This document shows, piece by piece, positions 1 through 64,000 of a stretch of DNA of 64,000 nt. The position numbers and the translations under genes are program-made. The first letter of the stretch is position 1, and every line of letters starts with the position of its first letter. Origin of the DNA: Catajapyx aquilonaris (taxonomy: Eukaryota); contig KZ537965.1 in the NCBI GenBank assembly GCA_000934665.2, positions 1 to 64,000 on the forward strand, given 5' to 3'. The notes under the pieces were generated by a model. The model did no database searches and was not told where the DNA came from. It was given only the letters and a program-made list of their open reading frames with translations.

Positions 1-3000
1 TTTTATTTCGCCACCGAGAGCGACGGTGCTGCCACTGCCGCGGGGGCCGCCGCTGCTTTTCAAAGCGTAGCTTCTCGGCGAGCCTCCTGATTGGCTGCAG
101 ACTCTTCCCACGCATATTTACTAGTTACAGAAATGGCCGCAGTGGCGCTTTCCCATGTTAAACTCGCATAGACGGTGGCGCCACTGCGGAATTTTTCCAT
201 GAGTCGCCGTAATAAGCCGTGGACCACTACTAGTAACAATTTCGATTCCATTAATGTTTGAACTGCAGCGATTTTCACTGGTGTGCGTAAAATTTTTCCT
301 TAGACTTTCAGTAAAGGCAATGGAAAATGTTGGAATGAACCAGTGTAATTGTGCCCAGTAATTAATTAAAAGTACGAACTGGCATTGAGTTATTGACTTC
401 AACAGCTTTGTCATCCTCATCCGGAGATCGAACTCAGTACCCCCAGAGGTGGAAGCGCCGCTTTGGCCCCTAATTAATCAGAATATGCGCAAGATAATCG
501 CGGCTGATGAGCTCGAAGCGCTTAATATCATCATTAGAGTGACAGTCACCTAAACTGACACGTGAAACGATGAGCGATTTGGATCCCAACAGACAATGAT
601 GCCGGAGAGATAACCCGTGTTGCCTTTGGTCGACCTGGGGCCTATATGCTGCATCGAGGGTGCTTAAAACGATATCAGTCGAATTTATTGTCGCAATTGA
701 AAACATTCGGAACTAATTGGACGCCGAGCCATATAGTTAATAAATATCGGCAGGGACGTTGGAGGGAGCCTGCCAGCTATGAAATGGATGGCTTTATTAC
801 ATATGAAATCGACGGCTCCCATTCGAATGCGTGAAAATTACGCGTTATTCTAATTGCCCGCGATTAAATAAAGAGCGAATTAATACTCGATCGGACCACG
901 TTGTGCATGCTGATGCACTGCTGAGCATGAATCTTTTAAAGCGGGGGCCACCGGATTTTCGCATCTGTTTGCTAATGGTCATATCCAGCTAGTGTGTACA
1001 ATGAGAATCCCACCGGAGCTGACCCGATTATTGATCATGGCAACAAAATTTTCCAAACATGATGGGAAAGGGCAAGTTTCAGGTCACGGACAGGGGGGTG
1101 TTGTAAGAGAAGCATATCTGCACTGCTGATCTGCATTGTGCAGCTTGAAGGGCTATTGCTCTTCGCCATGCTTCAAGAAGCAGGCAAATTACCCAGCACC
1201 TGCTCTGGGAGCCAACATTTCGCCAATTTCCTGTCACATGTTTTGAGCTGTGCTTCCGGGCAGCATACTGATCGTTAGCCTTTTTTTTTACCACTCCCCC
1301 CAAAAAAAGACAAGAAGCCGACCTGGAATTTGAGACAGCCGCAGGAAAGGAGGAGGAAAAAAAAGTCGCGGATATCAATTGGACAATTCCCATTCCTTTA
1401 CTTCGGGCCGGAATTGTCCCTGAGGCGGCTTGGAGGTAGATTGATTTGGCCAGTCCATTTTCAGTTGGAAGCAGCCGTTAGGAAGGATAGTCCTAAGGGG
1501 GAGATGAGACGCAAGATGGGATGATCGCAGTGGCGGGGTAGAAAAGAGCGACTAAAAACGTGTGGGCTAGAATGATAAGAAGGGGGAAAAAAAGGGTCTA
1601 TACCCCCATGGGTGTATATCTAAACCAAACACGAGCATTACGTCGTCATCTGGGCGCTCGGGAGTAAAATTTTCATTACTAGACAGGCCCCCCCTCAGAA
1701 AATGGGGGGTCTCTTTGCATACCCAAAATCGCTCAGGAGGAAAAGCCGAAGAGTGTCTCTTTCCCCTCTTCTAAGAGCTGCTGGGGGAGAGAAACAAATT
1801 ACGGCGGAGGGAGGAATTAAACACTTCACGTTTTCGTTTTGTTGCGAATACAAACGTATATAGCTACGAGTAGCCTCCATTCTACCCGGGTTTAATTAGC
1901 CTGAGGGAGTAAATTGCTGGCTGTTCACTTCTAGAAACACTTAATGGTCAAAGAGTAGTTGAATTTGGGGAGTCGTTACCTTTTGGGCTAATTAGATTCG
2001 TCGCGGCATCAATCTGGACATTTTTAGGGGGGGATTCAGGGTCGCTAACTCACCAGCCCTGTTACCACCTCCAATTGTTGCCTCTAGACAACATGAGTCC
2101 AAAAATAAAGAGATTTCTTTCAATTTAACTACAAACAAACTATGGACTTTGTTCCAGCGCCGTTTGGGTGCGGTTAATCTGCTGAATATGGAACTTGTTA
2201 ACTTCCCCAACAACAAACAGTCTGGTTTACCGATATGGTGATACTTGCATCTGGTTACGAGGCCATCAAGCTAAGGCTTGGAGCAGTCGGAAGTCGTTTG
2301 ACTTTGACCTACCACCCTTAAAACTTGTGTCCAGTCTTATCACCACGAGGAAACGCCACTGCAAACGCGTGATGGCGACTCGGTCTTAAGCCTTGTTTCT
2401 TGTTCCGTAGACACGTCAAAAACATTGTGCCCCGTTTAATTTTTTTTCTGCTTGAATCGTGCGTGCTACCTGCACAGGTGTGTGGTCTAGTGGCGTAGTA
2501 ACGACTCCTAAAAAAATAATTTTGATGATTTACAGACCAAATCGTGATCGTGAAGCGGAGGAATTTGATGCTGTGACCATGGAAATATTCCGCCTCCGCT
2601 CATTAGCCTTCATAGTGTTCGTTTAGGAAAACAAAATATCTGTCAATCACGACAGTTCGTGACTAGTCCTCCGGTTTATTATTTTGAGTCTAAAAAATAC
2701 CACTGGCAGGAACAGGTTTAAACGGTAGGCGTCCCGAATATTTGTGTTGGATTTTTTTTATAGCAAGGACAGTCCCCGTGCAAAATTTTATTTCGCATAA
2801 TACTGGCTAGGAAGGTGAGGGAATTTTAATTACACTTTGTTTCCACTGTGTTTTAGAACCCTGCACCTATTGACCTCCAGATGACGCACACAATGGGTAT
2901 ATATATTTTTCGTTTGCATATCATCAGGCATTCCATCATGAAACCCCGCACCCCCAACAGGGCGCGTCTGCCCAGAACGTTCCGCTTCATTATGGTGAAA

Positions 3001-3386
3001 AAATGGCAGGTAGCCACAGGGTAGCTATAGTGAGTAGCCCAAGGCCTTCAGGCTCTGGTTCGGGTCCCCGAAAAAAAAGCAGCCAGCTTCGTATATACTA
3101 TATAAAAAAGGAGGCCATCAGAGGCCTGGTCTGTTGCTCTCCAGCGCCATTTACTGCCACCTGAGCTTCCCATCCCGGAGAATTATGAGCATCCCTATCA
3201 CTCGCTTCTAAACCTAGGCAATCATTTTCTGGCCCCACCTGCGTGACTGGACCCCCACTCACGATTTTTGCGCCAAGAAGCTGCTCCCCAAACCATGGGG
3301 TCTCGCATGCAACTAATGGCACCCACCGCCACCCAAAAAATCCTTTCAAGCAGCACAGCGGTAGTGCATGTGTGGTATAATACTCG

Positions 3387-3527
3387 TCTGTAATATTAAA
3401 ATACTTGTATGTGCGAGGCTTCTGATTGGCCAGCCGTATATTGTTTGACCGAAACTCCCGATTGGCTCCCAGTCTGCGCCTGCGCAATGGGGAGGCAGCG
3501 CCTCTGGTGGATGGCAGGAGGAACTAG
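3387..3527 (+). mobile_element. Short dispersed repeat, non-autonomous Helitron-like (copy 1)
   Basis: Aligns by eye over about 140 bp with the reverse complement of 44782-44929 (shared blocks TCT.TAATATTAAAAT.CTTG, TCTGATTGG, ATATTGTT, CTCCC.ATTGGC, TGCGCAATGGGG, CCTCTG.TGG). It starts TC and ends CTAG (3524-3527) after a short imperfect hairpin CCTCTG...CAGGAGG. The Helitron assignment is inference. Confidence 0.55.
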
Positions 3528-5611
3528 GTCGTGTAGGAAATATCTGCGTAGTTTTAGGACAATATATTTTGGAGTCACATCCGTCCTATAAATTAATAGG
3601 TGTCTTTTGGACAAAGCGTGCTGATAGGATCTTGTTACGTACGAAGAGCTGCAATCTTCATCTTTCTTGAATGGCGAAGGTCAAAACTCCCATAGAGGAG
3701 ACAAGTAATGCCCTGCTGTGTGCATGTAGCAACTGACTCCGGTCAGGGACGGCCATAATTTATAGCGCATGCCCCCATGTTTTTGTGGACAGCATACTGA
3801 GATCAGCGATTAAAAGGTGTGCGGGTGATCACAGATTTTTTTTTTCGGATCGACTTACCCTTAGATGCAAAAAAAAAGTAACCGTCGTTTAACCCACCCC
3901 TTGCTTCATGACTACTGGAGGTATCTTCATGGGCTGTCGGCTGTAAATTTTTTTATGGAGTATCATCTCGGAGGCAATCTCCGTGAAAATAGGATCCCTG
4001 GAGTGAAGGCATAGGGGAGGACGAAAAAGGCGACTAATAATCTTGTCTATTATACGGTACGGTTTTTGCGCCGAATTGGTATGTCACCGGAGATACGCTC
4101 TAGCTCCAGGCATATTTTTTTCTCTCCAAGTCTTGGAACGTGGCTCAATAAAGCTTCAAACTTGATGCCCTTTTATTCGTAATTGGTAAGCTGCGTAGGG
4201 TATAAAACTTTTTTCCCCTCTTCCTACTTACTATACCTGGTATAATAATCTTTCTGCGAATTTGCAGCTCTTTATAGTGACTTGCGTCTCATATCAGTCT
4301 TCGTAAAAGTCCGCTTATGGGTGGTCATGAGACATATTGCGTGCTCGTTCAGGCGTCCTCGCTGTGCAGTAAAGTTTAAAAAAAAATATTAAAGTTGGTA
4401 AGGGTAGGCGAGGGGATTATATCTCCCAACGGACATTTCTCGATTAGTATCGCCTAGGGCTAGAATGAACATTGGGGACAGGCCTATTCATAACTGAATC
4501 GAACGCAACCCACTTTTTAGGATATATAATATGCCAAGATATTAACCGTGCAGCAGATTACAAGCAGTAAAAGCACCCTTTTTAATATTGCGATCTATCA
4601 AAAAAACTGTGCGTGAGAAAACTGCGGCTCGTAATAACTTGTTAAATTGTTTACACTTTATTTTTCAACCGCGCCCCAGGCTGCTTTACTATAACGTGTG
4701 ATGAAAAAGGCGGACTCAGAAAACCTGTAATGAGAGTGAAAGTGACTGAGGGGGATGGGCAAGTTTGCAGCGTGGTAATGTAATTTGTAACTTTGCATAC
4801 AGTTGTTTCAACTGATTTTGTGTGCATATAAATACTCTGTGTGTTCTAACAAGGATGGGATTAAATATTCGCCAGAAAATTGTGCGAATTAAAAATTTTG
4901 GTTGTTTTCCTACTTTATGTCTGCCAATTACAATTTTGGGTTATTTGAACCATTTTTTAAGTGTGTGCCTATATACTTTTTTATGCTTGGGGTCGTGATT
5001 ATGCGGATTTTGGAGTGTTTCATTCCGTATTCGTGCTCCCGAATAGCCCTAATCTTGATCGGGTTACCCGCACGAAGACATGTCACGATTTAAGCTCACA
5101 GTAGGCCACCCCCCCCCCCCTTACTCCCTATTTCCAAAATCTTATCGACAACATGTGTGAAGAAATTCAGGAAAAGAGGTAATTCATTAGTAGTCCTGTT
5201 TTGCAGGGCTTGTTAGCACGACGCTTTACCCCTGCGGAATGCCACTTTTGATAATGCGATTAGTGAGGCCCCGGAAACGCCCGCCTCACTTTAGAGCAAG
5301 CCGAGTTCATTTTAGGTTTAACCACAGCATCTACAGGGTGTGGCATAATGTTGTAAGGTTTTTTTATTGATCTGTCTGCTCCTGGCTTTGTCCATTTTGC
5401 AATCTGGAGGTTGACATGTGCACAAGTGCTAACAGTGGACAGTCTTGGAATTCACATACCAGGCTTGGAGTGTGGATGGCAGATTCTTCAAAGGCCAGGA
5501 TTTTCAGGAGAGCGAGGGAGAGGGGAATAATGGGTCTGCTGGGCCAAAATGGATTTCATTCTTGGTCATAAAGTGAGGTTTGACCTCACACAGAGTTGAA
5601 AGTTGATGCAA

Positions 5612-5686
5612 TACTGACTGAATTTTCTGCTTTTTTACAGGTGAGTTGTGGCTTATATGCTTGGGGTGTGCATCATATAGGTAAGT
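5612..5686 (+). other. Candidate recursive splice site (ratchet point) with 40-nt cryptic exon
   Basis: Branch TACTGAC 5612-5618, AG-free tract ttttctgcttttttaCAG ending 5640, immediately followed by GTGAGT 5641-5646. A second consensus donor TAG|GTAAGT lies at 5681-5686, giving cryptic exon 5641-5680. Confidence 0.75.
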
Positions 5687-7204
5687 GTCGACATGATCCA
5701 AAATTTGAGGACCTTCACACCACCAGCTGTCCGTCCGAAAAAAAAATCGAAAAGAAAAGCCTAAGTTCTTGTCAAAGATCACGTCCTTTGCCTTTTTTTT
5801 CTGGTCCCAAAATTTGGTGTAGGATATGTGGCATTATCAGCCATTAGAGGATAGGCAAAGGCATGAAGGGAAGGGGCTTGAGGGTTCCGCTTTCTCCGGG
5901 GCTTGAAAAACGAATCGGGAAACAAATCTCCGGAGAAAAGGAGGAGGGGGGTTCCTCTTCCCTTAGATTTTTATCCGGGAGTTGGTAGCGAGCCGATGCA
6001 CTTTCCTGACACATTGGGCACGGATTCATTCTCCTTCCCCTCCTCCAAGTCTCCGATGGGAGATAACATCTTAAATCGCTCGGTAAAAGCTTTAAAATGA
6101 AGAGACCCTACTCCTGCTGAAAGAAAAACCGGTTGAATGGAAAGATGCGGCTGGTTTTGTACCTTTGTTGGGTTGAATGAGCTAGCAAGCCAGGATTTTC
6201 TGTGTTCACTATATAGAATGTCAGCACGTTCTACGAATTTTTCTGATATTTTCACTAGTTTTCAGCAGTTCTGTGGGCACTTTTTTTTTGAACCAAAGTT
6301 GAACGCGCATTTCCATTGCAAACATAGAAGGTTTCAGGAAAATCTAGTGCTAGGAGATGCAATTGTTTGTACAGTTAGTGGAATGTAAATGCCCACTTAA
6401 AAACCAAACTGACGATTAGAGTAGCTGAGTGAATAATTCTGCCGGAGTGGGGATAAAGGAGAGGGTAACATGCGTACATGGGGTTTGTTCCTCTACCATC
6501 CATTGGTTTCGAGGCCTGGACTTGTTGGTACAAAGCGTAAGTGTGGAGAGAGGTGGGTGTGCTTTCAACGTTTGAAGCCTTTTTCGCGGGGGGGGGGGGG
6601 GGGNGGGGGGCTCCCAGATTTAGGCCGTGTTTAGTGCCACAAAAAAACGACCATCGAAAAAACATGCAAGGCAGCCCCTTTTTCTCGTACCCTGTGTGGA
6701 TGTTAAGCACGTTAATTAATGTGGCGGGATTAATCCCGTCTTTTTGGAAACGGTTGCTATACTAGTAGCTCGGTTGCTAGGGTCGGCTGGATACATACTT
6801 ATTTTATTATAAGAACAATGTATTTTTTGTGGATAATTTTGTGCATGCCGACATGCCCAATGAGCAAGTAGGTCATACCTGACACGTTTGTTGCGCGCGC
6901 GTACGACTCACGCTGGATCAGCGAGGGCAGGAAATTAAGAGACTGCGGGAGGTCCGTGCATGTTTGTCCTCCTATTTCCCTTCTGATTACTTTCGATTGA
7001 TCGGTCAAGAGTCGGTGCACTTACCCAGCGTGCAACTGACATCCCTCTGTACGTTACGTTTTTTTTTTTTAAAAAAAAGAGCCGCGTTTTTTAAGGCACA
7101 TTTTTTCCCCCCAACAAAATTTTGTCAAGTTGGTAATCTGGTAATTGTTGGGTGCTATTAGATTGGAAGCTGAGCCACGGTTTTGTAATTACTTGGGGGG
7201 GGGG

Positions 7205-7317
7205 NNNNNNNNNNNNNNNNNNNNNNNNNNNNNNNNNNNNNNNNNNNNNNNNNNNNNNNNNNNNNNNNNNNNNNNNNNNNNNNNNNNNNNNNNNNNNNNN
7301 NNNNNNNNNNNNNNNNN
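7205..7317. other. Assembly gap (113 N); smaller N runs at 6604 and 13749-13754
   Basis: N runs, each adjacent to a G or C homopolymer. Confidence 0.99.
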
Positions 7318-10300
7318 GGGGCCCCCCCCCCCCCCCAGCTTTTTGCTCTATTTATTAGTCTGCTGGCGTTTTGCTCGCCATGTTTTTAACTCCGGGACGT
7401 TGCATATGGCAGTCACACTGTTAATACCAAAATGCTATTTCCACCTTGGATTGGCCGGCTAGTTTTCGGAGGGGGGGGGTGTTAAATTGCAAAACGGCAG
7501 CTGTGATTGGACTGTGGAATGACCTGCTGTAAAACGACGTGCGACATACAGGCAGAATATTAACAGGATAGTACTGGAATGAATAATGCAAGTTAAGAAA
7601 CACTCGGTGTACAGTATAGACTTCATGGGGTCTCCCTTTTTTATCGCGTGTTCAACCCTGGCGAAATTGCGGTCCATGCATATAATGCGTGGAAATGCTT
7701 TACATTATTAATAAAACGCGAGTCTGGGAGCGAGGGAACAAGGAGTTAATGGATGCGACACGTATTTGCCGTCGCTCAAGCTTGATGACAGCCTCCGCCA
7801 TTACGTCCCCTCTCCCTATTTTTATACCAACCCTTGTTTACAAAATGGAGGGTCACTTTCATGGGCCTGGAGGATTTTGACGTTATTACTACCCATGCGC
7901 GTCAGCACCGCGCGCGGTTCTTAAATTCGTTTATGTCCTCCAAGCCAGTGCTTTTTTTAATCGTCCCTCTAAAAAGCTAACCACAGGATAGTAGCATCAG
8001 GCAAATTGGAAGTAGATTTTTGCTAATTTTATGCAAAGCGTGTTGGGTTGCAGCGTGCCAGGATGAAACATTGGTCCGAAAAGGCTGACAGCAAGGTGTG
8101 CTTTTTAGTTGTATAGCACACGTTTTAATGGTTGGCTATAACATATAAAGCGTTACAGGAGCGCCGGGAAAACGATCATTTTAAAAGGCAGCCGTAACCG
8201 TGCATTGTGTTGCGCTGCTGCGACCTGTAAGTGGATTCGCACAAAACCGTAAAAGCCAATTCGGTCGTGGTTAACCGTTGCCAGCCTTTCCTCCCAAGAT
8301 GGTCAATTTCACTTCTACTGTGCAATTAGGTTTGCCGCACTAAATGTCATTGCGCACTATAAAATGGGGACGGGTTGGATGGGGGGTGGGGGGTGGAAAA
8401 GCACGTTACATGTTTTACCTTCACTGCTAACTAGACGCGGTTTGAGCCTAAATAAGGATTGATGCCTGAAAATGTAGATACGAGCCGGAGCTTCCTTAAT
8501 TACGTCTAATTGGAATATTCATGTTTATGTAAAAGGCACGAAATAATCGCGCAGTTTGTTGCCGGAGTGTAATGAGAAGGATGACATCTTGTTCCCTGGA
8601 GGCTGGGTTTTGGATAAAGAATAAGGCGCGCTCAAAAGTAGGCGAGTTTGACAGAAACATATTCCTAATTATTCGAGTCGACAAACTCTCAAAAAAAGGT
8701 CAATTATCGTTACATTTTCGAGGCAACTGACGTACGTCAGTACTTTTTGATCCACTTTCTTGTTGAATGAACCTGCAAATTAATGCAGTTTTACAGCCAT
8801 TGTTGACGCCACATTGCTATGTAGGGAGCTTAGAAAATATATGACTCCGGATTTTGGGGGTGCCTTGCAGGCTTTATGTCCGATGTGTTCCTGAACCGGA
8901 TGAAAAGGATGTCAGGAATGTAGTTTGAGCCCCGGGATCAAACGAAAAAAGGCGTGGCAGAGGCGATTTCATTTGCAATAAACGACCCTTGCTGCCTTTC
9001 CAAACATCGCCTGCGCTATTTTCTAATTTCAACCAATCCTAGATGCGACTCTGGACATTGTCACAGTCCAGTGGCAAAGACTGGACACTAATTCGCCCCC
9101 CAAAAACCTGCAGAATTTTATTCTTCACGTGTGTGCAAATATTTGCAAGGTTGCATGCCTCATTATGTGTGGATAATTTAGCTGGGCAAACCTGGTATTG
9201 GATTTTGCGCTATTAAGTGCGGACTGCCCTTTTGTCGCGAATATAGAAGGCGGTACGTTATTGTTGTTGGGGGTGGCTTGCATGCATTTTTGGAAACAGT
9301 GTCCAGTTGGCAGGATTTATTTACGCCGCCCATGGACGTATTATTTGGGCATTGAACGAAAAGCCATTGTGCTGGGAGATTGGGACGAAAAATTTACGGT
9401 ATGCAGCAGCATTGTTTAGAGAAAAAGGGGTGAATTTGCAAGGGCGTAAAAAATGGTATTCGAGGTTCAGCCCTTTTTTTTTTGCAAAAAACAAAAATGG
9501 GGGTGATGTGAAGGGGGGGGGGGTTCTGCAGCTATATAACCCCAACTGTGCCCTTTGTGAGCATTATGAAACTGGCCTGTTTCAGTGTTGAAAGTGCGCT
9601 GCTGGAGTGCAGGCAGACCTGTCAGGAGACTTTGCAGAGTTGAGGGGGCCTGTAGGGAAATTGCTTATTGCGTTCGCAAAAACTGCACAGGCAACGGATT
9701 AATGAATGTATGGAAGTTGCGGTTGCTTGCATGCGAATTTTTTGGGAGGAAAAATTTGTGATGTATTTTCCTCCAGTTATCGCCTGTTTTTTTCTCTCGA
9801 AGTAAAGCACAGTTTTGTCAGAGTGCAAATTTTGTGGCATGATTATGCTACAGCGTTCCCGTTTAATAAAAAGTGAATTTTGCCCAATATTTTTCAATTC
9901 GGGTTTCGAACTGCTTCCATTTCTGAGAGGATGAGCGGAAGAAAACTCTAGGCCTGCAGCCCCCAGCCGTCATCATAACAGGCCTGGATCGTATGTTACC
10001 CAAGATGACGAAGTATCACTTATGAATAAATCACGTGCCCGAGTTGCAACTCGTGCTCGCAAATGAGCATCCTATATCACAGGGACCAAGGGGGGTGTGT
10101 TCCCATGGGAAATCGATGCTTCCGTGAAAGTAAGAAGGTTCGTTAGTCGCCGGTGTGGGGGGTATGCTAGAGCTGGGTGAGTGGGTGGTGGTGGGGTTGG
10201 AAAGAGAGAAGAAGTGTGAGATCCCGGAGGCTCCTTTTGTTGGATGTGATGCAGGTGGAAGCTGCAAACTAAGCCTGATAAAAGGAAGAAGCTCCGGTCC

Positions 10301-10525
10301 CTGCTTCCTTGCTCTGAAAGGAAGGATTGAAATCCGATTGTTAAAGCGAGAGTCTGCTCTTCTTGCCTTTACTTCCACCCCCCCTATAAATACCATTCGT
10401 GCTTTATCATTTTTACTTCGAGAGTTTTTACGGTAAAAAGTACGTACGGAACAATCAGGTGAAATATTCGGCGAGAACACCTTTTTTATGAATCCCATGA
10501 TATATTCGTGAATTCTCATCACTGA

Positions 10526-10558
10526 TCACTGAACACAAGAAGTTCCTGTGTTCAGTGA
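10526..10558. repeat. Short hairpin, 12-bp perfect stem
   Basis: TCACTGAACACA (10526-10537) pairs with TGTGTTCAGTGA (10547-10558) around a 9-nt loop. Confidence 0.8.
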
Positions 10559-13500
10559 CCATGAGCGTCTGAATAATTACAAATCGTCATTACGTTGATG
10601 GGATTGTCGCAATAATTTTGTCACATTTGTGCGAAAACCCATCGCAGGTTCATATTAGCGTGACTAGTAGGCGAATTAGTTACGGGGATAATTATCCAGC
10701 GCAATAGCTCGTTAAATTTGTACCTGAATTTTCTGACCTTCACTCTTTGGCAAGCCCCCAATGAAAATCCCGCAGCAATTACGCATCCGGATTGACTTGA
10801 CTGACAGTTCATCACCGCTTATTGTTCCAGTTCATTGCATTTCTCGCCAGCTCAATAGCTCAATTAAGTTCCAGGAGATGCAGTCAAGTGCAAAGATTGA
10901 GCCATTTGCTTTCCTTGGATGGGGAATGATGATAGCATGGAGGTTGAATCCAGCTTTGCATAAGAGCTGTCGCACCTGCTACTTGGTCCATCTTGCTTTT
11001 GCTTCCTCCGAGGCTGCAGAAATGGCCCACTTGGCCTAGGCACGCATTGATTACACCCCTGTGACGATCTGCGGAATGTGCTTGGGACCTGGGCTTAATT
11101 TCTGCTCGAAACATGGGACCAAGACCTGCTGCTTAGCATTTACTGGGCTCGTCAATGTCTCCCAGTTTGTGTACCAAATGGGCCCCGAGGGAATTCATAT
11201 TTTTTTTTGAGCAGGCCAAAAACAAGGCTAAAATGTCCAACCGGTTTCTGGAAATGGCCTCTCCCGGAAAAAGGGTTGGGGATGAAGAAAATGGGTGATT
11301 TAGTGGGGACAATAAAATGCAATATAAAGTTAATTTAAGGAGGGGTGAGATTTATAGCACACAGGTGCGTTCAAGGCAATACATTTGATTTGACGAATAA
11401 TGCTGCTGCGGCAATTCGCAGCACATAAACTTTCTCCCCTTCCCCCGTGCATGGAAACCCCCGGATATATATACCCCCGGTTGCTTGGTAACTCTGGAAA
11501 ATGGGTGTTGAGAGATGCCTAAAGTTTTCCGATTCTTTTTTCTTTCTCCCGGTGGTCTGCGGATGACCGAAATGGCCCTCTGGATGGAAAAGCACGTGTA
11601 CGGTTAGTTAGCCATGATTTATTTATTGCCCCCCCTTTTTACCTCTACGAGGAAAAAAAAAAAATTACGTAGATCCTCCATCATCTGGCTCTCTGCAGTG
11701 ACCACCTGACGCTTTCTCGGCGGGTGACCTCTGGCTACCCAACCTTGAAAACGGCTTTTTTTTACCTGCTTCCAACATCATCAGCAGCTTGCAGGCGTCT
11801 AAACTATCCTTGCTAAATAGTTGGGATCCGCCCGGAAACTTTGAGCAGTGCTTTAATAACTGTCTGGGAGGGTTGATGGGGGGAAAGCCAGCAGTTCAAT
11901 AGGCCCTTTGGGATCGCATTTTGAGTACAATACAGTGTAAAGCCCAGGAGTTGTAGTACTTCCTTGGAAAACCTTCTGGGTGCGGTGCGCTAGCTCCCAA
12001 CAGATATTGTGCTATTTGCAGAGTGAAACAGGAGTAAATCCTCGTTTGGCCTGTCGATCCCAAAGGGAATGTAAATTGAACCACTCGCACGTGTGGATGG
12101 ATTCGCATGAATGAAAGAGACCCCCGTTGGTTGCGAACCAGCCGAGATGGTCCCTCCGCTCCTAATGTTGACTAAGGTGTAAGAAACGCCGCACCGTACT
12201 GTACAAATGTCTAGGTACATAATGTGAAAAAAATGCACAATATTGAGCTAAACATACCATTTAAAAAATGCTCCATGAGTATGTGACAATATTTTTTGGG
12301 TGCTAACATCATGCCCTCTTGTGTATACTAAAAGGCCAACTACCCTCCCTTTCAATTGTGCACATTATCCGCAGTACAGCGCAACAAATTAAGTAGCATG
12401 TGGGGGTGTGCAGCACTCGCGCAAACACAAAAATCCGGTAGGTATAATTCCATATCGAGTGAGTGACAGTTGATGACCTCATAAAGGGGAAGTAGGTGCC
12501 AAGCTTTTTGCGACCGATGCAAGCGACAAACAGGCTAAAAAACGGGTCCGATTTGTTTGCGGAAGCTATTGTTTTCCATCCTAGTCCTGGAACACCCATG
12601 GAAAATAGCGGTTTTGCTTCCAATTTCATCTCTTCACGCTACCAGGAGCACTGTTATGCGCTTCCCTCCCTGTATCTCTACACGGCAAAAGAGGTTCGTT
12701 GCCTTTGTGTGTGACATTGCAGAGGGTTTTTTTTAACAAAATTTCATGCGCCAATTTTTTTTTTGCAGAATAGTCAGCCTATAGTCAGGGCTATCTGGGC
12801 AAACTTGGGCACGTTGTCAAATGTGGGAGGTTCATTAAATAGAGGATAGTGTGCATCGGAATTCGGCATAGAGAGAGGAGGACCAGGGTGCGGATAATTC
12901 TACGCCACTGATCACGTTTTTACAACCGGATTTTTTTTCCAGCTCGTCCCCCGGAAACCCCTCGCTCTCTCTCATCCTCCGAATATTTGCTCATTGTAAT
13001 CGGCCAAAACTGGACCTGGTGGCGTGTAATAGAGTCATCTCCGTTCAGTTGTAGCCGGGGTTTACACTATTTACTTGCTGGCTACCAGCTGCCAATGATG
13101 AGGGGGGGAAAAACAGGATCCTGTCTTTGTCGGCCTTTTATTTTGATATTGTTGCGAGTACTGCATTGTATACTTGCGGCTGTATTCCTTTTATCTCGTT
13201 CATGTTTGTTGGCATGCCCTTATTTTTGAACCCTTTGTCCACCTTTTTAAAAGCATAAAACAAGAGTTAATTCCACGAGTCAGGTATGCACATCTGGAAG
13301 AGAAGGCTTTTTTTTCATTAGTCCGCATGTTTTGTCCGAGAGAGCATGAATCATGATCGCGTTTTCTTTTCCGGAACCTCCGTACACAATGCAACAGCCC
13401 CAGTATATACAGTAGCATAGAACCCCCCAAAAAAACACCAGGGGGTTGAGCAATTGTTGAACAGTCACTGGGGCCAAAATAACTAACGGCACGTTGTCGA

Positions 13501-15780
13501 TTGCAAATCATGGATGATTTAGTACCTACACGTCCGCACGAGTGTTCGCATCGTAAATTTTGTATACGGCCTCATTTAGCAGTTCAGGTTTTGCAGTTTG
13601 CTTTCCTGACCATTTGGTAGCGCCAGATGAAACCCTTGTCGGTCAAATGTGAGTTTAAATGAGATTGACACATATGCAACAGCTTCATGTGCAGAGTGCA
13701 ACGAACTGAAATTAAGCATACTAAAACTGCTGAACATCCTTGGGGGGGNNNNNNGCACATGAGTATCCAATCAAATCAGGTGATAATGGAAGGTCACTCG
13801 AGTGAAATTACACAAAAAAATATATATAGTCTGAAGGGACGTATAGGGGTAGAAAGTATTCTATTGATTTCCCAGTAAAAGGCTAAGTAATTAGGAAATT
13901 AAGTAAATGCATTTGCAGGCTTGATCCTGGGAATTCATGGATAGGTGAGGCTATCTCAATCTTGCGGCGGCCACTATCACAGCCGATTCCCATCCTCGTC
14001 GCGCCGTGTACCTCGTCTACATGTTAATCGGCCCTGGCCTTATCTTAATTGGACATGCCCGATGCCCTAATATTTCCAAACCTAAATAGGCAAAGGGGAT
14101 CATCAAAACAGTCCAATTAAGGTAACAGGGTCCGGGTAAAAACCCCTGGAAATGTGAGGGGGGGGGGACCTATACCAATAAAAATCGACGAGGCAGGCTT
14201 TCAACCGAAATGAAGCGGTTCTGGCCAAGATTTTGGAGGGAAATGCGCCTGGGAGAAAAGAGGCAAAGTCGCACAAGTAAGGAAATAGAGGAAAAAAAAA
14301 TCAAGCGAGGAAAACGACACCCATGAGTCCGCATCTCAAGTGGCGGTTGCGGAGGGCCAACTTTTGGCCAAAATGCAGGCGGGGATAGCAGGTATAGGCA
14401 AACTGGAGAGACACAGCAGCAGCGGTCCAAAACGGAGCAAAAGGTCCTCTGACAAAAGTTTTGTTGGGTGTCGGCCAAACGACCCTTTTTCCACCCCCAG
14501 GCCTCCTGTGTACATGGCTCTTAGCAGCAGCCACTGCCATTCTATCAGACCCACTCCAAGAAAAAAGTTTTTCACCAAAACCTCTGCATATAGCCCAGGG
14601 ATCGTGAGAGGGGGGATGTCAAGACACGTGGCGAGGAATGACCTGTTGAAAGGTCACTTCTAGTGAGACATTATGTCGTGCGTTGGGTGCTTTCATGTGA
14701 CAAATGCGGAGGGGGTTGGAGAAGTGCGGTTATGTCACAATGTCAGCTACATCTGTTGGAGTTTTTGGACCTTTTTGTGTGATAAAGTATGCAGTACAAA
14801 TCTGGTAGTACAGTAGGAAATACATTGTGCAATGGTCGTAACCTTTATGGATAATAATTGTTTTAAACTTGTATTATCTGCATGTGAAACATTACACAAA
14901 ATACCAGAATAAAAACGGGAGGGAAGTTTCTGGTTTCGACTGTATGTTTAAAAATGGGTTTTTTTTTATTGCTGTTGGAAAACTGGACATAATGCAAATT
15001 TTACTGTGGCATTTACACCACTGCAACTTACACATTGCAAATGCGGCTCTTTGGACTTGTCACATACTATGACGTACAGTATACTATACTATCTTCATTA
15101 GCTTCATTTGCATTTGAAATTTGAGCAGTAAACGTCCAGCAATTTTTTCCAGCTTTTTCTATACGAGCATGACTCTACTGGAAAATTAATTACGATGTTA
15201 AATCATTACGAAATACTGTCCACCCTTACAAGGCGCGAGTCATTTTTCAGTGGGTCAAGTGCCCTAATACACTGCATGGATGACGGCAGACAAATCGTTT
15301 GGCTCCCAAGTGATCGAAAGCTTAAATCGAATCAGGGGAAACGAATTTGACGGCCCGGGTCGGGAAAACCTCGGACTGCACTCCAGATAAGTCGAATTGA
15401 ATTGTACTCGAGAAATCATTGTCGATGCTGGACTTCTCGAAGGAGGGGGGAAAAAAGGAAGGAAAATGCAAGTCTTTCCGTAATGATCCCTTTGGGTCCC
15501 TTGTAGTCCGTCATTGCATAGTCTTGAATGATCCCGACATCATCATTAGCTGAGCTGGAGGCTGGTGGCGGTGTTCTATCCGAAACGGGGGCCATTTTTC
15601 GCCCAAAGCAAGCCGCACCTATCTCACAGAAGCTAATGGTCACTTCCCTTTTCCTTCTCTTTGCCGCCTTGGCTGCGATAGCGCCCATCGATCTCCTCAC
15701 CCAAGAAAATCGAGCCATTCCTCTTTTCTTCTCTTCCCTCTGACTTTGGCCTCCCTCACGAAAAAAAAGCCGGAAGTCCT

Positions 15781-15898
15781 CTTTTCTGTTTCAGAATTAA
15801 TTGCATTTACTTCAGGTGAGCTCTATTGAGACGACGTAAAATTGGCCGATTTTTTTTGGTCCCCCCAACTTCTTTTTGGCGCGCCCAGCCGGGTGAGT
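15781..15898 (+). other. Candidate 21-nt microexon (15795-15815) or weaker recursive splice site at 15815/15816
   Basis: cttttctgtttcAG|AATTAATTGCATTTACTTCAG|GTGAGC, with a further donor CGG|GTGAGT at 15893-15898 (77 nt after 15815). Confidence 0.4.
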
Positions 15899-16618
15899 TA
15901 TCGGTCGAACGAAACGAGAAAGAAATTAAGGTGGATAAGGAATCGAAAAGTGAAAATTTTTCGCAGCTAGACTTTTTAAGGCAAAAATGGGTGCCTAAAT
16001 AGTAATTAGTAATCGAAGCTGGACTATATATACAGTCGAGCGTTATCAAAACTGTCCGGAACAGCATGCATACATTCTTTTAATTTTCCAAACCCCGGAA
16101 TGTTCACGTGAATAGCCGCAATATATTCAGGGCGTGCACGCACGTTGAGGGAGATTGACCCAGTTAATACATTTTAATGCCCGGTACTAAATGCGATTGT
16201 GACAATCAAAGTGATTTGATTGCGCCGGTCTTGTGTGCACAATGAATTTGAAGAGATATGGTTTCCCCAACACCTTCACGTTAAACGCACAACTTTACAG
16301 CGAAATATATCAATGCTTGTAGCATGTGGCAGACTGAACAATTAGGAAAGTTTTTATGTACTTCAATTTGACTTTTAAATAAATTACAGCTCCTAAAAAT
16401 CATTCTGAATAATTCTAACAGCAGCAATAATATTAATGACAGAAATATAGTGAAGGCGAAAAGTTATGAATCACACGAGAGTAAAAATAGCTCAATAAAA
16501 ATGAAATAATTTGTAGGATAAATAGTAACAGCCATAAAGAATGAAAATGCAAATAGAATAAATTATAATAAAATAAAGTAATTGATCATAAACAATGAAA
16601 AATTAAACGATACACTAA

Positions 16619-16711
16619 TTGATAAAAAATAATGACAAAAATTCACTAAAGTTGATAAAAATAATGACAAAAATTCACTAAAGTTGATAAAAATAATGAC
16701 ACAAATTCACT
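16619..16711. repeat. 32-bp AT-rich tandem repeat, about 3 copies, within an A-rich island (about 16370-16810)
   Basis: The unit TTGATAAAAATAATGACAAAAATTCACTAAAG starts at 16619 (one extra A), 16652 and 16684. Confidence 0.9.
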
Positions 16712-19700
16712 GACTGTTAATAAAGTATGATAATAAAATAATAGTAACTCGCAATAAAATAAAAATAATTGATCATAAATCATGAGAGTAAAATAATTCT
16801 AAAATTATCTGTCAGCATGGATGTGTCGAATATTTTGCAATCAAAATTTTGTAAATTTTTTCACAAATATTTGGTCTTTTCGGTGGCTGCAGGTAGTGGT
16901 TGAGAAAACGGATACTTTCGAGATGAGCAAAGGTTGGCTGCAGTTTTTGGTAGGGTGGGAACGAAATGCTTTTCCCTCGTTTCTCGCTTTTTTTCGTCTT
17001 TTCTCTTCTTCTTCTTCTTTTTTTTTATTCGGAGGGGGTGGGGGAGGTTAGAGGTTGGAAAAGCCTTATGTGGCCTTAGCCAGTCAGCCATTAGTTGGAG
17101 GGTAACGAATGGTTCCCTGGGGTTTTCTCAACGATCTGGACGAATAATGGGACGCTGGTGGGCTTTGCCTCCCGGGTTTGCTCGGTCTCAGCCACAAGAG
17201 CATGTTGCTGTGTTTTGAGGATTTTTTGAACTAACCCAGCAGCAGCCCCACCTCAGTCCCATGGAATTAATGCTCGAGCCCAGAAAACAAAATTGGCTCG
17301 CACGTCAACTTGTCGTAAACCTACCCCCCTCTTTTAGATGGTATCACCTGAGCGACGCTTCCCAACAACAAAAACCGAATTAATTACCTGGCTAGAAAAA
17401 GAGATGAGATCTTTAAAGGGGACGCCGTTTTTTTTCTGTGCTCACGAAATACGCGTCTGTCGTCATTGACCGGGACATGCGAGACATGCCATATTCGCCA
17501 TGGGTGGGGGTCAAGCACGTGCAAAAGTGATTGGTCGAATTGACATATAGGAACAGCAAGTAGGTTGGAGGGGAACCACGCCCAGATTAATGTCTCGCAG
17601 GAAGAATAAGGACGTGCCATTTTTTAGAACTGGCCTCACAATGACGGAAGAATTGGTGCAATTAATCACAGCCGGAAGTTACGTGCTGAGTCATAAAAAT
17701 CAAAACATTTTTTTCTCTCCAAAAATTTAGTTTTTTTAAGCCGGCTTTTTATACACAAAGTAGGGAGAAAAGAGGGCTCTCAGCTTGCGGGTTCCGGTTT
17801 GGTGCGCCTTGGTTATTGATTCCAGGAGTTGAAATGGCTGGTAGAGCAGCTGTGGTGTAGGAGAGGTCGTGGTTTCCATTTGATTGTTTCCGCAGAAGAG
17901 CTGCCAGTGTTTGCCTTGCTGTGATGCCGCCAGCATTGAAATGTTCAGCCGGTATCTTCTTACTCAGGAAATCTGCTCAAAACAATCGGGCTGTTACAAG
18001 AGGGTGTGGCACACACACTATATATACAGTGTGAAATAATCAAGTAGAAGAGTGTGGGATTTGGGAAAGTCTTGATAGTGTATGATGCGGAGATTTTTTT
18101 TTGAATAATTTTTCTTTCTCTTACGAGCTAGTGTTTTTCCATGCGTACCGCAATCCCATTTGCTTCCCTGCTTGCCTTTTCCTTGGCATGCCTCTCTCCC
18201 GCACTGAATTATTCGACCGTGCATTTCAAGCAGATAGAACATGTCACTGTGGCTCCTGCTTAAAATTAATGCCCCCACCATATAGACGTAACATTCGGGA
18301 GTAAAGCTTTGTAAATTCCAGCGAGAAGTAAGGAGGGCAAAAAATTTGTCATTATTTCTTAACTCTCATACAGTGGTACTCACCTGACTTACTAATGAGA
18401 ATCCAGTGACAACATAATATTCTTTCTAGAATCAGCGATCAATATTTTTGAACAATAAAAAGGTCAAATGTGGTGTAAATTGCATCCAAAAATAAATCAT
18501 AATTATCAGTGACACTGTATATAAATTTTACGCTCTATGGACCTTAGTGGAAAGACATTTTGTTGTTAATTGTTGGCTTTTCGAGAGCTGCAGGTGGGCT
18601 AATTTTTTGGCGTCCATTGTGCTGGAAAAGAAAGGACACGCTCGAAACTTAATCAGTGGTCATCACAGTCCTTTTGTTCGAGAAGATGTCTGAAAGAGGC
18701 AGGGGGAAAAAAATGTAAGCTTTTGTATTTGGTGCAGTGAAGGAAAAGCCGACCTTTTTTGTTGTTTCCTTTTTCTGGGATGAGAGTTGCGTTCAAAAAA
18801 CTAGGGGGACTGTCTTTTGTTGTAATCTGTTATGACACGTCAATTAGTGATGGCATTAGCTAGTACTTAGAGTTTTTTTATGAAAAAAAGGAGGGAGAAA
18901 ATGCCACGTGCCGCTCTTTGTATGTAGTTGGCTGCGCTTATTCACAAGATCATTATTTTTCGCTTGGCTTCACTCTATTACATTGACCTGATAATCCGCT
19001 TTTTCAATCCTCAAGGGTATGCCTTCTTTTTTTTCAACAAAAAATTGTTCACTTTCTCTTTTTTCTTTCCCTGTCTCCCTCGAAAAAAGATTCGATTAGG
19101 TAAATTCCACGTGTAGGGTGGCAGAGTGGCGCGTGGTATTTTGCTTCCAAGATTGTGTTATGGACGTCACGGCCAGAGCTCTGAGAGGTATTTAAGCACA
19201 AAGAGAAGGGGCTAGGAAATTTCACTGCTACGTATATATAACGTCATATTGCAGGGGAAGGTTTGGGATTCCTGACACTTTGACATTTTGAATGTCTTGT
19301 TGCTCCCAGTTGTTGCACACTCGATTTGAATTCAATGCCGCTCTTGTATAGTAATTATTATGCGCCACTTGTAGTTTTAGAGGGCAACTTGATTATCTCG
19401 GATAATAATTTTAAATAATATTACTGCAATTCCCTCCTTGTCATCCAGGTTAATTGTTGGCAAGAACAAACCTATAACAATGGATAAATCCGCCATCATG
19501 GTGTACCGTCAGTGATGCAGCAGACCTCAATCTGTTTAAATTTATTAGTGCGGATAGTAAGGCGATTATACTGGTATACAAATAAACTGATTATTTGCGT
19601 CATCGTGGTATAGAAATGATGGAAATACTGTATGACACTTTTACTAGTTAGGTTATCCCTTTTTTTAGCTATTGCTTAAAAAGTATGGGTCTACTTATTT

Positions 19701-22700
19701 CCTTAAAATCAGGTAACACGTAGTTACAAAACTAGTACTGTATTTGCATCTTAATCTACAGGTTAATCTGACTAGGAAATAAGAATAGACGAATCTGGAA
19801 CTTTATAGTTAGAAGCTTATGCGACAAGTTTACTCAACTGCTACCAAATAATTATTCAAATAAATATTAATATTTAATTAATTAATTGTAACGTCAGTAA
19901 TTAATCCTGCATTGTCTGATGCACTGTAAGAATATTTCAACTCCCAAGTTAATTATTATATCATAAACGCACATCCATTTCTGTTTGGGCAGCACGCCTC
20001 GGCTCGGTTCCGTGCAAAGTAATTTAAACTCATTCTACCTCCGGTTATTGATTCCCACTCATTTAATGGCAGAAATTAATATTTCCCACTGATAACGTGC
20101 TCGGTATAGCCAAGAATCAGAGGAAAAGACTCGCACACAGCGTTATTACCACAGTAATCAGTTCCGGGATAATCCTCAGTAATTTCATTAACGTGAGTCC
20201 GCATATTTTGAGTGGGTTGAGCGTGCCATCTGCTGGTTCTCAAAGGATGATTTTTTTTCCCCCTCCCACTAGAACCGAGCCGAGCTTTCGGATAATGTAC
20301 GGCAGGGTCTTCGTGAGATAGCCATCGCCCCGAGTGTGTAATGTATTAGGGAGGCTTCGTGCTGCTGTGGCAAGGGAACGTATCTTCATTGATAAAAAAA
20401 AACCTAGTCCCTTCTCCCCCCCCCCTTCCCTTCCCCTCCTCTTCCTACCCGGAAAATGACGGGCGTGTGGGGGCAAGTGAATTACTCATGGCTCGTGCGC
20501 ATACTTTTTTTTCTGCTCCAACTTCTAGAAACTCTGGAAAAAGACAAGCATGTGTACTTGGTTTATCAGGTGTGGCGACGTTCATGTAAAGAACGTATTT
20601 TGAGATAGCAAACGGTGTTAATGGAAAGAGGACATGTCCTGAACGTGTCCTGTAATAAATTATGTTATACATATTCCGACTGTTCACACAGAATGGGCTA
20701 CATATTTTTCAGAATTTCCTATTTTTTTGTTACAGTGTTATCGTGATCGAGTGTTACTGACCAAAGTGGGTGGACTATTGGCAATGGTTGTTGGTCCCGG
20801 TAACTACCTCCCGGTCTGCTAAAAAGGGCTATGGTGGGCTGCTGGTTCATAGTGATAAGAAGCCTGGCCACGTAGCGGCCGCCGTGTTGATTTACGCTCC
20901 TGGAAAGAAATGGGAGAGAACCATAATGACTTTCTGGAAGCCATGGGCCCACTCGGTTTAAGAAAATTGGCCGGTCCGTCCACACCTTTTCAGTTAATCT
21001 AATGTTTTTTTTCCGGTCACTTCACGTGAGTCCAGTTCGAAAAAGCCTATTTATCCCGTTAGCCGTTTCCACTAACTATTTTGGCACCAGGTCTATTTTC
21101 CGGGCTCTCCCATTTAGCTCCTACTACCCCTTTTTTCCTATTTCGCACCATTTTTTTTTCCTTCCGTCTCTTTTCCAACCGACGTTCACAGTCCACTCAC
21201 GTCTCGCCCAGATATGGCTACAGATTTCCCCTTCTAATAGGCGTATTTCACACAATGGTACTCGCAGTCAGCTCCGACCCCTGCTGCCAAAAAAACCTGA
21301 AACCACCGAGGGCTTTTCGGTACATTCGGACTCGAGCTGGAGTCGCGGTTGAATTAGTCTTCTCCGGAACGCAAAGCGGGGGGGGGGGCTCCCCCGGATT
21401 TTTCCTCAAAAGTGGAGTTTTTGTTCTCGGATTGAATAGAAACCCTTAGTGGTCTTTGTGCCCTCTACTTGATTAGGACATGTTTAACAAAATTGGGTTA
21501 GGGTCAGGTCAGAAAAAGGAGGAAATGTCTCTCCCATTTTTATAGTGCTTTGAGCGTAAGAAACAGACGCCCCTTATATGCTCAGAAAGGCAAACACTTC
21601 CTTTTCCAGCCCGGGCCCCCTCTCTAATGAACTAATTACACTTAAGCTTAGCCCCCCCTTTGCAGTTTTGGAGCCTGCATCCAGGGCTATCCCTCCTCTA
21701 ATCCGGAGCTGGTGATAAATTGGCGATCCGCAAACTTGGTGGCTTGCTTTTCCAATCCTCTGTTCCGCCTTACCAAAAGAGCCATGGACCAACTAATGCT
21801 GCCTGATAATTCAATGTTTAGAGAACATTGCACCGATAACTTGAGATGTATCCTGAAAAGCATGCTTCCGGTTAGCCAACTCTGCAGGTTGCCTATCATG
21901 ATTCTGCCCAGGGGGGGGGGGGGTTGCCCCACAATTAATAGAAAATTAATTTCGAAGCAGGGGGGAAGAAGGCAAATGAGGGGGTCATTGCGTGTATGTG
22001 TGAGTGTGCGGGGGTGGGAAGATAAGTTGATTTTTCTCACGCACCTTCACGCCTACTGTTACTGTTTGAAAATTATGGCGAGTCCATAACTGTGGCAACG
22101 CTGTGTGGGGCGCATCCATCTTTGGTGGCGAAAAGCATTCTACACACGTGCCGGTAATCACTAGGCTGCAAATAGCAAGAGGTTCTAATGGTCTGCGGAG
22201 TTCTACATGGCATTCCACTCGCTATTGGTCTACTCCCCCCCCCCTGCCGGACAAAAAGAGGGGAGATGCGGGGGAGGGAGGGAGAAAAAGCTAATGTGTT
22301 GCATTAAGGGTCCGGCATGCCGTCCATGGTATTCCTGCTTTTGGAGAGGGAATGGTCAGATGGACAGGATCATCTTGGGGAGCTTCCCCTTGTCCCTAAG
22401 GTGTAAATACGGACATTGGAAGTGACCATCAGTCCTGGGTGGTGATAAGATGGGCGAGGGGAAATGAAAGACATGCCTTTCTTCTTCACTTGTAATCACC
22501 AGAGAGTATAGCCGGGAATGTCAATCAAGCGAAAGATATTGGCACCTTCCTTCCTCTCCTTTTCGTATATAAACTGAGCTAACTGCTTGGTTTATCTGTG
22601 GCCTATACTTTCCGCACGATATGTCCCCTAGTAATGCAATTATGTCATCCATTAATTCTGAATCAATCCGCATATAAATTCTGCAGTCCTTCACATGTTT

Positions 22701-22891
22701 ACCATCAATTATAATGTTGACGTTGGGTTCAAATTGCGTGCTAATGTAGTCTGCATACCATCCGCCATAATTGAAAATGCCATGTCTCTTACATATTAAC
22801 ATGAATTTTTTAAAGGCGTGAGGAAGTGTTTGCAGTTGTTGCATTTGGTTGCATTAGATGGAAGAAACAGTGATATTAATATTATTAATTA

Positions 22892-22994
22892 CAATAAAAC
22901 CTGTATATGTTGGACACCGACGATTCCGCGGAAAATTGTCCAACATAGGGAGGTGGCCAACTTATTAAGGTGTCCAACTTGACAGGTTTTACTG
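22892..22994. mobile_element. Tc1/mariner-superfamily (pogo/Tigger-like) MITE, 103 bp
   Basis: Imperfect TIRs CAATAAAACCTGTATATGTTGGACACC (22892-22918) and GGTGTCCAACTTGACAGGTTTTACTG (22969-22994), flanked by TA on both sides (22890-22891, 22995-22996). Internal partial copies of the (T)CCAAC TIR motif are also present. Confidence 0.75.
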
Positions 22995-25900
22995 TATAAT
23001 AATAAATTAATAATACATACGGTATAGCAATTTTCCTACAAAATGTCTGAAGATATTGTTCGCTAGGTTTGAGAATAATTTTGCAGTGCTAAGTAAAACA
23101 GTTTCCTGCAATTTTACCCGCTTAGTGGTGAATATGTTGACAGTGCCTGGGGATGGCTTGGCGGCATATAAATATTTATAACATACATTTCCTTGCGAGC
23201 TTGAAAGCACCAAGCTTGGTGGAGATATAATCGGGGACATGTTTCCGTCAAGCAATGGGAGGGGAAGTCTGTCAAGAATTTGCCCCCCCCCCCCCTAATA
23301 TGTAAACCAATTAGAGAAAACCGTGACGTCTTGCGGATACCTTGGAGCGGGAAGAGCGGAGTTGTGACAAGAACCTTCCTTTCTTCGTTTTAATTTCTGC
23401 CATTCTGAGCTGTCTCTGGGTTAATTTGCCAGGGCGTGGGAGGATGGAAAAGCTGAGCGTGTGGGAGCTAATGAGGAGAAGTAATTCCATGACGGATCGC
23501 CCATGAATAATTAAGCAACGCCACTATACAGCTTCAGATGCTGCAACTAAACTGTAACAGTCTCACTTAATTTTGGGCATTAAAATCAGTTTTGACCCAA
23601 ATAATTTGCAGTAAAATCAGCACTAAAATAGGGTGTTAGTATACCCATGGAGGTGTAGAAGTTGAGACGCCCTAATCCGACACTCAATCCCGATATGCTA
23701 CTGCAGACATCCGTTAAGGTCTCTTTTTCCAAATCGGGCTAGGGCCTTTCTCTGTGTTGGCCTGGCCCAAACCCAGAAACAAGCGAGCTTTTGGAAATTA
23801 GCCCTTAGAGGCCCATGAACTGCTCCAAGAACCCCATCTAAGCACGACCGTTTCACAAAACTGGGAGTTTCGGAGTCACGAGAATATTTTTTATTGCCTC
23901 CAATTATCCTTGGGCGATTAGAGCGTGCACTAAGCTGTCAGGATGGCTGGAGTAGAATAAAAAAAAAAGTTAAAACTACTGGTTCCTTTTTGGCCTTTCT
24001 TGCCCATCGATTCCTACTTGCTGACGTCTCAATGATGCAATTTTTTGCGCCAAAAATTCACATCGTGTAGACGTCCGTGTAGAGACAATAGATGTCGAAA
24101 ATTGCAGCCTTGCAAGGGCCTGTCAATCATTGCCTGAGTCTTATCGGCCAGGGTAATAACAATGTCACAAGTCACGTGGCTTTGAGGGAACGAGCTACAG
24201 ATAATGCGGGGCGGAATGTAATTTTCTCTGCATCCACCTGATGATAAAGTAATACTCTATTCAAGTGTAGCATACTGCTCAGAAGCTTATCTGTGCTTTC
24301 ATGTGTACCGGTTCTCGTCCTTGCTGATATCGACTCCGTAGTACAGCAACCGGCATAGAGTTTGGCCCAACAAAGGGTGAAGATCGAACAATTCACAAGC
24401 AAGATTTTCCTGCTAAGAAAATCCTCCTTAAATCCTTCTGAAATAAAAACAAATCCGGTATGCATTTAATCACGGCTAAATTATGGAACATATTATGTGA
24501 AGACGACACACAAATGCATTTATTTTCCTTTGCTAGCTCTACACATTCATAGAACAGCTTAGTCAATGTTTAGCAAAATCTGTTCAGAATGGCACGTTGC
24601 TCTGTTTGACCATGCAATTTTTGGCACACTTGGTAATGGATACGAAAATATGAGTCTGTCTCCCCCACCCCGAAAATGAAGTCAAGTGCGTGCAACCATG
24701 GTAAAAGCTGGGAGTGGGGAAACAACGACAGGTATTTGGGTCCCACCGACTGACCGATGTCATGTGGTCAGTTTGGGTGGTTGACGTGAAATGACGCAAT
24801 GCTCTTTGGCCTAACGTGATTCATTTTTAGGAAGGGTGACAGTGGATAACACCCGATCCCATTTCTCGATGCTACGTCAATCACGTCCACATTTTTTTTT
24901 TCGGGTGATGGGGGGGTAACCCTTGCACTTTTTGGGTGCAGACGTGTAGTAGATTATACATGGCAAGCGGAACTGAATAATGCAGTATTGTCGTCACAGA
25001 ATTAATTAGTATCTGGTATTCTGATGAAGCAATCCCCGCGTGCATACACACTGCCTACACTCGCGATTTTTTCTGTGTGATACAGGTCGACGGCCTGGAC
25101 AACTGTAACATATACACATGGGCTCCCACACTACTGTTTGTAGAGTACTCTCCAATTTATATTTATACATAGTGAGTCAGGTCATTCAGCCGACTCATCC
25201 GGTAGAATGTTGCCTGAGAGAGGGGCAATATGACAATGAGTAGGAAATATTTGCAGGGGAGGAAGTTTTATGGGCGCGAGTTGAGAGAACAAGTGGGGGA
25301 GGGCAATGGAACGAGGGTATAAATTCTGACGTGCCAGAGGCAAAAATGTATAATACATTTCCACTCCTAAGTAATAATAATAATAGCGCATTAGAGGAGC
25401 AAGTTGAAACTAGTTATTACTATATCCTCCTTCCCCATTGCCATTGATCGCTTTTCCCTCCTTTGAGGCAGGCAATGTTTGAACGTGGAAACAAGTTGAT
25501 GCTCTGATAGTGAATGCGGGAAACTAATTTCGAAGTCCTAGTAGCGCGACTCAGCCTGCACCAAACTTGTAAGTTAACTCGTCCCAGGTTTCCATTTGGA
25601 TAACCCTCCACAAAGGGATGGACATTGGAACAAGAAGAGGAGGGGCCCCCCTACTTCCCCGTTCAGGGGGAGTGACAGTCCGAACTGGATTATGAAGGGG
25701 AATGCCCCGGAAAATGTGGAAATCAAGCACACAAGAGCGCCAGAAGCCTCTTTGATAACACAAAATAGGGGTAAGTCCTGCCGACATTCAACGGTAAAGC
25801 GAAGGGTGGTCTATTAATGAAACGACTCGACGGGTACGGTACCCCTGTTCAATTGACGGATGCATTTCCTTGACCATGCCTAGGAAGATCAAAGCCACCG

Positions 25901-28900
25901 GATAATTACTATGTTTTTTTTGTGCGACTTTAGAGTCACTTTTTTTTAAAGGACGAAATGTGTTTGGCCGAAAATGGCGATACCAGCACGTGCTCAGGGG
26001 GTGAGGCTGCGTTACGAATCCCTATGATATAAATGGGGTTGAAATATTATGATGATCTGCGGAGTAAAGCCTGGGGGACCTTCACGGCATGCCTCGCCTG
26101 CCTCTTTATGGTTATTGATGTAGTCTTAACTAGCGCGTTATGAAGAAGAGGCACAGTTCGCATGCACTAGGCGTTTTACTTTCTCCATCTCCCCTCCCGG
26201 CCACGCCATCTTCTAACCCCAGAAGCTAGCTTTAGTCAGTGGATGAATTGCCGGCGCAGTAAGGAGCGGGTTATGCCTGGCAAGTTGTGGAAACTTTTTA
26301 GTCTGCTGAATTACCTTGCACTTTGTCATTAGCCTGGGCGTGGCTTTACTCTCTCTCTGAGAGTCAGGGCACAATGCGATGTTCCGAGGGGAGGCCCTTC
26401 CAAAAACGACGGTCCTTGCGCCACTAGGAAAAGAAAATTAAGGTTACGTGCAAATTTCATTTCAGCAATTTCCCTTAGGGAGCACGAGCAGTGACTTGAG
26501 TTATTGGGAAATCTGCCTCTTTTATGAAATATTCATCTCCGAGTTGCACGTACTTGACAAAGCAAGTGGAAAGGAAGAGGGAATGCTGCGAGGACTTAAA
26601 GGGAATTTACAAAGGCAAACATCTCCGGGGATTTTGGGGGGAGGCTTTTAAAAGTCACTGTTATATTCCCATCTAATCGAAAGAGCCAGGGCTGAAATGA
26701 CATATTCTGCGCATGAGTTATTCTTCAGAAAAAAAAGAAGAAGACGAAGAGAAAAAAAAACTCCATGCTTCCAATCCGACCCCCCAATTTCTCTAAAGCA
26801 ACTTTTTTTTCCTTCCAGCGTCTTTTCGCATCGCTCGTGATTGAGGCCTAACGAATTATGGAGATGTATTGAATTCGCCAAGAAAGTTTCGCTCTGAGTA
26901 GGGTGCATTTTCAGCTATTTTATTACTTCCGACGTTCAATCGCGAGGTGGATAAGCTTTCAGTTGGCAGAATTTAGGGCTAGCCCCAAAGCCATAGCACC
27001 CCAAACTTTTTTTCCCCTACTCTCAGCAGGTGCGCATAGTCATGCAACATTTCCTGAAAAGTACTAGATGAAGTTATTGTCTTCAGAAACGAATACCAAT
27101 GAATAGAATTCTGGCCCCGTACAGTGTCTACAACCTCAAGTACAAGCTGGCATACCATGCAGTAAACAAGATTAGTTCCAGAACATCTTTTTTTTGAACC
27201 GCCTATATCTGTCACGGTTTCATCGCGAGGACAGCTGACTTGATCCCGGAAGAAGTCACAATACGAGGAGGAAAAAGCCTTTGCGCTCAGCATCATTGGA
27301 ACCTATTGACCCTTTCATTACAAGGCAGCCTTTTCACTCTCGTCTGAAGCGACGGGAGTCCTCTCTCCTCGGGTATAAGAAGCGTGCCGAATTGTTTCCT
27401 ACCGGGTTCCAAAAAGGCGACTCCGGGAATAGGAAAAGCGACAGAAAAGGCTTCGTCGTCTTCTAACCGAACGCACATACTAAAAAGGAAGCGAGTCTGT
27501 CGCAAGAAAATTAAAGCGTCTCGTAGAAACCCCCCTTTTCATAATTCGGCACCTCGAACCTGAGCTCTGGAATCTAATATCGGAGATGGTATTGACACTG
27601 GGGAAAAAAAGATGAAAAACAGGATGAATAGTAAAAATCCGTAAGAAAAATGGCAACGTCGCAACCACATAGCTGTGACTCTGTAAAGAACTGCTACTTG
27701 TAGCGGATAGACCGACGGAACTTAACAAAAAGATCAGTGCTACTAGAGAATTTCCTGGTTACATGAATTTTTTCCGTTTTTTCTCTCCCGTTGCTTCTAT
27801 AGCCCCTTTGCCATGGGGGTTCAGATAGGCAACCGAGCACAATGCTATCGGCGTCCGACCGCGATTGACTTGCCGGCTCTGCTGGAGGTACGTGGCCTCA
27901 GGAGAGGGGTGAATAATAGCAAGGGAGAGGAGGGGAAGGGAGGAAGTGAAAAGGCAAATGGGATTTCGACAAGCCTGGTCTTAAGCTGTTTGGGGGGGAA
28001 GGTTGCGGCAACTCTGGTTTGCACCAAGATTGCGATCAGGGAGAAGGTGTGGTTTTGTTGCCTTGTTGCGAACCTCACTTATATATACGTATGTGTAGAG
28101 GCGTGACAAGACCCGCCATGTTGGGGAACAATGGAATATTTTGCCAGACAGGTTGCGATGAAATATTAAGCAATGTTTATGGGATGTTGCATATGTGAGC
28201 CGTGCATACATTATGCATCGGTTGCCTTCGATCTGCGGCGAGGCTTTAAATCAATCGATTGGAGGATTATGCAGTGTGGTGCACAGACTGTTGTCTCTTT
28301 GCGGTATGGTCTAATCCTCCAGACTCACAAAAATGCTGGGAGCCAATTCCATTTCGTTTGGTCTCGAACGTCTCATAGAGAGGGGAAAAGGGAGGGGTAT
28401 CAGAGCAGGCGGAGATAAAGACGCAAGTTATTTGTAATGATGATTGGGAGGGTGGTTGGATGCCAATAATAGTAGGGAGTGAGGAGATTATGGGGAGGGT
28501 TTGGTCCTGGAGAGGGGGGGAAATGGAAGAAGGGAGAGTTGGAATGAGCAGAGAAGACGAAAAAAATGTCTTGTGCTTGCATCCGCCACCAGGGTGTTGT
28601 CAAGGGAACGTGACATAATTTTCTAACCCTCGATCATTCCATCATCGAAAGGCTCAGCACCTTTTTGCCTCACCCTGTACGTTGGGTACGGCCGGAGCAA
28701 AAACTTCAGCTTGAAGACGCAATTAATTAATCTGGTGGAAATAATCCTCATCAGGAGACGCCAGGAGTTAACGTTCGAAAGTGCTGGCTTTTTGCCTTGT
28801 TAGCAAACTTTCTTGTATGTATATTTTTTGTAAACATTTGCTGACTTGTTTAATTCTCCAAGTATCCATTAGTAGTGAGAAGCTGGGAGAGAGTGGTTAT

Positions 28901-31366
28901 GGTTTTGTGCAAGTTGGGATTTCCAATGCTTTTTCCCGTCATTTCATTTACTTCGAGGGGGGAAGGCCAAAACTTCACACCTTAAAAGACAAGAATACCC
29001 TGTGTAGGTTAAGCTTTTCCGACAGAGTCCTGGAAGAAGTCGTGTTTTATGACCAAACTTTTCTAATTAGGGAAAGTTATTAGAAACTCTGTGAAGAGTT
29101 GGTCCAAGCCCAGCCGAACTTGCACAGCCCACCCAACCCGCAACCCCAATGCCCCTTTTTTGTATTTTTTTCCCCTGCAAAAAAAACATCGTGCAAATTT
29201 GGCAACAAAAAAATCCACACCCTAATTACCGTATTTTTTTCTAGTGCGTTTTCTATATATAAAAACAGCACTCTCGCAGTGATTTCAAGCCTAAAGTGAC
29301 AAGTACCGACAGGTATTAAGAAGGAATACCGAATGGGGCCCCCTCTGGTAATGAGAGGAGCCTGTGGAGCAGCGCAAGTTTTGTTGACAGTGATAAATTC
29401 GACGGAGGAGGGAAAGGGCCGACCCATTGACTACACATATTTGCATTAATTTCGGCAAGGAAAGGGGCTTTAGTGGAGAAGGGGGTGTGCCTGCAGGAGC
29501 CATTTCAGGGGTGGTTTTCTGAGCCCGTTTTGCTTGGAGATGGGGGAGGGGTGGGTATATAGGAAAGGGGCACTTCCTTCCGCCAGAGAGTGTTCCGCCG
29601 GCCCTCCCAAGAATCAATCAGGGCCAAAAGTCTGGCGCCGTCACGCGCCCCCTGTACTTTACAACAAAAATTGTGAGAGGGGGGGAATTTTGGTCGCAAA
29701 ATAAAAATTGTTCGTTGTAAAAATTACACTTTTTGAGGGATTAACATTAGTGAGTAGAATATGCATATTCAGGCCATTTGCTGAGTGGATATGAAACCTT
29801 GCTAATCTTTGCACAATATACATATTTTTAGGCAATATGTTTACTGCGTACAACTATGTAGTCTGTTTCAATACGCCACGTTTTAAATAATCTGAAACGC
29901 ACACTGCGCAGTGCAAAAAAGCTACTTAGTCAGCCTGTTTTTTTTGTAAAGGCAATAATGTGCATAAACTGTGCATGCTTTCATCAGAAAGAAATGTCTT
30001 ATAAAGTCGAGTTGACAGGAGCTTACATTTTAATCACACTTGGGACTAGTGGATATGACGAGATTATCGTATTGAGTGTAGTCAATATTCGACCTCTTTT
30101 GAAGTACTTAGTGGATTCCGGAGCATTCTTCAGCTTTATGTGCACTTTCCGAAAGTCAGACTCGGAAAAGAAAGACCGCAATGTTTTGTCAATAATTGAT
30201 GACGCGGCATCAGATATGGCCTCAAGGGGACATGAGCGGTGACGTCAACTCTTTCCACTAGTTGACTCCCAGAAAATAAGCCTGAGGGCATTATAGCCCC
30301 CCCTCCCTTATGCAGACGAAATGGAGTTAACGTATGTCCGGAAGGGAACCCACTCGGCACATGAGCCCTGTTACAATTTGTATAGGACTCATTAAACTTG
30401 ATTCTGTTCAGTATTGCCCTTTAAATATGACGAATGGTAGGTAATCCCATATTTATGAAATTTCCTCTCCCAGTAATGGGTGGCGTGGGTTTTTTGCACA
30501 AAAAAAAACTTGGGCCATGTTTGTGCTCTCAGGAAATCGAATTAGGCCAAGTACAAACAGCCGAACCGACCACGTAATTCTGTTACGCAACAGTCGCTTT
30601 GATCAACAGGTCAGTGATTCAGTCACCACTCTTTTTTTATATATATACCACCCTACCCGATGGTTATCATTGGCTTTGCTAATTGAAATGACTATCACAA
30701 ATTGGCCCCCTTTACCTCCTGTGGGGTGTTTCCTATCTATACCTGAAATGATGGTGGGGCCACGATCTGACGTCGATAATTTGCCGGTGTGAAAATTACT
30801 CAAGCATACCTTTCCCCTGGAATAAATCGCCAGCACGTGTATCGCAGCAGTTTGGGCTTTTCCCCTGGCTGTATTACTGGGAGGGTTTGAGTCGGGGCAT
30901 AAAGCAAGGCTGGGAATCACTTGAATCACCCCAGGACACTTTTAAGACGCGCTAATTCTTTACCTGGCGTCGTATCGCTTCCGTACACGCAACCCAAGCA
31001 CGACAGCCCTATTTGTTTTGTACAGAAAAAAGTGCGGTAATGGTCGTCTCCCCGCATTTTTTTAAAAAAAAAAGTGAAACAAATTTTTCCCCAGGTGCAA
31101 CCTCCAGAGTTGAAAAGGTTTAAACGGATTGGTCATATTTGGTTGGCCGTGTGCACATACTTCATCAACCTGGGCTACCGGTCCGAGCCGTGTTGGCCCA
31201 GCAATGTGTTCTCATTTGCGGATGTTGTTATCCATGATGGCATAGTTTTAATGGGGTGTGAAAAATTATAGCGACACTATTACACATTTGGGCCAAGCAA
31301 AGCGAAGCAAAGTTTGACCTGGAAATATTCCATGAGCGGGGATTTTTGTGCCTCTGATGGTCGTGC

Positions 31367-31710
31367 ACGTAGACGCTACATTGACATTACATAGACGTTT
31401 CTTAAGCGTTGACGTTACATTAGATGTTTCTTAAACGTTGACGTTACGTAGACGTTATACTTAAACGCAGGCGTTACACAGACGTTACGCAGAAGGCACT
31501 TAAACGTAGACGTTACATAGACATTACACAGACGTTACGTAGAAGGCACTTAAACGTAGACGTTACATAGACATTACACAGACGTTACGTAGAAGGTACT
31601 TAAACCTAGACGTTACATAGACATTACATAGACGTTACACAGACGTTACGTAGAATGCACTTACACGTAGACGTTATGTAGAAGGTTCTTAAACGAGACG
31701 TTACATAGAC
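31367..31710. repeat. Minisatellite of 11-bp units (AGACGTTACAT-like) with a 50-bp higher-order period
   Basis: TAAACGTAGACGTTACATAGACATTACACAGACGTTACGTAGAAGGCACT recurs at 31501 and 31551, and as a variant at 31601. Both ends are degenerate. Confidence 0.92.
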
Positions 31711-31818
31711 GATATATAGACAACAACATCAGTTTATTTATTTTGTACCCCGTTTTTAGTATAGGTCTACACAAGATTAGGCTTATTTTTAAATTTTCGT
31801 TTTTTTCCCCCCTGGCAG

Positions 31819-32160
31819 ATGTGACGGCCGTGCCATTGGAGACGGTGTTCACGGAGGCCGGCGCGAATGTGACCATCAGCTGTCCCGGCGTGACGGAGCA
31901 CTCTCTGGTCCTGATGCTGGAGTGGCGATGTCGGGGATGCTCGCAAGGCAACACGGCCATCGGAGGAGGCCAGGAGATCAAGCTGGTGGAATACCGGAGC
32001 GAGAGCACCACCGTCTGGCAGAACAGGCATCGGATGACCCTCATGCCGGACACATACGCCCTTTACTTCCATCCCGTCATCGCAGGGGACAGTGGAGAGT
32101 ACAGCTGTCTGGTCAACAACAGGCCCAGACCGGAGTCGCTGGTCAAGCTCGTCGTGCAAG
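31819..32160 (+). CDS. Internal coding exon encoding one immunoglobulin V-set-like domain of a cell-surface receptor/adhesion protein ([D]VTAVPLETVFTEAGANVTISCPGVTEHSLVLMLEWRCRGC...FHPVIAGDSGEYSCLVNNRPRPESLVKLVVQ)
   Basis: Ig hallmarks are present: B-strand Cys (VTISC), C-strand Trp (LEW), F-strand D-x-G-x-Y-x-C (DSGEYSC), terminal LVV strand and an N-glycosylation sequon NVT. The acceptor is ttttcgtttttttcccccctggcag (AG 31817-31818) and the donor is CAAG|gtaaaa (GT 32161-32162). The exon is 342 nt and phase 1 at both ends, as is typical of Ig-domain exons, and is markedly GC-richer than its flanks. Confidence 0.93.
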
Positions 32161-34858
32161 GTAAAAAATAATAATAATTTGTGCACAAAAATTGATTAAA
32201 GTCTGACACCCTGGGTGTGTGTATATCATTGTGGATGGGGAAATATTGGGTGGGTGAGAGCAGCTGGGGCTCTCGGTGCGCATTCAGAGCAGCACGTCTG
32301 ATTAGGCTCCTGTTTGGCATGAAACACAGTTTGCAGCTTCGGCACAGGAAATTAGTGCCGCTGCACTCGGCTCTACTAGACGCTGCGTTTGTGTAGGCGT
32401 CTGACTTAACACTAGTGGCCATGTAGGACAAAAGGCCAGGTCGTAACCCACACACAAAAGCCACTTTTTAAGTAAAAGCCTGGATAACTAAGTTACTACG
32501 TTCAATTTGTCTTAATGATAGCGGCCGATATTTTTAGCATGCATTTATGTAGATGGGTTAATTCACTTGGCCTGCTTGTAGGGAACTCTTACCCCTTTTT
32601 CTTTCTGCCCCAAAATACATTGCAAGTTAATGCACTGTGCTTCTAGTTATTAAATTATTTATGCCTGTTTGCCGCTTTAATTAAAAAGGGAAGAACGCTG
32701 CAGCCAAGAGAGGGTTCAAGAATTTTCATTCTGTCGAACCACGGAGCCCACGAGGCAACTTCAATTTTTCGCGCGTTTAATTAAACGGGGTTCAAGTTGA
32801 AGAAATTTGCCAAAAACGGACGTGATGTATATCCCTGTACTCGAAAATGTTTTGAGTAAATTTTAACTAATGAAATTCGTCAAAATTTGCATACTATTTG
32901 AGTCTCCGTCTAACTTGTGGTTAAAATGTCTGCACCTATAGCCATTAATTATCCCCTGGCGGGCTTTAAAAATCTTCATAGCCATGCAGGAAGCCCGTTT
33001 CCGTTATATTTTTAATTACGCCTGTGCGTGCCAGGTTGCCCGAATGTTGGTCTGGATGTGATGGGACAGTCTACAAACAGGTGGAGATGTCCGGTAGTCA
33101 CGGACGGAGGAAATGCTAATGATCTGCACATGCCGGGGTGTGTCACTGACCTGAAGTGTCATACGGGTCGTCGACCCATACACACTGGTAACACATATTC
33201 GGGATTCCACACTCGCGTGTTTTGTACTATTGATAAGGCAAGAGTCTCCCTCCGAAAATAATTGGGCGCTTCCAATTTAAAGTTTTCCCTTAGCTTTGTT
33301 GCGTGCGGTTGTCCAGGAATCACATTGTGTCCGGAGTGCCATTCGAGACGTCCAGGATTTGTTTACAGCGGAGGAGTACTGGGCAAAGGAGCTTCGGCCA
33401 ACCCCAGTCATTTGGTTGTCCCGGCAACTATTATCATCCGTCGGCCACCTTATAATTAGGGTCCCTTAATTAGAGGGCGCTTTAGGTGTAGCGCAAGGAG
33501 ACCTGGCTGCTGCATTTTTATTATTTACGATTGCAAAATGGGTGTGCCCAACATGCGTGACACCTTACGCAACACCGGATATGAATTAGTTTTGCCAGCA
33601 ATTGTATGTACATTCCGTAATATTCCACACATACACATTACATGCGATCTGTCAGTAGCCTATTTCTAAGGTAATTTATTAGGGACTAATGTATAGTTAG
33701 GTTGGCCTATTAATATCATTGCCCATTTGAGAGCGGAAACATTGTCTCGCGAGGATCTAATCTGGTTCACGCGAGCCTCCGAAAGGCAGCAATGAACGCA
33801 AAATGGTTCTTAGAAGGTGGGGTCCAACTCAATCGGCCAGAACCGCCTGCTTTTGAATGACACGAGTCATTATGCTTGGAAGATCCATCGCTTAATTGGC
33901 CCACCTGTTATTTTTCGGGTGCTGCTCCATGTCGGTTCCTCTTTCCCATTACGTATTAACCTAGAAGCGCCCCCCGCTTGCTGGAGAGGCATGAATTGTG
34001 CATTGCAGAGTCTCTGTTTTGGTTAGGTTGGGCAGGAAATTGATCTACATGAAAATTGCATGGTAATTGACTTTGTAACACAAACAGGCGGTGTTTCAGG
34101 GCGGGGGTGGGACGGACAGGGGGAGTGTTGGTTTAGCCGGCGTTCAAATTCCTACAAATGCAAAACAACGTAAACTGCGGTGATGTGGTTCGAAAACGGA
34201 AGCGTGGCTTCCGCATTCGAAATTGAGATATTGCGCCGCATACCCGTCATGTAGGAGTTTGGCGCTTGAAACTTCCATTACCAGCCAGCACTCGGCCAAA
34301 GTAATGAGCCCCGTGCGGTTAGCCCAGTCAGGAAGTACACTTGGTCAAATAAACGCCAACACTCCCTCTGAACGATTTCACTCTGGGACTAGGGGACTCG
34401 CAAAAAAAACAAAAATTGGCATGCATGGACCCATAACTTATGCACTGGAGCCGTGGGTTGGAAACAATCGCAAAAGTACACCCTATTCAGATTCCTTCGC
34501 AAAATCATAAGTGCCTTCCAACCAGCTTTGTGATAAACACATTAAAAAGGTGGTGTCGGCTCCTAAGCAATTGGAAGCGATAATACCAGTGCAAAGGCTG
34601 GCAACTTGAGGTGTTAAAGTAGAAGAATAATTAAGTCATCTCAGGGCTGCGAGCGAGGCCCGCGCGAAAAGGAGGAGTTAATCAGCACCTTTCGCCGGTT
34701 ATAAAAATGTGCCGAGCTATAATCATGTCTTGGGTTCGCAGTTTTATAACGTTACGAGCTCGGGCGATGGTGGTCTCCGTTATTTTTATTCGGCAATCAA
34801 AACGGAGGATCTAGACGAAGGAAAAAGGCTGACCCGCATTCTTTAGCATGACCACGTG

Positions 34859-34884
34859 GAGCTAGGCCTAGCTAGGCCTAGCTC
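34859..34884. repeat. Perfect 26-bp palindrome made of a duplicated 10-mer
   Basis: GAGCTAGGCCTAGCTAGGCCTAGCTC equals its own reverse complement. Confidence 0.9.
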
Positions 34885-37800
34885 GTTTCAATCAGTTTTA
34901 GAGCAAACCGCAGAGATTTTTGTAAATACGGTACTGATACCTTTACCGTGGTACCCACGCCAGTTAGTTGGGCCTGTTAATGAGCGTCCTGTTCTCTTGT
35001 AGCAAAAATGTGTCAGAGGAGTCAGGTGTGACACATGGCGCCATATAACTAACCCCCCGCTTGAATTGGTGTGTAGGACGCAAAAGTTAGTTACAGCAGC
35101 GGCATCAGGGCGGCAGCTATCCGGTGCACTGGTCCGTAGAGACATAGCTGTTGGGCGGTTAATAAGCGGAAGCGTCGATTCCCAGAGGAAGGGGCGCCTG
35201 TTAGGCAGAAGTAGCCCCCCCTCGCCCTCTCCCACCATTTTCAATAGGTGGGAACAAATGCAAATCCCTGAAAATTATGGAAATTGATCTGCTGGAGCTT
35301 CAGGCACGTCGACTGCTGTCCTGTGACGGTTCCCTTTAATTGGAAAGCGATGTAGGATGATCCTGTCCGATGCATTTGGAACAGGTACGTTCTGCCCACC
35401 AGTGTATTGCGTTTGCCTCTTCCTGTTAATAAAACTGGGACCAATATTTCGCATCCATTTAATTACATAGCCTGGTTTTGTGGGAGGGTTGATAGTAGAG
35501 TCTTGGCAAGAGCAGCACAGCTCGAGGGGTACCGGGCAGTGATCCAAGAAGCTATTGAATCCCTTTGACCGCACTACTGCAAGCACGCCATCACTGCAAA
35601 TTCGATCTGAGCGGCCGGGCACGAAACAGGGCCTCCCCGCATTTTAAAACCGCCCTTCCCACCCTCCCAAAATTTAATTTCACCTCCTCCCTGCCTCTGT
35701 TTATGCTAAGAGGAGGGAGAGAACCATATACTTTTAGCAGAGGGGGGGAGGCTTCTGGTGACCTGATTACTTATTCCTCTCCATGTCCACAGTTGGGTCC
35801 TGTTGCATACTGGGGGACTTTTAGTGGACTATCGCATGGTAGGGTCATAAACCCGTTGGATCATTGAAAAGAGGCAGCAAATGATAAAGGCAGGATTGTT
35901 GGCCAAAAGTGATTTATAGCGCGAATAGGGTGGAAACAATGTGCATCCTCCTTCCTTCCCAGGAAAAAAAGGTTTTCCTCGGCGAAAAAGAGGGGACAAG
36001 AGGAAAAGATGCGGGCTTGGAAGAAATTTATATTAAACGAAGGAGATGACGGGTGGGATAAGAAGTGGATGTTCATAAATCAAAGGGAGGCGGTGGGTGG
36101 GTTGAGTGGAAAGTATAGGCAAGTCTGAGGGAAGGGCTTTTGGACCTGCGAAAAAGAAGGTGGTTTTGGTGGCTCGAGACCTGGAATTGATCAGAAATTT
36201 TCACATCGATTTTATTTTAGAAGGGGTTTTGAAGCCGAGGGATATTATAGGAAAGGGGGGGTTTTGGCCAGGTTTTTTTCCAGATAGCATGACTGTGAAA
36301 CCTCTGTCGCTTTATAGGACGGACTTTAAAAGCTCTCAGAATGGAGACCGCTGGACTAAGACGTGTGGGCGACTCCTGAAAGCCTGATTCAGTTCGACTG
36401 GAAAAGTTTGCACTCTTTTCATGAAGAGAAGGTGCTGTAGTGGAAATGGACCCAGCTTTTCAGACAGTGTTTCATTACTATTCAGCCACAATTTTAGGGC
36501 GAACTCTAGTCAAATTATTTATTATTACCGACATAATGGGCTGTACCTGTAAGCTCTCTCGGTGTTACCTAATGGATTAAACTGTATTCAGTGAGATAAT
36601 TACATCTTGTACAGAGTCGCATAGTTGCTCATTATTAATATCCGTCAACTTGAGTGGAGTTCAAAGTTGAGGTTGTCCGCTGTACTAATGCATTTTCTTT
36701 TGAGAGGAGTCTCCACATATTAGTGAGCAATTAAAATTAATAGGAGTAAATCCGCTGCATCATCTAGTGTAATTTAACCTTCCTTGCATTGCACACTGTG
36801 TAAATTTCCGCGGTGGCAAGCTGGAATGGCGAGGGGCATCGTTCATGATGACTACTAACAAAACTCGCAGCAGGTTTATAGTAGTATCCAGTCCCCCCAA
36901 GTTGTTTTTTTCCCTTGCCGAGGAAATAAGAAGGAGGTGGAGAAGCTCTACTAATTAATTGTTGTTTAATTACGTCATAAATTAAAAGCACACGGGGCGC
37001 ATCTTTATAGGCTTGGGCCTGCCCCAGGAATCGTTAGGCGCTCCTTTTTGCTGCTAATTTTAAGGGCTTGGGTGTAACTTTGCGGCGGTAAATGTTACGA
37101 CAGTCGAGAGTGAAATGCTCGTAATTAGTGGGACGCCATATTGGATGACGTCATTAGTATTGCATGCAGTGTCTATGGCTGTTGTACTGTAACATTGCAG
37201 GGCTAGTAAGAAACGTCCAACTCGGTTTGTTTGCAGGGCCCCGAGGGTTAAAAGGCGTGGTTTTCATTCGGCTCACTCGGGCCGGGTTAATTAATTTGCT
37301 TTATCAAGATAATCAAGCTCAGGCATTCGATATTTCCGTTTAGGTTATTACTACTGTGCAGCTTCCGGCCACAGAACCGCGTCATTAATAAAGCTGTCCT
37401 GGGGAATCATTCACAGTCTCATTATGCTGCGGTTTATGAATATCCGTACTCTTATTACGCTGTTTTAATTTTAATATTTGCCATCGTGTGTGCGTGGTAC
37501 ATACGCCAGGACTTGTTGGCACAAGTGTAATGAACAATTGGCATTTTCTGTTTATGTAGGGTTCGGGAGATGTCCCCAACTTATATGTTGAAAAAATTGA
37601 AGCAATTTTTGCTTTACTGTAATGAGTGGATGTGGGTGCCTTTTTTGTGCAAATGTCAAGTACGGGTGTCAGCACAGGGTGAAGAACATCACCTGGTTCA
37701 ACGCGTTTCATCCGAGGCGTGTAATGATTAGGTGCTATACTGCAGGCGTGATAATAGGACCGTGCCTTTTAAATAGGATGGCACTTCATCACACCAGTTT

Positions 37801-40525
37801 TTTTTTCTCTATGGACCTCCAAAAAATTGTAGTGAAAAGTGTGAAGTGTGTTTCACTTGGCGGCAGGATTCGGGTAGCTTCCCATACAAAAATAGTTGGC
37901 ACCCGTTGAGGACACTCTTGCACTATGAGGTAGCCTATAGTTCACTGTGGTTTTACAGCGTGGTGTGCCATCATGTTCATCCACAACACACTTCATCGAG
38001 TCGAGAGATGTGCTCGGCTAGTTTTGAAATAACATTTATAGGCCAAAAGAATTTGGTAGCACTGAATTTGCAGGACTTTATTAATGCGTGTTGAGATTGT
38101 GTGCTTGTGCAAAATGCGAAATAATTTGCCTTCAGTTGTGCAACAGCGCATTTTCCCTACCCCCATTGTTCTGCAAGGCAACTTATTATTTCTGGCAAGT
38201 GTCCCCATTGTTAGCCAGGTGAACTTAAGATAGCGAGCAGGATATAATACGGTGGTCTTTCTCGTATATGGAACACGATCTCATCCGGACGCAACTTGTT
38301 TACCTCTTTTGTTTACCGCGGAGAACACACTGCATCAGGCACAAAGCAGCGGACACTAGAAGGCCTCTCGACGTGAAATTTACTGCCCCTGCGGTGTATG
38401 CTCCTCTGTGAACAAGAACTGGGGGATATGGGTTGCATAATAGGGGCTGTTATAATGAACCGAGGGTGTACTCTGGCTCTGTAGGATGGGGCGTGGACCA
38501 TACTCGGTTTTCAATGAAACTGGGGATTATGTCACCCGAAATCAGGTTTCGTATTTTTTTTTTGAAGCAAGTGTTGCGGTGTAACTTAACACCAGTGGTA
38601 GGCCCGCCAAGTGCGTACTCTATGTAGATATTGTTAAGTTATATTGAAATAGCCAATGTTTCCCTTTATGGTGGTTTCCACTTAATATTTGAATGCACTT
38701 ATTGGTGAGAGATTTTTATTTTACAAATTGTATGAACACTTGTCACCTGAAGATTCTAACAACTGAACCGAATTATGTTGAATTCTTGGACAACCATTGG
38801 AATTTTGTTCCTCTTAACTCCGCAATAGAGTGACGTGCGTGTCACCAGAATGCAAGCTATACGTCGGATCATAATGTGACACGGTTTGTGCATCACCCCC
38901 ACTCTCATATCGCTTCCAATTTTTGACAGCCAGGCTTCAGGCCGCCGTAAAAATTGTTCGACGCGACCAAAAGATATATTCAAGCTTCCTCCCCCCAAAA
39001 AACACTAAAAAAATCGATCAAGATTTTGGACCCTTGGTTCTCTCCTGTTCTTCTATGCCAAGTGTCATCAATCGTCTTGTATGCTCTGTCCTCGTCCCCT
39101 CCTGCGCGGTTAGCAATGTCTAGAAAAGAAGGGGACGCCAAAGAAAAGGGTCGTCGTCTTTTCGTCGTGGACATTCCGACAAACAGGCTTGACAGCTCGA
39201 CGAAAAAGGGGGGGGGGGCAAACACTCAATTCGAAGTGGGCAGCATTTGGAAGCATTTTGCGGACATTCATGCATGTTACTGATCACCCTGTACTGTACC
39301 TACGGTTATTATAGAAGCGCAATTGCCATTTGTCCTGCTGTTGTGCGAAGTTATGAACTTTGACAAGGTTGAACTCCCATGCCGACGAGGGTCGCTTAAG
39401 GTCACGTGCGGGCCCCCTCTGGAAAGAGGACAATGACAGCCCCTACAGCCTTTTAGATTGGCTCAATTAATTGCGGCCATCTGAATAATCTCCCACGCAT
39501 GCTTCTGTTAGCTCAGTACACTTGCCCTCAAAAAAATTTCACATTGTAATAAATATTACAGCCAGCTGCAGCAGCAGGTATAGGAAAGTAGCATTCAAAT
39601 GCCAGTCGTTTGATATATATGGATATATAGGAAGCCGATTCTGAAAAAGGCAATGAATTTGGGACTTTATACTTTGCGGCGTCCGTTGCGATTGGTCAGC
39701 CTGCACTTGGGGATTGTGGCCATAGCCCCCCCTTTGGGCTGGAGGGGTCAGTCTCCGCGACATTTTGAAGGGGGGGAATAAATACGTGTGGACCTATACT
39801 CTCCCCCCGTTACTTCCAGTTATAAGTCCGGAACCAGTTTCCATCATTCCAGACGAACTTGCTCACCATTTGATCTTTATGCGTTTTCCTCCCGTCCTTT
39901 TCGATCTCGAATAAATCTTTTTATTACTATTGGCTGCCCCGGTTTTTATGGAGCTGCTCCTGATTTTTCTCCAATTTCTGCTCATCACTGGTTGGCTCCT
40001 GCTGGTGTGCACTAGGGCTAGGGTGGGAACAATTTGCAATGTTGAAGTTTGACGCCCACATTGTCTGTGCAAGCCCTCCCCTGCTAGTCGAGTCTGCAAT
40101 TACAAAAGCACGTCCTCCCCATCCCCCTCACCACCACCTCCCCTTTCAATTTCGGAAACACTAGTCGCGATTTTGGAGTGCGTTGGAGACGGTTGAATCA
40201 ATAGCAGTGACGCCAACTGGCTGAGGAGCCAAAGTTTCCTCTTGGAGGTGTCGCGAGTCCCGGAGGCCTTTTTCTCTTTCTTTTCACTTTTTTTTCTACT
40301 TTTTATACGTAAAGCAGGGGAACAATGAGATCGTCATCCAAGTTAGGGAGGAGGAAGAGAGGCTGTTGACAAACATCTTGGCGGTTCTGCTCCTAAGGGG
40401 AATCCTGACAAGCTTTTTCGTCTATGCTGACTTTAATAAAGCTTCTTCCGAGCAGGTAACACTGCTAACGTCCCTTCTTTACCATTCATTGTCTGGCTTG
40501 AGGGATTGGCTCCAGTAGCACCAAT

Positions 40526-40955
40526 TTGTACTGACTCCAACTTGTACCGACTCTCAACTTGTACTGACTTCAACATGTACCGATTACAACTTGTACTGAC
40601 TGTTGTACTGAGTCAAACTTGTACTGACTGTTGTACTGAGTCAAACTTGTACTGAGTCAAACTTGTACTGACTGTTGTACTGAGTCAAACTTGTACTGAG
40701 TCAAACTTGTACTGAGTCAAACTTGTACTGAGTCAAACTTGTACTGAGTCAAACTTGTACTGAGTGTTGTACTGACTGTTGTACTGACTGTTGTCCTGAC
40801 TGTTGTACTGAGTCAAACTTGTACTGACTGTTGTACTGAGTCAAACTTGTACTGACTGTTGTACTGAGTCAAACTTGTACTGACTGTTGTACTGAGTCAA
40901 ACTTGTACTGACTGTTGTACTGAGTCAAACTTGTACTGACTGTTGTACTGACTCA
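40526..40955. repeat. Two-unit minisatellite (16-bp TTGTACTGAGTCAAAC and 12-bp TTGTACTGACTG)
   Basis: 13 copies of the 16-mer and 12 of the 12-mer (two variant) are interspersed from 40591, preceded by four degenerate 16-17-mers at 40526-40590. Confidence 0.95.
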
Positions 40956-43900
40956 TATTGAGCAAAAAAATTTGTTTTATAAATTGTGGATTAATTTGCA
41001 CGGATACAACCAAAAGCAGGTGCAGATCTGTTCTTATTTTTTTCGCCAGATTTTGAGAGCAAATATTGTAAACATGTCACAAGCCTGATATTGAGGCCGT
41101 ACGTATAATGTTATGGCCGGTTATTTTGAGGGGAGAAATGGCTGCGTCAGCATTTATCTATTGTGAGTAGGGGAAGGTTTGAATCCCATTCTCTCGATGG
41201 CATTTCTGTCATAAGTTTAGTGTGCGAGTCTTTACAGGGAAAATTGGGGGGAGCCTCAAGTTCCGGGTATGGCGTTGCTGTGGAACAACAGAGATGGTCG
41301 TTCCGATAGGCTCCTGTCTAGTGTTGTGTGATTCCTTCACTCCCCCTTTCTATCGCTTTTTTCCCCGTCCTTCCTTCCTTCCCCTTATTCTTGGGGGGCC
41401 CTTTTCCCTTATTTCGTCAAAGCCTGCGGGCTGTGGCTTCCCCTCCCCCTCCCTTCCCCTCTATTCCTTCCGTTTATTTCATCCGACTTCATCTCTGGAT
41501 CCAAGAGACGAGGAGAGGGGGGGGGGGGGGGGGGTTCATAAATTTTGAATGCATTCGACAGTTCTTCTCCAACTTTTTGGATCGCTTCAAGTGTCCCAGA
41601 TGGCTCTAGGGGGCAGGGGAAGCTCACAAAGAAGGCTTGAAGACGATTGTTATCTCTGAACTCCTAGAGAGGTATTTCCACCATTGAAGAGGATTTTAGT
41701 AGAACAACTGTAAGCTAATTTTAATAGCTAACTGTGGTGGAAATTTTCTGAACTCTTTTCCAGGCCGCCATGTATGCTGACCCAGTCCTAATCCGAGTAA
41801 GGTGGAAGGAGTGGTCAATCGGCCCTGTTTTATTGTAGGGCCTCGGTTTTCTAATTCGGTTTTAGGGGGGGAGGTATAGGTGGAAGGAACCAAGGAAAGG
41901 AGAAGGCAAAAAGGGGAGGGAAAGCCTACAATGGCGGTAGCGTGCGGCGCTCATTTTCTTTCATTACCCCAGCTTTTATGAGCACTGAGGGATGGAGACT
42001 GGAGGAGTGGACCCCATTACCCAACGCCGTAGAAACGCTCTCCTTTTCTGCCCCTAGGGGGCGCTCAGAAACCCTGGCACAAGAGAGCCTAGCCCCAGCG
42101 CCATAGAGGAAACAAGTTTCTTGGAAATTTCGCACGACGGCTCAACACGGCTAGCTATTTCCTTCCACGAGCATTGCAAATAGGCATCCTAGGTGGGCCA
42201 TAATTGACAGGGATTTTCCTGCCCACAAATCGCCTGATAACGACACCCCCTAGGTTGGATAGGTCCACCTTATAAGCTTAGGCAACTAAGGTCTTGTACA
42301 GGGTGCTGCTTCAGGAAGCCCAATCAATTTCCCATGTAAATAATGCATCGGTCCCTTCCGGGGACAGGTGTGTCAATCTCACACTTCCATCCCCTTGATG
42401 AGGGGTGGAGACTGAGGAAGTAGTCTAGGGAAAGGGGGGGCCAGACCACGAATTATCGTCAGCGCAAATAGTCCCTTGCGGCTCTTAGAAAATAGAGAAA
42501 GGGGACACGATGGGGGTAGGGGAAGGTAGGAAAAGCTGAGCCACGCGCCTAAGAGTGTATCCGGTCTTTTGCAGACGAACTGAATATCCGGGGGAGAAAA
42601 GGCTCGATTTGCAGAGTGACTCACCCGGCAACTCATAAAAATGGCCCATCTCTTGTTCGGGTTTAGGTCACGTGCAGGAAGGCAATACTTGCCCCCAAAC
42701 CTTTTTAATTAGACGTCTAATGAGAATGTTGCATAGGGAGGCGCAAGGGTGGAAAGAGTGTGTGTGTCTTGGATAAACAATGACGCAGATGATAATGGGC
42801 AGGGAGGATTTGGAAACATACAGGGTGTTTCATAATTTGATTTTTTTAAACTTTCTAGCCTCCCAGAAGCAAGAATTGCCTTTAGATCCGGACATATACG
42901 AACGATGTTTCACAGCAGAAAAAAGCTTCCCCTGGCAAACCTGTAGTTTATGGGGTCCAAAGATAAACGACTGATATTAGCGAACTACTCCGAAATGAAT
43001 TACAGGTTGTGGGAGGAGATAAAGAAGCCATGAGAAACTAGAAGGGGCCAACCAGGTGGTAGAGATCGACGGACAAAATAGGCGGATTCTTCCGCCGAAA
43101 GTGGGAGATAAAGGACTTCCGATGACTTGCAAGGGGGGGCCTTCCAGGATCACAAAAGGCTTTGCGTGATCCTTTGGGAAGGGACAGCTGCTGGCCAATG
43201 GAAATTGCAACTTTTTTTCATAAGAGAATTTGAGGGATTACTGCGGATATGCTGCACCTGTGTATATTACCTTTCAAAAGCATTGCTGCCTGTTATTTAT
43301 TTGCGCTATTTCGTACAAGCGCATTTGACTTTTTATTTCGTCTTTCAAACATTGCCCTTCTGTCGGGTTTATTTGCTTATGTCATGATATCAAAGGTCGT
43401 TACACCCATTTTTACGACATAAATATACGTCTATCTTTCTTCAGGAGCGCTTTAGGAGCTCAACGATTCATTTCCTGCCTCCCTCGACTAATACAGCGTT
43501 CTTAAACGCGGGGTTTATGGCCCAACTCGGTGGAGTCTTGCTGGAAGAGGCCAGGAAATGAAGCATGCCGTAATTTCCTGGTTCAGATACTCGACTAATT
43601 AAGCTAATTGTGGATCTTATATTGAAAACAGTTCGTTTGGAGCATCTCACGCATGCAGAGAACGCGGTACATATTAATTTTGTAATGGTTTTTGAGTTAT
43701 TTTGTGCGCCAGAATCCAACCCTGCGTGATACACGCTTCGATTTGCACATAATTCCGTCCAGATGAGCGTGTAATTACTTGATCAGGTTACATATCATAA
43801 GTCATAAATATAGGGATTAATTTACGCGGTAACGAGTCAATTGGCTTTATGACTCCGCAGGGTTCGAACTCTTTGAATCTTCCATAACGCTTATGAGCTA

Positions 43901-44781
43901 AATTGTACTTGACGCCCAAATATTTTTATTCTGTGTTGTACAAACTCTTGAACAGTACAGTACATGCTAGCGAAATGAGGTAATTTCAATTTGCTTGCTG
44001 GAAATGTACTGCTCTGATCAAGTGTTTTCCAAAGTAATCCCAAATTAGCATTAATGTAGTCAAAATTTTCATTGATTGTCTATAATGCAGTTAAACTATA
44101 TAGTGTGGCCGGCCATTACTCATAGGTTTAATTCACCCTCAATTTATATGGAAATGAGTTGCGCCAGCGTTATTTCTGGACAGATAAATATAACCACCAT
44201 CATACATATAAACACATGACGGATAAATATAGACGCAACATTCCAGTCATGTTCTAGTATACACTGTGCCGGCAGTGCAGTGCAGTAAATCAGATGTAAA
44301 AACTCGGCAATGCAGGTTAAACGCATACCCGTGTAGTATACCAGGATTGTCCTCTAACATCACTGGTAAGTCGAGGGTATATGACTCTTTGAAAATTAGC
44401 TGTGCGGCTACTAGATTCCTTCATGTCCAATTTTTTATATATCTACCCCTGGACACTTTTTCTCCCACTTTATCGCGTACTTCACTTCACGTCCTCCAGG
44501 TGAAATTACTGCGCGTTTCGGATGAAGGCCCCTTACTCTAAAAGTGACGGAAATAAAATTACAGCATGTAGTAAGCAGACTTTATGTGCAAAGGTATCCG
44601 TTTTTATAGAAAGGCACCGCAAATGAAAAAGTCAACTTTGCAAAAAAAAAAAATGCAGGGGACCCGTTTTTCGCACGGTGATTTGCTAAATAAAAGAAAT
44701 GTGCGACAATTCCTCCAGATGAAACACCAAACTTTCTTTCGTTTAAAATCCTTCATGTATTTATACTCAAACCAGTAATGT

Positions 44782-44929
44782 ACAGTTTCCCCGGGAACCC
44801 AACAGAGGAGTTGTTTACACCCCCATTGCGCATGAGTAGAACGCGGGCCAATGGGGAGGTGGCGGTAACAATATTGGCGGACCAATCAGAGGGCTCGGCC
44901 AACTCCCGCAAGAATTTTAATATTATAGA
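44782..44929 (-). mobile_element. Short dispersed repeat, non-autonomous Helitron-like (copy 2, inverted relative to copy 1)
   Basis: The minus strand reads A|TCTATAATATTAAAATTCTTG...TCTGATTGGTCCGCCAATATTGTTACCG...TGCGCAATGGGG...CCTCTGTTGG...GGAAACTG, homologous to 3387-3527. Confidence 0.55.
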
Positions 44930-44940
44930 TAAGTGCAGTT

Positions 44941-45076
44941 TTCGGACTTTTTCCTGAATCAGCGACACGTAAGACATCAGTGTGCCAAGTTTCAGTACTC
45001 TCAGTACTCCGGAAGTGTGTTAGGTATCCGTGACATACATAAAGACCGACAAACTTTCTGATTTATACATTGTAGA
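44941..45076 (-). mobile_element. Possible 5' fragment of another Helitron-like element adjoining copy 2
   Basis: The minus strand begins TCTACAATGTATAAATCAGAAAGTTTGTCGGTCTTTATGTATGTCACG...GAAACTTGGCACA. From memory this resembles 5' ends of arthropod non-autonomous Helitrons; it is not database-verified. Confidence 0.35.
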
Positions 45077-48000
45077 CTATATGTACAATGTGTGCAGCTT
45101 ATCATTATTATTAAATCTGTAGATATTTTGATATCGTTTGGGAAAGGGTGAGATGGGTCAATTGTGACATGAAAATGAACTCGGTTCCGGGTCGAGTCAA
45201 AACAAGTGCGGAGGTACGCATGGATCGCACGCGAATTTGTCACGTCCGCTAATAATGTTTGTTTCGGAAGGTCACGTTCTGGTAACGGGGGAGCCCGGAG
45301 TGGGCGGCGAACTATGTATATGTGAAACGCTGGTTATTGGCTCCGGTTGAGCACGTTTCGACATTTTGAAAATCGGGAGGGGTACAGAGTGGGGAAGGTC
45401 TCTCTCTCTCTGTGCTCGTTATGCGCTTGTTTAATGCACTCTGACCGTTTTATGGCCCCGGTTGTTACCGTCGCGTGCTTCACCCTGGACGGTAGTTACC
45501 TTCGGATTGGGTGGATCTGTTTATTCCGCCCTTGTTAGTGGACAAGAAAATGCGACGTGTAATAACTCAATCCGGAGTGTGCGACGTGCTGGACTTTTAT
45601 TAGGAGGTTGAAGGGTTCGATCCTCGAACACGACTCTCTTGGGCATGAATCCTGCCAGCTTAAAAAATTTATTTCACAAAAAAAAATATTGCAAATTCTC
45701 AGCTAGACCACAGATTTTTCTGTAATAAAATGACAATCGCAAATGTTTTAGAGTGGGCCATAGAAGAGAGGACAAAATTGCAGAATTGCACTCACTTCCA
45801 AATGAAAACTTTTGCTTCGTCCATCTGCCGGGTAAAAAAAAGCGAGTTGCAGTCCTGCCTGTCAGTTCAAAGCCTCCCCCCCCTTTTTTTCCTTTTTCTG
45901 TTCCGAGGACTGTCACGTTAATTTACCGTGACGATTGCACGCCATGGTAAGTAATTGTATTGACACTACTTTAATCTCTTACCAGAGCGAACTTGTTTCG
46001 AGGCTTTCCAGAGCCCCGCAAATGAATTTGACCGTCGCCATGCCACAGGCCCTTGTAAACACCCACATCGGCAGATTAGGTTGACACTGACCACGTCCAT
46101 TCCCCCACCCCCCACCATGCCCTTTTCCTTTCCCGACCTCGAAAAAATCCGGAACACACACACACACGCACGTAGAAAAGTGTGTGCAAAGTTTGTGCCG
46201 AATGTATATGCCACAAGCCTTGAGTGTCCATTTGTCGGACTTGATGCATGTCCTGGATTTGAGATGCTGTTCGGAAAAGGCAAGTGCCGCAGTGGGGCTA
46301 GCAAACATCCCTTGTCAATTATCCGGGGCCAGGGATACGGTTATATACATACGAGTACTCATGAAACTGGAGCCCGAGCTTTGAATTTAGAGCGAATAAG
46401 GGCTAGAGGTGTGGGCGCCACTATAATTATAGTACGATGTAATCCTTCACCACAGTTCATTGCAGCCGAAAGTAAATAAGGGAGAGTCGAATGGAACGTG
46501 GCAGTTAATAGTCGCCCTCAGGACCTAAATGCACTACTAAAACTCCTGTTATCTAGGGACCAGTTCCATCAACCTTACTTTCAGTTAAGCTGACTCCACT
46601 GTTATGATTGTATATGAAACCAGGTTTGATAATAAATCTCTGATTAATTTTTTTTCATCCAACCAGCAGTATAAGCTGCAGTTAACTGACAGCTAAAAAA
46701 GCATAAAATATCCAACAGCCACTGACTGTTTTCTGGTCCCGAGAGTTGTATCGATTCCTGTATTTTTTTTATCTGTTCTGTAATATACCGCCTAGTGAAT
46801 CATAATCGGATTAGGAAAAAAATAAGACAGTTGGTAATTCAGATCCTCTTAAAGAAGGAGCCCCCCCTCCACCATTCATTCTTTTGAGATACGAGCCAGA
46901 TATCGCAGAAATTGCTTACTGTTATCAGTATTCTCATGCGGGTCAGTATACAAAATTGACCGAAACTTGCAAAAAATCAACCTGCTCACATAGTCGAACA
47001 CTTTCTGCCTAAAAAGCCCCCTGCTATTTTCCTGAACGTCTACTATGAAAACACTATCGCATCTGCAATGTCCTGTCCGTTTGGGTTTATACCGCTGCGA
47101 TAAAACTCTGCACACATCAGGTGCTGTGTTTTTACGCCAGTGCTTAGCGAAACTATTCATCCTGTTTAGTACTTCTCACTTCGCTCCGCTTTATGTAAAT
47201 AGGTTATTTATGATTTTCGAGCCCAAAAAGTGTGCTGGGGGTGGGGTTAAAAATATATATATTCTCTTTGGTAAGGTCAACGGCCAGATGACGCCCTCCA
47301 TTAAGGCGGAAGAGGGGAAAAAGGTCCTGCATCCATAAAGGCAAAGTCTGCACAATGGAAGCAGGCATTGAGAGTCATCAATTTGGGGAGCTTGTAATCC
47401 TCTGTTGACTCGGAATAGAAGGCGCGGGGAAAACAGGCATTTTGCGAGTGGGCCGTCCTTTGCTGCCTGCCTATCTTTTTTTTCTCTCTCCCCATCCCCT
47501 CCAGCCTTCTCCCAAAGAGCATTCCTGATCCTGGAGTGTTTAATAGGAGGGTTCTCTCCGGGGCTATCAGGCAGGCCCCGAGACTCATCAGGAAAGTGGC
47601 GCTCCAGATAGGCCAAGCGAGGGCTGTAAAGAATACAAGCTGCCCATTAGGCCTCGTCTGGCTCGACGATCCTCACTATATGGACATAGGTCAATCCTCG
47701 CAGGTTTTTTGCATATTGCTCATTAGGCTTGTTCATAAACTCAGTCGCGTTATTGACGACTTCTCAAGTTCTCATGTAATTTGCAATCGGACACCCTTGA
47801 AGCATGTGGGGGGTGAAAACAGGGAAAGGAAAAAGAGTTGGGGAAAAAAGAGAAAAAGTTTGATAGCTTCTCGAAGGTGACAAATGGGGTCCCAAGCAGC
47901 AGTGCTGTTCTGGCCCTTCGTAATTTAGAGAGTGAAACGAGTGCGGCCATTATTTCTCGCTTAAGCTCTCTTCACAGTGGCTGCTGCTGCTGCAGGGATT

Positions 48001-48262
48001 TTTAATCATCGTCTGGAGCAGGAATGTGGCGGAATCTCCGAGACACTTCGTGTTGAGGCCGAGGTACACTGCAGCCCGGCATCAATCATGGTTATCGCTG
48101 CCCGAGAAATGGCTTTGAAAACAGCTAACGTTTTTTTTTGTATATACAGTGTGCCCTTTGGCCAGAACGTGGGTTCTGTTGTCCGGTAAAACCTGATTTG
48201 GACTAATGGACATGTTTTTTGAAAGTGAAAGATTCGTGTTTGCTTCTTCTCCATGTAACTTA

Positions 48263-48467
48263 CAGGGTGATCCAGCTGAAATGGACAAAAAAAATGCTTA
48301 TTTATCAATTTTACTGTAAGTTAGCAAATATGCAGCCTTAGACTCATTAAACCTGCATCACTGTGCGCCAGATGTTGTCAACATCTAGCCGGTTTATTTA
48401 AACTAATAAGTAGCCCCCATATTTTCAGATTATCTAATAAGCGTTCGTTTCTCATTGGACCACCCTG
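48263..48467. mobile_element. Tc1/mariner-type MITE with CAGGGTG termini, 205 bp
   Basis: Left end TA|CAGGGTGATCCAGCTGAAATGGAC and right end GTTCGTTTCTCATTGGACCACCCTG|TA (reverse complement CAGGGTGGTCCAATGAGAAACGAAC). A central palindrome AGATGTTG-T-CAACATCT lies near 48370-48386. Confidence 0.68.
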
Positions 48468-51400
48468 TATACATACGTTAGTCAGCAAATTTGAGCTCAA
48501 CAAACACATTGTGCGCAGCCTCGGGTGCTTTCGAAAAAAAAGAAGGCGTTAGATTCAAGCTATGACCACCGCTGCATCGATCGTTTTCAGAGCACCGGCC
48601 TGCTGACCAGTAAAGCGAGACTCGGGTCAGAATGTGTGCGAAATAGTATTAGGCATCGGGGTTGTTGAAGGGGACTCCAGCAAGCAGGCAGTGTTTACAA
48701 AAGGGAGCTTGGAAATAGACCATTCCCGCCTGCAGAAACCGGGTGGCCCATTAGATTCAATGTCTATTCATTTCAAACTGAAGTCCAAAGTTTGTGTTGC
48801 GGATATGCCAAATTCTCTGAATGTTTCAAGCAAGATCCTGGCATGCAGGCAACCCAACAGCCTCTCTTGTACTGCAGGTTGCTTACATGCAGGGCGCTTT
48901 GGGAAGTAAATATTTTTTTAGGCTGACTGTACAATATGATTGGATGATGGACGGTTTGTTCCCAACGGCAAAGTTTGAGGTAGTAACTTTTTTTTTTCTT
49001 CTTCTTCTTCTTCAAAGCGGTTGTTCAAAATGCGGCACACTTTTTGGGGACAGGATCCGTTGATTCACTTATCCTTACCTTCCTCCTTCCGTCGGTGTTG
49101 GTGTCTCTCCTGCAATTTCCCAATTAAGGTAGGGTGCGCTTGGCAAGGGCCCCGAAGGCTTGGGAGGAGGGGGGGACAAAAGCCGCCATACTTCTTCTCA
49201 CCACCACCTTTCGTCTTTCACATAATACAATTTCCAGATTGATTTTGCCGCCGCCCCTCTTTCATTTTCTTGTCCTTTTTTTTTCTTCTTCCCAAGACTT
49301 TTGCGGGTTACCCTGGGGAAAACATTGAGGGGGGAGGCTTCCCAACTTGCGGGTCTTGACTTTGGGTGGGTGGGCTTGTGGCCCTTAAAGTGCTGAGAGT
49401 GGCGAAGAAGGAGCAGGCGATTAATTGACATTTAGGCAAGGAGGCGCAAATGGGGTAGGAGGTATTTTCTGCTGACACTGTTGGAAGGGATTCCAGTCGA
49501 ATGGCCGGAAAAAGCTATGGGAAAAGGGGAGAGAAACTCTGAGAGAAACCAAGACTCCATCTTCGCACCCTCCTTATTTGGAGAGAGGATTAGATTTTTG
49601 CAACCTTCACCCTTGCTACTCAGGTCGAAACCTATAGCCCCCCAATTTCCTTACAACCTGTGCAACCAACAATTTTGCAAAATGTTGTCATTACATAAAC
49701 TGGTGTATAGCAGCATGTGGTATTACATGGGAGGGGTGGAAAATAAAAATTTAATTTGTTAGAATGGCTATTTGCTTTGTTTGCAGTTAAGCCTTACAAA
49801 TGCCATGTTCATTAAATGGCGCAGCAATTGTCGCCTGATTATCTGCTGCAAAATGTATGCAAAGTTTCAAAGACTGTTTGTAATCGGGCATGTATCATTC
49901 TCATTAGTGTTCGGCGCAGCGGGACTGACAGTGTTGTAATTCATTAGAGAATTGACCGGCTTGGTGTTTAACGAGGCCCGATTTTTTTTAGTTGGGGGGG
50001 GGGGGGGTCATTTTTGGATAATACCAATGTAGGCCTATATGCCACTGCACAGATTTTTTTAAACTTAAAAAGGCAAAGTTCAAGTTCCAAACTTTTAGCG
50101 CACAATTCCCTCATAATACTGTAATGTGCTGAAATTTCAGAATTTTTCTGGTTCCCCATCGGAGATATTTGGCTCTGAAAATGTAATTTTTGGAAATTTC
50201 CATATTTTTGAACACAACAAATTACTTTGTGCTTTTATTGTTCTATTATTTTTTCTTCATTACATCAGTTTTCCCTTGTTAATATATAGGCCTTAATGAC
50301 CCTTCAATACTCGAGTAATACCATAACTCCAAGCTTAAGTAAAATACCCGCCAAAATTACATACCCTTCATAATGCTCCAACATGAGCCTAACTCCAAAG
50401 GCATCATTCACAGTATAAAACTACTTCCCATTGTAAATATTTAACGAGATTCCTGTTGTACGCACTTCTCACCAACAATGCATTATAATAATTGCTGACG
50501 CAGCAAAACTTTGTAATTGCTTTCTCGACATGCAAATAATTGATAAGGCGACGTGCGTTTCCTCCTGATGAGCCCCTATATTGACACATTGAGCAGCGCA
50601 GATAAATCAAGAATTTTTCTCATTACACTAATTAATCCGGACCCGTATTTGCACACCGGAATAAAAAGAGGGGAGTGGCGAAAACCATTTGGTGGAGGCA
50701 GACACCATGGAGTGTCTATTTATTCTGAGGATAATTTGGTAGATGCCCGTGCCAGGGTAAAGCTTGCATTTCCCGGATACGTCTTTTCACCCCTTGGAAC
50801 AATGGCCGCGGCAATTCCCAGCCAAAACCTTCCCCTTCTTCTCTAAAAAGAGGGGGGGGGGGGTGTCCTTCCCAGATAATAAAGTATATTGCCACTTGGG
50901 AAAGCCCAATTCCTTGCCATTGTTCTAAACCAGTCTTATTCTAAGAGGATTTTCAGGGTGTTTCATTGCTCCGATCCACCCCCGCCACACAGTTTTAGGC
51001 TTTCCTCCGATTAGACCCGTTCCAGATTGTATTTTTCTCATAATTGGACACGCGATAAGTCGACCGGGACCTCTGGAGAACTTTTCTTCCACAGAACCAT
51101 GATGTGTCCCGATGCTCTACTGAAATATTTATTCGGCCAAGTTGCGGCCTCGAGGTTCTTTCTCGCCCCCCTTTTTTTTCAAACCGAAACCAGGGAATTA
51201 AAAATGCAGGTAGCCCCTGATGCTCTTTCGCAATGCATTTGGATCCCTTTGCATTGTTCGTTCGCCGATGGCCAATAGCCACACTGTTCGATACATTTTG
51301 GATTAACCCTACTAGAGATTCACCTGAAATGCGGCCGAATGTGTAATGGCTTGATCTGATTGTGAGTTAGAGTAATGTTGGTGGATGATTAGTAGTTCAT

Positions 51401-53430
51401 GAGAGCAAGTGGGGAATATTTTTTTAAAAACTGTGGCACTGTGATGTCTAGCGGGACAAAAATGGGATATTCTGAGTAACCTTGACACATTTTTATTCGC
51501 ACTGGAATGAATTAGTGGAATTAACTTTATTCCCTGTTGTGCCAAATGATGCAAAATTGAATAAGCTTGTGTTACATGTCGATGCCTGACCTGTATAACC
51601 AGACGTGCAACACGAGTGAATTTACACCATGCTCGAAGAAAGGAAAAAAGGTCATAATTTTTAACTTTCAAATGTCATTTTTTTGCCATAAACAGCATAA
51701 CACACAGTGTATTACGAACACTATTTGAAAAATTCGATCTTTCGTGCCACTCAGTGTAATTATTGTGCGTTGGGAATTTGTCTCTTGGCGGGAAAAATCC
51801 ATTAGTAGTAAAACAACACTGATGCTCCGGTTGAATATTACAGCAGATTATATCAATTAGCACTTAGCATAATGTCTCATTATGGACATTTTTTTGCTTT
51901 GCAAATTTTGTGCACGAATTCAGCTCCAGTATACAGTGTATTTTCCAATGCTGCAATGTGAGTTGGAAGTTAATTCGGGTGAAGATATACTTATCATGAT
52001 TTGTATTATTAAGTCAGATTAACGCAGATCATATCTGTGACATAAAATATGAAACCTTTAATGCCTTATACAAAAAGGCAATTTTGAGGTTAAATATTTC
52101 AGGCTCAAAGGACTGTACTCTACATCTTACAGATCAGATCTACATGCATTATGCTTCCGCTCTTTGTACAGTACAAGGCCTAAGATTATCTAAATTCTCT
52201 CGGAAATGAGGAAAACTAGAATATTTGAAGAGCCTACTTCATAGGCTGCCTTGCATGAATCATGCGGCCTTTAAGAACTTAATCAGGCCAAAATTGTTCT
52301 CATTTTCTTAGCAACTTCGCCGTGATGGAATGGCGGCGAAATTATTTACTGTTTAGGACACCGCCTCGCTTTCCCAGCAAATTAATTATTAGCGAATCCC
52401 CCCCAGTGCTTACTTCCGAAAGTTCTGCATTACTGCACCAATTTGCCACTACTGCAATGTGTCAATAATCAATACGTTAAAGCTGCATTAAATATATATG
52501 CGGATTGAAATATTTCTCGATTTATCAATATTTGTCCTGGGGTGTAAGTCAGGCGGCAAAAATTAACATTATTTTTTTACATATCCTTGCACTGGTCACA
52601 GTGTAATGATTGGGTTGTCCCACAACCAACAGTGATTTCCATTGACACCTGTAAGTTGATCGATAGAGTGAATCGTGGTAAAAGAGAGAGAGAATCGGAT
52701 TGACTGGCATCACGTGAATGTTAGGAAATCATTAATACCCAGGGCATGTACCATTCCATTTCCAAGATGGAAGTGGAAAATTGTTTGCTTGGATGATTTA
52801 TTGCCTGGGATCATGTTGCCACTTGGGCGCGAAATTGGGCCGTATAACTCTGATATAACTCGTGAAGACTTTGTTTCGCGGCAGGGTAAGAAATTCCGAA
52901 CGTGTCGTCGACATAAAGGGCACCACGTACTGGGTACAGTGCAATGTCGCATGTTCCGGTGTATTATAATTGCACTGGCGAAACAATGATACTATGGAAG
53001 TACGCCACGCACTGTAAATTTTATCCCCCCAGGAGAACAAAGTTCCGAGACAATTTTTTTTAACTGTTTCAGGGGGAGGCCGAGCTATATAATTACATTT
53101 TACGTGTTCGCATTCACGGAGTTTACAATTTCAGTAACAAATGGTGAAATCATAATCGGTAAAGCCTGTTCGCCAGCGCTAATGCAATCTCGCATGTTCC
53201 CAACTTGGACCAACATGGGAACCACCCTCAGCGGGACATACATATTCAAGTAGCAAGCACGCTACAGCCCCCTTTTTTTAGAACTTTGTTCTATGCACCT
53301 CATTGTTTTCAGTGCATACCTGAGAAACTATTCTCCTGGAGGCTGGAATAAACACTAATACACCAAGCTTATTTCTAGAGTACTTATAAGTTTCAATCAA
53401 TTCTGCCCTGTATATGTGTACAGGCATTAG

Positions 53431-53667
53431 TTGAAACTTTACAAGTACGGGCCAAGAATGTGAGATTCTACCGTGTGCAACTTGGATGTGAGTAGTTTCA
53501 CATTCTTGACCTGTACTTGTAAAAAAAAGTGTTCTGCCTGCATACAATGTACACTACAATAGCGTACAACCAGAACAGAATTGGTTGAAACTTTCTTATT
53601 ACAAGTAGACTACAGGTCAAGAATGTGAAACTACTCACATCCAAGTTGCGCATTGTAGAACCTCACA
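53431..53667. repeat. Nested inverted repeat (fold-back) with a 39-bp perfect stem
   Basis: 53477-53515 is the exact reverse complement of 53611-53649. The arms extend imperfectly to 53459-53520 and 53601-53667. 53441-53463 is also an imperfect inverted copy of 53498-53520. Confidence 0.9.
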
Positions 53668-56600
53668 ACCCTGAAGGTAGGACCATCAACTTTTCAAGCT
53701 GCAACTTGGAGCGTGTACACCGGCCTGTTTCCACACCAGTAGCAGCCTCGTGCATTTTCTATGAGCATGTTTCCGCGTGACATGCACCACCGGTGTAGGA
53801 AATGAAGGCAAGGTATATCTCGTTTGAACCGGAGCCTAGATGCAGGCTTTTCCACACCCAGTATACCAAGTAATTCAATCCAATCAGGCAAATAGTTGCG
53901 TCGTGTCAACAAAAACCATGATTTTGGGGGCTAGACATTTCGGGAGAGGGGGGTTTAGCTTGGTGGAGAGGGCTACCATCTCCAGAAGGCTTTTTGGCCC
54001 CCTCTGAGAGGGAGGGTGTTGGCACTCACTATAGACGGAGGCGTAATTAGATCGAGCACGTATTGACGAGGCGGCGCCGGGCGCGGCCTCGTCCCCTCCT
54101 TTCCTTCCCGCCCATCAAAGCCCCTTCAATTAGTTCGCCATCGACACGAGGAAAAAGGGCCAGCCCCCACATCTCCTCCCCTGAAAACCAAACATTACTC
54201 ATATTACTCGGCCTATTCGGCCACTGGGCGTACCAAAAGTTAGTCTGAGAAAAGCTGATATTGTATAGCAGCATATGCTGGTGTTGGGCTGCTACTGTCA
54301 CAAGTGGTTTTCCTGTTGTAGTCGCAATCGACTTCATAGAGTGGAACATGGCATTAGTGCGTTGATTAGGGATAATCCCGATTTATTTTGGAGCGTGTGG
54401 TGCTGCCGCGAGTAGGCCTAGCTCCATGCAGGTCCTGTAATGAACTGGCCCAACCAATTTGTTTATTGCTTTGAAGTCCGGGCGCACACCAGTATTACTC
54501 CCTCGAAACGAATCAGGCGGCAGAAATTGCAGTGGCATGACCTGTCCGCAAAATGAGCCAGCGGTGCGACCTTGTCCAAAGTTGTTGCATGTAATTTGAC
54601 CCCCTGAATAAAAAAAGGTGGGCAGAGTAGATTTCTTAGCAGAAGTGCATACATTTACAAAGGGGGAGGCTAGAATCCTCCCAATTCACTCCATTACAGT
54701 CCCTGGTAATTAAGTTGGAGCTTGCAGAGTTGAGCCCCAGACTAATTTAGTCTCACCTAATCCCGTGGCGCCACCTTCGAGCAAGAACTACGTTTGAAGT
54801 GTTAAGTCGAAACGCTCCAAATTTTTTATTTTATTTTTAAACGTACCCTAGGATTGGGTTTAAACCAACCCAATGGTTTTATTATCCCGGTGCGACTGTA
54901 CTTTTGACCGCAAACTACTGGTTAGTACGAAGAGTTCTCGAAAACGGGGTGAAAAGCAAAGCGAGGGCTGCTCTCATAGGAAATCCCCAATTTGGAGGCT
55001 TTCAATTCTGTCCCCCCCTTCCTCTCTTCACATGTCCCGCATGCCATTTGCCTTGTTAGGTTTGCTGTGATAAACCACAGGAACTTGGGGCCCCAGCATA
55101 CCAGGCTCCGTTTTCATAATACTGCCTGCTGAAAAGGTTCACCACCAGCACTGCATGCTTCTCTCCTCCCTATTGCTTTGCTCATTTTTGTTGCTTTTGG
55201 ATTGCAGGAGGGGGGACCTAGCACATTCTAAATTAACCCGGCTTAATAATGCCTGGAACTCGACATAATTTTGCGTGCGATTTTGGCTGTTGTCCCGTGA
55301 TTTCTTCGCGTGACTGGCCAAATCTCGGCGTCTTGTCTTGAGAAACGGGGTGATAGGAGGGGAGCAAAGAAAGCGTAGATAATGGAGATTGACAAGAGCC
55401 GGGGGTGTGGAGAGGGGGCTGTTGGAGGTCCTGCCACACACAGCTAGAGAGAGGCTTACCTTATCGCGAAAGGAAAAGTTGGGCCAAACTACATGTTAGG
55501 AGCTGCGGGGGATAAACCCTTGACAAGTCGCTAATATGTCCTCATTTACTGCAAATGAAGCAATTAAATCGAAGCCTGTAATCGGGAACCCTCCTTGTCC
55601 CGTGTACCGAAAATTGGAGCCTCTGCGGCACTCGGTTTGCTGCTTAATGAATCATTACCGAGCGAGGGTAATGTCAGTCTATCATTTGAGGCGACTCGGG
55701 AATTACTTGGTGCTGTGCGTATCTTTTGCAGAAATGAGGTTTTGCACTTGCAGTGCGAAAATTAATTGTCAACCGGACGCCGTTTTGCTGTGAATATTCT
55801 ATAGCTCTGCACAAACGACTGTTAATACCAACAGGCTTTTGACGCTATTTTCTGACTTAACTAATGAACCCGCTGTACTCAGTCGCCGATTTGCCACGTA
55901 GTACTATTCTTCATGCATAGATGGCGCATCCTCCCTCGGCACACTCCTACCATCCTCAGATCGTGCGAGAGATGTTTGTCCAAATATCCGACGGAGAGAA
56001 TAAGCCTGTTAGGAGAAAGATGTCATATTTGTGCTCAATACTTATCCTGTCAGTCAGGCTTCCCGGTGAACAAAAGAGTCGAATGGGTAGCCCTGATTAT
56101 TTAGGATAAACCGATTTGCAATAGACAAATCAATGGTAATTATAGGAAGAGGTCCACCAATACGGGTGAATTCTGCCCATTTGTATAATTTCACGTGTCT
56201 CACTTCTCCGTTTCAATTTCCGTTTTGAGACTTGCAAATAATTCTGGCGTTGCACACTTTTTTGCTGGGTCAAATTCCCCGAGTCCAGCGACTCTAGTCG
56301 GCACCTCCGAAGCAGCAACAATTATGAATAACTGAATGGGTTTCCTTCCAGAGTGGAGGTTCGGTTAGGTTAGTGCCCCAAGTTTCCACAGATATTAATT
56401 CTAGTGTCAGACAGCCCAGGCCTGAAAATGTGTTGATAGCCGTGTAATTGGCCTAGGATTCTGCACATTGTTTCAAGTGATGAGAATTTCATTACTCTAA
56501 CTTGGTTACTTCCCTGGGTGATGTAGACCCTTCTGGTTGCTGCAACAGCGACGGATGGGCACTGCTTGAACTTCCCAAAATTACCATGGTTGAACGACCC

Positions 56601-59600
56601 TCTTCCTCTGCTGTACCACATACAAGGGACAGAGCAATTCATGACCGCTTTACGGCCTTGCACCTTGTTCTCAGCATTTTTTTCTTTCTTCCGGAGCTTC
56701 TTTTTTGGTAGAATGGAGGACACGATGCGGGTAATCGTGAAAGATTGCGACGGCAAGCCAAGCCTTGGTAGGTCGTCATTTTGAGTGGGTGAAAACAGCA
56801 GTGCCAAAAGCCTCCGATCCACAAGCTTCGCAGTTTTGCTGCTTTTCCACCCACCCCCAACACAACCCCCTCTCCCTTTCCCAGCTTTTTGGGCCTTTCC
56901 ATGCTTGTGGCTTCATAACGCCTCGCCATAAAACACCGTTGTTGGAACCATTGTCTGCACTTTATCTCGCCAGGTTTCAAATCGTAATGTGACTTGTCTG
57001 TAAATTTATATCCCTGAGTGTTTAGTGGGCCGTGTGTGCTGCAGCTATCAACGCCAGTGGTGATAAAGCTTCGGGTTTCGTTTCGCCTCCGGGATACTTA
57101 TGCCTCGGGTTCACACACCGACATACCCGCTGCACTTGCCTTCTCTTTGTGGTTTGTCATCTTCCGCAATATTTTTTTTGGTGTGCACCGAGGATGAGAG
57201 GCCATGAAGGCGGAAATGACGTAGCTCTTTAAAATAAACACGGAACACTTGCTTTGAAACTTATGCCAAGATGTACACTCACGTAAGAAAAATTAGCTTA
57301 GAACCATAAATATTGCTCTCAAAATAATTTTTTAAATTTCATAACGCTCACATAAGAAAACATGCAGATTCATCCACCAAGCCCAAGCAACAACAGGGCT
57401 TCTAACCGAATAGTTGTGTTTTATCACACACATTATCCATTAAGGGACCGTGTGCGTCGCATGATTTCGCAGCTGAAAGAATGTACCAAGGAATGTCCTA
57501 TATAGACCAAACTCTCAGCAGAGGCCTCGAGGTTCCCTCAATTTTCCGGATTAGGCGACCCTCGTGCATATTCAAGAGGGTGTGGCGCAAAAATGCAGAT
57601 ACTGATTATATCCGCCCCCGAGTATGCTGCCCTTACAACACTGCTGGGGACGATTTATGGGGGTTGCAAAAGTCCGCAACATTCGTGCAGGCCTCGAAAA
57701 ATAAAGTAAAACTGTGGCCATTTACTATATGTAGACTCTTTAGTCAGGAAATGTCTTTAAGTAGATTTTGAGTGGGGTTTGGGCATGTTTCATAAGCTTA
57801 AACTTGCGAGAGATGGTAGTGTGTGTTGGAGATTACGCACCGTGATTTAGTCAAACGATCATATTGAATTAGGTATTCCAGGCACGAAAGGGGGGGGTTG
57901 TTGAAGAGAGGAAGGGGGGATTGAGGGCTACTGCCTAATTATGATTACAATTTGAGAGGATTAGTTGGATGTTGAGCCGCAGAGGTAGACGTCATCATCC
58001 GTCTTGGGAAATGGGCCGCAGAAGTATCCTTATACGACGGCACGTGTGGCCCTTTATCAGCCAGATATATATTACTGCAGGTAAATTTACAAAAAAAAAT
58101 GAAAAGTGAAATTCCAGGCTCTGGATGTTTTGCACCAATTTCGTACCGGCACCCATTTGTTTCCTGTTGATACGAAGCTGATTTTGCAAAACTAAGACTA
58201 ACAATTTTGCAATTTCCGACTGCTCTCACGCTAGTCTAATTCATATATAGGGTAAGCCCATAATTTCCAAGTGTACTTACTCTTTGCATGTTGCTACCCA
58301 CGAGCCGCAATTTTTTTTTCCGACCACAGTCAGACATTTGTCACTTTTGTATCCTATGGTGTGACCCGGCCGTAAGCGATTTAGCGCATTATTTGCCTAT
58401 TTCTGTCACATTTCGCATGACAGGCTAAGCGAGGGGGTCTCCTCCCGATACTTGTAAACATGATTGACACAATAAATAACGAATTATCGCGTGGAACCCG
58501 CGCATTTTTATGCCTGTCAGCACATGAAGAAATCATCAGTGACAACCATAAACATCGGAGCGAATTACAAAGCCCCCAACCAGTTTTTTCGCAGATTCAA
58601 CGATTAGGAAACAGTGGGCTAGTCTAATGCAAAGCATCACGCGGGAGGACTTTATGGGCCAACAGACCATCTAGTTAGCATTGCGTGAAACGTAAAGAAT
58701 TCTAATAATAGGTTGCAACGGCAGCGTTTCTCATTAGACTGCAATCCGATCCTATCTGAAAGAATGGAGGTCTTGAAGGTGGGCTGCCTTCGATAAAAAA
58801 AATTTGAAGATAAAAAAGTAGTGTTATAAGGGGGGGGGGTGTGATTAAGTCTTTCGTGGCCTTTTTGAAGGCTATTGATCTTTTAGAGTAGCTGCTGCAT
58901 CCAGCTAGGGCTGCCACCGCCTCAAAATGTGCTCCCAAAGTCACCCACAGGAATAGACTTTCTCTCTCCTCCAACCCGAGCGACTAATGGTTATAATTAC
59001 GCCTCCATAAGCCCCGGTTAATGCAACTTTTGTTTTCCTCACCCGAGATTGCACCAGCTCGACCTGCATGGATTTTTAGACAAAACCGCGTATGCGCACT
59101 TTCCAGTACTGGCTGTTCAGATTATTATTAAACATTTGGTCCACACACTGCATATTTTACTTCAAAAAATGTTTTTTTTTTCTATCAGAGTGAAAAGGGC
59201 ACGTAGACCATTGCAGAACAAGGTGTATCTGCCGTTTGTTTTCCTCGCCCTGCAGTTTGCCATCTCGCGAGGGCAGTTCTAGCCTGCTATTTTTTCGTTC
59301 GTACTTCTGACTTCTCTAGGCTCTGCCTTTTAAAAAAAAGAGGTCGCGACAGGAAAAGGTCTGAAGAATACTGAATAGGCAAGTGGCGCGGCTTTGCAGC
59401 TGCGGCCCATAAGGCTGGAGAAGGAGAGAATATGTTTGGGGCTGTCAGGGAATGTCGAGGAACACCTTGTGCGAAAAACGGAAGAAAAGGTCCGCTCTTT
59501 CTTTTTTGATCCAGTAAGGATGTTGGCAGCTTCTCTCGGTTGTAAACACACAAGGTCGGTGCAGTAATTCACGTTTCTTGACAGATGCTTGCGACCCATG

Positions 59601-61542
59601 CGTTGTATCGAGGAGTTGTACGGGGGCGATGCCTCGAGGGTGCTGGAAAAGGGGTCTGGAATTTGAGGAAGCAAACTTCATCCAAAAAGAGCCTGGAGGA
59701 CTGAGGATGACTTCATCAGGGAAGGAAAAGGGGAAGGGAAAGGGATCGATGACTGCGTGTGAACGACCCAAGTCTGGCTGCATTTATCGAGTTTATGGAA
59801 ACGAAGCTCTCTCTCTCTCTCGCCCCTTGCAAGGCGGCTCACCCTTGCCAGTACACTGGAGATAAGTAATTGCCACAGCACATGCAAGCTGGTCTCGAGC
59901 CCAGATTGATGGACACCTGGCGTGAATTGGCCTAGAATTATTTTACGAGTCATTTAGTGCCCTTCTTGGTTGTTACGGAAGCGTCCCACCAGAGGTCTCT
60001 GATGTAACAGCCAGAGAGCGATCTGACCTCTGGTGAGACGCTCACACACTCCTGATGCTGCACCATTTTGTAAATATTGTAGGATTCCGGGGAATTCTAG
60101 AGAATAAGACGCTATCTTGGTTCTAATTAATAATCCAGTACAAACTTCCATAAAGAGTCAGTGAGGTAATCCAATTATCGCGGTCCCAAAACGGCATGGT
60201 CGCATTGGGGGTACAGTCGGATCGGATTAGCTAATCACCATGCGCCCCTGTGAATCTTGGCTGCTGAAGCGAAATGCCAATAACACTTGCAACCAGCAGT
60301 TTTATGCCAGCAGGACCCGGTTTTCGAAGAGCCAAAAAAGGGGTTTGAAAGGACAACGCTGGTATTTTTTGGGGGGATGGTATCATTTAAAACTGCAGGG
60401 TCTGGCTGTGACAGAAGAACGGATTATCCCCGTACTCCTGATTAGGGTATCGATTAAGCTCTTTTGTGTTGCGAATTCAAAAACTGCTAACCTGCGCTAA
60501 GGAAACACAAGCCCGCATCTGCTCTGAAAGCACACACAAAAAAATGGCGGAAAAAAGAAATGAGTTGGCGAGTGGGCCTGTAAAGCATGTGGATCTTCTC
60601 CTGTTCGTGACAGTATGGCTCTTGGCAAGTTGGGAAGCGAGCAGCAAGAGGTCCTCAACCATTTGGAAATCAGGGCATGTTTCCTCCAGGCCCCTACTCG
60701 GAAGCTTCGCAACGGCAACCAAGGGCGCAAGAGAAAAAACTTTTTAATTTTGGGAGGAATGTTGCGCGCTAAGCGGCCGGAAATTACCGCGGGAGGTACC
60801 GCTGTTCTATTATATATTTTTTTCTCGCAAAATTTCGGGGCGTGTGTGCAGACTACCCCTCGAGCTTAAAGATTGGGGCAGGTGTTGCTCCCTTGTTGAA
60901 AGGTCAAAGGGTGTCCCAGCAGGGGCAATATTTCAGCAAGGTATTTACCAGAAAATGGGTGGTCCTCGCAGTATCGCGTCAAACTACGGCGCCGTCTGGC
61001 AGGACCATGATTTAGTGACCACGCCTGGCTGACAAATCATGTGGTGCATGGACCACGCTTTTCCAGATGTGACGATAACCGATATTGGGTTTCACCACCT
61101 CATGCCGCCCAATGGATGTATCCGGCTGATATAATTAGTTATCAAGATTGAGGGTCGCCTATCAACCAGCTCATATTTAGCAGGGTGTTTTAATAATTGT
61201 GCATGTGGATCGTGTGTTTTTGGGGGGGGAAAGAAAGTCTTGTGCAGGGTTTATGACCGCTTTCCGGGCGAATTAGAACTACTAAAGTTCTCAGAAGAAA
61301 GCATGAAAGACCATAAACTATGCAAAGGGTTTTCGCGTTCTATTCGGAAACGGCCGCCTTAGTTAATACAAAGTTGTTTTTAGAGGCCCTTTTATCATCC
61401 GAGCAAGTGCCCTGAAGAATCGTAAAAAGCCGACGTCTTGGACCCCGTTTCTTGACCTCCCGAAAAAGATGCGGTGTTTCAAATTGGCCACGAAAAGAGC
61501 ACGTGGATTATCCTCGGGAAGCCTACTAAAAATTAAAATTTT

Positions 61543-61769
61543 TACCCAAGTAACTGCTACCGATCACTGCTACTCTTTGAACAGCAGTCTCTGTAGTCAA
61601 AAATCGCCGTCGCTCTATACCCAAGTAACTGCTACCGATCACTGCTACGTTGCGAACAGCAGTCTCTGTAGGCAAAAATCGCCGTCGCTCTATACCCAAG
61701 TAACTGCTACCGATCACTGCTACTTTTTGAACAGCAGTCTCTGTAGTCAAAAATCGCCGTCGCTCTATA
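61543..61769. repeat. 75-bp tandem repeat, 3 copies
   Basis: The unit TACCCAAGTAACTGCTACCGATCACTGCTAC[5 variable nt]GAACAGCAGTCTCTGTAG(T/G)CAAAAATCGCCGTCGCTCTA starts at 61543, 61618 and 61693. Confidence 0.95.
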
Positions 61770-63202
61770 TCCACACCGTCATTTCGGTTAGAAATAACAG
61801 GTTGTCTATCAGTCTCGTCTTTCCTGTTCCGGGCAGAGTTTCTCGCTTGCTTAGGTTTCCTAAAGCAGTTTCTCGGGAAGGTGGAAAGAAACAGATCCCT
61901 AATGAGGCTGCATCTAACGGCAGATCGGTTTCCGCCTCCGTCCTCGTCTTTCTGTTGTGCAGAAGCTTTCGCAAGCCAGTTCAGCCCCAGGCCGCCCCCG
62001 CCTCCTCCTTTTGCAAGCTGTCACTCGAGAAAGAAGGTTTCCTTTAGTTCAAACTAATTAGGAAACCCCCTACCAGAATAACACTGGCTGGTTATGAAAC
62101 TGCTATCACGGTTGTTGTGAGAAAGTGTATTGCTAGGGGAGTGGTCGCGTTGATATTACTGCAGCTGTTGGGATTCTGATGGTGCTGGGGAGTAGGAATA
62201 TGGGGAGTAAGATACACACGGCAATGTTTAGAGTTCCAACTCTCTCTGAAGCAGTGAATCAGTTTCAGGGAATTCCAAGTCCCATCTGCTATATTCCATT
62301 TTTTTATCCATTTCCGACCGTCGCTGAGTCGCGCCATGGCTTGGGAATTACTTCTCTTCAATCGACCATTCATTAGCCCACTTTCAAACTTTTGATGACA
62401 GTGAATCCTATTATCCTGCAGAGTTTTCGCAAATGGAGCTCGGCGGGGTTGGGAGAGAGAGAGGGAGCGAGAAAAATATGTAGAAAGAAGGAAAAAGGGT
62501 TTTGGGGGGCCGAGCGAGATGCTGATACCGAAAGTAAAAGACTTAATTATGGTTCCTTAATTCGATGCGGATCCGGAGCTGAACAGTGGTCGCTTTTTGC
62601 AAATGGTGCCCCCGTGTTGTTTTTTCCCCCATGGCTATTTCTGAAACTTTGCGTGCCTGCTGAGCTTGCGAAAAAGAATGACAAGTTTTATAGCCGCACT
62701 CCTACGGTGTTTGTTAAGCGTATTGCCCCTGTGGACGTGTAGCACGCAGATCAGCACAAAAAGAGTGGGGCCAACAGCCATGAAATCAATGGATGACTTT
62801 ATTATGCGGGGAGGAGGAAGAGTGGGGGACCATTTACGTTGTGATGATTTAAAATTGGGAGGGTGTGTGTTGGGTGTATATTACGGGGTGTAAATTAAGA
62901 CTTCGAATGGTGTCATTGGTGCTTGAAGGTCGTCCAGTGCAGTGGTTGACATGGATGGCTTCATTATTCTGCCTCTGATTTATAATTTAAATAACATAAA
63001 ACCCATTGCCCTGTACTGTATGAGTTAATGTCAGTAGATATCACAAAAATTAATTAATTCATGCCTCGCAAGCCCTAGCGTGTAGAGTTAAACCACACTT
63101 CATACTAATGATATACAGCATTGTGTGCGGTTGTGTGAAATGCAGCCATACGCTGCATGCTAATGAACTGTGTGTACTGTATGGTGCCTGTAATAACCAT
63201 GT

Positions 63203-63278
63203 TACTAACGTTTATTTATCTTTCTCCGCAGGTAAGCAGTGTGCAACCTTTCTCATTCGCCCAACCATCACAGTAAGT
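63203..63278 (+). other. Candidate recursive splice site (ratchet point) with 41-nt cryptic exon
   Basis: Perfect branch TACTAAC 63203-63209, AG-free tract tttatttatctttctccgCAG ending 63231, immediately followed by GTAAGC 63232-63237. A second donor CA|GTAAGT lies at 63273-63278, giving cryptic exon 63232-63272. Confidence 0.78.
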
Positions 63279-64000
63279 GGTGCATCAATAATAAATTCGG
63301 CCCTCGTTTACTTGTTTACTTGTGAGCAAAACGGCCACAAAACATTTAAAAATATTTTGACAAAATGTGTTGCATGTGAGTATATTGTTGCTTGAAATTC
63401 ATGTATTTCTTCACAGTCATCTTTCGTTTTAATTGCTTTTGGGTCAACCGTGTTATCTTCTGCAGGCGGCGAGTTGCTTTAGCTTAAATTGCATGACACT
63501 TATGACCCGCTTAGGTGAACGACCCCGACCGGTAACATATATACGTCTTGCGAATATTACTCTCCCAAGATAAAGGTTATTCCCGCCCATACATTCGCCG
63601 CCCATTGTGTCCTTTTGCACAGTACAATCACAAAGGCTTGTTTACGAAAACCCGCCACCTCGAAAACAAAAGGACAAGAATCAGAGTGGCCTGACCAGTG
63701 GAAATTACACTCGAGCGACCCTGCTGGTAACCACTTGAGTGTTCCGGCAGATATAGGCTGTCCCGGACACGGTTCTGTGCCCCATGGGCTGGCTTCTCCG
63801 GGACAAAACAAACCCCGGAGAAAGTTTTGTTACGCGGCCCAGGCACACTGCCCACATGATAAGAGAACGGATAGTCATTTCATCCATTTCGCACAATATT
63901 TGCTAGCAATTTCACACGGTGCAGAAAACATGTACGAATCTTATCCTCTGTCTCCGGATTCAGGACGAGAGGAGCCGCAGCTTAATCTAGGGAAACGTGC

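Follow-up and report, generated by a model that had tools for sequence, protein, structure and literature searches.

Both of the splice-signal composites residing on the + strand of the window (i.e., the whole 64,000-nt stretch of DNA analyzed), one at 5612–5686 (site 1) and the other at 63203–63278 (site 2), seem rather likely to be intronic ratchet points of the Drosophila type, carried by the Ptp99A gene of an insect, or another hexapod, that branched off early. This reading builds on the anatomy of the sequence, its non-randomness, the strand, the identity of the gene and the precedent of Drosophila Ptp99A, from which we infer every RNA step involved, and the sites stand as a well-grounded prediction of a mechanism that is already known.

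Site 1 opens with the branch-point motif TACTGAC (5612–5618; predicted branch A at 5617, which is −24 from the junction), followed by an AG-free pyrimidine tract and the acceptor (5619–5640; pyrimidine fraction of the tract 0.76, TT at −5/−6), the CAG of which (5638–5640) holds the first AG past the branch A and places the acceptor G 23 nt from that A. The putative cryptic RS-exon that follows (5641–5680; 40 nt, not divisible by 3) starts with the ratchet donor GTGAGT (5641–5646) and is closed by a downstream donor, TAG/GTAAGT (5681–5686; a slash within a motif marks the splice junction). At site 2, the motif TACTAAC (63203–63209; predicted branch A at 63208) precedes an AG-free pyrimidine tract and acceptor at 63210–63231 (pyrimidine fraction of the tract 0.81; CAG at 63229–63231; CC, not TT, at −5/−6), the distance between the branch A and the acceptor G being the same 23 nt, and the putative cryptic RS-exon there (63232–63272; 41 nt, not divisible by 3 either) begins with the ratchet donor GTAAGC (63232–63237) and is closed by the downstream donor ACA/GTAAGT (63273–63278). 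The coordinates, branch-to-acceptor spacing, tracts and donors of both composites had already been given in the first-pass annotation and, upon re-reading, were found to be correct to the base.

The sole coding exon of the window (31819–32160, + strand; phase 1 at both ends, ending in GTGCAAG/GT and followed by a weak donor of its own, GTAAAA) encodes, as its sequence similarities indicate, the Ig domain at the N-terminus of a receptor tyrosine phosphatase of the Ptp99A type. It is most similar to sequences of a mayfly (65% identity) and a termite (64%), with the Cryptotermes “tyrosine-protein phosphatase 99A” showing 64% identity across 100% of the exon and sawfly Ptp99A 54–55%, and the Pfam ig model scores it at 21.3 bits, just under the cut-off of 21.8 bits. 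The exon also contains an insertion, which is common to the mayfly sequence only. When five orthologues were compared with the window by tblastn, only this Ig exon was found (E from 5e-41 to 6e-27), everything else having E ≥ 0.14; the exons for the phosphatase and FN3 parts are located beyond the 64-kb window. As no further exon follows the Ig exon in the window, the downstream intron must be longer than 31.8 kb, and site 2, which follows the Ig exon at a distance of 31,071 nt, falls inside a sense-strand intron. Site 1 sits 26,179 nt upstream of the Ig exon, and none of the 17 candidates for an upstream signal-peptide exon in the window resembled the orthologues, so the placement of this site in an intron and in the transcription unit is a putative one. 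The stepwise removal of two giant introns put forward in the first-pass annotation is supported in part: the anatomy of the sites and the intron of more than 31.8 kb around site 2 hold up, the use of either site is a prediction, and the intron around site 1, whose upstream exon was not found, is a putative one.

The window had no Rfam matches, and none of its 14 long ORFs reached a curated Pfam cut-off, which speaks against the sites harboring a nested gene or transposon protein. Six related metagenome loci (29,218 nt in total, extending no further than 10 kb away from the Ig exon and hence too short to cover the sites at 26–31 kb) showed no nucleotide similarity to the window outside that exon, and the search for composites of the same type in them returned only the Ig exon's own donor.

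If the signals are used as their arrangement suggests, the perfect U2-complementary branch site, pyrimidine tract, CAG and a U1 site 40–41 nt further on would lead the spliceosome to define a short cryptic exon, to which the upstream exon would then be joined (32160 to 63232 in the case of site 2). Such joining would put the exon end right before GTRAG and rebuild a 5′ splice site; the rebuilt donor would be preferred over the downstream one, and the 40- or 41-nt piece would exit together with the next intron segment and be absent from the mRNA. In this manner, removal of the intron after the Ig exon would take two steps or more, and so would that of the upstream intron, provided that it contains site 1.

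The strengths of the competing donors bear on how “cleanly” such a process might run. U1 duplex energies for site 2 are −9.5 kcal/mol for the regenerated ratchet donor vs. −6.7 kcal/mol for the downstream donor; the ratchet donor is the stronger of the two, which fits the donor-competition rule, in that it would be predicted to outcompete the downstream donor. The downstream donor of site 1 is the best U1 match in the window (−12.4 kcal/mol, with 3687 GT sites on the + strand compared), and the regenerated donor there amounts to between −9.2 and −12.2 kcal/mol, a range set by the upstream exon end, which was not located. The downstream donor of site 1 is, then, either stronger than the regenerated one or tied with it, and the competition rule would for this reason predict that the 40-nt exon is included to some extent, instead of a clean zero-length splice.

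A rival proposal treats the intervals of 40 and 41 nt as plain alternative cassette exons, either NMD-coupled frame-shifting “poison” ones or isoform-specific ones, whose downstream GTAAGT is used and whose GTRAG starts never are, which we deem unlikely, even if the signals for exon definition are complete at both intervals and the strongest U1 match of the window is the very donor that would close the exon at site 1. Lengths not divisible by 3 would fit poison exons, a known exception to the frame-preserving nature of cassettes according to PMC8605326, and, in the orthologues, the junctions flanking the Ig part are F/DVT and VVQ/DVPDPP, the latter being read directly, so that including the 41 nt of site 2 would shift the frame. 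However, a GTRAG at the exon start is expected by chance in about 1/512 cases, yet it is present at both intervals; the regenerated donor of site 2 beats the exon's own donor, a situation whose outcome in Drosophila is skipping (PMC8605326); and full-length orthologues show no insertion between their Ig and FN3 parts.

For site 1 only, 5641–5680 could be imagined as a constitutive coding exon that supplies the last residues of the signal peptide (VSCGLYAWGVHHI, followed by the D of DVT...), with a preceding ATG-bearing exon ending in phase 0 being needed and the GTGAGT start being either a coincidence or the mark of an “expressed RS-exon”. The 13 codons of the interval are open in the reading frame of the Ig exon, its final G completes the conserved Asp codon, and the resulting “AWG” + four residues + DVT resembles the termite “AYG” + GRVF + DVT; the acceptor and the downstream donor of the site are both very strong, and no other convincing signal-peptide exon is seen in the window. 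The resemblance, however, is not significant when aligned with right-anchored BLOSUM62 scoring against four orthologous N-termini, as 21% of 72,112 random open 13-mers taken from the window reach as high a score, and the similarity test therefore leaves the interval unsupported as a signal-peptide exon. The interval lacks the G(G)RVF/GGLY motif that is conserved among the orthologues, the additional upstream coding exon that would be required is not seen in the window and a GTRAGT start would arise by chance in about 1/2000 cases, all of which makes a coding exon here improbable.

Both composites are non-random. A simple acceptor-plus-donor score over the AGGT sites of both strands, which is blind to the branch motif and to the second donor, puts sites 1 and 2 at ranks 1 and 2 among 381, and the elements to which the score is blind are rare among the remaining 379 (TACTRAC at 1/379, GTRAGT 25–100 nt downstream at 8/379), with sites 1 and 2 having both. 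YAGGTRAG occurs five times on the + strand and twice on the − strand, neither of the − strand copies having TACTRAC or a good pyrimidine tract, and no comparable composite is found on that strand, which gives 2 sense and 0 antisense ratchet-like composites in 64 kb. TACTRAC itself is found 17 times on the + strand, 13 of these inside a single tandem array at 40.5–40.95 kb and only four elsewhere (including those of sites 1 and 2), and seven times on the − strand; by an analytic estimate, TACTRAC would fall into a 28-position window at two or more of the five cores with a probability of about 2.7e-4. The first-pass annotation had placed the composites on the sense strand of the window's only gene, had noticed no equal on the − strand and had considered them to exceed chance; the motif counts together with the single Ig exon on the + strand, the two deficient YAGGTRAG copies of the − strand, and the ranks and probability above bear out these three claims, respectively. 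An origin of the two sites as copies of one repeat was also considered and rejected, with no HSP of a within-window comparison overlapping either of them. It should be kept in mind that the pattern was specified post hoc, after inspecting the sequence of one window. Even with such a post hoc definition speaking for it, a chance meeting of functionless splice-like motifs in T-rich intronic DNA is very improbable, given the probability for the branch motif alone and the four independent signal elements found at identical spacing at both top-ranked AGGT sites, on the sense strand only.

Ratchet points with cryptic RS-exons have reportedly been described in Drosophila by Hatton in 1998, Burnette in 2005, Duff in 2015 and Joseph, Kondo and Lai in 2018. 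An acceptor/donor motif that is ultraconserved among related species is one of the hallmarks of this class, and for the fly genes Bx and kuz mutation of the ratchet donor is reported to bring about inclusion of the exon. The consensus of these ratchet points, (Y)n NCAG/GTRAGT, precedes an out-of-frame cryptic exon, “short, ~50 nt”, after which comes a donor (PMC8605326; Joseph & Lai 2021); branch points fall at −36 to −21 and TT occupies −5/−6 in 196/197 Drosophila ratchet points, as given in the Duff preprint (10.1101/006163). Both sites of the window show the juxtaposed (Y)n NCAG/GTRAG(T/C), which in flies is found deep in very long introns of neuronal/developmental genes, as well as a putative cryptic exon, short and out of frame, with another donor right behind it; the branch A predicted at −24 lies within the published range, site 1 has the TT at −5/−6, and the ratchet donor is the stronger one at site 2. 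The anatomy agrees point by point with the short-cryptic-exon ratchet points of Drosophila that the first-pass annotation had invoked, as these are published in PMC8605326 and 10.1101/006163.

The gene itself is another likeness, being the orthologue of a listed recursive host: supplementary file 1 of Pai 2018 (PMC6110457) has one recursive site in D. melanogaster Ptp99A (FBgn0004369) with in_duff=1 and high_confidence=1, and a second, low-confidence one in another long intron. A literature search pairing “recursive splicing” with “Ptp99A” returned nothing in main texts, the gene appearing only as a FlyBase id in that supplement. Unlike in Drosophila, site 2 has CC instead of TT at −5/−6 (the TT rule being known for Drosophila only), the intervals are 40/41 nt rather than “about 50 nt”, the downstream donor of site 1 is not weaker than the regenerated one, and the segments would be 26–31 kb or longer. 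A perfect TACTRAC at identical spacing, as seen at both sites, is not described as a fly ratchet-point feature in the available portions of these sources.

With Ptp99A being recursive in Drosophila and, on the reading favored here, in a distant insect whose Ig insertion only the mayfly shares, it is conceivable, if still doubtful, that the recursive hosting of Ptp99A and the RS-exon architecture (i.e., a strong acceptor with a regenerated donor, plus another donor ~40 nt further on) date back to early insects, with the acceptors in this lineage being marked by the perfect U2-complementary TACTRAC at a fixed 23-nt distance, replacing the fly TT rule at −6/−5. Should RNA confirm the two ratchet points, an insect outside the drosophilids, probably a hemimetabolous one, would have recursive splicing of the fly type, cryptic RS-exons included, and Ptp99A would be the host gene in both, which would bear on the age and gene-specificity of the recursive removal of giant introns and show which of the rules, TT at −5/−6 or a consensus branch site, is peculiar to a lineage. 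The annotation of large arthropod genomes could benefit as well, as such sites would flag cryptic frame-shifting exons that gene finders ought to leave out.

RS-exons of vertebrates are said to have been described by Sibley in 2015. The sites discussed here would share with them the order of events, in which exon definition comes first and the regenerated 5′ splice site then competes with that of the RS-exon itself (Blazquez 2018, PMC6224609), but vertebrate RS-exons are often annotated/included and controlled by the exon junction complex, whereas the present host gene is that of an arthropod and the motifs are fly-like. The suggestion that recursive splicing would be undocumented in the lineage at hand turned out to be weak, since PMC2773006 already reports that ratchet sites are enriched on the sense strand of long introns in mosquito, honey bee, beetle and sea urchin, and a recursive site in a locust gene has been predicted and partly tested (PMC8892266). 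The locust genome, on the other hand, has a ratchet-site ratio that is vertebrate-like, not insect-like (PMC3896762), meaning that ratchet enrichment is not universal in large-genome insects. Table 2 of Shepard et al. 2009 (PMC2773006) puts the sense-strand RP-sites of long introns at 1.03 per 100 kb in mosquito, 0.81 in beetle, 0.48 in bee and 0.54 in sea urchin, the overall range for insect sense strands being 0.5–2.2 against a ratchet-like background of ~0.1 per 100 kb on the complementary strand. That survey was a statistical, genome-wide one and deals with neither individual sites nor RS-exon anatomy, unlike the single locus treated here, the 2 sense and 0 antisense composites of which show an excess in the same direction.

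Both composites, as confirmed by reading the window, contain every element that the first-pass annotation had ascribed to them. At site 1, a TACTGAC branch motif (5612-5618, +; predicted branch A at 5617) is followed by an AG-free tract, a CAG acceptor (5638-5640), a GTGAGT ratchet donor (5641-5646) and a second donor, TAG/GTAAGT, at 5681; at site 2, the corresponding elements are TACTAAC (63203-63209, +; predicted branch A at 63208), an AG-free tract, CAG (63229-63231), GTAAGC (63232-63237) and ACA/GTAAGT, with the donor at 63273. The distance from the branch A to the acceptor G is 23 nt at both, and the ratchet donor is separated from the second donor by 40 nt (site 1) or 41 nt (site 2), intervals that are each out of frame with respect to the orthologous exon junctions. 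The proposed placement around the Ig exon also held, with site 1 lying 26,179 nt before it and site 2 31,071 nt after it. Runs of N (at 6604, 7205-7317 and 13749-13754; 120 in all) mark the stretch immediately after site 1 as draft assembly.

The YAGGTRAG core occurs five times on the + strand of the window (5640, 5680, 13944, 15815 and 63231) and twice on the - strand; TACTRAC is found seven times on the - strand and 17 times on the + strand, where 13 occurrences are units of a single tandem array at 40.5-40.95 kb and two of the remaining four belong to site 1 and site 2. Under a chance model that takes the frequency of TACTRAC from the window itself (1.9e-4 per position) and covers the 28 positions upstream of a core, the probability of at least two of the five + strand cores having the motif is approximately 2.7e-4 (5.7e-4 for two of seven, both strands pooled). 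When the 381 AGGT sites found on the two strands were each scored for pyrimidine count between positions -20 and -5, presence of a pyrimidine at -3, lack of AG and GTRAGT match, site 1 and site 2 took the first two ranks (scores of 25 and 24; next 21), and TACTRAC and a downstream GTRAGT, neither of which had entered the score, occur together at both, with TACTRAC being present at one and GTRAGT 25-100 nt downstream at eight of the remaining 379 sites. Given this ranking, the unscored features and the low probabilities, we conclude that the two composites are selected splice signals and not accidents; their restriction to the sense strand, which had been noted by eye, was borne out, as both top-ranked sites with a branch motif and second donor are on the + strand. 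Neither site is a copy of a repeat, the ORFs around them showed no Pfam domain above the cut-off, and the window gave no Rfam match.

On balance, their sequence leads us to favor, with moderate confidence that is greater at site 2, the reading that both are recursive splice sites of the fly type in a Ptp99A ortholog, each paired with a cryptic RS-exon (the short interval between the ratchet and second donors). In Drosophila, a ratchet point (zero-nucleotide recursive splice site) is described as a tandem acceptor-donor within a long intron, recognized via a cryptic RS-exon that is short (~50 nt) and closed by a second donor, which the ratchet donor usually outcompetes, so that skipping of the exon is invariable; branch points have been mapped to -36 to -21, and TT is seen at -5/-6 in 196 of 197 sites (PMC8605326; 10.1101/006163). 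The RS-exons here would be 40 and 41 nt as opposed to ~50 nt, the predicted branch A (-24 at both sites) falls within the fly range, and the TT is matched by site 1, whereas site 2 has CC.

The main rival explanations are that the 40- and 41-nt intervals act as ordinary cassette exons, of the poison or alternative kind, and, for site 1, that the interval is truly coding. In terms of U1 duplex energy, the regenerated donor of site 2 (the Ig exon end joined to GTAAGC...) reaches -9.5 kcal/mol versus -6.7 kcal/mol for the downstream donor, which is like the fly competition and compatible with RS-exon skipping. Site 1 differs from the fly in that its downstream donor (-12.4 kcal/mol, the best of 3687 + strand GT sites) equals or exceeds the regenerated one in strength (-9.2 to -12.2 kcal/mol, a range set by the candidate upstream exon ends), so partial inclusion of its 40-nt exon in transcripts seems plausible. 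As a minority possibility, these 40 nt might even form a genuine exon that encodes the signal peptide end, as the Ig frame runs through them without a stop (VSCGLYAWGVHHI) and their terminal G supplies the base needed for a conserved Asp. When they were compared with the N-termini of four orthologs, however, no significant resemblance emerged (an equally good score was reached by 21% of 72,112 random open 13-mers from the window), and they lack the conserved G(G)RVF motif. The native donor of the Ig exon is weak (GTAAAA at 32161-32166; -6.8 kcal/mol), and the junction reads GTAAGA or GTAAGG in six of six related metagenome loci; under recursive splicing, the first step at 63232 would swap this weak donor for a stronger one.

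When five orthologs were compared with the window by tblastn, no exon except for the Ig exon was found (all remaining matches had E values of at least 0.14), so the next exon of the orthologs, FN3 (junction ...VVQ/DVPDPPGRP), must lie past 64000, and site 2 must thus be located within a sense-strand intron of >31.8 kb. The signal-peptide exon of the orthologs, which ends in ...GRVF plus one base, lies upstream of the Ig exon, and a scan of 1-31818 for it yielded 17 candidates, none convincing; it is probably upstream of the window start, and site 1 is only putatively intronic. A short ORF at 28817-28874 (+; MYIFCKHLLTCLILQVSIS), which precedes the Ig exon by 2.9 kb and is followed by A/GTGAGA in phase 1, is signal-peptide-like, yet dissimilar to the orthologous N-termini; were it the true first coding exon, site 1 would fall either within an intron of the 5' UTR or beyond the gene. 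The related metagenome loci, six sequences that together comprise 29,218 nt and extend at most 10 kb from the exon, contained no composite, and their similarity to the window is confined to the exon.

The Ig exon itself (31819-32160, +; acceptor ...CTGGCAG, donor GTGCAAG/GTAAAA) encodes, in phase 1, a 113-residue Ig domain scoring 21.3 bits against Pfam ig, slightly below the 21.8-bit cut-off. Its closest relatives are proteins named "tyrosine-protein phosphatase 99A" from insects (identity of 64% for the termite Cryptotermes secundus, 57% for a stick insect and 54-55% for sawflies) and a fragment from the mayfly Ephemera danica (65%), with no nearer relative in the database searched. Among 14 aligned homologs, an insertion, CRGCS[QE]G..., is common only to the window (CRGCSQGNTAIGGG, 31930-31975, residues about 37-51) and the mayfly, and near its place an intron of 1.5-2.8 kb interrupts the domain in two of the metagenome relatives, L004 and L006. 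The DNA is therefore of arthropod origin, most likely from an insect that is early-branching or hemimetabolous. A tandem repeat of TAGACGTTACA-type units (31367-31714, +; periods 11, 28 and 50) stops about 100 nt short of the acceptor.

The fly counterpart, FBgn0004369 (Ptp99A; PMC3172300), has two recursive sites in supplementary file 1 of Pai et al. 2018 (PMC6110457), one at 3R:25272647 in a 40.4-kb intron (saw-tooth detected, in_duff=1, high_confidence=1) and a low-confidence one at 25236466 in a 33.6-kb intron; high-confidence recursive sites are reported there for 63% of fly introns >40 kb. Table 2 of Shepard et al. 2009 (PMC2773006) gives the density of ratchet-type sites in long introns (per 100 kb, sense and complement) as 2.20 and 0.10 for fruit fly, 1.03 and 0 for mosquito, 0.81 and 0.10 for beetle, 0.48 and 0.12 for bee and 0.54 and 0.07 for sea urchin, with a ratio of about 1 in vertebrates. 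The locust genome showed a vertebrate-like ratio (PMC3896762), one locust recursive site was predicted and partly tested in a later paper (PMC8892266), and the idea was tested in the giant lungfish genome (preprint 10.1101/2024.12.11.627982); among 40 listed of the 449 papers since 2016 that mention recursive splicing, titles and abstracts showed none on a non-drosophilid insect besides the locust paper. Both recursive splicing and its occurrence outside Drosophila have thus already been published (PMC2773006; PMC8892266); the suggestion of an undocumented lineage is weak, and the candidate pair in a Ptp99A ortholog would be a further instance of an already described mechanism.

As for other elements in the window, the tandem array at 40526-40955 (+; units of about 28 nt, TTGTACTGACTG TTGTACTGAGTCAAAC) is a sense-strand feature situated 8.4 kb into the intron that follows the Ig exon and may be a plain minisatellite. 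A palindromic (self-complementary) element of about 209 nt is found at 53459-53667, and a 112-nt inverted pair (3387-3492 and 44821-44929) shows 73% identity.
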